DNA of 64,000 nt, taken from IMG/VR virus record IMGVR_UViG_3300024262_006558, positions 248,001 to 312,000 of that record; one strand, 5' to 3'. Numbering within the stretch: position 1 is the first letter of the stretch; every line of letters starts with the position of its first letter. This document shows positions 1 to 64,000 of the stretch, piece after piece. A model generated the notes under the pieces. That model did not search any database. It saw only the letters and a list, made by a program, of their open reading frames with translations, and was not told the origin of the DNA. The position numbers were made by a program, and so were the translations under genes.

Positions 1-102
1 GAACAAGCTACGAAAGTCTTGAATGATTACGGAAAACAATTTGAACCTAAGCCATTAACACAACAGGAAAGATGGGATAATTGGGCTATAGGTAAAGGGT
101 AA
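1..102 (+). CDS. 3' end of hypothetical protein (partial)
   Basis: Open frame from base 1 to TAA at 100-102, immediately followed by attC-like element 1. Confidence 0.6.
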   Translation, partial: EQATKVLNDYGKQFEPKPLTQQERWDNWAIGKG

Positions 103-104
103 TT

Positions 105-166
105 GCATATAACGAATTGTATATGAGGCGTGAGGAACGAATGACTGCATATACGCTGTTATATGC
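105..166 (+). repeat. attC-like palindromic recombination site 1
   Basis: GCATATAAC-gaatt-GTATATG...CATATAC-gct-GTTATATGC, directly after a stop codon. Confidence 0.7.
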
Positions 167-196
167 TTTTTTATTAACTAATTAAAACAGATTAAA

Positions 197-520
197 ATGA
201 TTATAGGATTAATACAAGGAAATAGAGTTGAATTAGGAGAAACTGATAACGGATATGTATACAAAAACAGTTTTGCGTTTGACAAAAAGACTGATGAAAT
301 ATGTTATATACCAGAGTTAGGGATTGAGGGAGATATAATTACAGAAGACACTTCTGTTTATAGATATTCCGACTTTTTAGAAATAGCTACTGATTATGTA
401 AAAAGAAATGGGTTAAGTAATACACCTCAAGATATGGCTGAACAATTATTTGAATGTGTTGATTGGCAACATCCAAGTACATTACTTGATGAATGGGAAA
501 TTCATTTAGAAGATGAGTAA
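197..520 (+). CDS. hypothetical protein (cassette 1), VDWQHPSTLLDEW motif
   Basis: ORF track; acidic phage-type small protein between two attC-like sites. Confidence 0.8.
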   Translation: MIIGLIQGNRVELGETDNGYVYKNSFAFDKKTDEICYIPELGIEGDIITEDTSVYRYSDFLEIATDYVKRNGLSNTPQDMAEQLFECVDWQHPSTLLDEWEIHLEDE

Positions 521-522
521 TT

Positions 523-587
523 GCATATAACGGTTAGTATATGAAATGTGGAGCAAAGCGGAATTTTTTATATACCGTGTTATGCTC
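523..587 (+). repeat. attC-like site 2
   Basis: GCATATAAC-ggtta-GTATATGAAA...TTTTATATAC-cgt-GTTATGCTC. Confidence 0.7.
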
Positions 588-604
588 TTTTAAATTAGAT
601 AATT

Positions 605-760
605 ATGATAAGTTTTAAATATTACAAGAATTACGGAATTGAATACTGCTTTGGTAGTGCAACTGTACAGGGATTTATGGGTAGACCTCTTAAAACTTTT
701 ACAGGTGGATGTATAAAGGCAGTAGAAAAAGCAGAAAAGTATATAGATAGCCTTAATTGA
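605..760 (+). CDS. 51-aa hypothetical protein (cassette 2)
   Basis: ATG at 605 to TGA at 760, MISFKYYKNYGIEYCFGSATVQGFMGRP...; below the ORF-track cutoff; fills the space between sites 2 and 3. Confidence 0.7.
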   Translation: MISFKYYKNYGIEYCFGSATVQGFMGRPLKTFTGGCIKAVEKAEKYIDSLN

Positions 761-830
761 GCATAACGGTTAGCGTATAGTGACGTGAAACGAAGTGAAA
801 TGCACTTATACGCCTTGTTGTGGTGAGTAC
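759..830 (+). repeat. attC-like site 3
   Basis: GAGCATAAC-ggtta-GCGTATAGTG...CACTTATACGC-ctt-GTTGTGGTGAGTAC, one extrahelical T. Confidence 0.7.
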
Positions 831-858
831 GGGTTATTAACCAATAAATTAAATTGAA

Positions 859-1080
859 ATGATACAAGACAAATTAGAAAATCAAATCCATAACGTAATT
901 ATGGAAACGGCAAGAGAACCTAAACTTATTGTAATGCACCCACAAACATGGGTTGACCTTGCAAAAGAAGTTACTGGCAAAGATGGGATGACAATAAATA
1001 GATACGACCCAAATATGAAGTACAGAGGGATTAAGGTGATTAGAAGTTTGGATTTGTTGGAGGGTGAGTTTGAAATGTAG
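859..1080 (+). CDS. hypothetical protein (cassette 3)
   Basis: ORF track; between sites 3 and 4. Confidence 0.75.
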   Translation: MIQDKLENQIHNVIMETAREPKLIVMHPQTWVDLAKEVTGKDGMTINRYDPNMKYRGIKVIRSLDLLEGEFEM

Positions 1081-1153
1081 TATTCACCACAACACGAAAA
1101 TAAAGATAAGCGTTAAGCGACCCGATAGGGTTATCTTTTATTTTCTGTTATCG
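1080..1153 (+). repeat. attC-like site 4
   Basis: GTATTCACCACAAC-acg-AAAATAAAGATAA...TTATCTTTTATTTT-ct-GTTATCG, one extra T in the stem. Confidence 0.65.
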
Positions 1154-1205
1154 GTACATAATATCCCCCGTACCGTATATATTGGTGAACTTAAATAAAA
1201 ACATC

Positions 1206-1472
1206 ATGGCAAAGCAAAACTTTAAAAAGAGATATAGAGATTTAGAGGTACAAGTATTCGCAACCCTTAGGGATGCGATTGAGAATAGTGAGTTTAAATC
1301 TGAACACTTAAGCGAAAAAGCTATTAAGGTAAATGTGTTTGATTATACAGAATTATCAATACTTAATGACCGCTTGGTATTATTAGACCATAAAGGTTTC
1401 CATTATTCAATTTATTCTGATTGTACGTTGGAAGATTTAATTGACATCATTAACAAATTGGAAGATGAATAA
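1206..1472 (+). CDS. hypothetical protein
   Basis: ORF track; start moved to the ATG downstream of the repeat. Confidence 0.75.
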   Translation: MAKQNFKKRYRDLEVQVFATLRDAIENSEFKSEHLSEKAIKVNVFDYTELSILNDRLVLLDHKGFHYSIYSDCTLEDLIDIINKLEDE

Positions 1473-2766
1473 ATATTCAAATACCGTAAAAATGTTAGGT
1501 GTAGATACTAGAAGCTCATTTCTTTTTGGGGATGCGTGCGACAATTTAATTAAGTGTAGCAGTAAAGAAATCCAACAAGAAGCAAAGGACGAAATTAGTC
1601 AGATACTAATCAAGCTAAAGCCCGTTGAAGGCGGTATAACTATTCAAATGGTTGACGCGCTTTTACATGGTATGATTACGGAACATGCACACAAAGATAC
1701 TTTGCCTTTAAAAGGGTTTAGTATAAAAGTACATAATTCCCCCGAAGCCGTATATATTGGTGAATCAAAAGAAAAGAATATGCACACTATAAGAAAAAGA
1801 ACGCCAGTATTTGAAACCGATGACTTTCAAGAAGTATTCAATACAGATTCTTACAATGTATTTGTGAAACCTGAATTTGAATCTAAATTCAAAAGCTCTT
1901 TATCTTATCCTGATATCGTACTAAGAAAGTATGACCACGAAAATGGAATGACTACAGTAGTGGCGGACTATCAAAACAAAATAGGAAGCAAGATGCTTGC
2001 AAGAGTAAGAACAGAAACAGTGTACAGAAACATTGAAGAAGCTCCAATAAAGCACACGGCAGTAGATAACATTAACCTGATGATTGTAAATGGTAATCGT
2101 TTAGAATTACCTCAGGATGTAAAGTTCAAAAACTACAATCAGATCAAAACGGTATTGGAGAACTCTGGAGGAAAATACAAGAAATTAGGATTTGAATTTA
2201 AAGGTGAAGCTCAAGAAATATTTGACCGTTTAGTTAATGGGGAAAAGGTTAATGACAAGAAGAAATTCCAATTCTTTGCGACTCCTGATACCTTAGCTAA
2301 AACAGTTGTGGATAAGGCTGACATTAAAGCAGGTGATAAAGTGTTGGAGCCGTCAGCAGGTGAAGCAGGTATAGCAAAACACATTCCTGAATCCGCAAGT
2401 TTAGATGTTGTCGAGTTCATGGAAGAGAATAGAAACTTCCTAATTAAAGAAGGGTACAATGTGATAGGGGAAGACTTCTTAAAAGTGGAGGGAGAGGAAG
2501 TATATGATAAGATTGTAGCTAATCCACCATTTACAAAGAATCAGGATATCAAGCATTTATATAATATGCTTAAGTTGTTAAAGTCAGGGGGGAGAGTTGT
2601 CTGCATTATGTCTACCAGTTGGGTAAAGGGTAGCTTGACTATTCACAAGGAGTTTAGAGATAAGCTAAAAGAATTAAAAGCGCAAGTTTCTGAGATAGAG
2701 CAGGGAGAGTTTAAATATAGTGGAACTAATATTGCCACTATGCTAGTAATAATTGATAAACCATAA
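1465..2766 (+). CDS. N6-adenine DNA methyltransferase domain protein with long N-terminal extension
   Basis: Motif I VLEPSAGEAGIA and motif IV IVANPPF in the C-terminal half. Confidence 0.85.
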   Translation: MNKYSNTVKMLGVDTRSSFLFGDACDNLIKCSSKEIQQEAKDEISQILIKLKPVEGGITIQMVDALLHGMITEHAHKDTLPLKGFSIKVHNSPEAVYIGESKEKNMHTIRKRTPVFETDDFQEVFNTDSYNVFVKPEFESKFKSSLSYPDIVLRKYDHENGMTTVVADYQNKIGSKMLARVRTETVYRNIEEAPIKHTAVDNINLMIVNGNRLELPQDVKFKNYNQIKTVLENSGGKYKKLGFEFKGEAQEIFDRLVNGEKVNDKKKFQFFATPDTLAKTVVDKADIKAGDKVLEPSAGEAGIAKHIPESASLDVVEFMEENRNFLIKEGYNVIGEDFLKVEGEEVYDKIVANPPFTKNQDIKHLYNMLKLLKSGGRVVCIMSTSWVKGSLTIHKEFRDKLKELKAQVSEIEQGEFKYSGTNIATMLVIIDKP

Positions 2767-2800
2767 AAAAAGGTGAGCTACATGGCTCACCTTTTTTGTT
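2766..2800 (+). terminator. intrinsic terminator (near-identical copy at ~10150-10182)
   Basis: AAAAGGTGAGC-tacatg-GCTCACCTTTTTT. Confidence 0.8.
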
Positions 2801-2889
2801 TAGCTGAAAGTACATAGTTTCCCCTTCGTAGTATATATTGGTGAATCGGACAAACAACAAGTTTGCCAGTAAACTAAAACAAATAGATC

Positions 2890-3111
2890 ATGAGCAAGAA
2901 AACATATAAAATCAATTACGGAGGTAAAGAAGAAACCATAACAGGCGTAAATCTTGAAACCGCTCTTTCGGATCATGGATTCAAAGATATTGTTATAGAG
3001 CCATCATGGAGAGGTAAGTCAAATGGAAAGTATATAGCTTTTTGTGGAGGTAGAACTAATCAAGTTCGATGTGAATGGGTTGAGAAGGTGAAAAGATTAG
3101 CAAGTACATAA
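2890..3111 (+). CDS. hypothetical protein
   Basis: ORF track; stop lies inside the next 36-bp repeat. Confidence 0.7.
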   Translation: MSKKTYKINYGGKEETITGVNLETALSDHGFKDIVIEPSWRGKSNGKYIAFCGGRTNQVRCEWVEKVKRLAST

Positions 3112-3170
3112 TATCCCCTCGGTCGTATATATTGGTGAATCTAAACAAAACAAATTAAAATATTAGTATT

Positions 3171-3461
3171 ATGGCAAAGACAGTTTTAAGAGTAGGAGGT
3201 AACGAAATCACGCACGTTTACTTTACAACAATAAATGGACAACATCAATATTTGACCAAAGCGGACAATGAAAGAATGTTAGATATATCTAATGAAGATG
3301 TTGAAATATACTATTCGGGCGAAGACCATGACGAGGTTTTGTCTTTAAAAGAAGATATTTCAAATTTGTTGACTGGTAACATTTCTTTAAAAGTGTTAAA
3401 ATTAAGAATTGCAATGCATAATGGTGTAATTAAAGATAAAGTATTAGAGATTAACGGATAG
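3171..3461 (+). CDS. hypothetical protein
   Basis: ORF track; TAG stop overlaps the first base of the repeat. Confidence 0.7.
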   Translation: MAKTVLRVGGNEITHVYFTTINGQHQYLTKADNERMLDISNEDVEIYYSGEDHDEVLSLKEDISNLLTGNISLKVLKLRIAMHNGVIKDKVLEING

Positions 3462-3512
3462 TACATAATATCCCCCGTCCCGTATATATTGGTGAATCTA
3501 AATAAAGAAACC

Positions 3513-4265
3513 ATGTTTAACATACAAGAACAAAGATATTTCGATGCAGGCATAATGCCTTTTACATTCCACCAAACGGAATCAGAAGAAAGCTACTCTT
3601 ACACCACTAAAGTAGAAGTGGGCAAGGAAGAGACCGTAGAGGTTACAATTACTCATTCTGAATTGAGAAAAGTAGTTGTAAAAGACACGGTAAGAAGAGT
3701 AAAATATTATGCTCCAGGAATGATTGTTAGCATTGTTGAGCTGTTAAAGTGTCCAGCTGGATCTGGATACAATCCATTGAGAAGCGGTAAGACGGAAGTA
3801 CACGTGGATACAGATATCGAAACAAAAAAGATAACAGGAAAAAGCGGTGGTTGGTATGGTCCTCATAAAATGTGCGATACATTTGAGGAAGCAATGGAAT
3901 ACGCTAAAGGATTCGTGAAAGAATTCAGCGAAATGGCGGAAGATGGATTTGTTGAAAAGTCTACTATATTCAAGGGTGATGAAGAAATAAACCGTCAACC
4001 TATAGAAGACGTATTTGGAATTGAAGTTGCGGACAAATGGGAAGCTGCTTGTATAAAAGCTAAGATGTCTAGAAAAGCGGAAGACAAGTATTTGGAAAAG
4101 CTTAGAGCTGTGTTTCATAATCACTTTGGAGAAACGAGACACTTCAAACATTATTGCTTTGAGTTCATGAGCTTCTTAAGAGATATAGACAAAAAGAAGG
4201 ATGACCTAACAGCATTCGAATTAAAACTAATCAGGAAACTATCAAAAGTTACTTGGAGACGGTAA
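3513..4265 (+). CDS. hypothetical protein
   Basis: ORF track; start moved to ATG at 3513. Confidence 0.8.
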   Translation: MFNIQEQRYFDAGIMPFTFHQTESEESYSYTTKVEVGKEETVEVTITHSELRKVVVKDTVRRVKYYAPGMIVSIVELLKCPAGSGYNPLRSGKTEVHVDTDIETKKITGKSGGWYGPHKMCDTFEEAMEYAKGFVKEFSEMAEDGFVEKSTIFKGDEEINRQPIEDVFGIEVADKWEAACIKAKMSRKAEDKYLEKLRAVFHNHFGETRHFKHYCFEFMSFLRDIDKKKDDLTAFELKLIRKLSKVTWRR

Positions 4266-4445
4266 AAATATTATTTTGGTTCAAGGAAAAGGGGACGTGC
4301 TTAGGCGCTGTCCCTTTTCTGATTAGCTGGTTCTCTGAGTTTTTCCGCATATTCGTAAACCTATAGTTTAGATCTTGGATCGGATCCAGAAGTACATAGT
4401 ATCCCCTCGGTCGTATATATTGGTGAACCAAAAAACAAATACATT

Positions 4446-4682
4446 ATGTTACATTTACATTCAGTAATCCTATTCTTGTTTAACAATCACGATTTCGTAA
4501 AAAACGTTTGGGGCGGTACTCATTTAGAAAATCATCTAGGTGGAAAGCTTGAAGGCTTTATCGAAAGACATGGAAACTTAGCGGGACTTGTAAGCTTCTT
4601 AGCGGAACTAGATGCGGAAAACCTTAAGCTAATAGAAGAGTACATCAAAACAAAGCACCCTTCTCATTACTATAAATCTTAA
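4446..4682 (+). CDS. hypothetical protein
   Basis: ORF track, downstream of a repeat. Confidence 0.7.
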   Translation: MLHLHSVILFLFNNHDFVKNVWGGTHLENHLGGKLEGFIERHGNLAGLVSFLAELDAENLKLIEEYIKTKHPSHYYKS

Positions 4683-4746
4683 ATAAAAAGGGGAAGTACA
4701 TAATTTCCCCTTCGTAGTATATATTGGTGAACCAAAAATAAAGAGC

Positions 4747-5112
4747 ATGAAAAAGTCAGAAGAAATCAAGTTAATGATTATCGAAAACTTCATTGACCAC
4801 TTTACTTCCAATGAGGAGGAGAGAGAGAAAATGAAGGCTACAGCCAAAGCTTATGTGGATGAAGACCACGTAAATGAAATTGAACAATCGGAACTGTTCC
4901 AAGAGGAAGAGGATGAAGAAATAAAAGCGGTAAGCAGAGCAGCTAATCTTCTATCTAATGATTACTTGGAGATACCAAGTATCTTAGAGAGGTTAAGCGA
5001 ATTAGAAGACCAGTCCGTAATGCTTGAAGGTTCTGTTGATGATATTATTGTATGGGAAAAGGTTGCGCATTCATTTACCGTTTCACAATTCTTAGAAGAA
5101 ATAGGGTACTAA
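4747..5112 (+). CDS. hypothetical acidic protein
   Basis: ORF track. Confidence 0.75.
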   Translation: MKKSEEIKLMIIENFIDHFTSNEEEREKMKATAKAYVDEDHVNEIEQSELFQEEEDEEIKAVSRAANLLSNDYLEIPSILERLSELEDQSVMLEGSVDDIIVWEKVAHSFTVSQFLEEIGY

Positions 5113-5180
5113 CTAAAAATGAGGGGGAAGTACATAATTTCCCCCTCATAGTATATATTGGTGAATCAAATAATTAACTC

Positions 5181-5636
5181 ATGGAAAGCACAATTCAAAT
5201 AAATAACAGATACGCTACAGGAACTTCTTATGCTTGCATAGATGAAGGAGAAAAGACTTTAGCTTTCACAAGCCTTGAAGATGCTGTTCAGTATTTCACC
5301 GATACATTAAAAGGTTTCTATTCAGAAAGAACGGGTGAATTTTCAAGATGGAACTATTGTTCTAAAAATGATCTTGATTGGCATGTACATACTCAAACCC
5401 TTGACTATGCAACTAACCTAGAAACGGTTAAAGCTTATTTAGATGAAAATGATGTTTATGAATGCAGCGGAGGTCTACCTCCAATGTATGAAATTAAAAT
5501 TAGTAAAGATTTCAAAGTAACAGTTAAAACGTTTATACACATGACTCTTCAAAGTCAAACGCTTACTTGGTTTTCGGAAGATGCTATTAAAGCGGCTATC
5601 ATTAAGAAAAGAAACCATATAGTAGAAAGTACATAA
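5181..5636 (+). CDS. hypothetical protein
   Basis: ORF track; stop inside the next repeat. Confidence 0.75.
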   Translation: MESTIQINNRYATGTSYACIDEGEKTLAFTSLEDAVQYFTDTLKGFYSERTGEFSRWNYCSKNDLDWHVHTQTLDYATNLETVKAYLDENDVYECSGGLPPMYEIKISKDFKVTVKTFIHMTLQSQTLTWFSEDAIKAAIIKKRNHIVEST

Positions 5637-5681
5637 TTTCCCCCTCATAGTATATATTGTTGAATTAAAAAAGAAGAGATT

Positions 5682-5885
5682 ATGAAAGTAGACATGTATG
5701 GTACGGAAGTAGAAATATTCTTTAATGAGTATGATTCTAAAACAAAGAAAAGAAAAGTTATTGACATGGAATTTACCTCTGCTCATAGAAGAGAGTTGGA
5801 TAACCAAATGGATAGTACAGACAGCGGCTGTTTCTTTAATGTAACAGTCGGAACTAAAACAATCACAGGACACTTTAGCTTTTAA
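5682..5885 (+). CDS. hypothetical protein
   Basis: ORF track. Confidence 0.7.
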   Translation: MKVDMYGTEVEIFFNEYDSKTKKRKVIDMEFTSAHRRELDNQMDSTDSGCFFNVTVGTKTITGHFSF

Positions 5886-5889
5886 AGAT

Positions 5890-6030
5890 ATGCCAAAAGA
5901 AAATCAAATCATACTATGCCCCGAATGTTTTAAGGGGCAAGTACAACCCGACTCTAAAGGAGAGGGGAAATGCAATCAATGTTCAACCGAGTTTGTGTAC
6001 AAAGCACCAACTACAGTAAAATTTAAGTAG
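5890..6030 (+). CDS. 46-aa zinc-ribbon peptide
   Basis: MPKENQIILCPECFKGQVQPDSKGEGKCNQCSTEF...; two CxxC motifs. Confidence 0.6.
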   Translation: MPKENQIILCPECFKGQVQPDSKGEGKCNQCSTEFVYKAPTTVKFK

Positions 6031-6096
6031 CACTCATAAGTAAAAGTACATAATATCCCCGACATCGTATATATTGGCAAACAAAACAAAAACAAT

Positions 6097-6483
6097 ATGA
6101 AAGATGTTAAATTCCTAGGAGTCGAGCTTAATTTCTTCGGCGACCTAACCAATTCAAAAATGGACTTCGGTTCACTAACTCTAACCAATGAAGGTAGAGA
6201 GTACAAATTAGATGTATGCCAAACCTATAGAACATTCGAAGGCGGTTTCACTAGCGTTAGGATAGACTTAGAAGAAGATAGAGAAACGTTAAATGATTGT
6301 AAGTATGACCTTACAGCGGTTGATCTAATGTCTTCTAGTATAGATGCAAACCTTTTCTTTGAATCAGAAGATACACCAGAGGATGGAACGTTCTTTGTAA
6401 AATTCATTAACAAGGATGGATCTGGATGCACAAAAGCAATCGATCTTAGTAATGAAACAGTAGATTGGAATGCTAACCACTAA
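6097..6483 (+). CDS. hypothetical protein
   Basis: ORF track. Confidence 0.75.
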   Translation: MKDVKFLGVELNFFGDLTNSKMDFGSLTLTNEGREYKLDVCQTYRTFEGGFTSVRIDLEEDRETLNDCKYDLTAVDLMSSSIDANLFFESEDTPEDGTFFVKFINKDGSGCTKAIDLSNETVDWNANH

Positions 6484-6634
6484 AACAAAGGGGAAGAAAT
6501 TCCCCTTTTTGTTTCTCTGAGTTTTTCCGCAACTTCGTATACCTACATATTTCTATGTATCCATATGTGAAAAGCTGAAAAGTACATAATGTCCCCACCG
6601 CCGTATATATTGGTGAATCAAAAAAAACATCATT

Positions 6635-6880
6635 ATGGAAAAGGCTTGTATATCAATTATCGTAAAAAAGAATTTTAAAAAGACGCAAGGTGGGAGTATT
6701 GACGTACAATACGATACGCAAATGGGTGAACTTAAAATTGTTGAAATTGGAGATGCAATTGCAAGTTTGAATAAGTCTGCTACCGTTACTATAGAGTATT
6801 CAGTATTCAGTGAAATTTCAGGAACTTGGTTAGTACTTAGAAGTTACTATGCAAATGAAAAAAGATTAGTTAAACACTAA
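6635..6880 (+). CDS. hypothetical protein
   Basis: ORF track. Confidence 0.7.
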   Translation: MEKACISIIVKKNFKKTQGGSIDVQYDTQMGELKIVEIGDAIASLNKSATVTIEYSVFSEISGTWLVLRSYYANEKRLVKH

Positions 6881-6937
6881 AAGTACATAATATCCCCACC
6901 ACCGTATATATTGATGAATCAAAAAACAAACATTATT

Positions 6938-7663
6938 ATGGAAAAGTTAAAATTTGGAAAAGGAAATGCGAAATTAGGTAAAAAGGTTATGACTTTCTCT
7001 TTGCCAGCAGGTTATTCTTGCCCTTTCGCAAAAGACTGTTTATCAAAAGCAGACAAAGATACTGGAACGTTAACCGATGGTAAACATACACAGTTTAGAT
7101 GTTTCAGCGCTTCTAGCGAATCTATTTATAAAAATACTCGCATAGCACGTTGGCACAATTACGATGCCTTAAAAGGGCTTAAAACGGAGCAAATGGCGGA
7201 GTTGATTAATGCTTCTATTCCAAAAAATACGGGCATGGTAAGAATACACGTTTCAGGAGACTTCTTTAATCAAGCTTACTTCGATGCTTGGATGTTAGTT
7301 GCAAATATTAATCCTGCAGTAGTATTCTATGCATACACTAAGAGCATTGGATATTGGGTAGAAAGATTAGGTTCAATTCCTGCTAACTTAAAATTAACTG
7401 CTTCATTCGGAGGTAAAAATGACAAGTTAATTGAAAAACATAACTTGAAATCTGCAAGAGTAGTATATTCTTATGCGGAGGCGGAAGAATTAGGCTTAGA
7501 AATTGACCATGACGATAGTCACGCATTCAAAACCGATTATAGTTTCGCGTTAATTATCCACGGTGGACAACCAAAAGGGTCTGCAGCTTCAAAAGCAAAG
7601 CAAGCTTTGAAAAAAGAAGGTTGGGAAGGTTACACTAAGAAAAACAAAAAGGCTGCAGCTTAG
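6938..7663 (+). CDS. GP88-like phage protein (radical-SAM-like fold)
   Basis: GNAKL, FSLPAGYSCPFAKDC...C, RIHVSGDF and FYAYTKS motifs typical of the gene-product-88 family. Confidence 0.75.
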   Translation: MEKLKFGKGNAKLGKKVMTFSLPAGYSCPFAKDCLSKADKDTGTLTDGKHTQFRCFSASSESIYKNTRIARWHNYDALKGLKTEQMAELINASIPKNTGMVRIHVSGDFFNQAYFDAWMLVANINPAVVFYAYTKSIGYWVERLGSIPANLKLTASFGGKNDKLIEKHNLKSARVVYSYAEAEELGLEIDHDDSHAFKTDYSFALIIHGGQPKGSAASKAKQALKKEGWEGYTKKNKKAAA

Positions 7664-7677
7664 TAGTCTTTATATAA

Positions 7678-7708
7678 AAAAAGGACCGATAAACTTCGGT
7701 CCTTTTTT
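7678..7708 (+). terminator. intrinsic terminator
   Basis: AAAAGGACCGA...TCGGTCCTTTTTT. Confidence 0.8.
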
Positions 7709-7740
7709 GTATCTCTCCCTATTAGTGCCTATATTTGTGT

Positions 7741-7926
7741 ATGGATTCAATAATAAAGAAAGATAAGCAAAACCCTCAAAGTGGTTTTACTTTGCAATTT
7801 GGTGGTAAGAATCAAAACAGCTCAATTCAAATAGAAAGATTATCAGATCCAAAAATAACAGTTTGTTATAATGGATCAAAAAAAACTCTCTCCCTTGAGG
7901 AGTTAGCAAAGTTATTAGATCTCTAA
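7741..7926 (+). CDS. hypothetical protein
   Basis: ORF track; ATG just after the TATATTTG element. Confidence 0.6.
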   Translation: MDSIIKKDKQNPQSGFTLQFGGKNQNSSIQIERLSDPKITVCYNGSKKTLSLEELAKLLDL

Positions 7927-8253
7927 TAATTTCCGCAACTTCGTAAACCTTATACTTAAGCTCTCCCTATGTGGAGGGCTTTTTTTGTTTAGCTGAAAAG
8001 TAAACTTTCCTATAAGTACATAATATCCCCACCACCGTATATATTGGTGAATTAAAACTAAAATCTTTATGAATAGATTAAAATTAATAAACCAGTTAAT
8101 GTCAAGAAAAAATGGAAGAAGAAATATTTCACTCATACGATACTGAATACATAAAAGAATGTATCGAAAACGAAAGCTGAAAAATAAAGTTTTCCTATAA
8201 GTACATAATATCCCCATCACCGTATATATTAGTGAACGAAAACAAAACACATC

Positions 8254-8709
8254 ATGAAAAAGTATAGAGTAAAACTTACAAGCGAAAGCAATCATAGACA
8301 AGACCAAAAGGTTATCGACCCAAAGAATCCCGAATCAGGATTTTATCTTGGAGATGTTTATTCAGAAACGCCATCACTTTATAGTAGAGGTGAAGCAGTT
8401 AAAAAAGCAAAAACTTTCAATGGTAAGATTGAAGTATACAACGGAGCGTATCAAATTGTAGATGTTATCAGTGTTGCTCATGTACCTTATGACTCTTTAC
8501 CCGATGTAGTTAAAGCTGAGTTTGAAAAGCATTCTCCTTCCTTCCAAGATACGGATGAAACATTAGGAGAGCAAATGTTTTCTGTAGATGCAATCAAAGA
8601 AGAGGTAATTGCAGAGTGTAAAACTGAATCTACTAGAGTAGAGTTGAGAGAATTGTATGAGATTCTTAATGATGGTAGTTTCTGTTATGTTTCATTTATA
8701 AAAGCTTAA
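8254..8709 (+). CDS. hypothetical protein
   Basis: ORF track. Confidence 0.75.
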   Translation: MKKYRVKLTSESNHRQDQKVIDPKNPESGFYLGDVYSETPSLYSRGEAVKKAKTFNGKIEVYNGAYQIVDVISVAHVPYDSLPDVVKAEFEKHSPSFQDTDETLGEQMFSVDAIKEEVIAECKTESTRVELRELYEILNDGSFCYVSFIKA

Positions 8710-8712
8710 GGT

Positions 8713-9003
8713 ATGAAAAAGATATATTTTAATTTGATGGAAGTGGGTAACCACGAATGTCCAAACATGGGAGTTGTTGAAACTCAAATAGATAAGGAAT
8801 TCAATATATCTGATGATAGTATTGATAGCAAAATAAAGCAGTGTATTCAATCTCACATGGATGCGGAAGTTGTTGATATGTCAAAGATTGATGTGATGCA
8901 AGCCCATCAAGCTTGTGGAGTTGAATTTGAAGTAACCATTGATAATGATGGTGAAATTCAAAAAATTAAAGTTGAAGTTGAACAAACCTGGTTATACTCA
9001 TGA
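8713..9003 (+). CDS. hypothetical protein
   Basis: ORF track. Confidence 0.7.
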   Translation: MKKIYFNLMEVGNHECPNMGVVETQIDKEFNISDDSIDSKIKQCIQSHMDAEVVDMSKIDVMQAHQACGVEFEVTIDNDGEIQKIKVEVEQTWLYS

Positions 9004-9200
9004 AAGCAAAATTAGTAAAAGTCTCCCTAATGACTAGAGTAGTTGTTGGGGATAACGCAACGGAAGAAGAAATCTTAGAAGCATCTAAGGCTCAACTAGT
9101 TGATAAGATTATGAATGAACTTGGAGACAATGTAGAAGAGGTCGAAGATGATGAAGAAATGCCTTATGGTCTAGGGTTAGGGGAGGATGAGGATTTATAA
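9000..9200 (+). CDS. hypothetical acidic protein
   Basis: ORF track; ATGA overlap with the previous gene. Confidence 0.7.
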   Translation: MKAKLVKVSLMTRVVVGDNATEEEILEASKAQLVDKIMNELGDNVEEVEDDEEMPYGLGLGEDEDL

Positions 9201-9266
9201 CTCTCCCCATGAGTACATAATATCCCCTCGAATGTATATATTGTTGAACTAAAAAGAAATATTATT

Positions 9267-10148
9267 ATGGGATGCGACATTCACATCATTGCCGAAGTAA
9301 AGGAGAACGGAGTCTGGAAAAAGAACACCAACAAAGTTTTCCTTAATCCTTATTACGAAATGTATAAGGGCATTAAGGTGACAGACCCAGCTCGATACAA
9401 AGAAATCAAAAAGGGTAACTGGATAGACCTTAAAAAGTTTATGGATGAGCCTTCAAGTGGTAGAAATTACAATTGGTTTGCCGTTCTAGCCGATGTTAGA
9501 AATGGTAGAGGGTTCGCTGGAATAAAAACGGGTGAAGGCTTTGATCCAATTGCAGATCCTAAAGGTTTTCCTAGTGATGCTTCAAGAGAAACAATGGAGT
9601 TTCTTGGGATGGTCATTGACGACAACATGACTATGGATGATTACAAAGAAAATGGTGGAGAAATCGACTTAGGCAATGGGGATTATAAATACGTTTACCC
9701 TCGTTTAAAAATCATTGACTGGGGCTGTAAGTATCTCGATGAAGAAGAAACGATTGCGGAAAATGTTGACTACCATAGTTACTCATATTTCACCGCAAAA
9801 GAATTAGCCGAGTTTGATTGGAAAGGTAAAATGACTATGCTTAGAGGAACTATATCTTTAGAGCAATATAAATCTTTGCAAGAAAAAGGAGGAGAGCCAA
9901 CAGAAGGTTGGTGCGGTGCTTCTTGGGGCAAAGGTTTTGTCACCGTAGATGAAGACCAAGCCGATAAGATTTTGAAAGATGGCGTGGAGGGTACAGAGTT
10001 TGAAGGTAAAACTATTAAAGTAAATTATCATTGGATGGATGGTTACCACAAAATGTTTGAGCATGAATTGAAAACAATTGTTGAGCCATTAAAAAAGCTC
10101 TCCATGAAATATGAAGATGCAAGAATAGTATTTGCATTTGACAATTAA
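9267..10148 (+). CDS. conserved phage hypothetical protein (MGCDIH...RNYNWFAVLADVRN type)
   Basis: N-terminal MGCDIH motif, recognised from memory as recurrent in large phages. Confidence 0.8.
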   Translation: MGCDIHIIAEVKENGVWKKNTNKVFLNPYYEMYKGIKVTDPARYKEIKKGNWIDLKKFMDEPSSGRNYNWFAVLADVRNGRGFAGIKTGEGFDPIADPKGFPSDASRETMEFLGMVIDDNMTMDDYKENGGEIDLGNGDYKYVYPRLKIIDWGCKYLDEEETIAENVDYHSYSYFTAKELAEFDWKGKMTMLRGTISLEQYKSLQEKGGEPTEGWCGASWGKGFVTVDEDQADKILKDGVEGTEFEGKTIKVNYHWMDGYHKMFEHELKTIVEPLKKLSMKYEDARIVFAFDN

Positions 10149-10244
10149 GAAAAGGTGAGCTGTATGGCTCACCTTTTTTGTTTAACTGAAAAGTACATAA
10201 TATCCCCCGCCTCGTATATATTGGTGAACTTAAATAAAAACATC

Positions 10245-10490
10245 ATGGCAGTAAGAATGGATATAAATGGATACTTAGGAATCACCTTCCACGATATTAA
10301 AACTGGAAAAGAAGTAGACCGTAAGACTGAAAAAGCTATTGCGGAAAAGCTACAAACTGGTGACTATGTAATTGGAATTGTTCAAAAACTGATATATGAC
10401 TTATCAGATTTCGAAAACCCTCCTTATGCGATTGAAATAGATTCCACTGATGGAGTTGAATTTGACTGGGATGTATTTGACGAACTGTAA
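10245..10490 (+). CDS. hypothetical protein
   Basis: Start moved to ATG at 10245; leader identical to that of the gene at 1206. Confidence 0.7.
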   Translation: MAVRMDINGYLGITFHDIKTGKEVDRKTEKAIAEKLQTGDYVIGIVQKLIYDLSDFENPPYAIEIDSTDGVEFDWDVFDEL

Positions 10491-10502
10491 AATTTAGAAA
10501 TC

Positions 10503-10718
10503 ATGAAAGCAATTCAAAGAGAAGATATGGAAGATGAAATGATTCCAGTAAAGAATGAAGAAACTGGAGATGAATCATACATGGAACTTAGAACTCCAGT
10601 AAGATCGGAACAGCATGAAGACTGGGAAGATCGAGCATTCTATAATACTAGACTGTTCTTAGAAGATGGGACTGTTGTGCTGGCTATGTCTGTGGATTTA
10701 GATTTCATAAACGATTAG
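10503..10718 (+). CDS. hypothetical protein
   Basis: ORF track; TAG overlaps the next repeat. Confidence 0.7.
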   Translation: MKAIQREDMEDEMIPVKNEETGDESYMELRTPVRSEQHEDWEDRAFYNTRLFLEDGTVVLAMSVDLDFIND

Positions 10719-10769
10719 TACATAATATCCCCCGCCCCGTATATATTATTGAATTTAAACGAAAAAATT

Positions 10770-11225
10770 ATGAATCCAATTATCATTCAAGCATTAGAAA
10801 AAGCAATAGAAGCAATTGATCTTAACGACAAATTTGGAGACGACAGCGATGCAAAAGAATCAGCAGAGATCGAAGCCGTAAGCTTACTACACGCAGCATT
10901 GGCGGAAGCTAAGAAAATACCACAGCCTATATTAGCTAGTGATGCCGATAACTATGACAGTATGAATGTTTTGGTGTCAAGCTTAAAAAGAGCTAGGCAA
11001 GAAAGATATGAAGACTTATTAGATCAAGGATTTACTGAAGAAGGTGCAAGGGTAGAATCTCATGAAAACATAGAGATGGAGTTCTATTACGAGAAAGGAT
11101 CGGGCTTATTTGCTGTGGAATCTGAAGCCGTTGAAACTAATACAATCATCTCTCCCTATACAGGTGGAGAAATCCTAGAAGATGAATTGTATTGCGAAAG
11201 AATGACTAAATTTAATAATCAATAA
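10770..11225 (+). CDS. hypothetical acidic protein
   Basis: ORF track. Confidence 0.75.
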   Translation: MNPIIIQALEKAIEAIDLNDKFGDDSDAKESAEIEAVSLLHAALAEAKKIPQPILASDADNYDSMNVLVSSLKRARQERYEDLLDQGFTEEGARVESHENIEMEFYYEKGSGLFAVESEAVETNTIISPYTGGEILEDELYCERMTKFNNQ

Positions 11226-11236
11226 ATATTATTACC

Positions 11237-11380
11237 ATGAAAAAAAAGGTTTTAAAAACTTGGGTCACCCCAATTATAAAAGAAGATTCAATACCTAAAA
11301 TAACTTTAGGTATTGGAAATGGAACTGGAAGAGGAAGTGGAAGCGGAAGAGGTAATGGAAACGGAAGAGGTAATAGTTAA
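11237..11380 (+). CDS. 47-aa peptide with RiPP-leader-like WxxP motif and Gly-rich tail
   Basis: MKKKVLKTWVTPIIKEDSIPKITLGIGNGTGRGSGSGRGNGNGRGNS. Confidence 0.65.
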   Translation: MKKKVLKTWVTPIIKEDSIPKITLGIGNGTGRGSGSGRGNGNGRGNS

Positions 11381-11434
11381 AAAGTACATAGTTTCCCCAC
11401 CACCGTATATATTGGTGAACTTAATTAAAGCATT

Positions 11435-11758
11435 ATGGAAAAGACATTTGACCAATTCGTAGAAGAGTATAAGCCCGAAACAAATAAGGTGCTTAGAAAA
11501 GAACATGACAGTAATATTGCCGATGGTGATGTTGCCCCTATATGTGGATTCATGTATGAAACTTATGGCGAAGAATTGGAAGTTGTTCGTGAAGCTTTGA
11601 AAAAGAATCCTAAAACGGTATGGACTGTATTGGATGGGGATGATGGAGAATTATTTATCAGTAGCGGTATGCAGTTTGTAAATCGCTTTGGGTATATTAT
11701 TACCGAAACCCCTTGCGAGTTAGGTAAATTTGGAATGAATATTAATTTAGAAGACTAA
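11435..11758 (+). CDS. conserved phage hypothetical protein
   Basis: ETYGEELEVV...VWT...VNRFGYIITE. Confidence 0.8.
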   Translation: MEKTFDQFVEEYKPETNKVLRKEHDSNIADGDVAPICGFMYETYGEELEVVREALKKNPKTVWTVLDGDDGELFISSGMQFVNRFGYIITETPCELGKFGMNINLED

Positions 11759-11763
11759 AAGTT

Positions 11764-12138
11764 ATGAGAACTAAAGTATTAGTATACGTAAAAGATGGTA
11801 TGATTCAAAGTGTTCATGCCAATGGCGGAGTAGAGGTTATTGTATTAGATGAAGAACAAGATTCAGCATCTAGCATAGAGCGACAAATGGTTCAAGAACA
11901 TACTATCGAGAAATTCGACCAGTTGGTTCAAGACTCTTGGAAAAGAACTTTAGAGAATGAGTTTAAATTCAATGATGAGGTAGAAGTAAGCCCTGATGGA
12001 GATGTTGTTACTCATGGGTTCTCAGGAAGAGTAATGGATGGTGTTCAAACCGATACAGATGGAAGTTTCTATGTGAACGTGAAAGACATGGATGATAATT
12101 GCTTTAGCGTTAACATTATGAATGTATCAATAGCATAA
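11764..12138 (+). CDS. hypothetical protein
   Basis: ORF track. Confidence 0.75.
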   Translation: MRTKVLVYVKDGMIQSVHANGGVEVIVLDEEQDSASSIERQMVQEHTIEKFDQLVQDSWKRTLENEFKFNDEVEVSPDGDVVTHGFSGRVMDGVQTDTDGSFYVNVKDMDDNCFSVNIMNVSIA

Positions 12139-12341
12139 AACTTTAAAGGAAAGACAGCAGGTGTGTTATAGCTCTCCCTATATAGGAAAGCGGTTTAAAA
12201 ATTACTCATATTCCTGCACGGACACAATGAAAGAAACGTAGGCGTAGCAATTGTGTGAACCTCCCCGTTGAGTTGACCTTTATTAAAAGTACATAATATC
12301 CCCCCGAACGTATATATTGGTGAACTAAAAAAGAAACAAAT

Positions 12342-12695
12342 ATGGGAGCAGAAACGTTTATGAATGTAGTACACGCAGTAACCGCAAAGGAAGCGTATCA
12401 ACAAGCAAAACAACAAGCTTGTTATGAACACGGTCATGGAGGTTATACGGGTACTATCGCAGAGAAGAGCGGTTATACTATGTCTAACAAGCCCGATGAA
12501 ATCGATGCAGACGATTGGGTAGAGATGATTGAGGGTTTCGATGAGGATGACACAGACCAAAAGCATTACTCTGAACTCAAAAAAGACTTCGGGGTATACG
12601 ATGACAAGTGGGGTGATGCTTTATGTATCGATTGCGGAAAAGTCGAAGGAAAGGATTATAATAAATACATATTATGCGGGTGGGCTTCTAGTTAA
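12342..12695 (+). CDS. conserved phage hypothetical protein
   Basis: GHGGYTGTIAEK motif. Confidence 0.8.
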   Translation: MGAETFMNVVHAVTAKEAYQQAKQQACYEHGHGGYTGTIAEKSGYTMSNKPDEIDADDWVEMIEGFDEDDTDQKHYSELKKDFGVYDDKWGDALCIDCGKVEGKDYNKYILCGWASS

Positions 12696-12716
12696 GCCAC
12701 CCATAAATTTATCACT

Positions 12717-13070
12717 ATGCAAGAATGTTTATTTGTAGTATTAAATAGCGCTAAGAATGGAACCATGATTTATCGAATGGTAGGATTCGATGAAGTGTAC
12801 TTCATTAATGAGAGAGAAGAATTGGCGGCTTTATTTACAGAGGATGGACGCTTAGTGAAGCAATGGAATAATATTTATGAGTTTCGTGAAGACTTCAGTA
12901 GAGATTGTTTCGAATCAGATGAGGATATGATGAGGGCTGAATATCAATTGAACATCAGCAAAAGAACATTAAACAAACCTTATGCGAAACTTGCTTCAGC
13001 TGAAGCCGTTGGAGAAAATCTCACCAAAGAATTGTGTATGAGAGCAATGAATCCAATATTTTATAATTAA
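12717..13070 (+). CDS. hypothetical protein
   Basis: ORF track. Confidence 0.7.
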   Translation: MQECLFVVLNSAKNGTMIYRMVGFDEVYFINEREELAALFTEDGRLVKQWNNIYEFREDFSRDCFESDEDMMRAEYQLNISKRTLNKPYAKLASAEAVGENLTKELCMRAMNPIFYN

Positions 13071-13252
13071 TATCAAAACCTAGGGTAAAAACCTTAGGTT
13101 TTTTTATGATCACATCTCTCGGAGAATTTCCGCAACTTCGTATACCTACATATTTCTATGTACTCATATGTGAAAAGCTGAAAAACAAAGTTTTCCTATA
13201 AGTACATAATATCCCCCGCCCCGTATATATTGGTGAACAAAACAAAAAGCAC

Positions 13253-13735
13253 ATGATAACTATAACATTAAATTTTCCAGAATACACAGATAGCTTTGAT
13301 GTTGAAGCTAATATTGTAGATGCTAGGAGATATGTAGCCCTTACTGAATTGGAAGTTTTTAAAGCAAGCTTTGAATGTAAGGTAATAATCTTCACACCTA
13401 AAAGTTATGTTAAGTATGTAGGCATTGAGGATATCGATAATGCAGCAAATGAAGTAATGGATTTTGTTAGAGACGTTGCAGGCATGGACAGCGATAGTGA
13501 TGAAGATGACGAGATGTACACTATAGTTCATGATATGATGCATGGAGGTTATGACGAAACAGAATTCGTTCCTTATTTCGAGACGGTAGAAGACGGTGTG
13601 CAGGTTATGCATGTATTGAAACAAAATTCAGCACCTAATATTTCAAAGTTAGAATTTGTGCAGGACTTACACTTTGACAGCCAAATACCTTATCATTTAA
13701 TAAAGGATGCTGTAGAAGAATTTCACGGATATTAA
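13253..13735 (+). CDS. hypothetical protein
   Basis: ORF track. Confidence 0.75.
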   Translation: MITITLNFPEYTDSFDVEANIVDARRYVALTELEVFKASFECKVIIFTPKSYVKYVGIEDIDNAANEVMDFVRDVAGMDSDSDEDDEMYTIVHDMMHGGYDETEFVPYFETVEDGVQVMHVLKQNSAPNISKLEFVQDLHFDSQIPYHLIKDAVEEFHGY

Positions 13736-13795
13736 AAATAAAGTACATAATATCCCCCGCTCCGTATATATTGGTGAACTAAAAACAAATATATT

Positions 13796-14080
13796 ATGGC
13801 AAAAATTGGAAACAAAGAGTATGATCTTTCAAATGAAAAAGAAAGAGAAGCTTACTGGGTAGCATACGCAAAGGAAAATTTTGTAGGTAAGAAAATAGTT
13901 TCGGCTAGATACCTAACGAAAAAAGAAGGTGAAGAAATGCACTGGTTTAGTAGACCAATAGTTTTCCAAATGGATGATGGTTCCTTAATGTTCCCATCTT
14001 GTGATGATGAGGGAAATGATGGAGGATCAATCTTTGGACAAAAGAAAAATGGCGAACATATTACTTGTCCAGTTCTTTAA
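13796..14080 (+). CDS. conserved phage hypothetical protein
   Basis: DDEGNDGG motif. Confidence 0.75.
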   Translation: MAKIGNKEYDLSNEKEREAYWVAYAKENFVGKKIVSARYLTKKEGEEMHWFSRPIVFQMDDGSLMFPSCDDEGNDGGSIFGQKKNGEHITCPVL

Positions 14081-14141
14081 AAAATAAAAAGGATCCAAGA
14101 ACTAACTTGGATCCATTATCAAACATTTAAATATTATTACC

Positions 14142-14651
14142 ATGGGATACACTCACTATTGGAAATTGCCGCAAGTAAGTAAATTAGACGCAGCTAAGTA
14201 TAACGCGTTTGTAAAAGATGTTAAAGAGCTGATGACAAACTTACCAGCTAATTCAGAAAGCGCAGGAGGTTATCATGAAGATGAGGACCTAGCTATCAGA
14301 GGAGGTCTTGGAGTTAAACTTCCAGAAATGAACTCACAGCATGTTTGGTTTAATGGAGACAATAACAAAAACATGGACCACGAGACTTTTGTCATCACAG
14401 CAGATGCAGGAGATGAAGAGGATTCTATGAGATGGTATAGAGGATTCCAGTTCTGTAAAACAGCTCGCAAGCCTTATGATTTATTAGTGTGCGCAGCGTT
14501 ACTCTCCCTAGAGCACCACTTCGGAAGAAGAGTTACTCAGGTTTCTAGTGACGGCGACTACAATGACTGGGAGCCAGCGATCAAATTCTACAGGGAGACT
14601 TTAAAAAGACCCGTTAAAAGATCAATCATTAATTATTTAAAGAAGGGATAA
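14142..14651 (+). CDS. conserved phage hypothetical protein (MGYTHYW type)
   Basis: MGYTHYW...HETF...FCKTARKPYD. Confidence 0.8.
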   Translation: MGYTHYWKLPQVSKLDAAKYNAFVKDVKELMTNLPANSESAGGYHEDEDLAIRGGLGVKLPEMNSQHVWFNGDNNKNMDHETFVITADAGDEEDSMRWYRGFQFCKTARKPYDLLVCAALLSLEHHFGRRVTQVSSDGDYNDWEPAIKFYRETLKRPVKRSIINYLKKG

Positions 14652-14668
14652 TTTAGTATCTTAGTCCC

Positions 14669-14869
14669 ATGAATAAAGATACGCATACAGAGACTCAATA
14701 CGTAGAGGAGTTTAGACGACTCCTCTACGATAACTATAGAGTTGACATCGATAAAGGGCCACTTAAGAAAAAGTACATAATTGCCCGCAAGTCGTATATA
14801 TTAGGCGAGAACGTTGAAGACGTAGTAGCTAATACGGCAGAGATGTTTAAGTTAATTCAAAGGAGGTGA
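14669..14869 (+). CDS. hypothetical protein containing a degenerate 36-bp repeat
   Basis: ORF track. Confidence 0.55.
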   Translation: MNKDTHTETQYVEEFRRLLYDNYRVDIDKGPLKKKYIIARKSYILGENVEDVVANTAEMFKLIQRR

Positions 14870-14876
14870 AGTAGGT

Positions 14877-15158
14877 ATGGATAAAACAGGAAATTTATTG
14901 GCAAAGTTATTCTCTACACATAGAGCGGACTTTAAAACTAATGAGAAATCATATCATTTCGCTTTAGGTTTTAGATTACAAAACAGCATTGACTCTTTAG
15001 ATAAATTAGAATTGGCTTACGGTTTTTCTTTATTAGAAACTTTAATCCAACAAGAAAAGTCTAAATCAGTTAAAAAGAAATTGACAGAGATAAAAACCGT
15101 GGGCATCTTCTCCCTATATAAGGAAGACTCTCCCCAGCATAAAACTATTGTTTCATAA
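14877..15158 (+). CDS. hypothetical protein
   Basis: ORF track. Confidence 0.55.
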   Translation: MDKTGNLLAKLFSTHRADFKTNEKSYHFALGFRLQNSIDSLDKLELAYGFSLLETLIQQEKSKSVKKKLTEIKTVGIFSLYKEDSPQHKTIVS

Positions 15159-15171
15159 AAAACTTATTATC

Positions 15172-15714
15172 ATGGGGTACCAAATAGAACTAAGAGGCGC
15201 CGAATTCAAAATCAAGAAAAGTAATGTTGATCAAGCGTTGCAGGCTTTGAAAGAATTCGTTAAGAATAAAAGAAACACTTTCATTGATGTGCCTGGTGTA
15301 GAGAATTCTAAGACTTTAGAAAAGGCTATGTTAAGTTGTAGATTTGTTTTAGACATCTCAACTGAGAAACAAAAACCTCTTCCTACTAAAGAAGAAATTT
15401 TGAAGGATGTTAGTTCAGCTTTGAAGATGGTTGAAGAAGATATGACCGTAGGATCAAATAAATCTATTGTTAAAGATTTATTAATTCAAGCGGAAGCAAA
15501 GTTGACGGCGAAACCAGAAGATATGATTTTAGTAACTGGAATCTCTTTTGAAGGTGAAAGTCAGGACGGATCAGAAGAGGCAATGTTTCAATCTATCGCT
15601 CCATTTGTTGAAGCCGATTCTTATATAGAGATGCAGGGCGAAGCAGGAGAAATTTGGAGATGGGTATTTGACGGGACAACCTGTGTAGAAAAAGTAGCAA
15701 ATTTAAATTTCTAA
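15172..15714 (+). CDS. conserved phage hypothetical protein
   Basis: IAPFVEADSYIEMQGEAGEIWRWVF. Confidence 0.75.
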   Translation: MGYQIELRGAEFKIKKSNVDQALQALKEFVKNKRNTFIDVPGVENSKTLEKAMLSCRFVLDISTEKQKPLPTKEEILKDVSSALKMVEEDMTVGSNKSIVKDLLIQAEAKLTAKPEDMILVTGISFEGESQDGSEEAMFQSIAPFVEADSYIEMQGEAGEIWRWVFDGTTCVEKVANLNF

Positions 15715-15716
15715 TT

Positions 15717-15860
15717 ATGGATCAGGAAATTATAGATTGGATCGAAGACGGTAATGCTGTGGAGATCAGGGACGGCGTATGGAAAGAACAAACTACTCAA
15801 TGGAGAAAAGAGTTCACCACTAAGGAATTAATTGACTTCTTCCATAGAGAATTTAGATAG
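15717..15860 (+). CDS. 47-aa hypothetical protein
   Basis: MDQEIIDWIEDGNAVEIRDGVWKEQTTQW...; TAG overlaps the next repeat. Confidence 0.65.
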   Translation: MDQEIIDWIEDGNAVEIRDGVWKEQTTQWRKEFTTKELIDFFHREFR

Positions 15861-15913
15861 TACATAATATCCCCCTGGTAGTATATATTGTTGAACTTAA
15901 ATTAAAAGAAATT

Positions 15914-16498
15914 ATGGCAGCACCTAAAAAAAGTTACGCAGTACAACCTTCCTGTTATTCAGATAGAAAGGCGGACTATAAAGAGCAAGAATATCTGAAC
16001 GAAGCATTCGAAACTATCTCTCATGAGGAAATGTATGAAGAGATCGATGGTAAAGAAAAGAAAGGTTTCGGAGGAACTTGTGGAAACATAGCCTGGGAGA
16101 TCAATTTTTCCAGACCTAAAAGAAAAGTTCTGGTAAACATCACTCCAGGAAAAGAAAATATGTTGGACAAAGGAGAAGAAGCTGTCAGATCTTATCAGGT
16201 AATCTCATCAGCATTCATGCTTTACAGAATGATCTGTATGTTTCCGAATCCTATTGTAGAGATGCAGGGATCAGAAGGGTACAAAGTCCCATGGTCGATC
16301 GCGCTTAAACATAAAGAAACAGGAGAGTTCTTTATTATTCGTGAATGGAAAGGTGGATTATCTTTTGCATCAGATGCCCATTCATTCAAAGATACACCTG
16401 CAAGCTTCACTAATGATGTACAGCGATTGTTGCAGCTGTTAGTTAGCGACAAGTCACCACATCCTTATGATGGAGTAACAGCAGGAGGTGTAGCATAA
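15914..16498 (+). CDS. hypothetical protein
   Basis: ORF track. Confidence 0.75.
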   Translation: MAAPKKSYAVQPSCYSDRKADYKEQEYLNEAFETISHEEMYEEIDGKEKKGFGGTCGNIAWEINFSRPKRKVLVNITPGKENMLDKGEEAVRSYQVISSAFMLYRMICMFPNPIVEMQGSEGYKVPWSIALKHKETGEFFIIREWKGGLSFASDAHSFKDTPASFTNDVQRLLQLLVSDKSPHPYDGVTAGGVA

Positions 16499-16500
16499 AC

Positions 16501-16538
16501 AAAAAAACCCTCATCTAATTAAAGATGAGGGTTTTTTA
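16501..16538. terminator. bidirectional intrinsic terminator
   Basis: AAAAAAACCCTCATCT...AGATGAGGGTTTTTT between convergent units. Confidence 0.8.
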
Positions 16539-16570
16539 TTTGCATACTACTATGGAAACTAACATGCTTG

Positions 16571-16671
16571 TGGGGGCGGAATAGATTCGAACTATCGACA
16601 CACTGGCTTTCACACCGAGCTGCTCTCAAGATCACGCCTCAAGGACGGATACCAAACTGAGCTACACCCCC
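16571..16671 (-). tRNA. non-canonical tRNA-like gene, copy 1 (Phe-like; D-loop hairpin insertion, 8-nt anticodon loop)
   Basis: Acceptor GGGGGTG/CGCCCCC, TAGCTCAGTTTGGT, GAGC, T-loop TTCGAAT; 23-nt insert in the D loop. Confidence 0.65.
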
Positions 16672-16697
16672 ATATAGAAAAAGCAAATTGCTTTTTG

Positions 16698-16797
16698 TGG
16701 GAACGGAATAGATTCGAACTATCGACACACTGGCTTTCACACCGAGCTGCTCTCAAGACTAACATCAAGTGTTAGCACCAGACTGAGCTACATTCCC
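16698..16797 (-). tRNA. non-canonical tRNA-like gene, copy 2
   Basis: Acceptor GGGAATG/CGTTCCC; same anticodon and T arms as copy 1; 22-nt D-loop hairpin. Confidence 0.65.
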
Positions 16798-16892
16798 ATG
16801 TAGTTAAAGATATAAAGGAAATTTGGAGAACTTGTTTTTTAATTTAAGATAATTTTTTAGAAGGAAGTCCAAGCATAGCCTTTAATCTTTTG

Positions 16893-16992
16893 TGGGAACG
16901 GAATAGATTCGAACTATCGACACACTGGCTTTCACACCGAGCTGCTCTCAAGACTAACATCAAGTGTTAGCACCAGACTGAGCTACATTCCC
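16893..16992 (-). tRNA. non-canonical tRNA-like gene, copy 3 (identical to copy 2)
   Basis: Direct 100-nt duplicate of 16698-16797. Confidence 0.65.
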
Positions 16993-17305
16993 ATATGTAA
17001 TAGGGGCTTATTTCGGATTTCATTCCGAGATAGATTCCCATATTAAGATTGTTGTTAAGAAGAAACCCTCTTGGTATCTTTATCCCTTATCAACAATACA
17101 AAAGTACTGTTTAAATATCATATTGTCAAGCATTAGATAGAAAAAAGTTTAAAAAGTTTTCTCTCCTCTGAGTTTTTCCGCAACTTCGTATACATAACCC
17201 TTTATCCATCAGACATTAAACTCAAAAAGCTGAAAAACAAAGTTTTCCTATAAGTACATAATATCCCCTCCACCGTATATATTGTCGAACGAAAAAGAAA
17301 CACTT

Positions 17306-18220
17306 ATGAAAATCTACTATAATCAATATAATATCGGTAAATCAAAGTATGTGGTAAAGCATCATGATGGTAAAAAAATCCATAAAGATGGAAGCAGGTT
17401 CTTTGATATTGCAATCTTTAGTAACAAAAAGAAACGCGACAGCTTTATAAAAGATCTGGAGGCGGATGGCTACACTCATAGAGATATGGCTATCAATACT
17501 TACTCTGGCTTAAAAAACAGAATTAAAGATTCTGATGTTGCTCGCTGGGTAATGACGTTCAATGAACCAGTAGTGATTAATAAGTTATCACGATATGGAA
17601 ATTGGAAAGAAAACGAAGATGGATCTAAATCTAAAAGCAAGAAAGCTAAAAAAACTTATAATGTATACTTACGCATTATCAATGGCAGCTTAACATATGC
17701 AGCAAGCAAAAAAGCTAGGTTTTGGAACTATGTAGAATTAGGTCTTCCTTTCTCTAAAATAGTAGACTTAAAACCACATATGTCAAAAACAGAAAAGATG
17801 TCCCCAGAAGAGTACAACAAAGCGGAATGTCAAAAGTTCATCAATAGATGTCATCCAAATATTTGGAATGAAATCAAAGAAGAATGTAAAATGTTCATAG
17901 AAACAGGGGACGAAGAACATCTTCCTAGCTTTATAAGATATAATGGCAAATGTAAGTTTGTTTCCATAAAAGGTAAAATGGGAGATTCTTATGCAGGGAA
18001 GCATACTATTGAAGCTTTGAAAAAAGCAATGGATGAGAATGGGGATTACAGAACATCATTTAGTGCTATGGCTCCACAAGGGAGAGATAGAAGTTTCTCT
18101 GTAGCAACTTCTAATGGAGAAACTAGGGCTTGGTTCTCATCGGAATTCCCTGGATGTGGAAATGGTGACTATTACTTACTAATAAATCCAACTACAGCAG
18201 TATTCTGTGAAAGAGATTAG
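17306..18220 (+). CDS. multidomain hypothetical phage protein
   Basis: N-terminal YNIGKSKYVVKHHDG...HKDGS.FFDIAIF; C-terminal SSEFPGCGNGDYYLLIN. Confidence 0.8.
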   Translation: MKIYYNQYNIGKSKYVVKHHDGKKIHKDGSRFFDIAIFSNKKKRDSFIKDLEADGYTHRDMAINTYSGLKNRIKDSDVARWVMTFNEPVVINKLSRYGNWKENEDGSKSKSKKAKKTYNVYLRIINGSLTYAASKKARFWNYVELGLPFSKIVDLKPHMSKTEKMSPEEYNKAECQKFINRCHPNIWNEIKEECKMFIETGDEEHLPSFIRYNGKCKFVSIKGKMGDSYAGKHTIEALKKAMDENGDYRTSFSAMAPQGRDRSFSVATSNGETRAWFSSEFPGCGNGDYYLLINPTTAVFCERD

Positions 18221-18270
18221 TACATAATATCCCCGCCACCGTATATATTGTCGAACGAAAAGAAAACAAC

Positions 18271-19095
18271 ATGAAAACATTAATTCAATTCAGAAAAACA
18301 AGAAAGGTAATTTCCCCAAGAGAATTAGAGAATATACTTGGCTTGAATGTTATCGATGAGGCAAACAAAGGAGTAAATGAGATCCTATTGTATGCAGGAA
18401 GATACTATATATTCATAACCGAAAACGGAGAATACTATACAGAGTTTTCTAATTGCTCACACTTACATCCTACTTTGGAAAGAGTAGAAGAAGCGTTGTG
18501 GGATGACTTTGCGAAATGGGAAGAAATAGATATTGATGAGATCGAAGAAGAGCTACACCAAAGAGCACGGGATCTTCTAGATAATACTGAGTTCCCTGCG
18601 CTGAGCTTGGATGAGGCAATCGCTGAAGGATTGACTAATCCATTCCATCACCAGCAAGCTTATTATCTTATGGATAAATTTGAACACCTTGCTAATGCAA
18701 TTGAGCCAGATGTAAAAAAAGAGTTCTCACCAGAAGAAGTGATACAATTTTCAAAAAATATGTCCCAACTTCTGTATGAAATGTACATAGAAAGTGAGTC
18801 CTCTAAAACGATACAATTCGAGTTCGATGAATTCTTAGAGCCAATCCCTGTAGAGTTTGTTGAAAAGACGTTGGATGACCCAATTTACATGGCTGCAATG
18901 AAAGCTGTAGTGTTTTATGAGCTGCTGTCAAATTTGAAAGATCCTGAAACTCAAAAGTTCTATACGGACAAAGAGGGAGCGTTAGCGTATAGGCCTGAAC
19001 TGAGAGATTATGATGCATCGTTTGATACATACATAAGAGATGTGTATGCTAGAGCATTAAAGTCAGGAGCTGAATCATATCCAGTAGAAAGTTAA
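18271..19095 (+). CDS. hypothetical acidic protein
   Basis: ORF track. Confidence 0.75.
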   Translation: MKTLIQFRKTRKVISPRELENILGLNVIDEANKGVNEILLYAGRYYIFITENGEYYTEFSNCSHLHPTLERVEEALWDDFAKWEEIDIDEIEEELHQRARDLLDNTEFPALSLDEAIAEGLTNPFHHQQAYYLMDKFEHLANAIEPDVKKEFSPEEVIQFSKNMSQLLYEMYIESESSKTIQFEFDEFLEPIPVEFVEKTLDDPIYMAAMKAVVFYELLSNLKDPETQKFYTDKEGALAYRPELRDYDASFDTYIRDVYARALKSGAESYPVES

Positions 19096-19187
19096 AAACA
19101 AAGAAGTACATAATGTCCCCGCCATGGTATATATTGGTGAAAGAAAGTTAAAGTAAAATAAATTGTTAAACAAAACCCAGAAAAATT

Positions 19188-19784
19188 ATGAAAAAGTTAT
19201 TAAGTATTTTATTTGCAATGTTATTATTCATTGCCCTACCTTCCTGCGAAAAAGAAGATGACACAAAACCTTCAAATGATCCTACAGTAACCGATGACGG
19301 AGGAGGAGTAACAACCACCGATCCAACGGTGACAGCCACCGTGCATTTTGTTCTTACCCATGAAGACAGCTGGAACGATCCCAATGCGTTAGGAGATTAC
19401 GGAACACCTTACGCTTACGTGAGCACAGATAGCTCAGCTTTAGAAGCAAGAGTCGCTGATCCTTATCTAAATAATAATGAGATAGTCTCAGTCTTTTCTC
19501 TAATTCAAAAACCCAATAACGATATAAGTCCCTGCGTTTTCACAAGCTCTACCACATATCAAAATACAAGCAATATAAGAGATAGGAAACTTACATCTAA
19601 AATAGGTCAGAAAATACATATAGTAATAGCTACTAGTACTTATCATCCAGAACTAGGCAAATCAATAAAGGTAGTCACACATAGAGGCAGCATTAAGATT
19701 AACAGCTATGGTATAGAGAGTATTAGCACAGAAAAAGGTGTCTTTGTATCTAGTTGCGCTAAAGCTATAGGTATAAAGTATTAA
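19188..19784 (+). CDS. lipoprotein
   Basis: MKKLLSILFAMLLFIALPS-C-EKEDD: signal peptide II with acidic residues after Cys, as in Bacteroidota surface lipoproteins. Confidence 0.75.
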   Translation: MKKLLSILFAMLLFIALPSCEKEDDTKPSNDPTVTDDGGGVTTTDPTVTATVHFVLTHEDSWNDPNALGDYGTPYAYVSTDSSALEARVADPYLNNNEIVSVFSLIQKPNNDISPCVFTSSTTYQNTSNIRDRKLTSKIGQKIHIVIATSTYHPELGKSIKVVTHRGSIKINSYGIESISTEKGVFVSSCAKAIGIKY

Positions 19785-19936
19785 CCACACAAGGAGATGA
19801 TATAGTCTGTAACCCAACAGGGTCCGAAAGCGGAATTCGGGTCTCCACTAAATAAATTTAAAGAAATGTTGCTAAATTGGAAACTTTTATTTTAATTGCA
19901 ACGTATACACAAACGGAAACTAAAACAAAAAAGCTT

Positions 19937-20515
19937 ATGAAAAATTCAACATTAGTAATTGCTGCACAAAATGGATGTCAAAAATCATTATCTAAGTTAT
20001 ACGCTCAATGCTATCCATTGCTAGTTAGAACTGTAAAAAGTAAAATGGGAGGTCGTAGAGACTCTCAACTTGTAGAAGACATAGCACAAGAGTCTATGAT
20101 CAAAGGGTTTCAAAGGATCAATGAATATAAGCCAAGCTTTAGCTTTAATACTTGGTTAGGGAGAATTGCATACAACCTAATGATTGACTTTACACGTAAG
20201 AATTCAAGAACATCGATTACCACTATAGACGGAGATGAGCGTGAAGATGAGAAGTTCTCCCTAACTAGCGTTCTTGCTAGTGAAGACTCTCTCCCTGACA
20301 TGATGATCATTGATGAAGAAACTAAAGCGAGGATCAACGCAATCATTAAGCACACTCTTAGTGAGGATATGCAAGAGGTTATTAAGATGAGATATTTCGA
20401 TGGATTATCTTATGAAGATATGAAGGATGAGCTTGATATCCCAATGGGGACTTTGAAAGCGCAGGTATTCAGAGCTCACAAAGCTTTAAAGAAATCAGCG
20501 CTAGCTGCAATCTAA
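19937..20515 (+). CDS. RNA polymerase ECF sigma-70 factor
   Basis: Region 2 VEDIAQESMIKGFQRINEYKPSFSFNTWLGRIAYNLMIDFTRK; region 4 MRYFDGLSYEDMKDELDIPMGTLKAQVFRA. Confidence 0.92.
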   Translation: MKNSTLVIAAQNGCQKSLSKLYAQCYPLLVRTVKSKMGGRRDSQLVEDIAQESMIKGFQRINEYKPSFSFNTWLGRIAYNLMIDFTRKNSRTSITTIDGDEREDEKFSLTSVLASEDSLPDMMIIDEETKARINAIIKHTLSEDMQEVIKMRYFDGLSYEDMKDELDIPMGTLKAQVFRAHKALKKSALAAI

Positions 20516-20784
20516 TGAATAGAAAAGAAACAAATATCCATATGGAACATTGCACATCAAGAGCATGTAAATATGGAGAGGAAAAAATCTGCCCTGCTGT
20601 GTCAAACAGAAAGGGTGGATCCTTTTCTTTTGAAGCAACTGCACATAAGACGGGAGAAAGCCCCGCTGCAGTATGGACCGATGGGCTAGGTCTTTCTAAT
20701 GACGACCTGCCTCACAAAAGCTATATCCTGATGCCAGGAAAAAGGTATAGAGTAACCGTAGAACAAATTGAAGATGAAGGATAA
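20515..20784 (+). CDS. hypothetical protein
   Basis: ORF track; translationally coupled to the sigma gene. Confidence 0.65.
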   Translation: MNRKETNIHMEHCTSRACKYGEEKICPAVSNRKGGSFSFEATAHKTGESPAAVWTDGLGLSNDDLPHKSYILMPGKRYRVTVEQIEDEG

Positions 20785-21112
20785 GATATTCAAAGTAAAC
20801 GCCGTCCTGGGAGAGAAAGGCTATAAACACTTCGGAATACATCCCTGCACTTGTTCCTTGTATGGTAGCAAAGAAGAAGATATTATAGAATTAGGAGTAG
20901 AAATAGCTGAAGATCAATCTCTCCCTGACAAGGATACTGGCACTGAAGAAGCTGACTACTGGGCCTGGCTGCCTGAAGGAAAAGACGGATTCTCCCTAAT
21001 GGTGTATCCTCAATACTTTCTATTGAACATGTGTTTCCCATATGGAATAAAATCTTCGGAAGAAGCTGGGCATGGAAAAGCATATAGAATTAATATCATA
21101 AAAGAATTGTAA
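20774..21112 (+). CDS. hypothetical protein
   Basis: ORF track. Confidence 0.7.
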   Translation: MKDKIFKVNAVLGEKGYKHFGIHPCTCSLYGSKEEDIIELGVEIAEDQSLPDKDTGTEEADYWAWLPEGKDGFSLMVYPQYFLLNMCFPYGIKSSEEAGHGKAYRINIIKEL

Positions 21113-21200
21113 TTTATTGAAACATATTTCATTTCTTTTCGTTAATATAAATCCAGGGGTTAAGAGCCCAACAATAAGTTCATAAGTTTAGTTTCCATTA

Positions 21201-21234
21201 AAAGCAAGTAACCTTTGTGGTTACTTGCTTTTTT
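21201..21234 (+). terminator. intrinsic terminator
   Basis: AAAGCAAGTAACC-tttgt-GGTTACTTGCTTTTTT. Confidence 0.85.
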
Positions 21235-21270
21235 ATTTCCTTTCTATCCAGTAATGTTTATATTTGTAAT

Positions 21271-21831
21271 ATGGATGTGAAGAAGTTCGAACAATTTTCA
21301 GACCTTGAATGGCAACGTCACTTCAGAGCTAATGAAGCTTCTGAAGAACTGATAGAAACTTATGCCTGCCAATTTAATGAGACTACCTGGAAAGTTATAT
21401 GCCAATACCAAAAATTAAGCGGAGACTTCATCACTACATTTAAATTTGAGCTTCCTATAAGAGATTTACTACAGCATCAGGTAGTACATCAGAATATCAT
21501 TGAAAATGATATAAACTTTTTTAAAGATTACATGTATCACATATGTAAACATCAGTATATTACTGAAGACTTTATCATAAGACATGATAATATAGTTAAC
21601 TGGCCAAGCGTATTTAGATACCAAGAACATCTATCTATCGTATTCATTAAGAGGACCTTCTCTAAATATTTTGGCAATAAAGAATTCCTGGACGGAAGCA
21701 GGGCTACTCAATACTTTTCTAGCCCCGTAGCTCTTAGGTGGCGTAAGAAATTGTCAGAAATAGTGTCACAGCACAACATTAAAACTTCTATAGTCCGCCA
21801 GGCTAGACATAGAATGTCATCCCATAAATAA
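21271..21831 (+). CDS. tryptophan-repeat family protein
   Basis: Repeats such as YQKLSGDFITTFK and HQYITEDFIIRHDNIVNW. Confidence 0.7.
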   Translation: MDVKKFEQFSDLEWQRHFRANEASEELIETYACQFNETTWKVICQYQKLSGDFITTFKFELPIRDLLQHQVVHQNIIENDINFFKDYMYHICKHQYITEDFIIRHDNIVNWPSVFRYQEHLSIVFIKRTFSKYFGNKEFLDGSRATQYFSSPVALRWRKKLSEIVSQHNIKTSIVRQARHRMSSHK

Positions 21832-21898
21832 TTTCCTTAATCCAGGAAACAAAATTCATTTTATTTCGTTAATTAAGTATTGAAACTCATTTAATACA

Positions 21899-22219
21899 AT
21901 GACAAAAAAAGAAAAAGAAAACTTAGCATTTATTTTGTTTGAATCTCATCCTGAGATGGCAACTATGAATGTGCTAAATAATTACCCAGACATAAAGAAA
22001 GCCTATAACAAACTAAAGGAACAAAGCAATAAAAAAGAATCCTCTTATGAAGCTGAAACCCAGAAGATGAAAGAAAACTATATGAATATAGGTAAAAAGT
22101 ATTCAGGTAGATTATTCTTTGGAGACTCTATGAGGTTTGATGTAGATGGAGACGGAAAAGAAAAAGCAGATAAAGATTGGCAAAAATTATATGGGACAAA
22201 ATATCCCACAAGCATTTAA
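21899..22219 (+). CDS. hypothetical protein
   Basis: ORF track, after a class II promoter. Confidence 0.7.
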   Translation: MTKKEKENLAFILFESHPEMATMNVLNNYPDIKKAYNKLKEQSNKKESSYEAETQKMKENYMNIGKKYSGRLFFGDSMRFDVDGDGKEKADKDWQKLYGTKYPTSI

Positions 22220-22239
22220 GTAATTGTAGGTTAGCAATA

Positions 22240-22660
22240 AATAAACGCGGAGCATTAAGGAAGGTACAACTTAATGAAAAGCTGAGGTCGGCGAATCAGC
22301 TGTTAACTTACATTTAAGGCTAAACATTGATCCATTGTGGGGCTACTCTTAATTGAGTACTAGTTTTCACATAAAGATACCAGTCGAAATACTGGATGTG
22401 TTGTTCCATGTGAGAAAGGAATGTTAGAGAGGTAACTTCTGGAAACGGACATAACACCTACAACACAAATGAGCAAGTATCCGTGAGGACTCGGACTGCA
22501 ATCCTAGTTAAAGCTAACATGCTTATAGTATGTTACTATACTAGCTTTCGACAGTTTCTCAGCAAGTAGTTGAAGGATAATCGGAGTAAAACTAGAAATA
22601 GATAATAGTCCGACTAAGAATAAACTACGTGACCGTACCAAGTAATGTTGACGGTGCTAA
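22240..22660 (+). ncRNA. large structured ncRNA candidate (GOLLD/ROOL-like)
   Basis: ORF-free ~420 nt with at least 8 stems plus a long-range pseudoknot, CTAGTTTT 22360-22367 / AAAACTAG 22588-22595. Confidence 0.65.
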
Positions 22661-22721
22661 ATAAATATAACTACATTGAAACATTTACTAAATTATTTCG
22701 TTAACTAAAATAAAAAACATT

Positions 22722-23195
22722 ATGACTAAATCAAAAAACTCTACTGAAGTAGCAAAGGCATCTTTAACTTTAACTCAAGCTGATGTGCCTGCTCAAATAG
22801 ACCTGCTGAAAAAACAACTACAAGAAATCCAAGGAGACGGAAAAACAAAAATCTCTACCGATGTCTCCTATAAAGGTAGTAAAATCAACAAAGTCTCTAC
22901 AGTAAAAGAACTGTTAGAAATATCAGCTTCAATACATGCTAGAGCTAAAGCATTTGAAGAAGAAACCGCCAGATATAAAATGGAAGGTAAATTAGATAAA
23001 TTCCAAACAGAAGGACACACTCCAGAACAATGGAAACTTATTATAGAAAAAGCAATCTTTGATAAAGTGAACAGTGTGCAAATAAGTAATATTAAAAAAG
23101 CTATCTCTGAACTAGAAGAATTCCTTAGCGATGAAGCTAAACTACAAAACAAACTGTCGCAAATTGTCAATATGGCTAACCAAAAAATAGCATAA
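22722..23195 (+). CDS. hypothetical coiled-coil protein
   Basis: ORF track, after a class II promoter. Confidence 0.75.
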   Translation: MTKSKNSTEVAKASLTLTQADVPAQIDLLKKQLQEIQGDGKTKISTDVSYKGSKINKVSTVKELLEISASIHARAKAFEEETARYKMEGKLDKFQTEGHTPEQWKLIIEKAIFDKVNSVQISNIKKAISELEEFLSDEAKLQNKLSQIVNMANQKIA

Positions 23196-23241
23196 CATAA
23201 AAGAGCCTTTCAATAGGCTCTTTTTTTTTACTCTCTCTACT

Positions 23242-23448
23242 ATGAAAAAAGAAATCTTGTTTGAACTTAATCGCTTTGGTGATAGAAAATATTATCTTGA
23301 TGATGAACTCCATAGAGAAGATGGCCCAGCCGTTGAATATTCTAATGGAGATAAAGAGTGGCGCCTGAATGGTAAAGAATTAACCGAAGAAGAGTTTAAT
23401 AAGAAGATAACCGAATTGAATGTGTCTAAAATACACGAGCTATGGTAA
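23242..23448 (+). CDS. HREDGPA-repeat protein, array gene 1 (1 unit)
   Basis: 22-aa WxLNGKxHRxDGPA repeat (MORN-variant-like) plus tail ELTEEEFNKKITELNVSKIHELW. Confidence 0.8.
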   Translation: MKKEILFELNRFGDRKYYLDDELHREDGPAVEYSNGDKEWRLNGKELTEEEFNKKITELNVSKIHELW

Positions 23449-23855
23449 AGCAAGAACCTATATGTAAAACAACTGCCTATGGAGATAAGCATTGGTATCT
23501 CAATGGAAAGCAACATCGTGAAGATGGTCCAGCCGTTGAATGGGCTGATGGAACTAAATTCTGGTACCTCAATGGAAAACGCCATAGAGAAGATGGCCCA
23601 GCCGTTGAATATGCATATGGAACTAAAGCTTGGTGGATTAATGGAGAACTACATAGATTAGGAGGACCATCAGTCACTGATGAAGATGGTAAGTTCTGGT
23701 ACCTCAATGGAAAACGCCATAGAGAAGATGGTCCAGCCGTTGAATATAACGATGGAACTAAAGAATGGTTTCTTAATGGTAAAAAATTAACCGAAGAAGA
23801 GTTTAATAAGAAGATAACCGAATTGAATGTGTCTAAAATACATGAGCTATGGTAG
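23442..23855 (+). CDS. HREDGPA-repeat protein, array gene 2 (4 units)
   Basis: Same repeat and tail; 7-nt overlap with gene 1. Confidence 0.85.
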   Translation: MVKQEPICKTTAYGDKHWYLNGKQHREDGPAVEWADGTKFWYLNGKRHREDGPAVEYAYGTKAWWINGELHRLGGPSVTDEDGKFWYLNGKRHREDGPAVEYNDGTKEWFLNGKKLTEEEFNKKITELNVSKIHELW

Positions 23856-24127
23856 AACAGGAACCTATATGTAAAACAACTTCCGATGGAACTAAAAACT
23901 GGTTTCTGAATGGAAAGCATCATCGTGAAGATGGGCCAGCCGTTGAATATACTAATGGAGATAATCACTGGTTCCTTCATGGAAAACGCCATAGAGAAGA
24001 TGGTCCAGCTGTTGAATTAGCAGGTGGATATAAATATTGGTTCCTTCATGGTAAAGAATTAACCGAAGAAGAATTTAATAAGAAGATAACCGAATTGAAT
24101 GTGTCTAAAATACATGAGCTATGGTAG
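23849..24127 (+). CDS. HREDGPA-repeat protein, array gene 3 (2 units)
   Basis: MVEQEPICKTT head, IHELW tail. Confidence 0.85.
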   Translation: MVEQEPICKTTSDGTKNWFLNGKHHREDGPAVEYTNGDNHWFLHGKRHREDGPAVELAGGYKYWFLHGKELTEEEFNKKITELNVSKIHELW

Positions 24128-24399
24128 AACAGGAACCTATATGTAAAACAACTTCCGATGGAGATAAATGTTGGTACCTGAATGGAAAAAGGCATAGAGA
24201 AGATGGTCCAGCTATTGAATATGCCGATGGAGACAAAGAATGGTGCCTGAATGGAAAACGCCATAGAGAAGATGGTCCAGCTGTTGAATTAGCAGGTGGA
24301 TATAAATATTGGTTCCTTCATGGTAAAGAATTAACCAAAAAAGAGTTTAATAAAAAGATCTCCGAATTGAATGTGTCTAAAATACACGAGCTATGGTAG
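24121..24399 (+). CDS. HREDGPA-repeat protein, array gene 4 (2 units)
   Basis: Same head, repeat and tail. Confidence 0.85.
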   Translation: MVEQEPICKTTSDGDKCWYLNGKRHREDGPAIEYADGDKEWCLNGKRHREDGPAVELAGGYKYWFLHGKELTKKEFNKKISELNVSKIHELW

Positions 24400-24671
24400 A
24401 ACAGGAACCTATATGTAAAACAACTGCCGATGGAGATAAGCATTGGTATCTGAATGGAAAGCATCATCGTGAAGATGGTCCAGCTATTGAAAGGGTTAAT
24501 GGATCTAAATACTGGTATCTGAATGGAAAGCATCATCGTGAAGATGGTCCAGCTATTGAATATGCCAATGGAGATAAATACTGGTTTCTCAATGGTAAAG
24601 AATTAACCGAAGAAGAATTTAATAAGAAGATAACCGAATTGAATGTGTCTAAAATACACGAGCTATGGTAG
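24393..24671 (+). CDS. HREDGPA-repeat protein, array gene 5 (2 units)
   Basis: Same head, repeat and tail. Confidence 0.85.
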   Translation: MVEQEPICKTTADGDKHWYLNGKHHREDGPAIERVNGSKYWYLNGKHHREDGPAIEYANGDKYWFLNGKELTEEEFNKKITELNVSKIHELW

Positions 24672-25009
24672 AACAGGAACCTATATGTAGATTATTTCCA
24701 GATGGAACTAAACAATGGTACCTAAATAGAAAGCTTCATCGTGAAGATGGGCCAGCCGTTGAATATACTAATGGAGATAAATGTTGGTTTATTAATGATA
24801 AACTTCATAGATTAGATGGCCCAGCTGTGGAGTCTATTGGAGATAAGCAATGGTGTTTAAATGGAAAAAGACATCGTGAAGATGGCCCAGCTGTTGAATG
24901 TTCTGATGGAGATAAATTTTGGTTTCTTAATGGTAAAAAATTAACCGAAGAAAAATACAATGAAGAGATCGCTAAATTGAATGCATCTAAAATACATGAG
25001 TTATGGTAG
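24665..25009 (+). CDS. HREDGPA-repeat protein, array gene 6 (3 units)
   Basis: Same head, repeat and tail. Confidence 0.85.
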   Translation: MVEQEPICRLFPDGTKQWYLNRKLHREDGPAVEYTNGDKCWFINDKLHRLDGPAVESIGDKQWCLNGKRHREDGPAVECSDGDKFWFLNGKKLTEEKYNEEIAKLNASKIHELW

Positions 25010-25488
25010 AACAAGAACCTATATGTAAAACATGTTCCAATGGAGATAAAGAATGGTATCTCAATGGAAAACTACATAGAGTAGATGAGCCAGCTATTGA
25101 ATCTGCCAATGGACATAAACTATGGTATCTCAATGGAAAGCAACATCGTGAAGATGGTCCAGCTTGTGAATATGCCAATGGAGATAAATCTTGGTACCTG
25201 AATGGAGAAAGGCATAGAGAAGATGGTCCAGCTATTGAATCTGCCAATGGAGATAAATCTTGGTTCCTTCATGGAAAACGCCATAGAGAAGATGGTCCAG
25301 CTATTGAATCTGCCAATGGACATAAACTATGGTATCTCAATGGAAAAAGGCATAGAGTAGATGGTCCAGCCTGTGAATGGAGCAATGGAGACAAAGAATG
25401 GTTCCTTCATGGGAAAGAGTTAAGCGAAGAAGAATTTAATAAGAAGATCTCCGAATTGAATGCATCTAAAATACACGAGCTATGGTAA
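25003..25488 (+). CDS. HREDGPA-repeat protein, array gene 7 (5 units)
   Basis: Same head, repeat and tail. Confidence 0.85.
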   Translation: MVEQEPICKTCSNGDKEWYLNGKLHRVDEPAIESANGHKLWYLNGKQHREDGPACEYANGDKSWYLNGERHREDGPAIESANGDKSWFLHGKRHREDGPAIESANGHKLWYLNGKRHRVDGPACEWSNGDKEWFLHGKELSEEEFNKKISELNASKIHELW

Positions 25489-25567
25489 AAAGCTGAAAAG
25501 TTAACTTTCCTAAAAAGTACATAATTTCCCTGATGTTGTATATATTGGTGAATTTAGAATATAGATT

Positions 25568-25864
25568 ATGAAAAAAAGATATACATTAGCAAAGCAGGCA
25601 AAAGTTGGAGAGACATGCACATGTCCAAGTTGCGGCACTCAGTTCGAGAAAACCAATTACCAACAAGCTTTCTGTAAATCTAAAGGCGGAACTATATGTA
25701 AAGATAAGTATTGGAATACAGTAACTCCAAACAAAAGAAATAACACTACAAGAATTTCGCCAGCGTCAGCAAGATGGATGGCTCAACAAGCCCAGGAAAG
25801 AGAAGACTTTGACCCTTATGACATGGAGCATCCATTTAGCTCGGAAGCTCTGGGACAATGGTAA
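25568..25864 (+). CDS. Cys-rich (zinc-binding) hypothetical protein
   Basis: CTCPSC...C...C; last + strand gene, preceded by a 36-bp repeat. Confidence 0.75.
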   Translation: MKKRYTLAKQAKVGETCTCPSCGTQFEKTNYQQAFCKSKGGTICKDKYWNTVTPNKRNNTTRISPASARWMAQQAQEREDFDPYDMEHPFSSEALGQW

Positions 25865-26972
25865 ACAAAAACTTCGGAATCACTACCATTCAACGCCTAG
25901 CGCTTAGCGGACGTAGATTCTAAGCTGGGCATGTGAATGATGTAGCGAAGCGGAATCATTCACGTAACGCGTAGCGTTACTTTGATTAATTATGCCCAGG
26001 CAATAACCGACCAGGTCGGTAATCTTTTTAACTCATCATATAATTAAATGTACGACATGGTATGTCGTACATTTAATAGAGCAGCAACATTATAATTTGC
26101 AACCCAATCTCTGAGAATTTCCGCAAGTTCGTAAACCTAACCCCTTAGCTATGTTAATGAATTTATGCCTGCGGGAATGTGGAGGAATTTTTGCTGGTTT
26201 GTAACAAAGCAGAAAAATGACGACACAAGACTAAAGGCATAAAGAAAAGACATAGCAGCTTGGTCCTGATCTGGATCAGGACAATAACTAGACCTATAAA
26301 AAACTCTTAGCAGCACTCCCATCTTTTTATATTTGTTATCCTCGATAACAAATAGCATTATCCCGACTAGGTCGGGTTTAAATAAACTTCCTAAGAGAAA
26401 GCAACGCTTTCGAAGAATACCTACACTGACCCTCTGAAAATTTCCGCAAACTCGTAAACGATTAACCCGCCACAATCCCCCACTTACCCCCACCCTACTC
26501 TCTGAAAATTTCCGCAAACTCGTAAACGATAAAACATACCAGTAACAACCAACGTTTCTCGTAGAATTTCCGCACTTTCGTAAACGCTATGCAGACACAA
26601 CTCTACATATAAATTTTTTACTTAAAAATAAAGTACATAATATCCCCAACAAAATAGAGATTATTTCGTTTATTAAGTATAGGGAGTTTGGACAAGAACA
26701 GACGCCGCCTTTTAACACGAGAACAAAGGCGGATCCAATAAACAAAAAAGGAGCTTGTCCCCTACCCTATTAAAACATTATGTATACACGCCCAACCGCA
26801 TACCCGCTTACGCGATTATACGGACAGGATTATACAGCCTAAAAAAAAAATTCTCATTATTGTAAATTATAAGTTTGATTATTGTCGCATTTAATCACAC
26901 TTGACTAGGAGTTAACGCAGTGAGAAAAAATTTGGCCCCCTTAATGGAGTGCCGAGCGGCTTCAGTTAGAGA

Positions 26973-26988
26973 TGTTCCACGTGGAACA
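26973..26988. promoter_or_regulatory. parS: parS centromere-like site
   Basis: TGTTCCACGTGGAACA, inside a perfect 24-bp palindrome at 26969-26992, in a long non-coding region. Confidence 0.8.
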
Positions 26989-28181
26989 TCTCGCTAAAGT
27001 CTAAGAATTTTAAAGTTTCCACTTTGGAAACCTGGGTTTTAAAGTTTTTTCGTTGGTTGAAAAACCATGAGGATTTCTGGTGGAAAATCTTGGGCAAATT
27101 GAGTCGCTTTTCTAGAACGCCCCCAGCCCACAAAATGTACTTTTACTCTCCTTCCCTCCAAAAAAACCAATTTTACCTCTTAAAAACCTTTTTTACACCA
27201 AACATACCGCCTAAGTCTCCCCCTAATATAAGCCATTCTAAGCCCCTATAATCTCCCTATTAATACATCATTAATAAGTCTTAAAAACCTCTCTAAAAAC
27301 CTCTTATATATGCACCTATTAACACGTCTATATACTGGGTTAAATCGGGTTAAAAAGTACTCTATTTCTTCATGTGAATAACCTACTCTTTTTACACACA
27401 TATTCACACATATTTTTACATACTTCCTCTCCCTAATTTGGACCTCTCCCTGTGTGGTAAAAAGCGATCAGATTTAGGGCATAAAACCGATGTTAAAAAA
27501 GGGGTTTTGGCGACCCCTTTTTACCATAGAATAACTACCATAATTAATGGCGTAAAAACCTCTAATAACCCTATCCTTTTACTGGGTGTGAAAACGCTCA
27601 AATCACACCTCTCCCTGCCCTATATAATACACCACAATAAACAGCCTATTAATAAGTCATTTTAAGCTCTTCTAAGCGACTCGATTATACATCTGGGGTA
27701 ATGAGTTATTATCTACATAAAAACGTTATTATACATGCTTATATCTAACCTCTCCCTATTCGTAGATTTAAGTCATATACAATTTTGTTGGGGTTTATTT
27801 GTAAGTAATATTTTTTATTAATATTTATTCATGTAACCCTTAATCAGAGGGGGGTTTAGGAAGCTTCAACATAGTTGAATGAAGACTACACTTTTAAACT
27901 ACGTTCCTCAATAGCACGGGTACTAATTACGAAGCATCTCTATAATACTTGGAGGTTCAATGCTAAGTCTGTTTCTATTTTTTCCAAAGGGGGTTGTTGA
28001 TGGGGCAGAGCCTAAACTCAATCGTACTGACTTGACTGACAGCAAGACGAAGGTTAATAAAACAATTCTCAAATCTCTTTCTAACGAAGGGGGTTTGGGG
28101 GTTGTTGTTTAAGACCTACCTCTTCTCACCAGCCTTACTTCCAGCAAATAATTTACTGTCTACAATAGGCATGTATATTAC

Positions 28182-28886
28182 TTATATAGTTCTCCTAGTA
28201 ATTTTGTAGTCTAGTTCACCTCTAAGTTTCTTCTGTTGGAATTCTTGTCTCTTCAAGTAATCTAATATAAAATCCTTAGTAGGGTCTGAAACATATCCTT
28301 CATTAACTAGACGCCAAGGAGATTGGTTATGTACATTTCTTATATACATATCCGCTCCAGCATCGAGTAGAGCTTTAATCATATCCAGTGAAGCTCTTCG
28401 TTCTAGCGCGGCATACAATACGGTCCAGGAAGATGGTGTTGATTGGTAGTTAGGATCTACTCCTAATTCCAACAACAGCTTTAGAGCTTTGGGGGAATTC
28501 TGAGTTGCGGCTTGTACAATTGGAGGGGCCCATTGTTTAGCAATACACCTATGTATATCTACTCCTATTCCGTGTAGGTATTTGATACAATCTACCGAAT
28601 CATAAACGGAGCATATTATAATTAAGCTTCTACTATCTTTGTCTAATTCATCTCTATGAATAGCTCCTACGTATATTAGTTTTTTAAGCGCTAGTGGTTT
28701 ATCGTCTCTAATACATTGTACAGCTATCTCCATAAAATCTATATCTGTTTTGAAGTCTTTGAAGAATTCATTGGACAGGAACTGGAAAGATAGATAGTAG
28801 TCTGACCAATTTATTTGGTCGGCATGTTCTATGAGCCACTCTTCTGTTTTTATAAAATTTCTTTGAGGTATTTCACTTAAGTACAT
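28182..28886 (-). CDS. ankyrin-repeat protein with N-terminal Trp module
   Basis: TEEWLIEHADQINW head; PPIVQAATQNSPKALKLLLELGVDPN. Confidence 0.85.
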   Translation of the reverse strand: MYLSEIPQRNFIKTEEWLIEHADQINWSDYYLSFQFLSNEFFKDFKTDIDFMEIAVQCIRDDKPLALKKLIYVGAIHRDELDKDSRSLIIICSVYDSVDCIKYLHGIGVDIHRCIAKQWAPPIVQAATQNSPKALKLLLELGVDPNYQSTPSSWTVLYAALERRASLDMIKALLDAGADMYIRNVHNQSPWRLVNEGYVSDPTKDFILDYLKRQEFQQKKLRGELDYKITRRTI

Positions 28887-29563
28887 AAAACTTTTTCTTT
28901 AAATTCTTCTTCTCTATGCCTTTCTCCATTCAGATACCAAGATTTATCTCCATTGGCACATTCAATAGCTGGACCATCTTCACGATGTTTTTCTCCATTC
29001 AGATACCAAGATTTATCTCCATTGGCACATTCAATAGCTGGACCATCTTCACGATGTTTTTCTCCATTCAGATACCAAGATTTAGATCCATTGGCATATT
29101 CAACGGCTGGACCATCTACTCTATGTCTTTCTCCATTCAGATACCATTCTTTTTGTCCATCGGCATATTCAACGGCTGGACCATCTACTCTATGTCTTTC
29201 TCCATTCAGATACCAATATTTAGATCCATCGGCATATTCAATGGCTGGACCATCTACTCTATGTCTTTCTCCATTGAGATACCAATATTTAGATCCATCG
29301 CTCCATTCAACGGCGGGTCCATCTTCTCTATGCCTTTCTCCATTAAAAAACCAATACTTATCTCCATCGGCATGTTCAATAGCTGGACCATCTTCTCTAT
29401 GCCTTTTTCCATTCAGGTACCAGTTAGTTATTTCATACTTAAACATATCTCCGAATTCTTTGGAGAAGATATCGGAATGGTATTCGAATTTATCCCAATC
29501 AATAGAGTCGGCATGTTCAATGCACCACTTTTCTCCTTTATCTATGTAATCATTGGCGATCAT
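28877..29563 (-). CDS. Trp module + HREDGPA repeats (7 full units)
   Basis: GEKWCIEHADSIDWDKF head, then 22-aa repeats. Confidence 0.85.
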   Translation of the reverse strand: MIANDYIDKGEKWCIEHADSIDWDKFEYHSDIFSKEFGDMFKYEITNWYLNGKRHREDGPAIEHADGDKYWFFNGERHREDGPAVEWSDGSKYWYLNGERHRVDGPAIEYADGSKYWYLNGERHRVDGPAVEYADGQKEWYLNGERHRVDGPAVEYANGSKSWYLNGEKHREDGPAIECANGDKSWYLNGEKHREDGPAIECANGDKSWYLNGERHREEEFKEKVLCT

Positions 29564-30215
29564 TGTATTTTTTTTCGGTTAATTCTTTTCCATTGAGATA
29601 CCATGATTTATCTCCATCGGCATATTCAATAGCTGGACCATCTTCTCTATGCCTTTTTCCATTGAGATACCATGATTTATCTCCATCGGCATATTCAATA
29701 GCTGGACCATCTTCTCTATGTAGATTTCCATTGAAATACCACTCTTTATGTCCATTGGCCCATTCAACGGCTGGCCCATCTAATCTATGCCTTTCTCCAT
29801 TAATCCACCATTCTTTATGTCCATTGGCAGATTCAATAGCTGGACCATCTTCACGATGATGCTTTCCATTCAGAAACCATTCTTTATATCCATTGACATA
29901 TTCAATAGCTGGTCCATCTAATCTATGCCTTTCTCCATTAATCCACCATTCTTTATGTCCATTGGCATATTCACAAGCTGGACCATCTACTCTATGCCTT
30001 TTTCCATTCAGGTACCATTCTTTGTCTCCATTGACTAATTCAACAGCTGGACCATTTTCTCTATGTAGTTCTCCTTTGGAGTTTTTCCATACAAACCTTA
30101 TAATTTCATATTTAAAGGTTTCAAAGAAATCTTTAGAGTAATAATTCATATCGCATTGGAATGAGTTCCAGTCGAATGAGTCGGCGTGCTTTATGATATA
30201 TTCTTCTGTTTGCAT
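29550..30215 (-). CDS. Trp module + HREDGPA repeats (7 units)
   Basis: TEEYIIKHADSFDW head. Confidence 0.85.
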   Translation of the reverse strand: MQTEEYIIKHADSFDWNSFQCDMNYYSKDFFETFKYEIIRFVWKNSKGELHRENGPAVELVNGDKEWYLNGKRHRVDGPACEYANGHKEWWINGERHRLDGPAIEYVNGYKEWFLNGKHHREDGPAIESANGHKEWWINGERHRLDGPAVEWANGHKEWYFNGNLHREDGPAIEYADGDKSWYLNGKRHREDGPAIEYADGDKSWYLNGKELTEKKYNDRQ

Positions 30216-30841
30216 TGAGTTCTTTGTTTAAAGTCTTCTTCGGTTACTCGTTTACCATTGAGATACCAGTGTTTAGATCCATTGTATTTAATTACAGCTG
30301 GTCCATCTTCTCTATGAAGTTCATCATTGATATACCAAAAATTATCTCCATTGGCATATTCACAGGCTGGACCATCTTCTCTATGTAGTTTTCCATTCAG
30401 GTACCAAAAATTATCTCCATTGGATTTAATTACAGCTGGCTCATCTACTCTATGCCTTTTCCCATTCAGATACCATTCTTTGTCTCCATCGCTCCATTCA
30501 CAGGCTGGACCATCTACTCTATGCCTTTTCCCATTCAGATACCATTCTTTGTCTCCATCGGCATATTCACAGGCTGGACCATCTACTCTATGCCTTTTTC
30601 CATTAATAAACCAATGCTTATCTCCATCGGCATATTCAATAGCTGGCCCATCTACCCTATGACATTTACCATTCAGATACCAATGTTTAATTTCACTTTT
30701 AAACTGTACAGCAAAGTCTGTTGAGAACTTATCTGCATGGTATTCGAATTTATCCCAATCAATCTTATCGGCATTATTAATACACCATTCTTCTCCTAGT
30801 ATAGTATAGTCTTCTGCATTAATATTATCCTGTGTATTCAT
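30191..30841 (-). CDS. Trp module + HREDGPA repeats (6 units)
   Basis: GEEWCINNADKIDW head. Confidence 0.85.
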   Translation of the reverse strand: MNTQDNINAEDYTILGEEWCINNADKIDWDKFEYHADKFSTDFAVQFKSEIKHWYLNGKCHRVDGPAIEYADGDKHWFINGKRHRVDGPACEYADGDKEWYLNGKRHRVDGPACEWSDGDKEWYLNGKRHRVDEPAVIKSNGDNFWYLNGKLHREDGPACEYANGDNFWYINDELHREDGPAVIKYNGSKHWYLNGKRVTEEDFKQRTQCKQKNIS

Positions 30842-30886
30842 TATATTCTCTATAGTAGTTGAAGTGTTATTCTCCTATGTAATATA

Positions 30887-31648
30887 TTAATTATCTATAG
30901 TTGAAGTTGTGTTTTCTAATTGGGGTTCTCCATGAATGTGCCAACGTTTATGTCCATCGACATATTCAACAGATGGACCATCTTCACGATGTCTTTTTCC
31001 ATTTAGCCACCAGGATTTAGTTCCATTGGCAGATTCAATGGCTGGACCATCTACTCTATGTCTTTCTCCATTGAGATACCAAGCTTTATCTCCATCGGCA
31101 TATTCAATGGCTGGACCATCTACTCTATGTCTTTCTCCATTGAGATACCAGTGATTATCTCCATTAGTATATTCAACGGCTGGCCCATCTTCACGATGTT
31201 TTTCTCCATTCAGATACCAAGCTTTATGTCCATCGCTCCATTCAACGGCGGGTCCATCTTCACGATGTTTTTCTCCATTCAGATACCAAGCTTTATCTCC
31301 ATCAGAACATTCAACGGCGGGTCCATCTAATCTATGCCTTTCTCCATTAAGAAACCATTCTTTATATCCATTGGCCCATTCAACGGCTGGCCCATCTTCT
31401 CTATGTCTTTCTCCATTCAGATACCATTCTTCATCTCCATCGCTCCATTCAACGGCGGGTCCATCTTCTCTATGAAGCTTTCCATTCAGATACCAGTTAG
31501 TTATTTCATATCTAAACATTTCACCGAATTCTTTGGAGAAGATATCGGCATGATATTCAAATACATCCCAATCAATATTATCTGCATTAGCGATACACCA
31601 TTTTTCTCCTTTAGTTATATGGAAATTGTTTTCTAAGTTAATAGCCAT
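30887..31648 (-). CDS. Trp module + HREDGPA repeats (8 units)
   Basis: GEKWCIANADNIDW head. Confidence 0.85.
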   Translation of the reverse strand: MAINLENNFHITKGEKWCIANADNIDWDVFEYHADIFSKEFGEMFRYEITNWYLNGKLHREDGPAVEWSDGDEEWYLNGERHREDGPAVEWANGYKEWFLNGERHRLDGPAVECSDGDKAWYLNGEKHREDGPAVEWSDGHKAWYLNGEKHREDGPAVEYTNGDNHWYLNGERHRVDGPAIEYADGDKAWYLNGERHRVDGPAIESANGTKSWWLNGKRHREDGPSVEYVDGHKRWHIHGEPQLENTTSTIDN

Positions 31649-31651
31649 AAT

Positions 31652-32374
31652 CTATTTTGTATTTTCTATATCATCTAGATTATCTATGGTTACGGTTATT
31701 TCTCTAAAGACTCTTTTGTTACTATAGTTAGTTTCTCTGGTTTCCAGTATTCTAGCGCTTGGATATTTACTGGTTAGTAATTTAGAAAGTGCTTCGAAGT
31801 TTTTATCTGATGCTATTGTTTGGTTATCATCATTAAAAGACAGGCCGACTTTTTCCAGGTCTACTTTCTTTTCTTCTATGGTCTTACCTTTATCTCTATA
31901 CGGATCGCATAGCATACCTGAAAGGGTAAGGTTTATTCTACCTGATTGTCCAATGGAGAATTCCTTTATATGTCCTAGTCCTTCTAAGTTCCACCACATC
32001 CAGATATCATCATAGATATTCTTTATTCTTTCTCTAGCGTCTTCGTTGGTTACTTTGTTGCCCAGTTGTTTTCTAAGATCCCTGTTCTCGATGTTCAGGG
32101 ATCTTATCTCTGAGTATCGTTCTTTATTTTGTTGGTCTAGTACCCCTTCATAACCTAAAGTCTTCTGTAATTCTAGAACATAGTGTTCCGAAAGGGATAA
32201 CTGAGTTGCTTTCATTCCTTCAGTAAGTTTACCCGCTTTCAGTTGAGAGTGAAGATGTCCTATGTTAAATTTAATGTCATTATAGGATTTCTCTATAGCT
32301 TTTAGAAGATCTCCTTTGGGATCTTCTACAAGCGTTGTGTCTTCTTTATCAAATGTTAATTGTCTATCTTTCAT
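31652..32374 (-). CDS. hypothetical coiled-coil phage protein
   Basis: ORF track. Confidence 0.75.
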   Translation of the reverse strand: MKDRQLTFDKEDTTLVEDPKGDLLKAIEKSYNDIKFNIGHLHSQLKAGKLTEGMKATQLSLSEHYVLELQKTLGYEGVLDQQNKERYSEIRSLNIENRDLRKQLGNKVTNEDARERIKNIYDDIWMWWNLEGLGHIKEFSIGQSGRINLTLSGMLCDPYRDKGKTIEEKKVDLEKVGLSFNDDNQTIASDKNFEALSKLLTSKYPSARILETRETNYSNKRVFREITVTIDNLDDIENTK

Positions 32375-32894
32375 TATATTTTTCTTCGGTTAATTGTTTA
32401 CCATTCAGATACCACTCTTTATTTCCATCGGCATTTTCAATAGCTGGACCATCTAATCTATGCCTTTCTCCGTTGAGATACCAATATTTAGATCCATTGG
32501 CAGATTCAACAGCTGGGCCATCTAATCTATGACATTTACCATTGATATACCAATATTTAGATCCATCGTTCCATTCAATAGCTGGCTCATCTACTCTATG
32601 CTTCTTTCCATTCAGGTACCAGTATTTATCTCCATTGTCCAATTCCATAGCTGGGCCATCTAATCTATGACATTTACCATTGATATACCAGTATTTAGAT
32701 CCATTGTCAGATTCAATAGCTGGACCATCTACTCTATGGAATTTACCATCTGGGTTTTTACAAACATAAACTAGTATTTCATCTTTAAAGTCATCGGCAA
32801 ATTCCTTTGAATAGGTATTCATATCGCATTGGAATGAGTCCCAATCGAAAGAGTCGGCGTGCTTTATGATATATTCTTCTGAATACTTTTCCAT
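32364..32894 (-). CDS. Trp module + HREDGPA repeats (5 units)
   Basis: SEEYIIKHADSFDW head. Confidence 0.85.
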   Translation of the reverse strand: MEKYSEEYIIKHADSFDWDSFQCDMNTYSKEFADDFKDEILVYVCKNPDGKFHRVDGPAIESDNGSKYWYINGKCHRLDGPAMELDNGDKYWYLNGKKHRVDEPAIEWNDGSKYWYINGKCHRLDGPAVESANGSKYWYLNGERHRLDGPAIENADGNKEWYLNGKQLTEEKYNER

Positions 32895-32902
32895 GAATAA
32901 AT

Positions 32903-33883
32903 TTATTTAAAATCTACTTTTCCATGAAAGTTCCAACCAGTTACAAGGCAATGATCATTGTAGGCTTTGTACTCATGTCCATCTGGAGAAGTAAACGTCA
33001 CCGTGTATGAGCAGACTTGTCCATCATGGTTGTGATATTCGTCAGTACTAGCTTCAAACTCCCACTCTTCAAGGGCGGACCAATCAACTTCAAATTCCTC
33101 ATTCCATTCACTTATAGTTTCTTTATCTAGAATCATATGATCTCCACAAGTATCATATAAAACTCCATTAAGTACTTTCCCATCAATTTCAAATGGGAAA
33201 GGAGGTTTCTTATCTTTTTTACCAAAAATTTTACACAGTAAAGATTCATCTTCCGCTAAACTGATAGCCTTTGGTAATTCATTCATACTAATCTCTATAC
33301 GAGTTTTTAGTATGTAGTTAGCTATACGTTTAAGCGTAGCTTTAGATTTCAATTTCTTCTTGCTATCATTGAGCCATTTTTCTAACTCGACTAAACCTTT
33401 CACAAAGTATTCTTTTTCGTAGTAAGTATGACCCCCATTTCCTGTAGAGAAAGAAAGGCCGCTAAAATAAAAGTCTAATTTTTCATAAGAAACAAAAACG
33501 CCTGTATGATACTCATTAGATCCGAGTAAATTTCTTTCATAAATCTTTTCATCTCTAAACGACTCCTTTTTAAAAACGAATTTCTCTGGGCTTTCTTCCC
33601 AAGCTTTAATAACTTTATTAGCTACTCTCTTAACTTTTTCGGATTCATCTTCAATCTTCTTTAATAATGAGTCAGCTATTTGTTGAACAGCTTCATCAAC
33701 GCCATCAGCGCTAGATATATTAGCTAATACTCCATCTAGATCAATTTCATCAATTCTAATTTTAATATTAGAGAGTTTAACGTTGTGATCAGAAAGGTTT
33801 TCAATCTTGAAATCTGGATTTAAATTGAAGTCTTTGTTTAGGTTCTTCACGAATCCTGATAATGTTATTTCTTTTGCGCTCAT
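32903..33883 (-). CDS. hypothetical protein
   Basis: ORF track. Confidence 0.75.
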   Translation of the reverse strand: MSAKEITLSGFVKNLNKDFNLNPDFKIENLSDHNVKLSNIKIRIDEIDLDGVLANISSADGVDEAVQQIADSLLKKIEDESEKVKRVANKVIKAWEESPEKFVFKKESFRDEKIYERNLLGSNEYHTGVFVSYEKLDFYFSGLSFSTGNGGHTYYEKEYFVKGLVELEKWLNDSKKKLKSKATLKRIANYILKTRIEISMNELPKAISLAEDESLLCKIFGKKDKKPPFPFEIDGKVLNGVLYDTCGDHMILDKETISEWNEEFEVDWSALEEWEFEASTDEYHNHDGQVCSYTVTFTSPDGHEYKAYNDHCLVTGWNFHGKVDFK

Positions 33884-33889
33884 ACCTTT

Positions 33890-34630
33890 TTAATTTGTTT
33901 TAGCAACTACTAATTTCTTTTCTATTTCTGGCTGTACGTAATCTTTATGTTCTCTTATGAAATTTGCCATTTCCTCTTTATAGAAGAAATCGCAAAACAT
34001 GACAGCATTCCTGTCGTGATCATCCACCGCATTAATATCAGCTCCAAGTTCTAGAAGCAGGTCAACAGTTTTTCTTTGATCACTACTTGCCGCCATCATA
34101 AAGGCGGTGCTACCAACATATTCTCTATAGTCTACTCCTAATATTTCTACTAGTATTTTGACTAACGTGTTATAGCCTTGCTCTGCTGACCACATAAACA
34201 TTTCACCTAACTCAAGGGTTTCTTTTGCTTTAACGAAGAAATCTTTTGAAAAGTTGCGTAACAGTGGGAACTTTTCATCTTTATACTTAAGTTTGTGCAT
34301 GTTTTCTAAATACCAAACTTCTTTTTCTTCCGAGTTCTTAAACTTTTGTTTCTTTGCTTTAGATAAAAACTTCTTTGTATTTTTAGAGATTTCTTCACCA
34401 TCAATGTACCATGTTTTTTGGTTATATCTCTTGTCAATTGTGGCTGGACCATCTTCTCTATGCAATAGACCTTCCTCATTTTTCCAAAATAGAATTTTAA
34501 TTTCGCTTTTAAATTCCTTAACAAACTTTTTTGAGAAGATATTCATACTGCACTCAAAATCATCCCAGTTAAATGAATCGGCGTTCTCTGTTATATATTC
34601 TTCGTTATATGTGTCTCTAAATTTGTCCAT
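33890..34630 (-). CDS. chimeric Trp module + HREDGPA unit + second Trp-like module + ankyrin repeats
   Basis: NEEYITENADSFNW; LHREDGPA; GSTAFMMAASSDQRKTVDLLLELGADINAVD. Confidence 0.85.
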   Translation of the reverse strand: MDKFRDTYNEEYITENADSFNWDDFECSMNIFSKKFVKEFKSEIKILFWKNEEGLLHREDGPATIDKRYNQKTWYIDGEEISKNTKKFLSKAKKQKFKNSEEKEVWYLENMHKLKYKDEKFPLLRNFSKDFFVKAKETLELGEMFMWSAEQGYNTLVKILVEILGVDYREYVGSTAFMMAASSDQRKTVDLLLELGADINAVDDHDRNAVMFCDFFYKEEMANFIREHKDYVQPEIEKKLVVAKTN

Positions 34631-34637
34631 CTATTAA

Positions 34638-36044
34638 TTACCATTTGTCTTTAGTAAAGTACTTTTTTAATGAGTCATATATGTATATAGACGCTTCTCC
34701 TGTAGATCCTGTTTCATAAGATCCTCTATAACTATAATCTATCAAACTACTAGACACAGTTTGAACCATTTTTGTAATTGGCGTTGGAATTAGTGGTATA
34801 TCCATTCCATATTTATTAAGAGCTTTAATGAAGAAATTTCGAGCTATTACTGATGCTACCAAATATTTTGTAGAGTGGCTTAGTTCCGCGCATTTATCTA
34901 AAGCTTTTTCAATAGTAATGTGTGATCTCTTACTAGGATTAGCTCCGTGTTTCATCAGAACTTTAAAAGAATCTTGACAATCTTGCATAATAGAACAAAT
35001 AATAGCTGTCACTTTTTTCTTGTTAAGAAAATTCATATTTGCTCCAAAGTTTGCTAAGATTTCCAATTTTTCTACATCACCTTTCATTACACATTCATGC
35101 ACTAATCTGTTACCATTACTAACAAAAGAGTTTGGGTTAGCTCCGTTTTTCATGAACAACACTAGCACTCTCTTATCGCTATGATCGATAGCTTCTTCTA
35201 TAAACCTATTAGCATTTGACCCTTTCTTCAATAAAGACTCCATCTTTTTAAGAACTTTAACTCTAGTGTTTTTCTCTTCTTTATCATTTAACAAAGTGAT
35301 TGAGTTTATTATATTGGATGGATCAGTTTTCAACAAATAAGATAGAATTATGTCAGGGTCAATCCCCATTTCTATTAATAAATCAAATTTACTCTCTTTA
35401 TTTTCAAAAGTTTCTTGAAGGTAATCTCTTATATATAGATCTGTGTTGGAAAAACATTTAGATAATAAAATCATCTTCTCATCAAAATCATCTCTTTTAA
35501 AGAGATGATCATGTTTCCAATAATAAAAAATAAATGAAGATTTTAAACTTTCACTTGTTATTTGAGAGATTAATGCTTTAAAAACATTAATTTCCTGACA
35601 GAATATTTCATATAAAATATCATTGTCAGTAACCAGTTGTAATGATATAAAAGAAAACGTTCCAAGTTTACTTAATGCTTTCTCCACATAATTAAATTTT
35701 CTTTTAACTAATAAGAAAATTAAAAATTTAGACCCAAAACTTTTAAGTTTACTGTCGTCAACTACTATACTTTCAACTTTTTGTATAATCTTATTTAGTA
35801 TGTAGTTAAATACTATATCTAATTTTTTGTCATCTTTATTATCTATACAGTGAAGAAGTACTTCAAGAGCTTCATCTAATGTAAGATTTGTAGGTTCAGC
35901 TGAAAATTCAAAGAAGTATTTAAATAAGAAAGGTTTAGGAAGTTTAAATCTTTCTTTTTCGCTCATAGACTCAATATCAATGAATTCCATGTATTCATTG
36001 GCTATTTCTTCGCTGTATGGTAGTTTAAGGTTTATAGTAGCCAT
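34638..36044 (-). CDS. ankyrin-repeat protein with LPYSEE-type head
   Basis: GNRLVHECVMKGDVEKLEILANFGANMN. Confidence 0.8.
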   Translation of the reverse strand: MATINLKLPYSEEIANEYMEFIDIESMSEKERFKLPKPFLFKYFFEFSAEPTNLTLDEALEVLLHCIDNKDDKKLDIVFNYILNKIIQKVESIVVDDSKLKSFGSKFLIFLLVKRKFNYVEKALSKLGTFSFISLQLVTDNDILYEIFCQEINVFKALISQITSESLKSSFIFYYWKHDHLFKRDDFDEKMILLSKCFSNTDLYIRDYLQETFENKESKFDLLIEMGIDPDIILSYLLKTDPSNIINSITLLNDKEEKNTRVKVLKKMESLLKKGSNANRFIEEAIDHSDKRVLVLFMKNGANPNSFVSNGNRLVHECVMKGDVEKLEILANFGANMNFLNKKKVTAIICSIMQDCQDSFKVLMKHGANPSKRSHITIEKALDKCAELSHSTKYLVASVIARNFFIKALNKYGMDIPLIPTPITKMVQTVSSSLIDYSYRGSYETGSTGEASIYIYDSLKKYFTKDKW

Positions 36045-36544
36045 TAGGAAAAAGGTTTATGTGTTTTTTCGAACATCATTGTTTTAATGCTCGTAATATG
36101 TTTTGAATTTAAACCACTAGAAAGATCGTCAATTGCAAGCATTGCGCTATTACCATCATCTTTACTTTCTAGTTCAGGATCAGCTCCGTTTTTAAGTAAG
36201 GCTTTAACTATTTCCACATGCTTGACTGAAATAGATGGACAGTACCATTGTCCAGATTTTACTATTAGCCTGCAAATAATTGATTCGTTATGTCTTGGAG
36301 CTGTAATATTTGGATCAACTCCTTTACTTAGAAAGTCTTTTATAGCCTCTACGTCCAACACATCAATCATTTTGTTAAATATTCTTCTTTGAGATACTAC
36401 TGGAATAGCGCTAATTATTTCTTTAGGGACTTTACTAATTAATTTATAGGACACATTGTCCCAATCAATGAATTCAGCGAATTCATTGAGAACTTCTTCA
36501 CTAAAGTCTATTATGATAGGTATTTTAAGATTAGATTCACTCAT
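36044..36544 (-). CDS. ankyrin-repeat protein with Trp head
   Basis: FSEEVLNEFAEFIDW; IVKALLKNGADPE. Confidence 0.8.
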   Translation of the reverse strand: MSESNLKIPIIIDFSEEVLNEFAEFIDWDNVSYKLISKVPKEIISAIPVVSQRRIFNKMIDVLDVEAIKDFLSKGVDPNITAPRHNESIICRLIVKSGQWYCPSISVKHVEIVKALLKNGADPELESKDDGNSAMLAIDDLSSGLNSKHITSIKTMMFEKTHKPFS

Positions 36545-37370
36545 GTCTAAGGAGTTTATAAACGTCTATTTTATCTAATACTTCTTGAAAGTAATTTCTT
36601 ATAACGTTTTCAGGTGTGCTATTATATTCTGAGGTCTCAAGACATCCCTCAGAATAATCAACTACACCAAGCTTTGTATCATCTTTAGGTTTTAACGTCT
36701 TTTGTTCTTCATTGTATTGTTCTATGTTTTTCATGCCATATTTTACTAGTAGAAAATAGATTTCTTCAAATTCTCGTCCAGGACTATACCATTGGTGATA
36801 AGAGTCCCCTTCACTATCTAGGTAATATGGATTAGCTCCATATTTAAGCATAGATTCTATTATTATGTATTCAATATGAGAGCCTTCATATCCTACTACA
36901 AGTTCATTAAAAACACTGCTTCCGTCCTCTAATATTAGATTAGGGTCAGCTCCATGTCTCAATAAAGTCTTAACAATGTGAAAATTTTTGGAGTCCACCG
37001 ATCTTTCTAAAGACGTAAAACCACAAAAATCTTCTCCTATGTTAGGGTTAGCCCCTTTTTTTAGAAGATGTTCAACAAAATCTATTTTATAATTCTCAAT
37101 ACATAATGGAAGCATCGCTGTATCATTTTCAAATATAGTATTTACGTCAAACTCAGATATTTCTAATATCTTCTTAAACTTTTTAAGAGAGCATGTGTAA
37201 TCTTCTTTAATAATATATAGGATGATTGACTTCCAGTCCATTTCAGTTTTGAAATCTTCTAGGAATCCAATAGAAAAACCTAAAAAATGCTGAACCCATT
37301 CTTTAGGGAAGAAATTTTGAGGTTTATCGGCATTCTTTATATACCATTTTTCTGAATATTTTTTTGGCAT
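36537..37370 (-). CDS. ankyrin-repeat protein with Trp-like head
   Basis: SEKWYIKNAD; VEHLLKKGANPN, VKTLLRHGADPN. Confidence 0.85.
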   Translation of the reverse strand: MPKKYSEKWYIKNADKPQNFFPKEWVQHFLGFSIGFLEDFKTEMDWKSIILYIIKEDYTCSLKKFKKILEISEFDVNTIFENDTAMLPLCIENYKIDFVEHLLKKGANPNIGEDFCGFTSLERSVDSKNFHIVKTLLRHGADPNLILEDGSSVFNELVVGYEGSHIEYIIIESMLKYGANPYYLDSEGDSYHQWYSPGREFEEIYFLLVKYGMKNIEQYNEEQKTLKPKDDTKLGVVDYSEGCLETSEYNSTPENVIRNYFQEVLDKIDVYKLLRHE

Positions 37371-37831
37371 TTTTGTCTATTTTCAAATTTAGTAAGATAA
37401 GATAAGCATCTTTTAAATTTCCTAAATGCTACTCTATTTTTTCTAGTATAACCTTTTCCAGATGCTATAACCACTTTTAATTTAAGTAACTTTCTTGATA
37501 AATTTAGATTTGTATAACTATCTTCATCAATAAGAAACTTAATAGCTTCTATGTTACCATGCATAATGGAAATAACCCAAGGAGTTTCTCCATTAGAATC
37601 ATAAAGATACTTAAATTCTAACAAAACAGCAACTCTTCTCATTTCTATTGATCTACTTTTACATTGACAAAGATAACAGAAATAGTTTATGAGATTTATT
37701 TCATCTTTAAAATGCAATATAAAATCAGTAGAGAAGTCTGGCAATCTGTGCCAGACTTCTTTTTCCCAATTAGTTATTAGATCAGCATTTCTAGTAGCCC
37801 ACTCTTCGGTTATTAACCTACCCATTCCCAT
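37337..37831 (-). CDS. Trp head + degenerate ankyrin repeat
   Basis: TEEWATRNADLITNW; GETPWVISIMHGNIEAIKFLID. Confidence 0.7.
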   Translation of the reverse strand: MGMGRLITEEWATRNADLITNWEKEVWHRLPDFSTDFILHFKDEINLINYFCYLCQCKSRSIEMRRVAVLLEFKYLYDSNGETPWVISIMHGNIEAIKFLIDEDSYTNLNLSRKLLKLKVVIASGKGYTRKNRVAFRKFKRCLSYLTKFENRQKCQKNIQKNGI

Positions 37832-38481
37832 TTATTATAGTCTTGATCTTTAGATTCTGAAGCTCCAGCTCCAGGAACAGCCCCTAAGTTAAGCAAATAT
37901 TCTTTTACTATTGTGTAAGGGTTAGCGTTATCATAAAGATAGTTTAATTCATTGTTATATAGATAATCTAATGGAGTCCAACCTTTATGACATTTATCAT
38001 TAATATTAGCACCAGCTTCAATAAGATAGCGATGTATATTATCTTCTATATGAGATTGCTCCAAAGAAATCATCAATGGAGATTTACCTGTTGATATACC
38101 TTTTGAGTTTGGATCCGCTCCGCATTGTATAAGCATGTCTAAGGAGTTTTTGAGACCGTGGTATGCGGCAGCACATAATGAAGGAGTTATTGTATTAAGA
38201 GGCTTCTTTCTTAGCCAATACCTAACATAATTAATATCCATTATAGTGCTTAGAGTATTTATCAAATGGATTTTTTCATTATGTATAGCCCATGAAAATA
38301 ATACACCTAAATTTAGTTCATTTTTAAAGTCATTTAAAAACTCAGCATCAAAACCAGATATCTCTTCAAAATATTCATACCATTCTTCTATTTGATCCGC
38401 ATTTTGCACAAACCATTCCTGTCCTGAAGATCTTCTACGAATCTTTCTGGATTCATAATTAAAATATCCACTAGCTTCCAT
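37813..38481 (-). CDS. ankyrin-repeat protein with Trp head
   Basis: QEWFVQNADQIEEW; GKSPLMISLEQ...LIEAGANIN. Confidence 0.85.
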   Translation of the reverse strand: MEASGYFNYESRKIRRRSSGQEWFVQNADQIEEWYEYFEEISGFDAEFLNDFKNELNLGVLFSWAIHNEKIHLINTLSTIMDINYVRYWLRKKPLNTITPSLCAAAYHGLKNSLDMLIQCGADPNSKGISTGKSPLMISLEQSHIEDNIHRYLIEAGANINDKCHKGWTPLDYLYNNELNYLYDNANPYTIVKEYLLNLGAVPGAGASESKDQDYNKWEWVG

Positions 38482-39613
38482 ATTCTTGTAGTAGTTCTGT
38501 GAGCTCGTAATTACGTTTACTTCTAGCATATTCTACTAACTTTAAACCATTAATAGTTCCTTTATTAGGATCAACTCCTAGCTTTAACATATCTTCAACA
38601 ACTTTTAGGTTGTTGTCGCAAATTGCTCTTTGTAGAATTTCACTATTTGAATATGACCCGTTTTTAGATAACATTTTAATTGCTTCTATTGGACCATTTG
38701 TTATTGCATGCTTAGCTAAAGAAATACCTTCATTGTTTTTTTTAGTTAAATCGGCACCTTTATCAATAGCAAATTTGAATAGGTCTAGATTTTTATTGTA
38801 AAGACCTATCCATATAAGTGATTTTTTATCTCTTAATACAGCATCAATTTTCCAAAAACCATTATCAATAATGTATCCTAACAGTTTCATCATATTTTTC
38901 TTTTGATTGTCTGGTACTGGCTTTATCATATTATTAGCGCACCATAAAACAGTTCTTTCAACAACTTTCTTCTCCATACATGAATTAATAAATTCTTCAT
39001 CTATAGAGTTTTTAAGATCATACATATACACCATAGATTTAATTAAAGGAACTGAAGGCGCGGCTTTATATCCTTTTTCTTTTATGAAGAATTTGATCAA
39101 CTCTACAGTTTTTATATATGAAAATCTATCACTATTTGAAATAACAATCGTCATTTGTAAGTTGGTAAGGTTTAAGCGTTTTAATAAACTTATCGCTATA
39201 TTAGATGAAACAACCGACATTACAAACGCTAAAGTAAACTTATCTATTTTTCTGCCTTCTAAAAATTTAACACATGATATTATATCCTCTTGCTTTAAAG
39301 CGTGTTTAAAAGCGTCTCTAACACCACCTACTTCAATTGAGCTATTTTTAAGACTAGCATCCTTAGTCTTTATGTCTAGAATGTTAAATATCATTCTAGC
39401 CGAATTGCCTCTATTATCATTTATGAGAGTAATATATAGCTGGCTAAGCATTTTAAATGTCAATCCAGTCTGATCCGTAATCAGACTGGATAGTAGATCA
39501 TCGGGAAGGGCAGAAATATCTTCACAACTCATTAAAGGAAGCTCAAGGAACTCAAAGAATTCCTTGGCTAACTCATTAGAGTATGGCACTTTTAACGTTA
39601 GGTAATTGGACAT
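38471..39613 (-). CDS. ankyrin-repeat protein with VPYSNE-type head
   Basis: FAIDKGADLTKKNNEGISLAKHAI; MLKLGVDPN. Confidence 0.8.
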   Translation of the reverse strand: MSNYLTLKVPYSNELAKEFFEFLELPLMSCEDISALPDDLLSSLITDQTGLTFKMLSQLYITLINDNRGNSARMIFNILDIKTKDASLKNSSIEVGGVRDAFKHALKQEDIISCVKFLEGRKIDKFTLAFVMSVVSSNIAISLLKRLNLTNLQMTIVISNSDRFSYIKTVELIKFFIKEKGYKAAPSVPLIKSMVYMYDLKNSIDEEFINSCMEKKVVERTVLWCANNMIKPVPDNQKKNMMKLLGYIIDNGFWKIDAVLRDKKSLIWIGLYNKNLDLFKFAIDKGADLTKKNNEGISLAKHAITNGPIEAIKMLSKNGSYSNSEILQRAICDNNLKVVEDMLKLGVDPNKGTINGLKLVEYARSKRNYELTELLQEYGS

Positions 39614-39614
39614 A

Positions 39615-41579
39615 TTACAATAAAGATTTTAGTTTTTCCATTGTCTTAGCAAGTTCAGACATTTCTTTTTTAATAGCTTCTTTATCTTTTTCTATAATAG
39701 CTTTGATATCGAATTTAGTCAACATTTCATTGTCTAGCCATTTGTCTACAGTTGTATACAAAGCTTCAACATCTCCTTTAAAATCACTTAACTTAATGGC
39801 ATGAAAATATTTTTCATCGTAATGATTTTTACCCTCCCATCTACTTCCTGTATGATGTGCATTGGTCTCAGACAGCACTAGGTAAGCTTCTCCGTTATCC
39901 ACGTAATCTGTTAAACAATCAACATTGTGTTGCAAGTCAAAAGAATAGTTAGTTACTTGAACCGTTCTAATTAGCATATTAGAACCTCCATGACTCAGTA
40001 AAAAAGAGGAATAGTTTGAATTATAATATCCTCCATATACCCTTTTTTTGTATTTTAAATTTATTTCTTTATTAATTAAAGATTTTTTGTTTATAATTAA
40101 TGTTCTATTTTCATCTGTTCCAACTATCTTTTTAGAATTTTTCTTAACCAATGCTTTAGTCATTTTAAGATCATCACTTTCATCTTCAAAGTGATGATTA
40201 ACAAACTCACGAGATAAAAATTTATCTATAGCATATATTCTTTGTTTTTTAATGTCAACATTTGATTCATCGTTTTTTAAAGACAAATCAAACAAATTCC
40301 TTAGACTTATATGTTCTGTAACATAACAACTAGTAACATATCCTTTATCATCCGTACCATTTTTATGAATATTATGAAATAATTTAAGAGTTGGGAAATC
40401 TGTAGTCAATGTCTCAACCCAATTCAACAAACTAATAAGCACAGGATACATTTCTTCTTCTGATTCTATAAACTCTGTTAGATATTGATTCTTTCTTTCA
40501 TATTTCCATTCAAGATTACTTAGTTGCTCTTTTCTTTCACTTTCATCTTTGCAATTTTTAAGTTGTTTATTTTCCTCTTTAGTAATAGATTGAGGTTTAG
40601 GCATTTCTTGACCTATAGTCTCTTGCCAATATTTAGACCATCCATGAAGGTGTGAATGTCTATTTCCGATCAATTTGTTAATTAACAAATACATAAATGA
40701 GTTCTCAGATGTTTTATCTACTAGCTCTTCATTTAATCCTTGTTCCTTTAAAAACTCATACCCTTCTTTACTGTCAAACTTAATACATGCTGAAAGTAAA
40801 TTACTAGCTACGGATAAATTCTCTGCTTTATTATCTTGACTTGTGTAAACATCATCAATTTTAACCATTCCAGTTAAAAATATAAATTTAAGAAAATCTA
40901 AGAAGTTTTCTTTTTCTAACCTGATACTGCTTGAAAAATGTTGGTTATTTCTTCTATTATTATCAGATGAGTAATGATAAATAAATTGGAGCACTAAACT
41001 TTGCACTGTGTCTTTAGACACTACTTTGTATAGTTTTCTCTCTTCTAATAGTTTATTGACTTTTTCATTTTCTATATTAAACTCTTCTTTATTAACTTTA
41101 GGTGAATATTCATTACCTATAACATCGCGTATATCATCAATCTTTTTTTGAATTTTGTCTATAGATTTTTCGTTTTCCTCGTTATACTTAACAAGAACCA
41201 TATCTTTATGTTTTAGGCTCAAAGGGTTATAAGGGAAAGATCTATAATCTTCATTTCTACGTGAATTTACATTATTTGATTCACTTCTTGTAAGATAATA
41301 TTTATTTAAAAAATGATACACAAAAGGTTTATACAACTCCATGTCTTCGTGGGTGTATATTTTTAACTGTTCTGGAGTTATAGATTCCAAGTATGATTTA
41401 TAGTAAAATTTTTCATCAGAATTTTTACATAATGTTTCGTTTTCAGAAACTCTAACATTAACATAAGATTGAGCAGTAGAAATTATTTTTTTTATATCTA
41501 AATCATAAACTTCACCCTCTTCATCAGTGAATTGTGTTAAATTTAATTCTATTGAAAATTTACTATCTACCTTTTTCAT
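39615..41579 (-). CDS. large hypothetical protein
   Basis: 654-aa ORF preceded by a class II promoter. Confidence 0.8.
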   Translation of the reverse strand: MKKVDSKFSIELNLTQFTDEEGEVYDLDIKKIISTAQSYVNVRVSENETLCKNSDEKFYYKSYLESITPEQLKIYTHEDMELYKPFVYHFLNKYYLTRSESNNVNSRRNEDYRSFPYNPLSLKHKDMVLVKYNEENEKSIDKIQKKIDDIRDVIGNEYSPKVNKEEFNIENEKVNKLLEERKLYKVVSKDTVQSLVLQFIYHYSSDNNRRNNQHFSSSIRLEKENFLDFLKFIFLTGMVKIDDVYTSQDNKAENLSVASNLLSACIKFDSKEGYEFLKEQGLNEELVDKTSENSFMYLLINKLIGNRHSHLHGWSKYWQETIGQEMPKPQSITKEENKQLKNCKDESERKEQLSNLEWKYERKNQYLTEFIESEEEMYPVLISLLNWVETLTTDFPTLKLFHNIHKNGTDDKGYVTSCYVTEHISLRNLFDLSLKNDESNVDIKKQRIYAIDKFLSREFVNHHFEDESDDLKMTKALVKKNSKKIVGTDENRTLIINKKSLINKEINLKYKKRVYGGYYNSNYSSFLLSHGGSNMLIRTVQVTNYSFDLQHNVDCLTDYVDNGEAYLVLSETNAHHTGSRWEGKNHYDEKYFHAIKLSDFKGDVEALYTTVDKWLDNEMLTKFDIKAIIEKDKEAIKKEMSELAKTMEKLKSLL

Positions 41580-41635
41580 ATGCTTCTCAATTTAGTTCCT
41601 TAACTATACAACGGATAAAACCTTAAAATGTTTCA

Positions 41636-42328
41636 TCAATCTATATCATATCCATAAACTTTATTGTGCATTACGGCTCCGTAACCCGATAATAGATTCA
41701 CTGTATCATCTTTTCCATCGTTATTACACTTTGAAGCATACCATAACACGCTTGCTCCAGAGTAACACTTGGCATTAACATCTGCTCCATGACATATAAG
41801 TAAATCGCATAGATCTGTTTTTCCAAGAAATGCTAAAAACATAAGAGGTGTGTTTCCCAATTTATGTTTTTTGTTAATGTCTACACCCAAATCGATTAAA
41901 TAATTAATCACACCATCATCATCGTTTTTTCTTTTAGCGGAATAGTAAATAGGTGACACTTCATTTTCATCACAAGCATTTTTATCTGCACCTTTATCGA
42001 TAAAATATTTAACCATGTCTAAGTCGGCATGGTTAGCAGCCCACATAAGAGGAGTGGTATCACCTTCTAATCTTATATCTATATCATAATCTAAAAAGTG
42101 AGAATCAAAAATAGTTTTAATTGTATAAAAATTATTGTTTTGAATAGCCCATACTATTAATTTGTTCATTCCAATTTCATCTTTAAATTGGCAAAAGAAA
42201 TCTTCAGAGAAATCGCAAATTACTTCCCAATAATAATCCCAGTCAACTATGTCATCAGCATTTTCAATATACCATTCTTCTCTGTAGTAGTCATCCTCAT
42301 TATCAGATTCTAAAATTTTTTCATTCAT
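41636..42328 (-). CDS. ankyrin-repeat protein with Trp head
   Basis: REEWYIENADDIVDW; GDTTPLMWAANHADLDMVKYFIDKGAD. Confidence 0.9.
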   Translation of the reverse strand: MNEKILESDNEDDYYREEWYIENADDIVDWDYYWEVICDFSEDFFCQFKDEIGMNKLIVWAIQNNNFYTIKTIFDSHFLDYDIDIRLEGDTTPLMWAANHADLDMVKYFIDKGADKNACDENEVSPIYYSAKRKNDDDGVINYLIDLGVDINKKHKLGNTPLMFLAFLGKTDLCDLLICHGADVNAKCYSGASVLWYASKCNNDGKDDTVNLLSGYGAVMHNKVYGYDID

Positions 42329-42329
42329 A

Positions 42330-42800
42330 TTAGCGTGATGTTAGTAGAGATGAAATGAACTTATCACCTTTTAATTCCGCGTAGTAAAAAGCGTTGTTGC
42401 CATTTTTATCAGTTTTAAATGGATCCGCTTTAAATTTAAGTAATAAATCAATAAAATCTGCATTATTAAATGCAATAGCAAAACATAACATTGGAGTTTT
42501 TAAACCATTTCTAAAATTTATTAAAATATTTGGATCAGCTTTATTAGCCAATAGGTCACAAGCAATAGAGTACCTATTGCTATTTAAAGCGTAAGCTAGA
42601 GATGAATTTCCATTATCGTCTATTTGGTTAACGTCCGCTCCATGTTTAATTAATAACTTCATAACGGCTGTTGTTCCTTTGTTAGCGCAATTCATGAGAG
42701 CCGTTCTAGAGTTGTTATCTTTATAGACTTGGTTGACATCAGCTCCAGCTTGTATTAATTTATTAGTTAATTTTACATTTAGCGACATATAATGAAACAT
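42330..42800 (-). CDS. ankyrin-repeat protein
   Basis: RTALMNCANKGTTAVMKLLIKHGADVN. Confidence 0.9.
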   Translation of the reverse strand: MFHYMSLNVKLTNKLIQAGADVNQVYKDNNSRTALMNCANKGTTAVMKLLIKHGADVNQIDDNGNSSLAYALNSNRYSIACDLLANKADPNILINFRNGLKTPMLCFAIAFNNADFIDLLLKFKADPFKTDKNGNNAFYYAELKGDKFISSLLTSR

Positions 42801-42827
42801 TGCTTATGAATTTCATCATATGTTTGA

Positions 42828-43142
42828 TTAAAATAAAACACTTCCTCTAGAGATAGTATGTTGATAAGCTCCCGACAACTCACTGCCAAAAACCTTCTTG
42901 GATTCAAGTATGTTGTTTATTAAAATTTCATACATTTGCTCTAAACAATCCTCTGGTGTGCCTGGAATATTTAAATAAAAGTCATACACTATAAAAAGTT
43001 GACTCATGGATAACTCATTTAAATTATCTAAAATAAGATTTTTTGGCACTCCCGTGATATCTTTAACTGATATCGAACCCCATTCAATAAGATGAGGGTA
43101 CTCAACAATAATGTCTAAAGAAAATGGAACGTTAATTTTCAT
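42828..43142 (-). CDS. small protein with VPFS-type Trp head
   Basis: KINVPFSLDIIVEYPHLIEW. Confidence 0.65.
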   Translation of the reverse strand: MKINVPFSLDIIVEYPHLIEWGSISVKDITGVPKNLILDNLNELSMSQLFIVYDFYLNIPGTPEDCLEQMYEILINNILESKKVFGSELSGAYQHTISRGSVLF

Positions 43143-43217
43143 ATTTTAATTTACCCATAATATTGTTTTTTATATTTCTCCTAGCACAAATATAAGAAAA
43201 ATAAATTATTTATTATT

Positions 43218-43940
43218 ATGAACTGGCTAAAAAAGATTTCTGAAAGTTTCTTTGCACAATTAATGATGATGCTAGGAGCGTTTGCTGTCCTTCTAGGTAT
43301 TGTTTTCTTTTGTTTAACCATTTATGCTAATAGCTTATCTGGAAGCATGAGAGGTGGTCATTCTCATGATTTCAAAGTAGAGTATGTAAATAATAAAGTT
43401 TATCTTGTGGATCATGACAATGAATCTAAGATATCTGTTATAAAGTCGGTTTACCAGGAGCCAGCATTTGAGCGTATTATTGGTCAAATGAATGAGATAA
43501 GAAAAAGATCAGAATCTCATGATAAAACCATGATTTTCTTTTTTCAACAACAATACATTTTCAATTTGCTACAAGCTTTTATGATACTTGTCACCACTAT
43601 TTTTATGCTAGTGGTAAGTAAATATGGATGGGACAACGTAGATAGATGGCTTCTTATAGCCTTCTTTGTTTGCGGTGGGTACGTTGCGTTCTTTAACGTA
43701 ATACCTCAATCCCTTAAAATTCAAGACAACATACACAACAATAAGAAGTATTATCTTATTTATGACAATGCTGAGAGTTCTATCATAACTTATTTAGCTA
43801 CTGGAGAGAACTCTGAAGGAGTGTTTATTAAACCTAATGACTATGTTCACAAATTGGATAAACAATTAAAGATGAACAATGATATTTCTTTTGATTTAGA
43901 TGATATACCTAAACAAGACTTTCAATTCGATAAGAAATAA
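43218..43940 (+). CDS. membrane protein (3 predicted TM segments), counter-oriented
   Basis: Hydrophobic stretches; the only credible + strand gene in the right arm. Confidence 0.75.
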   Translation: MNWLKKISESFFAQLMMMLGAFAVLLGIVFFCLTIYANSLSGSMRGGHSHDFKVEYVNNKVYLVDHDNESKISVIKSVYQEPAFERIIGQMNEIRKRSESHDKTMIFFFQQQYIFNLLQAFMILVTTIFMLVVSKYGWDNVDRWLLIAFFVCGGYVAFFNVIPQSLKIQDNIHNNKKYYLIYDNAESSIITYLATGENSEGVFIKPNDYVHKLDKQLKMNNDISFDLDDIPKQDFQFDKK

Positions 43941-43961
43941 TCATTTAATACTGGTTTAATA

Positions 43962-44306
43962 TCAAGCATAAAGAGAAATTCGATGACTACATTCTTCACA
44001 TCTATGATGTAAATCTTGTATAGAGTTTTCTAAATCAACCTTCATGTTTTGAAACCTATCTGGTAGATATGAAATATCAGGTTGATCAAATGGGGATTGA
44101 TGATTCATACCTCTATCTTTCATTTCTGCAGCTACTTGATCATGACGAATACCCATAGACTGGGGTTCTATCTGAACAATTGGCTCCATTCTTCCCGTCA
44201 TATTATGTTTCTTAATAAAATTGTGTCGGTGTTTATGTATCTCTCCATGTTCTCCTAAAAGATGCTTATTACAAAGCATTTTTGGAGGTATCATCCACAT
44301 TCTCAT
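43962..44306 (-). CDS. pyrimidine dimer DNA glycosylase / endonuclease V family
   Basis: MRMWMIPPKMLCNKHLLGEHGEIH, matching the DenV-like N-terminal motif. Confidence 0.8.
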   Translation of the reverse strand: MRMWMIPPKMLCNKHLLGEHGEIHKHRHNFIKKHNMTGRMEPIVQIEPQSMGIRHDQVAAEMKDRGMNHQSPFDQPDISYLPDRFQNMKVDLENSIQDLHHRCEECSHRISLYA

Positions 44307-44412
44307 ATATCTCGTTTAAGAGCGTCTCCATAACTTGGCAAACACCCTAAATTGCTGGCCATAATTCCAGCTTCAGAGGTTGGATCTATAGGGCAGTCTT
44401 TGCAAGGCTTTT

Positions 44413-45168
44413 TCATATTAAGTCTTTAAATGCTTCTTGGACTAACTGTGTATTTTCCATACCTTTCATTAAAGAATTTATCTTCAAACGAATTTCAAGT
44501 TCTGCAATGTTTTTCTTATTTTCCTCTATGTCACTTTTTACTTCATCTTCATGTTTTTTGTCTTGTTTCTTTAAATCAATAATCTCTGCAACAATTTCAA
44601 TCTGTTTATTTCTATCTGGAATAGTTTTTTCAGAGATCTCTAGCCCTTCCTTAATGGTTTTATTTTTTTCATACCATCCCCTAGATGTAAGAAAATCTTT
44701 TTCTTCATCAGTAAGTTTTTCTACTTTATATTCAATTGGATTACCTTTTAACGCGACAAGAGCATCTAACCCTTCTTTGTTATCCTTTAGCCAGGCTTCA
44801 TACAGAGGCTTACCTTCTTCGCTTTGTGCGATTTCTGTATCTGTCTTACCAAATGCTGGTATATTTTCTGAGGATCCAAGTAAATGACGTAAAAATGACA
44901 TGTGACTTAAGTTACCTCCACTTTTTGACAGCTCTTCTTCAATGCAATATACTCCTTCCAAGCATATTGTTTCATCATCAGGGAGGTGAGAGTATGATTT
45001 AGTAACTATCTTAACCTTCTTCTCAGTAATAAGAGAATCCAAAGCATCTTGAACTTCTTTATTTTGTTTTAACATGAATAGAGGTATTCCCTGGCCATGC
45101 TTTGCTGTAATATCCACAACGTTTTCATAAAGCTCTTCTTTAGTTACAGTTTTTTTCTTAGTAGCCAT
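44413..45168 (-). CDS. hypothetical protein
   Basis: ORF track. Confidence 0.75.
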   Translation of the reverse strand: MATKKKTVTKEELYENVVDITAKHGQGIPLFMLKQNKEVQDALDSLITEKKVKIVTKSYSHLPDDETICLEGVYCIEEELSKSGGNLSHMSFLRHLLGSSENIPAFGKTDTEIAQSEEGKPLYEAWLKDNKEGLDALVALKGNPIEYKVEKLTDEEKDFLTSRGWYEKNKTIKEGLEISEKTIPDRNKQIEIVAEIIDLKKQDKKHEDEVKSDIEENKKNIAELEIRLKINSLMKGMENTQLVQEAFKDLI

Positions 45169-45170
45169 AT

Positions 45171-45740
45171 CTATTTATCTTTTAATTTCTCATCAAATAA
45201 AAACCAGTGACCTTTATGTTCATGAAGATTGTATGGAGGATATTCACCTTCATCATCTTCTTCTCCATTGGGGTCACAATCCCAATCACTGCTGCATACT
45301 GATGTCTGATTCCATCCTACGGCAATTATATTATCATCATCTAAAGTCTTTTCAATTATATCGGCTTGTTCATTGAGAGAACTTTCAAATTCCATAGCTC
45401 TAAACGATTCAATCAACTCTACGAAGTTTTCTTTTTTAACTACTACTTTATCGTATGTAGACATCATAACTATTTGATGTTTTCTATCTATTGAATCTAA
45501 ATTTACTATATTCCATATTTCTTTTTGCTCTTGATCTGTAGCTCCATTTATTCTATGATACTTTTTACCTTCCTTATGGAGATGGGGATGTTTTTTAATC
45601 CAATCTGGAATATATTCAGGAAGATACTTTTCCTCCATATAACACCAGACGGCCATTGCTCCTCTCCATGAATTTTTAATTTCATCTTCATGGGCAACTA
45701 ATCCATCTTTACCAAAAAACGTAATTTCTGTATAGCTCAT
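45171..45740 (-). CDS. hypothetical phage protein
   Basis: ORF track. Confidence 0.75.
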   Translation of the reverse strand: MSYTEITFFGKDGLVAHEDEIKNSWRGAMAVWCYMEEKYLPEYIPDWIKKHPHLHKEGKKYHRINGATDQEQKEIWNIVNLDSIDRKHQIVMMSTYDKVVVKKENFVELIESFRAMEFESSLNEQADIIEKTLDDDNIIAVGWNQTSVCSSDWDCDPNGEEDDEGEYPPYNLHEHKGHWFLFDEKLKDK

Positions 45741-45774
45741 GTTTCTATAACGAATTTATATGTTATTTTGTTGC

Positions 45775-46389
45775 TTAATACTTTTTGTTTTTAATATGAG
45801 TCAAAAATTTTTGATATATTTCCATGTGCTTAAGTCGATGAGCTATGGTAAGTGCGCAGTCTTGTAACACATCAGTCTCAAGAGGGTCTGCTCCTTTTTC
45901 CAATAACAGATCAACAACTACTTCCAGGTTATTCTGAACGGCGTACATAAGCGCCGTTCTACCATCTTTATTCTTTTTATGAACATCTGCTCCACTTCTT
46001 ATGAGAAAGCTTACTAGGACGAAGTTTAAACCTCTTATAGCATGAGTAAGCGGTGTGTCTAGATCTTCATCAACGTTATTGATGTTTGCTCCGTGTTTAA
46101 TAAGAATTTTGGCTATTTCTGTATGACCATGATAGCATGCATCCATCAGAGCGGTTTGTTTGTAACCTCTTTTATCGAAAGCTTTATCTGGTTTAACTCC
46201 AGATTTAATTAATTTATCTGCAGTTTTTCCATACCCATGAACACAGGCCCAAGTCAACATAATTTCACCATCCAGATCAAACACAAAACTATCAAAAAAC
46301 TCTTGGGAGAAGTCTTTTATATTCTCATAATATTCAGACCAATTAGATACCCTATCAGCTTGTTCTATAAATTCTTCTTCAGTGTACAT
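45775..46389 (-). CDS. ankyrin-repeat protein with Trp head
   Basis: TEEEFIEQADRVSNW; GRTALMYAVQNNLEVVVDLLLEKGADP. Confidence 0.9.
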   Translation of the reverse strand: MYTEEEFIEQADRVSNWSEYYENIKDFSQEFFDSFVFDLDGEIMLTWACVHGYGKTADKLIKSGVKPDKAFDKRGYKQTALMDACYHGHTEIAKILIKHGANINNVDEDLDTPLTHAIRGLNFVLVSFLIRSGADVHKKNKDGRTALMYAVQNNLEVVVDLLLEKGADPLETDVLQDCALTIAHRLKHMEIYQKFLTHIKNKKY

Positions 46390-46423
46390 ATTGACAAATA
46401 TAGTTTTGTTATGCCAATAAAAC

Positions 46424-46458
46424 AAAAAAGACCTAAACTTTCGCTTAGGTCTTTTTTT
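46424..46458. terminator. intrinsic terminator (bidirectional)
   Basis: AAAAAAGACCTAA...TTAGGTCTTTTTTT. Confidence 0.7.
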
Positions 46459-46678
46459 ATTTTTCAGAAGAAACGTGGCACGCTTTTTATCGTTGCTCTT
46501 ATAGTTGTAGAAGGAAGCGCTATAATCCCCGTGTCCTTAAATAGATTTACACGTCTAACGTGAAACCAAAGCATTTTTTTTTTGCGCTTTACTTTAAGGG
46601 GTTATAGAATTATGAACCATAGCCTCTGATAAATTTCTAAAGTAAATATATATATTTTTTAGTAAAACATCAAGCATT

Positions 46679-46879
46679 TTACAATTTACATGAAAAGCAC
46701 AGGTCTTCTTTCCTAGCTTCATCTAACGTAATAGTATCAACATCACATCCAGATGCCACTAATTCAGATTGCTCTTTTTTCTCTTGTTTAGAAGGAGGGT
46801 TGTCAGCATCTATTACAGATAACATTCTAGATTTACCGCAAAGGCATTTAAACCTTCTTACTTTAATTTCGTCTTCCAT
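46679..46879 (-). CDS. small Cys-containing hypothetical protein
   Basis: ORF track, start moved to the internal ATG. Confidence 0.6.
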   Translation of the reverse strand: MEDEIKVRRFKCLCGKSRMLSVIDADNPPSKQEKKEQSELVASGCDVDTITLDEARKEDLCFSCKL

Positions 46880-46881
46880 AA

Positions 46882-47370
46882 TTATTTTATTAAAAAAAGC
46901 TTTGCGCATGCAATAGCATCTGATAAAGCTTCATGGTGATCAAGTTCTATTTTATGTTTACTACAACATTCATTTAATTTAGTTGACTTATAACCTTTGT
47001 CTTTAAACTTCTTCATAGTACATTCCCACTTCTCAGACAATTTCAATTCCGTATAGTCTAAACCATATAATTCCATTGTTGCTTTTAGAACACTACGATC
47101 AAACACTTCATTATGAGCAACTAATATATTTCCTTGAAGCCTTCTTTTGATCTCTGGATACAGCTCTTTGAAAGTTTTAGCGTTAGCTGTGTCTTTAGCA
47201 GTTAATCCATGAACCTTTGTATTGGCCCAAGAATATTTATTACCTGGAGGTTTAATTAAAGCTTGGTACTCATGAGCTATTACACCATCCTTTACCATAA
47301 CTATTCCTACTGAACAAGCGGAGTTACGCTTACCTGTAGCGGTTTCAAAATCAATAGCAACAAAGTTCAT
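46882..47370 (-). CDS. DEDDh 3'-5' exonuclease (DnaQ-like)
   Basis: AIDFETA, VAHNEVFDRSVL, HHEALSDA. Confidence 0.9.
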   Translation of the reverse strand: MNFVAIDFETATGKRNSACSVGIVMVKDGVIAHEYQALIKPPGNKYSWANTKVHGLTAKDTANAKTFKELYPEIKRRLQGNILVAHNEVFDRSVLKATMELYGLDYTELKLSEKWECTMKKFKDKGYKSTKLNECCSKHKIELDHHEALSDAIACAKLFLIK

Positions 47371-47386
47371 AATAATATTTTATTTG

Positions 47387-47531
47387 CAGAGAAGATAGGC
47401 CTCGAACCTACAAGGATTTAAAGAAATAATCTCCAACTATTCACGTTTATAGTTTGTCCACCGAGTTCCCCCACTCTATACGTTTCTTCAAGGGTACTGT
47501 CAGCGTGGTTGCCAAATTTCACCACTTCTCT
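47387..47531 (-). tRNA. tRNA-like gene with Leu/Ser-type D arm and enlarged central region; anticodon undefined
   Basis: Acceptor AGAGAAG/CTTCTCT, TGGTGAAATTTGGCAACCAC, T arm GTAGG-TTCGAGG-CCTAT; 145 nt long. Confidence 0.55.
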
Positions 47532-47538
47532 ATTTTTG

Positions 47539-47672
47539 CGTTCTCGGCAGGACTCGAACCTGCAACCCCCTGTTTGGAAATGTAGAAGGAAGACTTGAAC
47601 ATAGCCAATGGTCTTAGGTAATTGTCATGTCTAAACGATAGACAGGTGCTCTACCAGTTGAGCTACGAGAAC
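47539..47672 (-). tRNA. tRNA-Gly(UCC)-like gene interrupted by a 61-nt insertion in the anticodon loop
   Basis: GTTCTCG/CGAGAAC acceptor, GCTC/GAGC D stem, CCTGT-CT-[61 nt, 47579-47639]-TCC-AA-ACAGG, GCAGG-TTCGAGT-CCTGC. Confidence 0.75.
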
Positions 47673-47685
47673 ATAAATACTTAGC

Positions 47686-49761
47686 TTATGCTAAGTATTC
47701 TGAGTTAATTACATCGATATCGTAAGGCGTGATTTTACCTTCAGCGACTTCCCAAGAGAAGACGGTGTCGGCATCCTCTGCCTTGTCCACGAATTCGGTA
47801 CCTCTAGCTTCTGCATGAAGTCTGAATAACTGGTGCAATGTAGGTTTATTTTCCAAACTTAACATTGCTTCAAGCAAATCTGTAGTAGTTGCTTTGTTTG
47901 ACTCTAAATTAATAGGTCCAATGCTACCACTTCTCTCATTATGAGCAAGGTCACACCATACAGCTTCTCTTGTTTCTAAATCAAACACTACAGGAAGTGC
48001 TACTTTTGACTCTGAAGATAGATCAATCTTTTGATTAACAGTCTTAGCATCATATATCTCATTTGCATTTGGTTTAGACTTCATCATCCACCCAGCATAA
48101 CAAGATTCCATTTCACAATAACTAATATCAGAGAAAGAGTAAACATGCATCACAACATATCTAACTCCTTTTTCAAGAGCATCTTTAATACTGAAGTCAA
48201 CAAACTCTGCAGCTCCAGCTGGAGAAGGGGCTCTAGTTATATCTCCACCATGAACCGCTTGAACTTTATTACCTCTCAACCTAGTATAGCTTACTTGATC
48301 CACCATAGTGAAATCTTCTTTATGGAAAGATGCACTTAAATCAACATCTTGTCCAATCCAGTGGATAAACATTCTCACTGTATCTTTAGTGCCTAAATTC
48401 ATTCTAGTACCTCTAGCAACAGTGAACAATCCGCTAGAAGCATTTCTTTGCTGTAAAGGAAGTGGGCAAGACTTAAGTTTTGGATCTAAATATACCTTTC
48501 CAAGGTCCTCACCTTCAGAAAATTTAGTAACCAATACCTTTTCAATACCTTTTACCAACTTATTTACAGTTGCGTTACCGAAAGCTGGCAATTCATTTCT
48601 AAGAATTATAGCCTTAGCTACGCTTCCTTTAGGAAACACCACTCTTTTATCGATAGCAGATGAACCTTTTCTAGCATTGAAGTGTCCCAGTAACTGGAAC
48701 AACACTCTAGTTGATACTTTATTCGCTACAGAAAGAAAAGTTTCTATTGTTTTCGTTCTTGATCTCTCATGGAGTCTCAAGATATGATCCAATCTCCTTG
48801 CAAACTCACCTGGCCTATTAGATAACAGATCAAGTATTTCTGTGGCATTTCCATTATCAAGAGCGTTTTCAACTTTAGAGTTGAAAGTCTCAAGAGATTT
48901 GTTTTCTCTGATCTTTTGAGCAATTTCGAAAACTTTTGGTGCCTTAGTCTTGTACTCACCAACATGTAAACTATGGAATAATTTACCCCATTTGTTTTTA
49001 TGTCGATTAATATCATCTTCATTAATAACGTTTTCCAACGTTGAAACGAATAACTTTCTAGCACTTCTCGGCAAAGATCTAAACTTAGTATTCTGAGCAA
49101 GAGAAACGTCTCCATCAGAAAGGTAAGTTATAACCCTCAATACGTCTGTAGCCGTTTTAATGCAGCCAGTTATGTCTTGATTTTTTTCAAGAAGCTTACC
49201 TACAATAAGGCATAAATTCTCTTTGAATGGTATCTCTGTTGGATACTCTTGAGTATCATGTTTGTCAATAAACCATTCAACAATTGTTCTGTCTTCATCA
49301 GAGATAGAAGCATTTGATCCAACAAGTCTTGTAAAGACTTTATTGAAATCCTCCTCAGCTTTTAACTCTAGAGTCTTAAATGTTGTTTCTTCATAGGCAA
49401 ACTGTTTTGGCAAAGCCTCATAGTTTGGCTTCCAAGTACCATTTGACCAGTAATGCAAAATAGCATTACGATAAAGTTCTGCATCTTCCATCTCCATCAC
49501 TTGCTGAGGAAAATTTGGATAAAGAGGAACATACTTTTTATCTGCACCTTTCATCTCTTTCAAGACAGGTATTAGTTCATTATAAAGAGCTTCCGCAGCA
49601 TCTTCAGATAATGACTTAACAGCATTAAGTAAATCTTCAGACATAATATACCCTAACTGCATCAATGACGCATTAAGAGAAAGGGCAATTTGTTCATTAC
49701 CTTCATCTTGTGGATTTACAACTATTCCATTAAGTTTCTTTACAGATATTATAGTCTTCAT
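47686..49761 (-). CDS. TerD-domain-containing protein (Ter stress-response associated)
   Basis: C-terminal DVDLSASF...HGGDITRAP...AAEFVDF TerD fold; N-terminal LYPNFP...LHYW...RPGEFARRLDHILR. Confidence 0.75.
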   Translation of the reverse strand: MKTIISVKKLNGIVVNPQDEGNEQIALSLNASLMQLGYIMSEDLLNAVKSLSEDAAEALYNELIPVLKEMKGADKKYVPLYPNFPQQVMEMEDAELYRNAILHYWSNGTWKPNYEALPKQFAYEETTFKTLELKAEEDFNKVFTRLVGSNASISDEDRTIVEWFIDKHDTQEYPTEIPFKENLCLIVGKLLEKNQDITGCIKTATDVLRVITYLSDGDVSLAQNTKFRSLPRSARKLFVSTLENVINEDDINRHKNKWGKLFHSLHVGEYKTKAPKVFEIAQKIRENKSLETFNSKVENALDNGNATEILDLLSNRPGEFARRLDHILRLHERSRTKTIETFLSVANKVSTRVLFQLLGHFNARKGSSAIDKRVVFPKGSVAKAIILRNELPAFGNATVNKLVKGIEKVLVTKFSEGEDLGKVYLDPKLKSCPLPLQQRNASSGLFTVARGTRMNLGTKDTVRMFIHWIGQDVDLSASFHKEDFTMVDQVSYTRLRGNKVQAVHGGDITRAPSPAGAAEFVDFSIKDALEKGVRYVVMHVYSFSDISYCEMESCYAGWMMKSKPNANEIYDAKTVNQKIDLSSESKVALPVVFDLETREAVWCDLAHNERSGSIGPINLESNKATTTDLLEAMLSLENKPTLHQLFRLHAEARGTEFVDKAEDADTVFSWEVAEGKITPYDIDVINSEYLA

Positions 49762-49872
49762 ACTAATATTAAAATTTATGTTCAACCTTAGAAATATACT
49801 AACGTATTTCTATGTGATAATGTTGCAAATATAATGTAAAATTTAATTCAGGTCAAGTAAAAGAATAGATTT

Positions 49873-50475
49873 TTATAAATTCTTTTCCCATTCATGTTGA
49901 TCATCCATTTCTTTATCAATCATTTCAGTTGGAAATATTTGAGCAGGATGATTTAAGTTGTTATTGTCTATTATATATCTTCGCAGAAAAGAATGAGCTT
50001 TTAATACGTTACCAAGTCTTTCGTAATCGATTTCACATTCAAAGTTACCCATAAAATCTTCAGAATAAAACAACTGCAATTTAGCTATAGCTGTTGTTAT
50101 ATCAGAAAACCTATCAGCATTTTCGATAAAGAAATCTTCAATAAACTCAATAGCTTCAATGGATCCATGTTTTTCTAAATCTCTCCTACTGTTAAACACC
50201 TCATTGTGTTCTAATAAGAATTTTATAGCATAAAACTTAGCCGTTTTTCTATCATTAAACCTGTAAATGTGTTCAAACAACCATTCGTAAGAATCTTTAG
50301 GAAACATTTGCACATACTCTTTACCATTTACATAGAATAAACAATAACATCTATACGGAACCTCACTAAATATTATCTCATCATAATGAGTTAATATTAA
50401 AACATACATTTGTAGTCCACCGAAGTCTAGTTCAATATCACACTTACTTTTAATATCATCTGATGTAAATTCCAT
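49873..50475 (-). CDS. hypothetical protein with C-terminal Trp-like module
   Basis: EDFFIENADRF...FYSEDFMGNFECEIDY. Confidence 0.7.
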   Translation of the reverse strand: MEFTSDDIKSKCDIELDFGGLQMYVLILTHYDEIIFSEVPYRCYCLFYVNGKEYVQMFPKDSYEWLFEHIYRFNDRKTAKFYAIKFLLEHNEVFNSRRDLEKHGSIEAIEFIEDFFIENADRFSDITTAIAKLQLFYSEDFMGNFECEIDYERLGNVLKAHSFLRRYIIDNNNLNHPAQIFPTEMIDKEMDDQHEWEKNL

Positions 50476-50657
50476 ATTTAAACGCTAATTTTACCATCAT
50501 CCATCTTCATTGGGCCCAAGGAAGGTATATATCTTTTACTAGCACAAGAAAAAAGTAATAAAATCAATACAAAACTAATAACTAAAGTTTTCATTATTTG
50601 ATCTCTAACATTGCTTTCTCTCCAGAAAAAAGTGTATTTATTATTCATTTTTTGTTT

Positions 50658-52466
50658 TTAAAATGGTAAATCTTCTTCATCATCACCTCGATCTACCATG
50701 TCAGTGAAAAAAGGTTCTACATGCTCTTTTGGTTCATAGGCCTCAAAAGCATACAAAACTTGTTGAACTGGCCTGTGTAAACCTAAAGATTTCTCTTCTT
50801 TTTTGTATATGGAAATTGGAGCAGAATCTAATATTTTATTTATATCACTAACAACTTCTATGGGAGGGTTTATATTTGAATAACCTCTAAACTGTTTATA
50901 TTTAAAGAAGTTATTACCTTCACTATTTAACCCAACTCCCACTTCTAAAGTCCACCCTTTTTTATGAATTTCAACTTCTTCTTTACATAATTTTTCTAGG
51001 AGTATATCATCTTTCAATTTTATATGAAATATAGCACTTTGACCTGAATTAATAACATTAGAATATGATGTTACACAATGCTTCATTTTAGTCCCTTCTA
51101 ACACTAAACGATCTACATCATCTACCAATTCTATGTCGTACTTATCTGTAGATTGAATAACTCGGTACCAAGATTTAGATTTAATTTCACCTAATTCTTT
51201 CTTTTTATAAACAATAGAAACATTATCATGTTCTTGCTTTAACCTCTTTGGTGACTTGATCTTTAAATTAATCTTCATGCCTAATTCATAAGACATCCTT
51301 ACATAGTCTTTAACTAAATAATCTTGGTCTTCTAATCCTGGTATTAAATGATTATATAATTTTCTAAAAAAGATCATGTTATATGATGTATTTGTAAAAA
51401 TCAAATCATTACAAGCTGCTCTTTTTATTGCAGGAACATCAAGCGGTTGATTCTTATCAACTATAGGACTTCCTCCAATTGTAAGTCTATTTTTTCTCTG
51501 TTCATCATTTTTATATAGTATATGATTGGATAATAATCCGTATGATTTAATCTCTTCTAAGCTCATAATAGAAGTAAGAGAATCTACAAAGCTTTTTATC
51601 TTGTTTTCTTGATTATGTATGAACTGAGTTACTTTATTCAATTCATCTGGCTCTACAATATAAGCAATAATTAAAGCTAGGTCTGTGTTACACATTCCTA
51701 ATAGCTTCTTAGGAATGTTAACCTCATTTCCATTAACTTTTTTTAGTAGTTCAGCCATAGTTTTTGTGTTTTTAATTAATTTATTGGGTATTGGCTTATT
51801 GTATAAGCTTTTCATTAAAACGCTTGCAACTGGGCCTCCACTATAAATGTCGAGCAACTCTCCAAATAAATCACCTTTATTAGTTAATCCAGTTTTACTA
51901 CAAATTGTTTCATGATTCTTGAGAGATAGATATTGAGTTCTATAAGTACATCTCTGCTTATAGTTTTTCATTTTAAACCTAACTAAAGTAGAATCATTTT
52001 TCATATTAAATACAACTCTACCTTGCCACACTTTATCTAAAAAGTAATGCTCCGTTTTATTGTTATATCCAGTATAATGATACCACTCTTGGTATTGAAA
52101 CTTTTCCTCTCTTAAATCATATCTCAAGATCTTTTCCTCAAAAAAAGATCTTGAGATACTTGATTCACCATCAAACTTATTTTTGTTTAATATAGCTTTT
52201 TCTGAATTAAACCAATTATTTTCCCAATGTTCAAGTATCCAATACTCCCATCGATCTGTTTTTATATACTTGATTTTTTCAACATAACTATTTTCAGTTC
52301 TAAAGTCTTCATAATCACTTATACCAGTAGTGAACTTGTTAGATAAACAAGTTCTATTAAATATATCTAAAACAAGCCTTTTCTTACCAGTTTCTTTAGA
52401 AAATATTTTTCTGATATCATTGACATCAGATATTTCGATCTTATCTTCAGTATGTTCTTGAATCAT
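50658..52466 (-). CDS. PcfJ-like domain protein
   Basis: C-terminal LKQEHD...LVLEGTKMKHCVTSY...AIFHI...TLEV. Confidence 0.8.
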   Translation of the reverse strand: MIQEHTEDKIEISDVNDIRKIFSKETGKKRLVLDIFNRTCLSNKFTTGISDYEDFRTENSYVEKIKYIKTDRWEYWILEHWENNWFNSEKAILNKNKFDGESSISRSFFEEKILRYDLREEKFQYQEWYHYTGYNNKTEHYFLDKVWQGRVVFNMKNDSTLVRFKMKNYKQRCTYRTQYLSLKNHETICSKTGLTNKGDLFGELLDIYSGGPVASVLMKSLYNKPIPNKLIKNTKTMAELLKKVNGNEVNIPKKLLGMCNTDLALIIAYIVEPDELNKVTQFIHNQENKIKSFVDSLTSIMSLEEIKSYGLLSNHILYKNDEQRKNRLTIGGSPIVDKNQPLDVPAIKRAACNDLIFTNTSYNMIFFRKLYNHLIPGLEDQDYLVKDYVRMSYELGMKINLKIKSPKRLKQEHDNVSIVYKKKELGEIKSKSWYRVIQSTDKYDIELVDDVDRLVLEGTKMKHCVTSYSNVINSGQSAIFHIKLKDDILLEKLCKEEVEIHKKGWTLEVGVGLNSEGNNFFKYKQFRGYSNINPPIEVVSDINKILDSAPISIYKKEEKSLGLHRPVQQVLYAFEAYEPKEHVEPFFTDMVDRGDDEEDLPF

Positions 52467-53470
52467 GTTAAAATATCTATGATAAGCTTTATAAGTCCAG
52501 TTAGAATGCCTATACAGGCCCACAGTTTGTATAATCGTTTAATATAGTCTACTTTTTCGTCCTTTATGGTATCATCAAATTTAAAAATTAAACCCCCCAT
52601 AAAAGTATACAATAAAGCTCCTACAACTTTAACTGCAAAGAAAGTAATTAATAAATCATTAAATTTGGTACCATATATAAAATAGACCATTGAACTTACA
52701 ACGGATGGAATTGCAATACAATAACATAAAAACATTATTCCTGTAACTTTCCAGAATCTTTTTACATTTATATTATTATTGTTTTCTAATATTTCATAAT
52801 TTTCGGCAATTATTCTTTCATTTTCTTCCTCTATTTCCCTGCACTCTCTTGCTTGTGTTACTAGTTCTTCAGCTATTCTAGCCTCAAATTCTTGCATTAT
52901 TTCATACGTAGGAACATCCAATAAGCCTGAGAAGTCACCTTCAATCATTTTAGTTAATGTAATATTTCCTCCGTTCTTAGCATTTTTATAAACTATATTC
53001 ATCATGGAGCTAACATACTTATTGCCATAAATGGTTTTAATAATAACTAAAGCTTTAAACACTACCGAGCTGAACTCTTTTTTTGTGGAATTAAAACTTA
53101 TAAAATGTTCAATATCTTCAAGTATTAAACGATTTTTATTCCCTTTTTCTCTAAAGCATCTCAATGACTCCATCATTAAAGTGATCCCGCCTTTATCATA
53201 AGGATGGTTCATAAAATAATCACTTAAATAAGAAATTATTTTTTTATTTGCAATCCTTTCTTCATAAACTACTTGTTTCACTAATTCCAATGGAGCATTA
53301 AATAATATCCTAATGTCAAATTGTTCCCAATCTATAATGTCAAAATAGTCTTCTATAACATTATCTGTAATAGGTAAATTTACTTTAATGAATTCAGGTT
53401 CAGATTTTGGATTTTTATAATATACTTTTCTCGAATACATGTCTTGTGTTATTGATATTACATCCATCAT
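52463..53470 (-). CDS. Trp head + C-terminal membrane segments
   Basis: NLPITDNVIEDYFDIIDW; 3 hydrophobic helices at the C-terminus. Confidence 0.7.
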   Translation of the reverse strand: MMDVISITQDMYSRKVYYKNPKSEPEFIKVNLPITDNVIEDYFDIIDWEQFDIRILFNAPLELVKQVVYEERIANKKIISYLSDYFMNHPYDKGGITLMMESLRCFREKGNKNRLILEDIEHFISFNSTKKEFSSVVFKALVIIKTIYGNKYVSSMMNIVYKNAKNGGNITLTKMIEGDFSGLLDVPTYEIMQEFEARIAEELVTQARECREIEEENERIIAENYEILENNNNINVKRFWKVTGIMFLCYCIAIPSVVSSMVYFIYGTKFNDLLITFFAVKVVGALLYTFMGGLIFKFDDTIKDEKVDYIKRLYKLWACIGILTGLIKLIIDILT

Positions 53471-54345
53471 ATAGGCCAAGTTAAAATGAATGATATAATA
53501 TATAAAAACACATTAGATACTAAATTTGTAATAAAATCTATTCTATCATTATCCTCTATATTAAATTTTCTTTTTCTATAATAATCTTCATAGCAAAGAG
53601 CGCCGCAACCTACAAACTGAACTATGAAAAACAATTTCAAAGACATGTTTTCAGAAATTGGAGTATTAGACCAAGCATTAAGTGTAAAGAAAAAAAACAA
53701 GGGGACAATTACAGCATAAACAGAAAATGAAACCATAAAATGGTTAAGGTAGATGTTTTCTAAATGTTTTGAATTTTCTCTAACATTTAATTGAAGCATC
53801 TTTTTATGTTCAGAAATTCTACCTTCTTTAGTTTTCAAATTAGGATTTAAATTTTCAACATACCTCACTAATTCCCTATTATTGCTTCTAGTCGCTTCTT
53901 TGTGTATCTCAAACAAATACAATTTCTTTTTACCCTCATCTGGGTGTGAGTTCATTAAATCAGCTAATGCTGTAGATAATAAATTGAAGCTATCATCAGA
54001 GTAACCACCAACTCTCTTATAGAAATCTCTAAGTGAATATATAATTTTGTACATCCTTTTTGGGTGATCTCTTGCATCAGACATCAAACCTCTTAAAACT
54101 TCAGCACTTTTCTTATCCAACTCTGCTCGATCTTCAACATGATTCAAGAAAGTGTCAAAAATACGTATAACCATAAGACCATCCATGTCGGTGGTGTGCC
54201 TTGTTATCTTTCGTATTTTAGAAGCTTCATATGTAAGAAACCAAGAATAATCAAACGTTCTCCAATTGATAATGTCCATATATTCTATGACATTATCCTG
54301 GCTAGGATCAATTTGAACATCTAACAATTGTTTTTTAGTTGTCAT
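53467..54345 (-). CDS. Trp head + C-terminal membrane segments
   Basis: PSQDNVIEYMDIINW; hydrophobic C-terminus. Confidence 0.7.
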   Translation of the reverse strand: MTTKKQLLDVQIDPSQDNVIEYMDIINWRTFDYSWFLTYEASKIRKITRHTTDMDGLMVIRIFDTFLNHVEDRAELDKKSAEVLRGLMSDARDHPKRMYKIIYSLRDFYKRVGGYSDDSFNLLSTALADLMNSHPDEGKKKLYLFEIHKEATRSNNRELVRYVENLNPNLKTKEGRISEHKKMLQLNVRENSKHLENIYLNHFMVSFSVYAVIVPLFFFFTLNAWSNTPISENMSLKLFFIVQFVGCGALCYEDYYRKRKFNIEDNDRIDFITNLVSNVFLYIISFILTWPI

Positions 54346-54348
54346 TTC

Positions 54349-54711
54349 TTATTTTTTTAAGGCTTTATTATCAGAAGATGATCCATTCTTAATTTCGTTT
54401 ATTTGTAATTTAAACAGTTCAGTTCTCAGGCTATCATTTGTGAAATTAACAGTTGTCATACCACCATGATCACCTCCCACCCTAAATATTTTATAGTGTA
54501 TATCTCCATCATAAACTTCAAATAATTCAACATCATATCCTCTCCCATTCTCATGAAGAGTGAATTTTTCCGTAGTAATTACTCGGTCTACAAAAACACC
54601 TTTACCTATCTGCATGTCTATTGACATTTCCTGTTTAGAACTTGTATCATCGCATGATGTTAATAAAACAATTAACGATATGATCAATAAGTATATGTAT
54701 ATGTGTTTCAT
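54349..54711 (-). CDS. lipoprotein
   Basis: LIVLLTS-C-DDTSS lipobox. Confidence 0.75.
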   Translation of the reverse strand: MKHIYIYLLIISLIVLLTSCDDTSSKQEMSIDMQIGKGVFVDRVITTEKFTLHENGRGYDVELFEVYDGDIHYKIFRVGGDHGGMTTVNFTNDSLRTELFKLQINEIKNGSSSDNKALKK

Positions 54712-54783
54712 ATTAATTTTCTAATCTAACAATTTCTTTAGCTAACGTAATTAAGTTACCATATGTTTCATTCCAAGCTCCCA

Positions 54784-55221
54784 TTATTTTATAAGCTCTT
54801 CTACAGTTTCATCTATTTCTTCTATTGGAGTTAGTAAAACAACTCCAGGCATGTCTCTATAATAATAATAAGAAGACATTTCAATATTGAATATGTTCCA
54901 ATTAGCTTCTTGTATAATGGGTTTACCTGCCTTCAAATAATTAATGGACTTCATATCTTTAATTACTTTTAAATCATTTTGAAAAGATAGACATCCATAA
55001 TCATCTACTATTTCAAAGTGATAGTTTTTATGAGCATAGTATTTGGATTCAAATGATACAATAAATCCTGTCAATAAAAACACAGCAACACCTATTATAC
55101 TAAGCGCTCCAAACACATCAAAACCACTGCTGTTGTAATTATTACGGTAAAACCAAAGCCATGTTCCTGATAAGATCAGTAAAACAGTTACTTCTATTAA
55201 AATTAATGTTAATCTATCCAT
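54784..55221 (-). CDS. membrane protein
   Basis: Two N-terminal TM helices. Confidence 0.7.
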   Translation of the reverse strand: MDRLTLILIEVTVLLILSGTWLWFYRNNYNSSGFDVFGALSIIGVAVFLLTGFIVSFESKYYAHKNYHFEIVDDYGCLSFQNDLKVIKDMKSINYLKAGKPIIQEANWNIFNIEMSSYYYYRDMPGVVLLTPIEEIDETVEELIK

Positions 55222-55232
55222 TTTATTTTTGT

Positions 55233-56243
55233 TTAATTCATAAAACTATTACTGTTATCTGCGTCTTCATCTCCATAGTCATAATCATCTCGATAGTCAT
55301 AATCATCACAATGAATATCGTAGTAAGAAGTGTCATTTACAGACACTAATCCCTTAGTGGGGCTTGTATCAATTTCACGTTTACTTAGAGCATGTTGTAG
55401 CTCTTTTCTAACACCTCTTTTGTTAGCTATATCATCAATTATATTAATCATAGCCTCTATAGCAGGAGGTTCTATATCAGACACAACTTCTTTGACATTA
55501 TCCGTAACAAAATTCAAAAGCCAAAATAATGCGTCATTAGCTACTTCAGATCTATTGATTAAACTTTTAAAAATTGGTAACTCTGGATTATCCTTATGCT
55601 CATATCCTCCGACCACAGATAACAATTGAGGTTTCACTTGATCAGCTACAAATGAGTACATTGACGTGAAGTATTTTTTAAATGTTTCGTCCTCATATCT
55701 TGCACACATGGCTGATGCAGCTAAATATGTATTGTATCCCCAAGTAGCTCCATTCTCCAAGAAAAACTCTACCATCTCCACATTATTACATGCAATAGAA
55801 AATGATAACGGAGAAGCGTCTTGTCCACTATTAACTTTTTCTAAGAAATTGTATATTGGACGAGCATTGAGTTTCATATTATCACTATGAATCTTTTTAA
55901 TTATATCATTACTATGGTGAGAAATGCATAATATTATGACTAACTGAAGATTAGTAGCCTTCATTAAATCAGAAATATTTTTTACCGTAGCTGGATTATT
56001 TCCTAGAAGAGAGTTTAGTAAATCAATTCGATTATCTTCAAGAATAACTGTTCTATAAATATCGTACCTCTTTGCTTCGCTGACTAACAAGGAAACTTCT
56101 TTTATAGTGTCATCATCGAAAGCTTTAAAAGCTTTGACTTCTACTTTTTCCCAATCAATTACATCCATGTACTCGTTAGCGAATTCATTAGTAAGTTCCA
56201 TATGTATTGGAACTGTAGTATGTATTTTATTATCCCTAGGCAT
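55233..56243 (-). CDS. Trp head + ankyrin-like repeat protein
   Basis: LTNEFANEYMDVIDW; ASPLSFSIACNNVEMVEFFLENGA. Confidence 0.75.
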   Translation of the reverse strand: MPRDNKIHTTVPIHMELTNEFANEYMDVIDWEKVEVKAFKAFDDDTIKEVSLLVSEAKRYDIYRTVILEDNRIDLLNSLLGNNPATVKNISDLMKATNLQLVIILCISHHSNDIIKKIHSDNMKLNARPIYNFLEKVNSGQDASPLSFSIACNNVEMVEFFLENGATWGYNTYLAASAMCARYEDETFKKYFTSMYSFVADQVKPQLLSVVGGYEHKDNPELPIFKSLINRSEVANDALFWLLNFVTDNVKEVVSDIEPPAIEAMINIIDDIANKRGVRKELQHALSKREIDTSPTKGLVSVNDTSYYDIHCDDYDYRDDYDYGDEDADNSNSFMN

Positions 56244-56267
56244 ATAAACAAAGTTAAGACTTTAAAA

Positions 56268-56639
56268 TTATATTAACAACAATTTGTCGAAAGTATATAG
56301 TAAACATATAGCATGTATCATTTGATCAAAACCTATTGTCCACCAAAAAAGACCCAATTTATCATGTTTATAGAAATAAGAACTAGCTTTGCTAGTAGTG
56401 AAGTCTGTAACCAAATGCAGTAATCCATTAATCATACAGAATTGTAGCACAGTCAAATAACTAACGCTAATTTCGTATACATACCAAGCTCCAAATGAGC
56501 ATGCTGTAATAATAGAAGTATAAACTAAGATATGAGCCAACAGCCATTTAAGGCTGTGGCTCTTATTAACTCCCATCTCTCTAGTCTGACATAGAAAGTC
56601 TGCTATAAAATGTGCTATTATTAACCAAATGTATTGCAT
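56268..56639 (-). CDS. DUF3307 membrane protein
   Basis: IAHFIADFLCQT...LLAHILVY...HLVTDF...GFDQMIH. Confidence 0.85.
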   Translation of the reverse strand: MQYIWLIIAHFIADFLCQTREMGVNKSHSLKWLLAHILVYTSIITACSFGAWYVYEISVSYLTVLQFCMINGLLHLVTDFTTSKASSYFYKHDKLGLFWWTIGFDQMIHAICLLYTFDKLLLI

Positions 56640-56658
56640 ATTGTTATGGTTTCATTTA

Positions 56659-57255
56659 TCAAAGTTTACCGAAGAATGCAATATTTACTTCTTTTATGAA
56701 AGATTCATAACTATCTGATCCATGAACAGAATTCTCGGTCATAGAGTGGGCGTAGTTTGCTCTCAAAGTGTTAGGGTATCTATCTGGATCATTAACGGCT
56801 GCAACTGGTCCCATGAGGTCTCTAAATGCTTTTATAGCGCCTCCATCCTCTTTCTCCAGCACAAGAATATAACTTGGTCCAGAAGACAGAAAATCTACCA
56901 ATCCATCAAAGAAGTCTTTTCCCTCATGCTCTTTGTAAAATGATCTTGCTACTGATTCTACAAATAAAACTTTCTTAGCAGCAATTACATTTAAGCCTGC
57001 TATTTTAATGTCTCCAATGATGCTGTTTACTTGATTGCCTTTTACAGCGTTTGGTTTAAGTATCGCGAATGTGTACTTATCATCAGTTGATTCAAAGTTA
57101 TCATATTGTTTCTCGAAAGACTTTAAAGCGTTAATTGGAATATCTCTATTACAACTTATTGCTTCTTCAATATCAAAATTTTCTCCAAAATTAGATTCAA
57201 AATTCTCAATTAGATTTAGAATTTCATTGGATAACTCTTTTTTATTCTGTTTCAT
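56659..57255 (-). CDS. ndk: nucleoside diphosphate kinase with N-terminal extension
   Basis: TFAILKPNAV, FYKEHEGKDFF, SSGP, TLRANY, NSVHGSDS. Confidence 0.92.
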   Translation of the reverse strand: MKQNKKELSNEILNLIENFESNFGENFDIEEAISCNRDIPINALKSFEKQYDNFESTDDKYTFAILKPNAVKGNQVNSIIGDIKIAGLNVIAAKKVLFVESVARSFYKEHEGKDFFDGLVDFLSSGPSYILVLEKEDGGAIKAFRDLMGPVAAVNDPDRYPNTLRANYAHSMTENSVHGSDSYESFIKEVNIAFFGKL

Positions 57256-57439
57256 TTTTCTTCGGTTTAATTCTTAATGTAAATAACAATGCTATCACTT
57301 GAGCTATTAAAACTCCAATAGTAAAAGGTAGTATATGCCATAGAATAAATGGGTATAATAAAAAGTATATAAAATAACTAAAGCACATGTTAGGAAATCT
57401 ATTCTCCCAATACTTTTCCGTTTTAAAATATAATCTCAT
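57242..57439 (-). CDS. small membrane protein
   Basis: ORF track, hydrophobic. Confidence 0.6.
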   Translation of the reverse strand: MRLYFKTEKYWENRFPNMCFSYFIYFLLYPFILWHILPFTIGVLIAQVIALLFTLRIKPKKNETE

Positions 57440-57993
57440 TATTTATTACTACTTCTAATTTGGCTTTTTAAACTCTGTATTGTATTTCTTGAATCCATGA
57501 ACCATGAAGTTAAATTTAAAACTTTTTCAAAAGCTTTTTGATCTTCATGTGAAACTTTAAATGTTTTGAATGTTAAAGTCTCTATCCCTGGATCATCTGG
57601 ATCTTCATCATATAGTTCACTTGTAATTCTTGCTACAAGTATATCAACGCCATTTCTTATCTTTTCCTTTTTAAGAAAAGTTCTCCTGTTAGTAAATATG
57701 TTATACACTTCTCCACTAGTAATTTCTTGTATTGATGCTTTAACTTCTAATTCATCAATATTAACAGCTTCTATATTATTGTTTTTAAAAGAAAAATCCA
57801 AAACCAAGAAATGGCTTGAGTGATCTAATGGAACATCATCGGGTAAGTCTCGTCCATATAACATGCCCCTCATGTGCATGTTTCTATGTATCGTCTCACA
57901 CTCTCCAGTGAAATGGTAATAAATAACATCACCTATATCAAACCCAAAATTTCTAACGCCTAATTCTCTAGGTGAGTATAATAAATTTTCCAT
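57439..57993 (-). CDS. hypothetical protein
   Basis: ORF track; preceded by a TATATTTG element. Confidence 0.7.
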   Translation of the reverse strand: MENLLYSPRELGVRNFGFDIGDVIYYHFTGECETIHRNMHMRGMLYGRDLPDDVPLDHSSHFLVLDFSFKNNNIEAVNIDELEVKASIQEITSGEVYNIFTNRRTFLKKEKIRNGVDILVARITSELYDEDPDDPGIETLTFKTFKVSHEDQKAFEKVLNLTSWFMDSRNTIQSLKSQIRSSNK

Positions 57994-58036
57994 ATAGGCA
58001 AATATATGGAAACCATACTCTTAAAACAAATTAGTA

Positions 58037-58399
58037 TTATAAAATATTATAATCTTTGAGCATAGATCTAATCTGCATAGTTAAACACAAAGAAAGAAGC
58101 GCAGCTATTATAGCGCTTCCATAAGAAATTTCTCCAGTCTCTATAACAAAAATGTTTGATATAAAGTATCCTATTATAATGATAGTAGTTATCATGATAG
58201 ATATCATTGGAATAAAGAAAAACTTTCTAGTCCTTGACAACTCTTGTTCTAGCTGTTCTATTAAATCTAGATGTATCTGCATATATTGGTCTACATCTAC
58301 TTTAGCTTCTTTATAAGAAAAATAAAAACGCTTTCTAATTTTCGGTGTCTTCTTCGAAATCATCGAATTCTCTGGGGGGCCTTGGTGGTATGTATCCAT
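58037..58399 (-). CDS. membrane protein
   Basis: Two C-terminal TM helices. Confidence 0.65.
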   Translation of the reverse strand: MDTYHQGPPENSMISKKTPKIRKRFYFSYKEAKVDVDQYMQIHLDLIEQLEQELSRTRKFFFIPMISIMITTIIIIGYFISNIFVIETGEISYGSAIIAALLSLCLTMQIRSMLKDYNIL

Positions 58400-58610
58400 A
58401 CGCTCTTAGAATAATTTTGATTGCAAATGTAAATGGTATTAGCGAAATTAACGATAGGATTAAATAATCCTGTATAGTTTGTATATTTTCCTGTTCAAGA
58501 ACATTACTTATGAATAAGAGGGTGTTGACAATTATAACTAAGCCCATAAAGACTCTTGTGTACCTTCCATACACTTCATCTTTATACTTACCCCCTCTTT
58601 TATAACTCAT
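58335..58610 (-). CDS. membrane protein
   Basis: Two TM helices. Confidence 0.6.
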   Translation of the reverse strand: MSYKRGGKYKDEVYGRYTRVFMGLVIIVNTLLFISNVLEQENIQTIQDYLILSLISLIPFTFAIKIILRAYGYIPPRPPREFDDFEEDTEN

Positions 58611-58620
58611 TCTACATCAT

Positions 58621-59445
58621 TTATTCTTTTTTTGGAGTTACAGTTTTTACTTGTTCTACACCTTTCTCTTTTACAGAGAAATGGTCATCTATATTAACAA
58701 TTGATGTATATATAGAGAACGTTATCATAAGCGCTATTATACCCATAACCACCCTATATATAATTATCCGTCTTTTTACGCTTTTCTCAATTCTCTCTCT
58801 ATTATTTTGACCTTCTGCTTCCGTTAGGTCTCGAAGCTGGTCTAATAAATTTTGCAATGCTGGATTTGCTGCAACTTCACCTGCACCTGCACCTGCATCA
58901 ACTGCATATTCATCTTCAAAACCAACCTCATCTTCTAAACCAACCTCATCTTCTAAACTTTCTTTCTCTTGTTTATATGCAGCTAGACTTTGAAATTCGA
59001 AATTACTTACGATTTTATCTTTGTGTTTTTCTAAAAACTCGGTAGATAGATCTTGGCATAAAAAAATTGCACACCAATCTAACACATCTTGATATTCTTC
59101 AATAAAATCTTCACTAAGTTTTTGAGTCTCAGATATCAAGTCACCATCAAATAATTCTATATTCTTACTTATTATGCTTTCTTCTATATAATAATTTCTA
59201 CATATATCTTTATATGCTGCAATTACGGATTGATTATATATTCTAGCTTTAAAGTTATATAAGTCATCAACTGGATTTCGTGAAACATCTACCACTATTT
59301 TTCTGTAACACAAATCTGGATTTAGTGATTTTTGTGGAGTTGTAGATTCTTTCAGCTCAGCAATCGAATTACCTACCAGGCTAATTAAACTAATATATTC
59401 ATCAATTTTATCCTTAAACTCTTTTTCTGTCGTAATGGTTTTCAT
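58621..59445 (-). CDS. Trp-repeat protein with C-terminal TM anchor
   Basis: LSEDFIEEYQDVLDWCAIFLCQDLSTEFLEKHKDKI. Confidence 0.75.
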   Translation of the reverse strand: MKTITTEKEFKDKIDEYISLISLVGNSIAELKESTTPQKSLNPDLCYRKIVVDVSRNPVDDLYNFKARIYNQSVIAAYKDICRNYYIEESIISKNIELFDGDLISETQKLSEDFIEEYQDVLDWCAIFLCQDLSTEFLEKHKDKIVSNFEFQSLAAYKQEKESLEDEVGLEDEVGFEDEYAVDAGAGAGEVAANPALQNLLDQLRDLTEAEGQNNRERIEKSVKRRIIIYRVVMGIIALMITFSIYTSIVNIDDHFSVKEKGVEQVKTVTPKKE

Positions 59446-59469
59446 ATGATCAAATATAAATAAAAGTTA

Positions 59470-59700
59470 TTAATAAATCATAAATTCTGAAAACTCTTTT
59501 AAAAAATAATCTTCTTTTTGAGTTGTATCCAGTACTTCCCATACTAAATCGAATTTAAATTGTTGATAGAAGTTATGTGAAAAATTATCTGGATTCATAA
59601 AAAAAGAGAATGCATGCCAATCTACCTCATCAGCATGGTCAATTATTTCTTGTTCAGTTACAAGTTTATATTCATGATAGTTACTCCATTTTTTTACCAT
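59470..59700 (-). CDS. stand-alone Trp module protein
   Basis: TEQEIIDHADEVDW...FSHNFYQQFKFDLVW. Confidence 0.7.
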   Translation of the reverse strand: MVKKWSNYHEYKLVTEQEIIDHADEVDWHAFSFFMNPDNFSHNFYQQFKFDLVWEVLDTTQKEDYFLKEFSEFMIY

Positions 59701-60499
59701 CTAACAATCCATTTCTTATTTCATAATTATCTTTCATAATCTTCCATCTAGACCATTCTTTAGGCGTAATTGATACATCATGATCCATCAAGCATCTATA
59801 TTTAGACTCTTCTGAAACTTTTATGTTTCTAATAATGTTATCCCATGTTATTTTATCTGCAAACTCAATTAAAAAGTCTAGTGACATTGATTGCTTTAGA
59901 GATAAACTTGTCCAATCAAGTTCATTTGAGTAATCTTTCATAAACTGTTCAGAAATAACTCTGCTAAATGAAATTGTTTTAAAGAAACTTTTAAGGGAGC
60001 TAGACAGTTCTGGTTCGGACAATAAATAAGAATTATTATCTATTATAGCCCTCTGTCTTTCAATCAACTCTCTCATGAAATCTTCTTCATCACCTAAGTT
60101 GATTGACATATTATTAAGAATGTAAGCGGGAACTAAAGAGTCTATAAATTCTTTAGCAAAATTTAAGCTCATAGTTTTGTTTGCGCTTATTAATGACCAA
60201 TTGAGTTCCCCTCTAAAACTTTCAAAGAAATCTGAGCTGAACTTTTTTATATCCATGCTCATTGCTAAAGCTTCAAAATCTATCTTGTCAGCCCAGCATG
60301 TTGCTTCTTCTTCGGTTATGGTTGGGTAATTAAAAACTTTATCTTTAATCAATTTTTCTTTAAACGACATGCCTGAGTTTTCCCTCAGCCAGTCTTTTAT
60401 GAAGTTTAAATCTTCATCCCTATGATCTAAACTATAAGCTCTTCCTTGGGTTACAAGTTGAGAGGTATAGGCTTTTTTTACATCTTCTTTATTTGCCAT
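59681..60499 (-). CDS. tryptophan-repeat family protein
   Basis: Multiple LxW..IS...MSLxF repeats. Confidence 0.8.
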   Translation of the reverse strand: MANKEDVKKAYTSQLVTQGRAYSLDHRDEDLNFIKDWLRENSGMSFKEKLIKDKVFNYPTITEEEATCWADKIDFEALAMSMDIKKFSSDFFESFRGELNWSLISANKTMSLNFAKEFIDSLVPAYILNNMSINLGDEEDFMRELIERQRAIIDNNSYLLSEPELSSSLKSFFKTISFSRVISEQFMKDYSNELDWTSLSLKQSMSLDFLIEFADKITWDNIIRNIKVSEESKYRCLMDHDVSITPKEWSRWKIMKDNYEIRNGLLDGKKME

Positions 60500-60525
60500 T
60501 TACATTAATGTAATAAAACATATAC

Positions 60526-60999
60526 TTATTTTGTAGCTAGTTTGTATTTAAACTTCTCTTTAACTGATGGGGAAATTCTTTCATTATTCATAATAGATCT
60601 CCAACAAACTTCATCTTGATATTCTTCCACTAATTCATTAGTGATATATTTTGAATAACTTAACGCTGCAAAGTCCATTGTGTCAGCAAAATATCTAATG
60701 TTTTCCTGATTCTCTAAAAACTTCTTGCCTTGACTCATAGTTATAGACCAGTTAATTTTATCTTTGAATTGCTTGAAGAATTCTATATCACTATTTTTTT
60801 TAGAAAGCTCTATCCAAGATAAAGAGTCACGAAACTCTTCTATAAAGTCTAGAGATAAATCTTCACGCATTGATATAGCGTTCCAAAATATTGACTTTGT
60901 GTTTAATTTAAAATAATCAAATGAATATTTTTCAAAATCACAGTTTTTAGAAAACTCTAGCCAAAAACTTAAATTACTTTGATTCTTTTGTATCTTCAT
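60526..60999 (-). CDS. tryptophan-repeat family protein
   Basis: IFWNAISMREDLSLDFIEEFRDSLSWIELS. Confidence 0.8.
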   Translation of the reverse strand: MKIQKNQSNLSFWLEFSKNCDFEKYSFDYFKLNTKSIFWNAISMREDLSLDFIEEFRDSLSWIELSKKNSDIEFFKQFKDKINWSITMSQGKKFLENQENIRYFADTMDFAALSYSKYITNELVEEYQDEVCWRSIMNNERISPSVKEKFKYKLATK

Positions 61000-61330
61000 C
61001 TGGCTGAAATTTTATAAGAATAAACTCTAATTTTTGTTGTAATATAGAAAGCTCTGCATACGTAGCTTCAATAAGATCATCAACGTTTTCAGTAATATAA
61101 TTATCCCATTCAGAAACAACTTTTTCAACTCCATAATCATTTAACAAAAGCTCTAGATCTCTACTGGCTGTATACTTAATCAAAGATATAAGAAACATTT
61201 GTTTAGTCATGTCATGTATTAAATCTGGTTTAATACTTTTAGCTACAGATCTTAACGTGCTCATTGTTGAGCCATTGAATAAAGATGTTGCTAACTCATT
61301 TGATATGGGTCCAAATTCTTTAAGTTTCAT
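60974..61330 (-). CDS. hypothetical protein
   Basis: ORF track. Confidence 0.65.
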   Translation of the reverse strand: MKLKEFGPISNELATSLFNGSTMSTLRSVAKSIKPDLIHDMTKQMFLISLIKYTASRDLELLLNDYGVEKVVSEWDNYITENVDDLIEATYAELSILQQKLEFILIKFQPDEDTKESK

Positions 61331-62274
61331 TTCTTGTTATGTTTTAATTTTATCTTTTCTATGTTCTTAGTTCCTAGATAATCTATAGAGTCTCCACTTT
61401 TAGAATGGCTTCCTCCACTTCTTTCTAGTTGTAATTGCTCTAAAGATTCTGCGGCTTTAATTATCTCTGCATGATTAGCAGGTTTCTTATTAGAAGATGT
61501 AGGGATTAACTTCAATCTAGGCTCTGGAACATAAGAATCCTTTATAGTTTTTATTATATGATCAGGATAAGATTTAAACTCCTCTGAATTAAAACTGGAA
61601 TACTCTATATATACTCCTTTTCCTCTCCAAAAAGCATCCATAAAGAAATGAGTTAACTGATCCATGAAAACTAATTCCATACTCCAGCTTATTTCTATGC
61701 AGTCTTGTATTAACAATCCTAAATCATAACGATTCATTCTTAGGAACTTTTTAAATAGTTCAGCGTCCTCGCTCTCCATTATCTTTCCTAAGAACTTAGT
61801 GACTCTCTTTTGCTTATATTCAAATTCTTGAGTAGTTACTTCTTTAAATCTTTTCAAATACGACTTTTCTATAAGCCCGTTTTCTTTCAAGAAAGTATAC
61901 ACTGGAGTAAAATAAGATTTTCTATGTTGTGCAAACAGCAGCTCTTCACCACTTCTTCCAAACATAGAAAAATTATAGATAGTTTCACTATCCACAAGAT
62001 CTCCATTAAGCATTTCAATATAACAAACAGGAGTTCCGCTGTTAGCATTTATCAATACAAAAGAATTATATTTACCTAAAGCATGTCTAGCTGTATCAAT
62101 GTCTTCCCAGTGATTTTCCAAATATAATCCATACATTAGATAAGCTTCTAATGTTAATGGCTTTACTAATTGCAAATCATTTTCTTCTATCTCAAGAGCT
62201 ATTTGATAATCTTGATCCTGGACTAGTTCTATTTTATCAAAGAAGGATTCATTTTTATCTTGTTCTGAGATCAT
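61327..62274 (-). CDS. hypothetical protein
   Basis: ORF track. Confidence 0.7.
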   Translation of the reverse strand: MISEQDKNESFFDKIELVQDQDYQIALEIEENDLQLVKPLTLEAYLMYGLYLENHWEDIDTARHALGKYNSFVLINANSGTPVCYIEMLNGDLVDSETIYNFSMFGRSGEELLFAQHRKSYFTPVYTFLKENGLIEKSYLKRFKEVTTQEFEYKQKRVTKFLGKIMESEDAELFKKFLRMNRYDLGLLIQDCIEISWSMELVFMDQLTHFFMDAFWRGKGVYIEYSSFNSEEFKSYPDHIIKTIKDSYVPEPRLKLIPTSSNKKPANHAEIIKAAESLEQLQLERSGGSHSKSGDSIDYLGTKNIEKIKLKHNKK

Positions 62275-62284
62275 AAGAGTTTAT

Positions 62285-62602
62285 TTATATAATTTCTACA
62301 GACTTCCAAGTGTCAGTCACCTTCTTGCGGCATACTACAAATTCACGAAGAACGTTTTCAAATATCATGTAATGCACTAATGTATCATCATCATGATCCT
62401 CTTCTAGTATGCTAAAAAGATCTTTAACAACATCAGCTTTAGTAAATGTGCTATTCATAACAGAAGGAGCACTCAGATCATAACTATCTGTTATTACTGC
62501 TTCTTTTATTAATTTCAATTCAGCAATTGTAATAGTCTCTTTTTCTTTTTCAACCCCGTTAGCGTTAAACACTTTCGTAACTGTTGTAATTGGTCTTTTC
62601 AT
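62285..62602 (-). CDS. hypothetical protein
   Basis: ORF track. Confidence 0.65.
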   Translation of the reverse strand: MKRPITTVTKVFNANGVEKEKETITIAELKLIKEAVITDSYDLSAPSVMNSTFTKADVVKDLFSILEEDHDDDTLVHYMIFENVLREFVVCRKKVTDTWKSVEII

Positions 62603-63266
62603 CTTTGTTTATTTGATTTAACATGTAATCGATAAGTCTGTCAGCTTCATCTTCAAGATCTTTGAAGTTATACTCTGAATTTTGCTCGCATATCACTTCA
62701 ACAAACTTACTAAAAATATTTGAATTAAACCACATTATTTGGTTTAATTGCTTAATGTCTGGGTTTGAAATTAAACAAGATTTAATTGAAAAATATGTTA
62801 CAAGTAGCTCCTCTTCAGCTTCTATGAAATCCATCTCTTCTTGAGTTAAGTCTTCATTTATGGTATGAAACACTTCTCTATTCATTCTTTTAGGGTGCAT
62901 AGTGCTATGGCCTAATTCATGAAACATGAGTTGATAATACATTAAAGGGTTTGAAAAAAACCCTTTAGATAAAGTGTGTATCTTGTCATGTTTGGGATGA
63001 TATATAGGATCTTCATAATCTCCAGACATATAAATTATTTTAGGTTTGCCTGACCAATTATCTATTAAGTTTTCTAGAGTTTGATTGGGTTTAAAAGTTT
63101 CTTTACGTTTATTGCTAAATCTTAAAAATACACCGCAACTACCAGTTAAGTTCTTTTTAAACCAACTGAAAATAACTCTTATAAAATAAGGTGTCTTCAC
63201 AGTTTTTCTATGAAGACGTATTAATTGTAAAGTTATAGATATGTTAGGATCAAAATTATTTATCAT
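62565..63266 (-). CDS. zincin-like metallopeptidase (ArdC/MPTase-like HExxH)
   Basis: YYQLMFHELGHSTMHPKRMNR...EEELL. Confidence 0.7.
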   Translation of the reverse strand: MINNFDPNISITLQLIRLHRKTVKTPYFIRVIFSWFKKNLTGSCGVFLRFSNKRKETFKPNQTLENLIDNWSGKPKIIYMSGDYEDPIYHPKHDKIHTLSKGFFSNPLMYYQLMFHELGHSTMHPKRMNREVFHTINEDLTQEEMDFIEAEEELLVTYFSIKSCLISNPDIKQLNQIMWFNSNIFSKFVEVICEQNSEYNFKDLEDEADRLIDYMLNQINKDEKTNYNSYESV

Positions 63267-63846
63267 ATTTATTATTTAATTTATGACCTAAAACTGCCAC
63301 GAATATACACATAACCTCTACCGCTACAAAATCTCTAAAACCATTTCTTGCAGATATGTTTTTTGTATTTTTTATAACTCCTTCTGTAACATTTTGATTG
63401 CCGCTTGCATACTTGGTGATAACTTCAATATTATGTTCTCCATCAACGTTAACTACTTTAATCATTGCTTTTGCTAATACCTTTTTATCTAATCTTCCAT
63501 AAATAGATACATAGGCTTTAGCAAACTCTATATCTTCTTCTGGCCAAGGTTCAGCATATCCAGTAGTAGATATCCCATAGTCTGATTTCATTTTGTCAGA
63601 TATACCTTTAGACATTTCATCAGCAACCCTTTCACTTACACAATTTACCTCTTTTGCATGTAAATAATTTACACCTAAAATGTTTACTTTATGAGTTAAA
63701 TTGTATGCAGTAATACCTCCTTCAAAGAAACTTGATGATCCCGATATACTAGCAAACGCGTCCTGAAGTTTACCTGCAGTAATACTTTCCGCAACAGCTA
63801 CAGTAGCCCCTTCTAAAATTAATAACTTCTTTATGGAATCAATCAT
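63256..63846 (-). CDS. CinA C-terminal domain / nicotinamide-nucleotide amidohydrolase (PncC-like)
   Basis: VAVAESITAGKL, SGSSSFFEGGITAY, VSERVADEM, GISTTGYA. Confidence 0.88.
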   Translation of the reverse strand: MIDSIKKLLILEGATVAVAESITAGKLQDAFASISGSSSFFEGGITAYNLTHKVNILGVNYLHAKEVNCVSERVADEMSKGISDKMKSDYGISTTGYAEPWPEEDIEFAKAYVSIYGRLDKKVLAKAMIKVVNVDGEHNIEVITKYASGNQNVTEGVIKNTKNISARNGFRDFVAVEVMCIFVAVLGHKLNNKYDK

Positions 63847-64000
63847 CCTTTTCTTGTTTTAAGTCTCTCATAAGCCCTCTGTATGCTCCTATATTTGTTA
63901 ACAAGGAGAAAAGTCCAGTTCCTACAAACAGAAGACATATTATTTCAGGTCTAGCTGTTTTATTTTCTTGATCCATTTCATAATGAGACACGAAAGTTTT
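63839..64000 (-). CDS. 3' end of a membrane-anchored hypothetical protein (partial)
   Basis: Frame open from the window end to TGA at 63839-63841; IICLLFVGTGLFSLL. Confidence 0.5.
   Translation of the reverse strand, partial: KTFVSHYEMDQENKTARPEIICLLFVGTGLFSLLTNIGAYRGLMRDLKQEKDD

What the first reader, a model, noticed from the sequence alone, without database searches (positions are those of the whole stretch)
28182..60999. About 25 genes share one short N-terminal Trp module fused to interchangeable binding domains
Seen: a ~35-45-aa head, roughly (T/S)EE(W/Y/F)IxxxADxIxW...FSxxFxxxFKxEI, or its variant (L/V)P(Y/F)SxExxxEYxxxIDW. It begins most of the ankyrin proteins (28182, 33890, 34638, 36044, 36537, 37337, 37813, 38471, 41636, 45775, 55233), five HREDGPA proteins (28877-32894) and two membrane proteins (52463, 53467). 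It also occurs nearly alone (42828, 59470), internally or C-terminally (49873, 58621), and as pure tandem repeats (21271, 59681, 60526). One gene (33890) stacks module-HREDGPA-module-ankyrin. Established: the unit resembles the tryptophan-repeat family of entomopox/giant viruses and some phages, and constant-head/variable-binder architecture is how F-box-type adaptors work. Inference: an undescribed adaptor arsenal in which the head docks on a common phage partner (a scaffold, protease, or packaging or secretion address) while the variable solenoids capture different host or defence proteins.
Basis: partly seen in the sequence, partly recalled or inferred. Interest (0 to 1): 0.85.

Follow-up and report, generated by a model that had tools for sequence, protein, structure and literature searches.

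The report
Shared two-repeat head on phage binders
A roughly 494-kb bacteriophage genome carries about 25 genes that share a short, acidic, tryptophan-rich N-terminal piece, which is two units of the viral "tryptophan repeat" family of unknown function, joined to ankyrin stacks, MORN-like arrays or membrane anchors; the pattern is real, but what the shared piece does is untested.

Summary
Thirteen genes start with head type A and seven with head type B. Five more genes carry the same unit internally or in tandem. Leave-one-out profiles recover 19 of the 20 heads far above decoys. All 12 ankyrin ORFs in the window carry a head.

The head is not a new domain. It is two about 23-aa units of the viral "tryptophan repeat gene family" (entomopoxviruses, giant viruses, Bacillus phage G gp556-563, Listeria phage LPJP1). 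That family has no Pfam model, no solved structure and no known function.

Corrections to the finding:
- 42828 is not a lone head. It is the front of a head-B+ankyrin gene split by a +2/-2 indel patch, and the gene is intact in sister contigs.
- Seven further HREDGPA genes on the + strand have no head.
- Heads mostly diverge together with their bodies, so swaps were few.

The head is always more conserved than the body, is strongly acidic, and exists as a conserved 76-aa stand-alone protein. Related huge phages carry the same arsenal.

The adaptor idea (a common docking handle) is the reading I favour slightly, at about 0.4. It is unproven, and a purely structural cap remains a serious rival.

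The parts
28182..28886 (-). Head A (window 28731-28853) + ankyrin repeats, 234 aa
   Evidence: Head HMM E 2.9e-18, leave-one-out 1.5e-13. Pfam Ank_2 1.4e-14.
28877..32894 (-). Five head-A + HREDGPA (MORN-like, 23-aa unit) genes: 28877-29563, 29550-30215, 30191-30841, 30887-31648, 32364-32894. An unrelated gene, 31652-32374, sits among them. Heads lie at 29423-29542, 30096-30215, 30683-30802, 31496-31615 and 32769-32888.
   Evidence: Head HMM E about 1e-19 to 1e-20, leave-one-out 1e-16 to 4e-18. 69-bp tandem repeats. Pfam DUF6745 just below its cut-off. Atlas neighbours are DUF6745 and MORN_2 clusters.
33890..34630 (-). Hybrid gene: head A (34493-34612), one HREDGPA unit, a degenerate second head, then ankyrin
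   Evidence: Its head groups with the MORN-linked heads. Relatives P0001 and P0002 have two significant heads.
34638..36544 (-). Two head-B + ankyrin genes: 34638-36044 (head 35907-36035) and 36044-36544 (head 36395-36523)
   Evidence: 36044 also hits the foreign-array unit HMM at 4e-3.
36537..38529 (-). Three head-A + ankyrin genes: 36537-37370, 37337-37831, 37813-38529. Heads lie at 37230-37361, 37688-37816 and 38305-38430.
38471..39613 (-). Head B (39473-39601) + ankyrin, 380 aa
41636..42328 (-). Head A (42164-42271) + ankyrin, 230 aa; this is the modelled example
   Evidence: AF2 pLDDT 90, pTM 0.84. Head helices 17-22, 30-37 and 42-52 run into the ankyrin stack with no low-confidence linker. 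About 165 aa of the body match solved ankyrin proteins.
42330..43142 (-). One head-B + ankyrin gene, split here into 42828-43142 (head 43014-43142) and 42330-42800 by a +2/-2 indel patch
   Evidence: Intact 270-aa gene in sister contigs L002 and L003.
45775..46425 (-). Head A (46264-46389) + ankyrin
   Evidence: Leave-one-out 4e-12. Ankyrin profile hit.
49873..50475 (-). 200-aa protein with an internal head-A-like pair at aa 110-152 (window 50020-50148)
   Evidence: Head HMM E 2.5e-3 against the best decoy at 0.23. This is the weakest internal case.
52463..54345 (-). Two membrane proteins with head B: 52463-53479 (head 53261-53389, TM aa 243-338) and 53467-54345 (head 54196-54324, TM aa 200-290)
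   Evidence: 53467 is marginal by profile.
55233..56243 (-). Head B (56085-56213) + weak ankyrin region + acidic tail
58621..59445 (-). Two canonical units, internal (59008-59118), followed by an acidic stretch and one TM segment (aa 225-252)
   Evidence: Foreign-array unit HMM E 1.5e-10..
59470..59700 (-). Stand-alone head A, 76 aa (head 59536-59664)
   Evidence: Leave-one-out 1.4e-9. A 76-aa relative, P0010, was found in the profile search.
59681..60999 (-). Two pure tryptophan-repeat proteins: 59681-60499 (head-A-like pair 60194-60322 plus further units) and 60526-60999
   Evidence: AF2 of 59681: pLDDT 84, pTM 0.71, a solenoid of short helices. BFVD matches to tryptophan repeat family proteins. 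phrog_3532, unknown function.
21217..21831 (+). Divergent tryptophan-repeat protein outside the stated range (the finding's '21271')
   Evidence: Head HMM E 1.8e-4, unit HMM 2.5e-3.
23242..25488 (+). Seven head-less HREDGPA genes that serve as a contrast set. Six begin with the constant start MVEQEPICKTT (or a close variant) and all seven end in a near-constant tail, LTEEEFNKKITELNVSKIHELW or a close variant. 23242-23448 begins differently.
   Evidence: No head HMM hit.

Best explanation
The window is part of a 494,080-bp metagenomic contig of a virus of bacteria. Its minus-strand block holds an expanded arsenal of repeat proteins.

What the head is. The shared head is two consecutive about 23-aa units of the viral tryptophan-repeat solenoid (canonical unit LSEEFIxxFxDKIDWxxISxxQx). 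It comes in two subtypes, A and B. It is joined without a linker to ankyrin stacks, to MORN-like HREDGPA hairpin arrays, or to soluble regions of membrane-anchored proteins.

How the family grew (inferred). A few ancient fusions were followed by whole-gene tandem duplication, with rare recombination such as 33890.

Mechanism I commit to (inferred). The head is a small, autonomous, strongly acidic protein-protein contact module kept under stronger constraint than the bodies. It gives all these proteins one common contact. That contact is either the phage's own tryptophan-repeat array proteins (59681, 60526, 21217 and two more just outside the window) or another shared, probably basic, partner. 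The divergent C-terminal solenoids bind different targets.

Shown: the module, its family, its placement, its higher conservation, its charge, and its recurrence in related phages. Not shown: any partner, any target, or any effect.
For: Module and significance.

It is the tryptophan repeat:
- A unit HMM built only from foreign arrays hits the window genes.
- Head-A and head-B HMMs hit the arrays of Listeria phage LPJP1 and Bacillus phage G gp556-563.
- Fold matches to proteins named tryptophan repeat family.

The head is an add-on, not a folding need:
- Seven head-less HREDGPA paralogues lie in the same window.
- Nine other viral contigs with HREDGPA arrays show no head in the stretches fetched.
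- There is a stand-alone 76-aa head with a 76-aa relative elsewhere.
- The module occurs internally in non-solenoid proteins.

Constraint: the head is more conserved than the body in 91 of 91 pairs and in all four likely ortholog pairs compared, though by only one point (42 vs 41%) in one of them. All 12 ankyrin ORFs keep it.

Charge: the 13 A heads carry net -4 to -11 per about 40 aa (one is neutral), averaging about -15 per 100 aa; B heads carry net -2 to -7. Bodies range from -9 to +12 and average about -1; canonical units are at -7.

The same A and B heads sit on most genes of the matching arrays in related phages from two other samples.

The whole-library profile search found the head at the N terminus of MORN-like proteins (29, plus 2 that also carry ankyrin) and of ankyrin proteins (13, plus the same 2) among 130 cluster representatives.

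Virus of bacteria: a sigma factor and phage-family hits.
Against: - No partner was identified, and no multimer modelling was possible.
- The conserved head positions coincide with the generic core and capping positions of the repeat, so conservation alone does not prove a shared surface.
- AF2 shows the head rigidly continuous with the ankyrin stack. This fits a cap as well as an adaptor.
- Heads cluster by body type (29 label changes against 54.8 when shuffled), so they co-diverge with their bodies.
- Two subtypes would need two docking modes.
- In Atlas clusters assigned mainly to Nucleocytoviricota the same repeat fold is found fused to F-box or DarT domains, which suggests it serves there as the binder.
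Confidence: 0.4

Rival explanations
1. Structural cap or solenoid extension. The two units only shield and extend the N-terminal end of the following repeat stack. They are shared because all these genes descend by duplication from a few fused ancestors, and there is no common partner.
For: - AF2 gives pLDDT 91-96 through the head, no linker, and pTM 0.84 for the whole chain.
- The conserved positions are those of the generic repeat.
- Heads co-diverge with bodies.
Against: - The head sits on three unrelated body types.
- HREDGPA arrays occur without it in the same genome and in other viruses.
- A conserved stand-alone head protein exists.
- The head is more conserved than the internal repeats and is unusually acidic.
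Confidence: 0.3
2. Address tag. The N-terminal head directs the proteins to a common place, such as packaging into the capsid for co-injection, a phage-built compartment, or the membrane.
For: - The head is strictly N-terminal in all 20 fused genes.
- It is constant across otherwise diverse cargo.
- Three family members are membrane-anchored.
Against: - No cleavage motif, protease or structural gene is linked to it in the window.
- The module also occurs internally and in long arrays.
- It folds as part of the body in the AF2 model.
- No proteomic data exist. The phage G paper's supplementary tables are not held.
Confidence: 0.12
3. The head is simply part of each protein's own target-binding surface, a mini tryptophan-repeat binder next to a second binder. 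On this reading the arsenal as a whole may act on a eukaryote that harbours or grazes on the bacterial host, as proposed for other phage-borne ankyrins.
For: - Tryptophan-repeat arrays appear to be the binding part in F-box and DarT fusions of giant viruses (PMC7728225).
- The combination of ankyrin, MORN-like and tryptophan repeats is typical of giant viruses and intracellular bacteria (established knowledge).
Against: - A binding surface for diverse targets should vary, yet the head is the most conserved part.
- Nothing is known of the host or its ecology.
- No secretion signal was seen by eye in the listed translations; no prediction tool was run.
Confidence: 0.15

Closest known systems
Viral 'tryptophan repeat gene family' (entomopoxviruses MSV027/029/205 and AMV029; giant viruses; Bacillus phage G gp556-563; a cluster of at least 9 genes in Listeria phage LPJP1)
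   Same: - The same about 23-aa unit with a conserved Trp and an LSxxF(I/L) start.
- The same predicted solenoid of short helices.
- The same habit of forming multigene clusters in very large viral genomes (PMC12484599).
- Function unknown in every case.
   Different: Known members are arrays of 4-13 or more units. Here most copies are a fixed two-unit N-terminal piece fused to a different repeat class or to a membrane anchor. This piece has two subtypes and is more acidic than canonical units.
F-box, PRANC and BTB substrate adaptors (poxvirus ankyrin/PRANC proteins, giant-virus F-box proteins including AMV254, Legionella AnkB)
   Same: Both pair a small constant module with a variable repeat binder and are expanded as a multigene family in a large virus.
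   Different: - No F-box, PRANC or BTB signature was found in any head.
- The host is a bacterium without the SCF machinery.
- In giant viruses the tryptophan repeat appears to be the variable binder attached to the F-box, not the constant docking part.
MORN, MORN_2 (YwqK) and DUF6745 hairpin-repeat proteins of phages
   Same: The HREDGPA bodies have the same 23-aa hairpin-type unit. Their nearest Atlas clusters carry DUF6745 or MORN_2. Similar arrays occur in Agrobacterium phage Atu_ph07 and Celeribacter phage P12053L.
   Different: No Pfam model reaches its cut-off. The other viral arrays examined lack the tryptophan head.
Phage-borne ankyrin proteins (sponge 'ankyphages', the Wolbachia phage WO eukaryotic association module); comparison drawn from established knowledge, not tested here
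   Same: Both are ankyrin repeat proteins encoded by viruses of bacteria.
   Different: Here there are 12 paralogues in 64 kb, and each has a tryptophan-repeat head. No link to a eukaryote is shown.

Membership tests
Tryptophan repeat gene family | About 23-aa unit with the motif LSxxF(I/L)xxFxDx(I/V)xW | tested here: met
   - A unit HMM built from foreign arrays only hits 58621 (1.5e-10), 59681 (1e-9), 60526 (2.6e-7), 21217, 36044, 59470, 36537 and 33890, all above the first decoy at 0.74.
- Profile-profile scores are B-unit E 5.7e-9 and A-unit E 3e-7, and none of 60 shuffles reached them.
Tryptophan repeat gene family | Similarity to proteins that carry the family name | tested here: met
   - Foldseek on BFVD matched MSV027, MSV029, MSV205, AMV029 and the MySEV, AHEV and CBEV 'tryptophan repeat gene family' proteins at E 2e-6 to 2e-3, and phage G gp563 at 1.8e-8.
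- Head-A and head-B HMMs hit phage G gp556 and gp560, which PMC12484599 names as this family.
Tryptophan repeat gene family | Tandem array of several units | tested here: not met
   The 20 N-terminal heads have only two units. This feature is met only by 59681, 60526 and, weakly, 21217. The heads are therefore fragments of the family's repeat rather than typical members.
F-box / PRANC-type adaptor | F-box, F-box-like or PRANC sequence signature in the constant module | tested here: not met
   No such Pfam hit appeared among the 20 proteins scanned (19 head- or repeat-bearing genes, among them 6 of the 13 A-head and 6 of the 7 B-head proteins), at E up to 1 or up to 0.05.
F-box / PRANC-type adaptor | The constant module binds a fixed hub (Skp1/cullin or an analogue) | not testable with these tools
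   No multimer modelling or interaction data were available. Bacterial hosts lack SCF (established knowledge). Sigma factor at 19877-20515.
F-box / PRANC-type adaptor | Small constant module plus variable repeat binder, expanded as a gene family | tested here: met
   Head identity 35% against body 19% in 91 of 91 pairs. The bodies fall into three classes.
Ankyrin repeat proteins | Pfam Ank models above cut-off and an ankyrin fold | tested here: met
   - Ank or Ank_2 above the curated cut-off in 28182, 33890, 34638, 36044 (barely), 36537, 37813, 38471 and 41636.
- Below cut-off in 37337 and 55233.
- 42330 and 45775 were not scanned with Pfam; they are the two top hits of an in-window ankyrin profile seeded on 42330.
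- The AF2 model of 41636 matches solved ankyrin proteins at E 1e-9.
MORN_2 / DUF6745 repeats (the HREDGPA bodies) | Pfam model above cut-off | tested here: inconclusive
   DUF6745 scores 26.6 bits against a cut-off of 27, and there is no MORN hit. The nearest Atlas clusters carry DUF6745 or MORN_2, with scores 0.89-0.95. No relative has a solved structure.
DUF1699 (PF08004) | Pfam model hit | tested here: inconclusive
   Precomputed PF08004 marks appear on many canonical arrays and on structural neighbours. My own scan found no hit at E up to 0.1.
Capsid-targeting or packaged internal proteins | N-terminal signal recognised during head assembly, and presence in virions | not testable with these tools
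   The phage is uncultured and no proteome exists.

The most novel reading that the evidence does not exclude
The two-unit acidic head is a true docking handle that plugs more than 20 different binders (ankyrin, MORN-like, membrane-anchored) into one phage-encoded hub, for instance the tryptophan-repeat array proteins. This would be a bacterial-virus counterpart of the F-box or PRANC adaptor systems of eukaryotic viruses. It would also give the first function for the tryptophan repeat family, whose function is still listed as unknown.
Probability: 0.25. Interest if true: 0.8.

Novelty: new variant of a known kind. Interest (0 to 1): 0.5.

Why it matters
Tryptophan-repeat proteins are abundant in giant viruses, entomopoxviruses and jumbo phages. 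One search returned at least 2,973 relatives of a single array. Yet the family has no Pfam model, no solved structure and no known role.

This genome shows the repeat in a reduced two-unit form that is kept on every ankyrin protein and is more conserved than the rest of each protein. That is the kind of natural dissection that can point to a function.

It also documents a clade of huge phages, seen in at least three metagenome sources, that devotes tens of kilobases to modular repeat binders. This strategy is so far associated with viruses of eukaryotes. If the head has a common partner, it would define a new adaptor logic in phage-host conflict. If it does not, the region is still a clear case of multigene-family expansion in a phage.

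Tried and rejected
Searches that gave nothing:
- Word-indexed searches restricted to the head region returned only the queries.
- The DNA search of the phage collection found no relative.
- PDB sequence searches with an array, an HREDGPA protein and the head profile found nothing.
- A PDB fold search with the array model found nothing at E 1e-3 or better.
- NCBIfam and PADLOC gave nothing specific.
- The original entomopoxvirus genome papers and the phage G supplementary tables are not held, so the family's published definition could not be read.
- The first shuffle control timed out and was repeated successfully.

Ideas considered and rejected:
- An F-box in the N termini of foreign array proteins that look F-box-like by eye: Pfam was negative.
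- A stop-codon reassignment to explain 42828/42330: the cause is a +2/-2 indel patch.
- A chance motif: excluded by decoys and leave-one-out.
- A recent DNA-level repeat or gene conversion as the source of head similarity: tandem-repeat detection finds only the HREDGPA units, and heads are 30-45% identical at the protein level.
- A giant virus of eukaryotes as the source: a bacterial-type sigma factor and jumbo-phage homologues argue for a phage.

Full report
SOURCE AND SETTING

The window is AT-rich (28-38% GC). Genes run on the + strand up to about 25.9 kb and on the - strand from 28.2 kb.

An exact look-up of one of its proteins places the window on JGI contig Ga0210003_1000004, which is 494,080 bp long (window position + 248,000). 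Near-identical pieces occur in two other samples. IMG/VR lists it as UViG_3300024262_006558.

Several results mark it as a very large virus of bacteria:
- A bacterial-type sigma factor at 19877-20515.
- A DNA methyltransferase.
- A 699-aa protein shared with jumbo phages.
- Several PHROG families.

No close relative is in the GenBank phage collection at the DNA level.

Yes.

Head A. The N-terminal about 40 aa of 13 genes align with invariant A, D, F and F and near-invariant E and S.
- An HMM of this head scores each gene at E 1e-16 to 1e-20 against all six-frame ORFs of the window. The best reversed or shuffled decoy scores 0.23.
- With each gene left out of the model in turn, it is still recovered at E 4e-18 to 6.5e-6.

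Head B. A second head, (L/V)P(Y/F)SxExxxEYxxxIDW, starts seven genes.
- Leave-one-out recovers six of them at E 2e-5 or better.
- 53467 is marginal by profile but is 65% identical to 52463 over the core 20 residues.

Relation of A to B. The two do not find each other by HMM. Profile-profile comparison aligns them in register with a score of 19.9. The maximum for column-shuffled profiles is 15.1, and none of 60 shuffles reached the observed score.

Other placements are all significant, 49873 most weakly:
- Internal: 49873 and 58621.
- Tandem: 59681, 60526 and 21217.

Bodies. Pfam confirms ankyrin repeats behind the heads. An in-window ankyrin profile finds 12 ankyrin ORFs, and every one carries a head. 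52463 and 53467 each end in three hydrophobic segments, and 58621 has one.

In the stated range, about 24 of 43 genes carry the module.

THREE CORRECTIONS

1. 42828 is not a head "nearly alone". In two sister contigs, 42828 and 42330 form one 270-aa head-B+ankyrin gene. In the window a +2 and a -2 indel enclose a frameshifted patch of about 12 codons that contains stops.

2. The HREDGPA family is larger than stated. Seven more genes on the + strand (23242-25488) have no head. Six of them begin with the constant start MVEQEPICKTT or a close variant, and all seven end in a constant tail close to LTEEEFNKKITELNVSKIHELW.

3. The head is not one 35-45-aa unit. It is two units of about 23 aa.

WHAT THE HEAD IS

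I searched a profile of head A against 1.84 billion cluster representatives. It found 130 proteins at E 1e-3 or better. They fall into these groups:
- Proteins with one N-terminal head followed by HREDGPA-type repeats: 29, plus 2 that also carry ankyrin.
- Proteins with one N-terminal head followed by ankyrin repeats: 13, plus the same 2.
- Pure arrays of a 23-aa unit, LSEDFIREFKDKVDWxxISxYQx: 61.

A unit HMM built from these foreign arrays alone hits 58621, 59681 and 60526 strongly. It also hits several heads of both types above the first decoy.

Profile-profile scores link both heads to the unit: B-unit E 5.7e-9 and A-unit E 3e-7. Shuffled profiles reach at most 18.9 and 17.6, against observed scores of 32.6 and 26.6.

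In the other direction, the window's own head-A and head-B HMMs hit cultured-phage arrays:
- A cluster of at least 9 array genes in Listeria phage LPJP1.
- gp556-563 of Bacillus phage G.

The AF2 model of 59681 (pLDDT 84, pTM 0.71) is a solenoid with one short helix about every 12 residues.
- It has no counterpart among solved structures.
- Among predicted viral structures it matches phage G gp558/560/562/563.
- It also matches entomopoxvirus proteins named "tryptophan repeat gene family" and giant-virus proteins.

A 2025 paper annotates phage G gp556 and gp560 with that family name and states that the function is unknown (PMC12484599).

The repeat has no Pfam model that reaches threshold. Its PHROG families are of unknown function. 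It is very abundant: at least 2,973 relatives of one array at E 1e-5 or better.

HOW THE FAMILY IS BUILT AND EVOLVES

Related phages from two other read sets are syntenic at about 45-50% protein identity. They carry the same arrays, with A or B heads on most genes.

At the position of the window's single split head-B gene, one relative has three head-B+ankyrin paralogues. This shows turnover by tandem duplication.

On a tree of 105 heads (42 columns, weakly resolved):
- B heads form one well-supported group, made of ankyrin and membrane proteins.
- Ankyrin-linked A heads mostly group together.
- HREDGPA-linked A heads group together.
- The hybrids 33890 and P0027 sit inside the HREDGPA-linked group.
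- Body labels need 29 changes, against 54.8 when shuffled; none of 200 shuffles was as low.

The modules are therefore "interchangeable" only over long times. There were a few fusions and rare recombination, followed by whole-gene duplication.

CLUES TO FUNCTION

1. Conservation. The head is more conserved than the body in 91 of 91 pairs (35% vs 19%). In likely ortholog pairs the figures are 70/47, 65/44, 54/45 and 42/41%. Alignment error in divergent bodies inflates this gap somewhat.

2. Retention. The head is kept on all 12 ankyrin ORFs.

3. Not needed for folding of HREDGPA arrays. Seven head-less paralogues exist here. Nine other viral contigs with such arrays show no head in the stretches fetched.

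4. Stand-alone form. The head exists as a 76-aa protein with a 76-aa relative elsewhere.

5. Charge and composition.
   - Heads carry net -4 to -11 per about 40 aa.
   - Type A averages about -15 per 100 aa.
   - Bodies average about -1 (range -9 to +12) and canonical units about -7.
   - Heads are 20-25% aromatic.

6. Predicted structure. In the AF2 model of 41636 (pLDDT 90, pTM 0.84) the head is confidently placed, with pLDDT 91-96. It runs straight into the first ankyrin helix. Only the ankyrin part, about 165 aa, matches solved structures.

7. Conserved positions. The conserved head residues are the generic core and helix-capping positions of the repeat.

8. Use elsewhere. Atlas neighbours show the same repeat fold fused to F-box or DarT domains in clusters assigned mainly to Nucleocytoviricota. 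AMV254 is reported as a tryptophan-repeat protein with an F-box (PMC7728225). This suggests the repeat serves there as the binder rather than the dock.

INTERPRETATION

Points 1-5 argue that the head has a function of its own that is common to all paralogues. Points 6-8 fit a structural cap equally well and weaken the analogy with F-box heads.

I therefore rank the readings as follows:
- Shared contact handle, about 0.4.
- Passive cap inherited by duplication, about 0.3.
- Part of each protein's own binding surface, possibly aimed at a eukaryote, about 0.15.
- Address tag, about 0.12.

No partner, target or phenotype is shown by anything done here.

COMPARISON WITH KNOWN SYSTEMS

By sequence and fold the module is a piece of the tryptophan repeat family. 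It fails that family's "tandem array" feature, because the heads have only two units.

It has the architecture of F-box and PRANC adaptors but none of their signatures, and its host lacks their hub.

The bodies are ordinary ankyrin repeats and MORN-like repeats, the latter below Pfam thresholds.

VERDICT

This is a new architectural variant of a known, function-less viral repeat family, in a clade of uncultured huge phages. Interest is moderate. It would be high if a common partner were found.

Noticed in passing
window 47539-47672 (-): A tRNA gene (Rfam 55.6 bits) has about 61 extra bases inside the anticodon loop, and ARAGORN did not call it. The flanks of the loop would give CUUCCAA, a Gly-UCC-like loop, if the insert follows U33. 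The insert is far shorter than a group I intron.
   Followed up: partly
window 23242-25488 (+): Seven tandem HREDGPA genes lack the Trp head. Three are 92-aa near-copies with a 272-bp period. Six share the start MVEQEPICKTT or a close variant, and all seven share a C-terminal tail close to LTEEEFNKKITELNVSKIHELW. This tail is a second 'constant end' on the same kind of repeat body.
   Followed up: partly
window 42800-42830; L002 1750-1940: Frameshift variants exist between near-identical contigs. In the window a +2/-2 indel patch splits the head-B+ankyrin gene. In contig Ga0114918_10000033 the 654-aa neighbour (window 39615-41579) is instead split into 40 + 591 aa. These are either population variants or assembly errors.
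   Followed up: partly
window 19877-20515 (+): An RNA polymerase sigma factor homologue (phrog_1740, E 5e-24).
   Followed up: no
window 47686-49785 (-): A 699-aa protein of unknown function is shared with jumbo phages of Rhodococcus, Xanthomonas, Mycobacterium, Rhodobacter and others (phrog_33734, E 2e-95). It is also conserved in the related phage L007.
   Followed up: no
window 50658-52523 (-) and 1441-2766 (+): A 621-aa protein has a PcfJ-like domain (E 1e-11). A 441-aa protein has a C-terminal DNA methyltransferase domain (PHROG E 1e-48).
   Followed up: no
window 39615-41579 (-), 32903-33883 (-), 31652-32374 (-): Three head-less genes with no family hit are embedded in the head-gene arrays. 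The 654-aa one is kept next to the arrays in the related phages (L007 10743-12641; L009 3827-7862, two copies). They are candidates for a functional link to the arsenal.
   Followed up: no
L004 12786-14146 (same contig, just beyond the window's right end) and L004 10001-10843: The genome holds more family members outside the window: two further Trp-repeat proteins and one more head-A+ankyrin gene (P0065). They lie next to RNA ligase, PNKP, dCMP deaminase and CinA genes.
   Followed up: partly

What the first reader, a model, noticed from the sequence alone, without database searches (positions are those of the whole stretch)
47539..47672. tRNA-Gly(UCC)-like gene split by a 61-nt insertion in the anticodon loop
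Seen: removing 47579-47639 restores a textbook 73-nt cloverleaf with loop CT-TCC-AA. The insert has internal pairing (AAGAC...GTCTT) and sits at about position 33/34. Other excision registers would give ACC or ATC anticodons, and the discriminator is G rather than the U typical of bacterial tRNA-Gly. Established: bacterial tRNA introns are normally self-splicing group I/II introns of 200 nt or more, while short protein-spliced introns are archaeal or eukaryotic, mostly at 37/38. Inference: a short intron needing a trans-acting nuclease/ligase, e.g. matured only after cleavage by host anticodon nucleases or by a phage RNA-repair system.
Basis: partly seen in the sequence, partly recalled or inferred. 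Interest (0 to 1): 0.78.

Follow-up and report, generated by a model that had tools for sequence, protein, structure and literature searches.

The report
Phage tRNA interrupted by conserved RNA module
A giant bacteriophage carries a real tRNA gene whose anticodon loop holds a 61-base copy of a previously undescribed structured RNA module; in many other phages the same module flanks one uncharacterised gene and brackets circularly permuted tRNA genes, which points to a possible phage-borne cut-and-rejoin system for tRNAs.

Summary
Window 47672-47539 (minus strand) is a full tRNA (Rfam 55.6 bits) with about 61 nt inside the anticodon loop. Two related phages keep it at the same site, with covarying acceptor and anticodon stems, and only the UCC anticodon reading is conserved.

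The insert is neither decay nor a group I or BHB intron. It is a circularly rearranged copy of a structured RNA module (GGCUAU, helix P1, CUUCCUUCUA, P1', (A)UUUCC, with an outer helix P0) that matches no Rfam family.

In 80 phage loci encoding homologs of the adjacent 699-aa gene, the module occurs 135 times on the gene strand and never on the opposite strand. Its helices covary strongly. In 21 of 23 long copies it brackets a circularly permuted tRNA gene. Cultured Rhodobacter and Ruegeria phages carry such units too.

The phage encodes T4-type Pnkp and Rnl1 but no RtcB, EndA or RNase III.

Best reading (inferred, about 0.45): the module marks where the tRNA is cut and rejoined. No RNA data show splicing, and a stable tRNA-scaffolded RNA that binds the neighbouring protein remains a serious rival.

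The parts
47539..47672 (-). Interrupted tRNA gene 't2' (the finding): 134 nt, or 73 nt without the insert. Anticodon UCC if excised.
   Evidence: Rfam RF00005 at 55.6 bits covering the full model; ARAGORN -i; parsed cloverleaf; orthologs L037 12097-12231 and L038 6580-6718 with covarying stems.
47640..47672 (-). 5' part: acceptor 5' strand 47672-47666, D arm 47663-47648, anticodon-stem 5' strand CCUGU 47646-47642, then loop bases C32 U33 at 47641-47640.
   Evidence: CU is conserved in all three orthologs.
47580..47640 (-). It overlaps U33 of the 5' part by one base because the register is ambiguous. The true boundaries are unknown, somewhere between positions 31/32 and 33/34.
47625..47632 (-). 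Conserved AG followed by the P1 3' strand (GACAUGA). The G pairs with the C that precedes UUCCUUCUA.
   Evidence: By position it matches the invariant G of alignment A2. AGAC is conserved in L037 and L038.
47617..47623 (-). AAUUACC, this copy's version of the conserved (A)AUUUCC block. L037 reads AUUUCC.
47607..47616 (-). 10-nt cap loop that stands in for the outer helix P0 of the free-standing module.
   Evidence: Comparison with the P0 helices of the other copies.
47601..47606 (-). Conserved block GGCUAU. Its GG can pair with the CC of the UUUCC block.
   Evidence: GGC is invariant in 57 aligned copies; nhmmer hit.
47592..47598 (-). P1 5' strand UCAAGUC; 6 of 7 positions pair with 47631-47625.
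   Evidence: and direct reading.
47583..47591 (-). Conserved block UUCCUUCUA (with the preceding C it reads CUUCCUUCUA). It lies next to the presumed 3' junction.
   Evidence: Invariant in A2; identical in t9, L037 and L038.
47539..47579 (-). 3' part: UUCCAA 47579-47574 (the anticodon UCC plus A37 A38), anticodon-stem 3' strand ACAGG 47573-47569, variable loop, T arm 47563-47547, acceptor 3' strand 47546-47540, discriminator G 47539.
   Evidence: UUCCAA is invariant in the three orthologs while the adjacent linker varies.
47686..49785 (-). 699-aa gene immediately upstream. It is the protein family whose genes are flanked by the module in other phages and is the candidate module-binding or processing factor.
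   Evidence: phrog_33734; more than 2,000 homologs; homologs lie downstream of the motif; module on the gene strand in 59 of 80 loci; model with pLDDT 84.7 showing an EH-signature/ZorC-like helical N-terminal part and a TerD-like C-terminal part; partial NCBIfam RING_SCO0854 match.
47386..47531 (-). Second interrupted, type-II-like tRNA 't1', directly downstream. It has a different insert without the module.
   Evidence: ARAGORN -i; conserved in L037 and L134, with covarying arms and a nearly invariant interior; interior matched by metatranscriptome contigs.
46882..47370 (-). DEDD / RNase T-family 3'-5' exonuclease gene directly downstream of the tRNA pair. The synteny is kept in L037 and L038.
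   Evidence: Pfam PF00929, E 1.2e-17; synteny.
16796..16892 (-). Free-standing short-form copy of the module, with its core at 16858-16880. P0 is AAAGAUUAAA/UUUAUAUCUUU, P1 is UUGGA/UCCAA, and AUUUCC is present. It lies between two tRNA-like repeats.

Best explanation
Shown. The locus is a functional-looking, colinear tRNA gene of a 388.6-kb jumbo phage of bacteria. Its anticodon loop carries a 61-nt copy of a widespread structured phage RNA module with these parts: GGCUAU, helix P1, CUUCCUUCUA, P1', and (A)UUUCC. Free-standing copies also have an outer helix P0. In the tRNA, P0 is replaced by a cap loop and P1 would stack on the anticodon stem.

Inferred. The module marks where the RNA is cut and rejoined. 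In the colinear tRNAs of this phage (t2, t9 and a degenerate copy in t6) it would act as an intron. Cuts in the loop between P1 and the anticodon stem, followed by ligation, would give a tRNA reading GGA/GGG-type codons (anticodon UCC). In the circularly permuted tRNA genes of related phages, the same module is formed by the leader and the trailer. There it would direct end-joining into a circle, which RNase P and 3' trimming would then open at the acceptor stem.

This is the logic by which the archaeal and eukaryal BHB motif serves intron-containing and permuted tRNAs, but the RNA signal here is different. The neighbouring 699-aa protein is the best candidate for the factor that recognises the module. 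This rests on genomic association only, and no nuclease fold was recognised in it. The phage's own Pnkp and Rnl1 could heal and seal the ends.
For: 1. It is a real tRNA: 55.6 bits over the full model.
2. The insert is conserved at the same site in two related phages, and the acceptor and anticodon stems change with compensation. The loop halves CU and UUCCAA stay invariant next to variable linkers, so selection acts on the anticodon loop itself.
3. Two more interrupted tRNAs in the same genome carry the module: t9 has the identical GGCUAUGUU..GUCUUCCUUCUA, and t6 has a degenerate UUUCC/GGCUCU version. Their anticodons do not duplicate the 10 ordinary tRNAs.
4. In 80 loci with homologs of the 699-aa gene, 135 module copies lie on the gene strand in 59 loci and none on the other strand. 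The source genome has only 3 copies, all linked to tRNA or tRNA-like genes.
5. Covariation: 85.8% of cells are paired against 48% in shuffles (0 of 500 reach it) and 37-41% with slid partners. The three P1 pairs not imposed by my filter are paired in 46/50, 52/57 and 56/57 sequences, using all six pair types.
6. In 21 of 23 long copies a full cloverleaf spans the in-silico joined ends, so these are permuted tRNA genes. The bases flanking the anticodon stems look like loop halves (CU|CCAAA Trp, AU|GUGGA His, CUGUUAA Asn), and some units encode CCA.
7. Cultured Rhodobacter phage RcXuper and Ruegeria phage RpAliso have such units, and Xanthomonas phage XacN1 has short forms.
8. Pnkp (E 7e-47) and Rnl1 are present. 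Weasels2 has RtcB 3 kb from the homolog, and RpAliso and RcXuper have a nucleotidyltransferase next to it.
Against: - No RNA evidence of a spliced or circular product: no joints were seen over t2 in four RNA runs, which held only fragments of relatives.
- No endonuclease has been identified. The 699-aa protein has no recognisable nuclease or ligase domain.
- About three quarters of module copies (74 of 97 units) enclose no tRNA at all, which a pure splicing signal does not explain.
- The distance from CUUCCUUCUA to the inferred junction varies between 5 and 8 nt, and several inferred loops are atypical (for example C37 in L051, or A34 anticodons).
- The spliced body of t2 resembles Thr/Asn/Val/Lys-type phage tRNAs more than ordinary phage tRNA-Gly(UCC), and its discriminator is G.
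- For the neighbour t1, which has a different insert, insert-containing RNA is what appears in metatranscriptome contigs. So retained inserts do occur in this kind of tRNA-like gene.
Confidence: 0.45

Rival explanations
1. Stable chimeric RNA that is never spliced. The tRNA, or the permuted tRNA-like domain, is a scaffold, and the module is the binding site for the 699-aa protein. Together they would form an RNA-protein particle comparable to bacterial Ro60 with its tRNA-like Y RNA (YrlA). Possible roles are tethering the protein to tRNA-handling enzymes, or acting as a decoy that anticodon nucleases cannot cut.
For: - The permuted units have the YrlA topology: the acceptor stem is closed by a loop and the conserved stem is formed by the 5' and 3' ends.
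- Most copies have no tRNA inside, and tandem copies flank the protein gene much as Y RNA genes flank rsr.
- Insert-containing t1-like RNA is present in RNA libraries.
- Phage Ro60 systems with tRNA-like partners are known (PMC7824862).
Against: - The protein is not TROVE/Ro60, by sequence or by fold.
- t2 keeps an open acceptor stem, and its anticodon-loop halves are conserved next to variable linkers, which a mere scaffold would not need.
- Several permuted units keep canonical loop halves and an encoded CCA.
- The anticodons of the interrupted tRNAs complement the ordinary set.
Confidence: 0.3
2. Cis-acting punctuation or regulatory element of tRNA-cluster transcripts. The irregular stem of about 18-20 bp would be a processing site for a host RNase (RNase III or RNase E type), or a leader or antitermination element. 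Its presence in the anticodon loop of t2 would be secondary, so t2 would be cut into halves or would be non-functional.
For: - The module lies in 5' leaders, in one case directly downstream of a sigma-70-like promoter (L042/L117), and also after the gene and between tRNAs, always in the sense orientation.
- The invariant GG/CC pair extends P0, giving one long stem with a conserved pyrimidine mismatch.
- This resembles the way flanking stems define rRNA processing sites in bacteria (established knowledge).
Against: - It does not explain why tRNA genes are permuted so that the module sits exactly at the anticodon loop in 21 of 23 long units.
- It does not explain the conservation of an intact tRNA body and loop halves around the insert in three phages.
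- It does not explain the tight link to one protein family.
- The phage has no RNase III of its own.
Confidence: 0.15
3. The module is a small self-cleaving and self-ligating ribozyme of a new class that removes itself without protein.
For: It is 60-75 nt, occurs in tandem, is rich in phage intergenic DNA, and has invariant nucleotides at a helical junction. Known small ribozymes share this genomic behaviour.
Against: - No match to any Rfam ribozyme family.
- Excision needs two cuts and a ligation.
- The invariant bases are mostly pyrimidines. The three invariant G are probably all base-paired: two with the CC of UUUCC, which is inferred, and one closing P1, which is counted.
- The strict link to a protein gene suggests dependence on a protein.
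Confidence: 0.05
4. Decayed or disrupted tRNA pseudogene, with a chance or selfish insertion that has no function.
For: Default tRNA finders reject it, the discriminator and body are atypical for Gly, and no close relative exists in deposited phage genomes.
Against: All four stems are intact and covary across orthologs at 87% and 68% identity of the neighbouring protein. The insert's blocks are more conserved than the exons. The module has strong structural covariation and is strictly strand-specific.
Confidence: 0.03

Closest known systems
Archaeal and eukaryal BHB-dependent tRNA processing, which serves intron-containing, split and circularly permuted tRNA genes (for example Cyanidioschyzon merolae, Thermofilum pendens)
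   Same: One RNA signal sits at the anticodon-loop junction in both colinear (intron) and permuted tRNA genes. In the permuted genes the 3' half comes first and the acceptor ends are joined by a short linker. A protein-dependent cut-and-ligate route through a circular intermediate is the natural reading.
   Different: - There is no bulge-helix-bulge (3-4-3) geometry. Instead there is a sequence-conserved module with a 7-bp P1 and invariant blocks GGCUAU, CUUCCUUCUA and UUUCC.
- The inferred insertion point is 31/32 to 33/34, not 37/38.
- The setting is bacteriophages of bacteria.
- No EndA/Sen homolog is present.
- Splicing has not been demonstrated.
'Enigmatic' short introns in Lak megaphage tRNAs (Devoto et al. 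2019, PMC6784885)
   Same: Short, non-group-I inserts in tRNA genes of huge phages. They are highly conserved where present, and no mechanism is known.
   Different: No shared motif, partner gene or permuted tRNAs were reported there. I could not compare sequences, so homology with the module is untested.
Bacterial and phage Ro60 (Rsr, TROVE) with tRNA-like Y RNAs (YrlA)
   Same: The non-coding RNA genes lie next to a protein gene. The RNA has a tRNA-like domain closed at the acceptor end, plus a conserved stem formed by the RNA's own ends. The system occurs in phages with RNA-repair genes (PMC7824862).
   Different: The partner protein is not TROVE/vWA. The conserved stem sequence is different and has no Rfam match. 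The finding itself is a colinear tRNA with open acceptor ends and intact anticodon-loop halves.
T4 Pnkp/Rnl1 repair of tRNA cleaved in the anticodon loop
   Same: The phage encodes both enzymes. [quoted passage not shown]
   Different: In T4 the break is made by a host defence nuclease in a mature host tRNA. Here the substrate would be the phage's own precursor, and the cutting enzyme is unknown.
Self-splicing group I introns in bacterial and phage tRNA genes
   Same: They also sit in the anticodon loop of a bacterial-type tRNA.
   Different: The insert is 61 nt against 200 nt or more, with no group I core and no Rfam hit.

Membership tests
tRNA (Rfam RF00005) | Full cloverleaf scoring above the family's gathering score | tested here: met
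   55.6 bits against 29, model positions 1-71, E 2.8e-9; 7/7 acceptor pairs.
tRNA (functional gene rather than pseudogene) | Stems maintained by compensatory change in orthologs | tested here: met
   Acceptor GUUCUCG/CGAGAAC against GCUCGUG/CGCGAGC. Anticodon stem CCUGU/ACAGG, CCUGG/CCAGG and UCUGA/UCAGA. Only three sequences were available.
BHB (archaeal/eukaryal) tRNA intron | Bulge-helix-bulge (3 nt, 4 bp, 3 nt) at the exon-intron junctions | tested here: not met
   Reading the junctions directly gives no 4-bp helix flanked by 3-nt bulges. The conserved helix P1 is 7 bp and is flanked by large asymmetric loops.
BHB (archaeal/eukaryal) tRNA intron | EndA/Sen splicing endonuclease available | tested here: not met
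   PF01974 is absent from the phage genome, while the control search finds it in 4 archaea. The host is unknown, but related phages infect Proteobacteria and Actinobacteria.
BHB (archaeal/eukaryal) tRNA intron | Canonical position 37/38 | tested here: not met
   The 37/38 register gives AUC here and UUC in the orthologs. Only registers 31/32 to 33/34 give a conserved anticodon.
Group I self-splicing tRNA intron | Intron of 200 nt or more with the P1-P9 catalytic core | tested here: not met
   The insert is 61 nt, and no Rfam intron or ribozyme match appears even at E up to 10.
Circularly permuted tRNA gene | 3' half upstream of the 5' half, with the acceptor strands joined by a linker | tested here: not met
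   The finding itself is colinear. The feature is met in relatives: 21 of 23 long module units, and RcXuper and RpAliso.
Ro60/Y RNA (YrlA) ribonucleoprotein | Adjacent TROVE-domain (Ro60) protein | tested here: not met
   No Pfam TROVE hit. The predicted fold is an EH-signature-like helical part plus a TerD-like part.
Ro60/Y RNA (YrlA) ribonucleoprotein | tRNA-like domain closed at the acceptor end, with the protein-binding stem formed by the RNA's 5' and 3' ends | tested here: not met
   t2 has open acceptor ends and the module is internal. The permuted relatives do have this topology. Whether they stay uncut is unknown.
New phage RNA module (defined here) | Blocks GGCUAU, C-UUCCUUCU-A and (A)UUUCC joined by helix P1, with the closing C-G pair invariant | tested here: met
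   All blocks are present in t2: GGCUAU 47606-47601, UUCCUUCUA 47591-47583, AAUUACC 47623-47617 (AUUUCC in L037), with P1 pairing at 6 of 7 positions. Their order is circularly rearranged and P0 is replaced by a cap loop.
New phage RNA module (defined here) | Lies on the same strand as, and next to, a gene of the 699-aa family | tested here: met
   t2 starts 13 nt after the gene's stop codon on the same strand. Family-wide there are 135 sense copies and 0 antisense copies.
T4-type tRNA heal-and-seal pathway | Pnkp (kinase plus 3'-phosphatase) and Rnl1 ligase encoded | tested here: met
   HAD_PNKP E 6.9e-47 with AAA_33. RNA_lig_T4_1 by Pfam and TIGR02308. Whether they act on t2 was not tested.
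Lak megaphage tRNA introns | Sequence or structural homology of the inserts | not tested
   Only the paper's text was read. No Lak intron sequences were compared.

The most novel reading that the evidence does not exclude
Bacteriophages carry their own tRNA cut-and-rejoin system, the first outside archaea and eukaryotes that does not rely on self-splicing introns. It would consist of a sequence-specific RNA signal (the GGCUAU/CUUCCUUCUA/UUUCC module), a dedicated and so far uncharacterised ~700-aa protein, and phage ligases. It would mature both intron-containing and circularly permuted tRNA genes. Such tRNA genes are missed by standard gene finders, and their precursors lack an intact anticodon loop of the kind host anticodon nucleases cut.
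Probability: 0.4. Interest if true: 0.93.

Novelty: new variant of a known kind. Interest (0 to 1): 0.86.

Why it matters
Short protein-spliced tRNA introns and permuted tRNA genes are regarded as archaeal and eukaryotic features. In the literature I could search, no paper reports permuted tRNA genes in bacteria or their phages, and the only phage precedent is the unexplained 'enigmatic introns' of Lak megaphages.

This analysis gives those oddities a concrete, testable framework: a defined RNA module, a defined partner gene with more than 2,000 homologs, and cultured phage-host pairs that carry it (Rhodobacter capsulatus with RcXuper, Ruegeria pomeroyi with RpAliso, and Xanthomonas citri with XacN1).

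If the module directs splicing, several things follow:
- It would be a new RNA-processing pathway with a new enzyme.
- Phage tRNA repertoires would be systematically under-counted.
- It would suggest a way for phages to keep tRNA precursors out of reach of host anticodon nucleases, because the precursors lack an anticodon loop until they are processed.

If the RNA is instead a stable RNA-protein particle, it would be a second system, unrelated to Ro60, built on a tRNA-like scaffold. Either way the module deserves a place in RNA family databases and in tRNA gene finders.

Tried and rejected
- **Known RNA families.** Rfam scans of the window, the locus and six motif-bearing loci found only tRNA. 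Group I intron, hammerhead, twister, pistol, hatchet and Y RNA are therefore not supported.
- **BHB intron.** Rejected by reading the junctions and by the absence of EndA.
- **Asp(AUC) reading at 37/38.** Rejected because it is not conserved.
Rejected because it is not conserved.
- **General phage promoter.** Rejected. The 388.6-kb genome has only 3 copies, and in L042/L117 the motif follows a sigma-70-like promoter.
- **Leader peptide starting at the ATG inside GGCUAUG.** Rejected because the spacing varies by 1 nt and shifts the frame.
- **Sigma-54 promoter (GG-N10-GC).** Fits only some copies.
- **Ro60/TROVE identity of the 699-aa protein.** Rejected.
- **RNA evidence.** No run holds the phage as RNA. 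Read laying on four metatranscriptomes gave no joints over t2.
- **Complex prediction on the protein plus t2 RNA.** The tool did not fold it, so there is no evidence either way.
- **First searches that found nothing.** The first strict motif pattern and a single-protein locus search both returned nothing, as did blastn against deposited phages.
- **My own errors, corrected.** A G3:U70 'alanine' argument for L084 was wrong, because the G-U pair is at 2:71. ARAGORN's 'interrupted tRNAs' at L092 5745-5887 and L098 5526-5774 are junctions of adjacent module units, not colinear interrupted tRNAs.
- **Body-similarity test for Gly identity.** Inconclusive or negative.
- **Function of the protein.** A PDB profile search and the protein atlas added nothing.
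Full report
**1. The observation**

Rfam's tRNA model matches window 47672-47539 on the minus strand from end to end. The score is 55.6 bits against a gathering score of 29, with E 2.8e-9 for the window, and the alignment skips 66 nt in the anticodon loop. Default ARAGORN calls nothing in the window. With introns allowed it calls tRNA-Gly(UCC) with a 61-nt insert.

**2. Source**

The window is bases 248001-312000 of a 388,594-bp virus record. The record encodes a T4-like baseplate wedge protein and NAD-salvage-type enzymes and uses the standard genetic code. Its DNA comes from a subsurface metagenome.

Ten ordinary tRNA genes lie in a cluster at 373.6-376.7 kb. Intron-aware ARAGORN adds four interrupted ones:
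- t2, the finding;
- t1, directly downstream at window 47531-47386;
- t6, at genome 375437-375557;
- t9, at genome 375866-375996.

Their anticodons do not duplicate those of the ordinary set.

**3. The insert is conserved, not decayed**

Two contigs from related phages keep the same gene order: the 699-aa gene, then the interrupted tRNA, then an RNase T-like exonuclease gene. Their homologs of the 699-aa protein are 87% (L037) and 68% (L038) identical to the window's.

- The insert is at the same site in both.
- The acceptor stem changes with compensation (GUUCUCG/CGAGAAC against GCUCGUG/CGCGAGC).
- The anticodon stem does the same (CCUGU/ACAGG, CCUGG/CCAGG, UCUGA/UCAGA).
- Next to the stem, CU on the 5' side and UUCCAA on the 3' side are invariant, while the adjoining linkers vary. 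The reading AUC becomes UUC in the relatives, so only UCC is conserved.
- L038 has the U73 typical of bacterial tRNA-Gly.
- The spliced body is not especially similar to ordinary phage tRNA-Gly(UCC) genes, so the amino-acid identity stays open.

**4. The insert belongs to a family**

t2 and t9 share GGCUAUGUU(2-3 nt)GUCUUCCUUCUA. A third copy lies at window 16880-16858, just 3' of a tRNA-like repeat that neither tool called. A profile scan finds only these three copies in the genome, all on the minus strand. t6 carries a degenerate version with UUUCC, GGCUCU and a CUGAC/GUUAG helix (read directly).

**5. Link to a protein family**

A pattern scan of IMG/VR found the motif in eight contigs, six of them convincing. 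In three of these the motif lies about 60-66 nt upstream of ORFs of 701-735 aa. Those ORFs are homologs (34-46% identity, E from 1e-115 to 0) of the 699-aa ORF that ends 13 nt before t2.

A family alignment then retrieved 80 loci.
- 56 of them contain tRNA genes: 264 in total, all on the gene's strand.
- A regular expression for the motif finds 135 copies in 59 loci on the gene strand and none on the opposite strand in 620 kb.
- Copies sit mostly just upstream of the gene, often in tandem, or just downstream of it.
- In L042/L117 the motif starts about 12 nt after a TTGACA-17-TAGAAT promoter, so it is probably transcribed as RNA.

**6. Structure of the module**

Aligned copies show this order: P0 5' strand, GGCUAU, P1 5' strand, CUUCCUUCUA, a variable interior, P1 3' strand, (A)UUUCC, P0 3' strand.

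On 57 short copies, 85.8% of cells are paired, against 48.2% in shuffles (0 of 500 shuffles reach it) and 37-41% when partners are slid. Twelve of 13 pairs change on both sides.

There is a caveat. My extraction required the three innermost P0 pairs and four P1 pairs, so those pairs are partly circular evidence. The three P1 pairs not required by the filter are still paired in 46/50, 52/57 and 56/57 sequences, using all six pair types. About 82-84% of motif copies passed the filter.

The invariant GG and CC can extend P0, which would give an irregular stem of about 18-20 bp. No Rfam family matches the module.

**7. Permuted tRNA genes**

Unit lengths are bimodal, at about 56-103 nt and 127-144 nt. 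The long units contain, in order:
1. an anticodon-stem 3' strand;
2. a variable loop;
3. a T arm;
4. an acceptor 3' strand;
5. a short linker;
6. an acceptor 5' strand;
7. a D arm;
8. an anticodon-stem 5' strand.

Joining the interior head to tail lets ARAGORN find a full cloverleaf across the junction in 21 of 23 units. Where I could place the stems, the flanking bases look like anticodon-loop halves:
- CU|CCAAA, a Trp loop;
- AU|GUGGA, a His loop;
- AU|AGGGA;
- a complete CUGUUAA (Asn) loop in four units that are the permuted counterparts of this phage's t9, with a covarying stem.

Some units encode CCA after the discriminator. Exact junctions cannot be fixed from sequence alone.

Cultured phages also carry the module, unannotated in their records. 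Rhodobacter phage RcXuper and Ruegeria phage RpAliso have such permuted units, and Xanthomonas phage XacN1 has short forms. This establishes the system as one of bacterial phages.

**8. How t2 fits**

Read around the circle, t2's insert has the same blocks in the same cyclic order:
- AG plus the P1 3' strand (47632-47625);
- AAUUACC (47623-47617; AUUUCC in L037);
- a 10-nt cap loop in place of P0 (47616-47607);
- GGCUAU (47606-47601);
- the P1 5' strand (47598-47592);
- UUCCUUCUA (47591-47583);
- three bases, then UUCCAA and the anticodon-stem 3' strand.

In both the colinear and the permuted genes, therefore, the module joins the tRNA at the anticodon loop. ARAGORN's 'interrupted tRNAs' at L098 and L092 are junctions of neighbouring units. 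So the colinear form is confirmed so far only in this lineage. t2 is not such an artefact, because its two halves pair and covary with each other.

**9. Enzymes**

- The phage encodes a T4-type Pnkp (kinase plus HAD_PNKP phosphatase, E 6.9e-47) and an Rnl1 ligase.
- It lacks RtcB, EndA, RNase III and a CCA-adding enzyme.
- The 699-aa protein is present in one copy and has no Pfam domain.
- Its model is confident (pLDDT 84.7, pTM 0.80). It shows a helical N-terminal part resembling ZorC EH-signature and DUF4132 proteins and a TerD-like C-terminal sandwich. No solved structure covers the whole protein.
- NCBIfam relates residues 295-673 to the MXAN_6230/SCO0854 RING-domain family, below that family's cutoff.
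- No nuclease or ligase fold is recognisable.

**10. Interpretation**

Shown:
- a real, conserved, interrupted tRNA;
- a new structured RNA module;
- its strict association with one protein family;
- permuted tRNA genes bracketed by the module.

Inferred:
- that the module directs cutting and rejoining;
- that the neighbouring protein recognises the module;
- that Pnkp and Rnl1 seal the ends.

The main rival is a stable tRNA-scaffolded RNA-protein particle of the Y RNA type. It is favoured by the many modules that enclose no tRNA, and by insert-containing t1-like RNA in metatranscriptome contigs.

**11. Literature**

The Lak megaphage paper reports 'enigmatic' tRNA introns without a mechanism (PMC6784885). 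A jumbo-phage survey describes Rnl, Pnkp and RtcB repair systems and Ro60/TROVE proteins with tRNA-like partners (PMC7824862). Searches for permuted tRNAs in phages or bacteria returned nothing relevant. Searches on the named phages did not point to this system by title or abstract, and I did not read those papers. The library does not cover all journals.

Noticed in passing
window 47386-47531 (-): A second interrupted, type-II-like tRNA (t1) lies 7 nt downstream of the finding. Its insert of about 54 nt lacks the module. A homolog in L134 has acceptor, D and T stems changed with compensation, while about 100 nt of the interior are nearly invariant. Contigs from four unrelated aquatic and marsh metatranscriptomes match its interior at 88-95% identity. 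Function unknown.
   Followed up: partly
window 16572-16671, 16699-16797, 16894-16992 (-): Three tRNA-like repeats of about 99 nt, with a hairpin of about 22 nt inserted in the D loop and an odd anticodon region. Rfam's tRNA model scores them at 20-22 bits, below threshold, and ARAGORN misses them. They are followed by an intrinsic terminator near 16500-16545 and lie antisense to the flanking protein genes.
   Followed up: partly
window 17008-17098 (-): A weak match to the Rfam 'drum' RNA (25.2 bits against a gathering score of 43, E 0.03), just upstream of the tRNA-like repeats.
   Followed up: no
L098 5526-5774; L092 5745-5887: Intron-aware tRNA finders can fuse the 5' half of one module-bracketed unit with the 3' half of the next, producing false 'intron-containing tRNAs'. 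In L098 a sigma-70-like promoter lies inside the supposed intron. L092 5697-5798 seems to hold only a tRNA 5' half (D arm plus anticodon stem) inside a module.
   Followed up: partly
L013 2792-3478 (-) = genome about 332276-332962: A 228-aa ORF with the C-terminal part of the class II PheRS alpha core and the ferredoxin-fold anticodon-binding domain. It lies two genes from the Rnl1 ligase and looks like a truncated or split phenylalanyl-tRNA synthetase-like protein in a phage that carries two tRNA-Phe genes.
   Followed up: no
window 45775-46425 (-); also L037 13372-20746: Several ankyrin-repeat proteins are encoded just downstream of the tRNA pair. A run of four to five such genes appears in the related contig, which is unusual for a phage of bacteria.
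   Followed up: no
L038 6320-6575: The more distant relative lacks t1. Instead it has about 250 nt of extra non-coding sequence between the 699-aa gene and the interrupted tRNA. This was not analysed and may be another structured RNA.
   Followed up: no
whole record; protein P0001: IMG/VR labels the 388.6-kb record a 'provirus' with 100% completeness, yet the identical 699-aa protein is also recorded on a 494-kb contig. The true genome ends and size may therefore differ. The gene strand and GC skew switch near window position 28000.
   Followed up: no
L047-L126 (several), genome 375340-375428: These phages often carry tRNAs with A at the wobble position (ACC, AGG, AGU, ACU, AAG, ACG). This is unusual for bacteria and may imply reliance on A-to-I editing or relaxed decoding.
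   Followed up: no
L130 10065-11249 (Rhodococcus phage Weasels2); L035 6344-7345 (RpAliso); L131 6958-7947 (RcXuper): Homologs of the 699-aa gene in cultured phages have RNA-end-processing genes nearby. Weasels2 has RtcB ('tRNA splicing ligase') about 3 kb downstream. RpAliso and RcXuper have a tRNA nucleotidyltransferase as the next gene on the same strand.
   Followed up: partly
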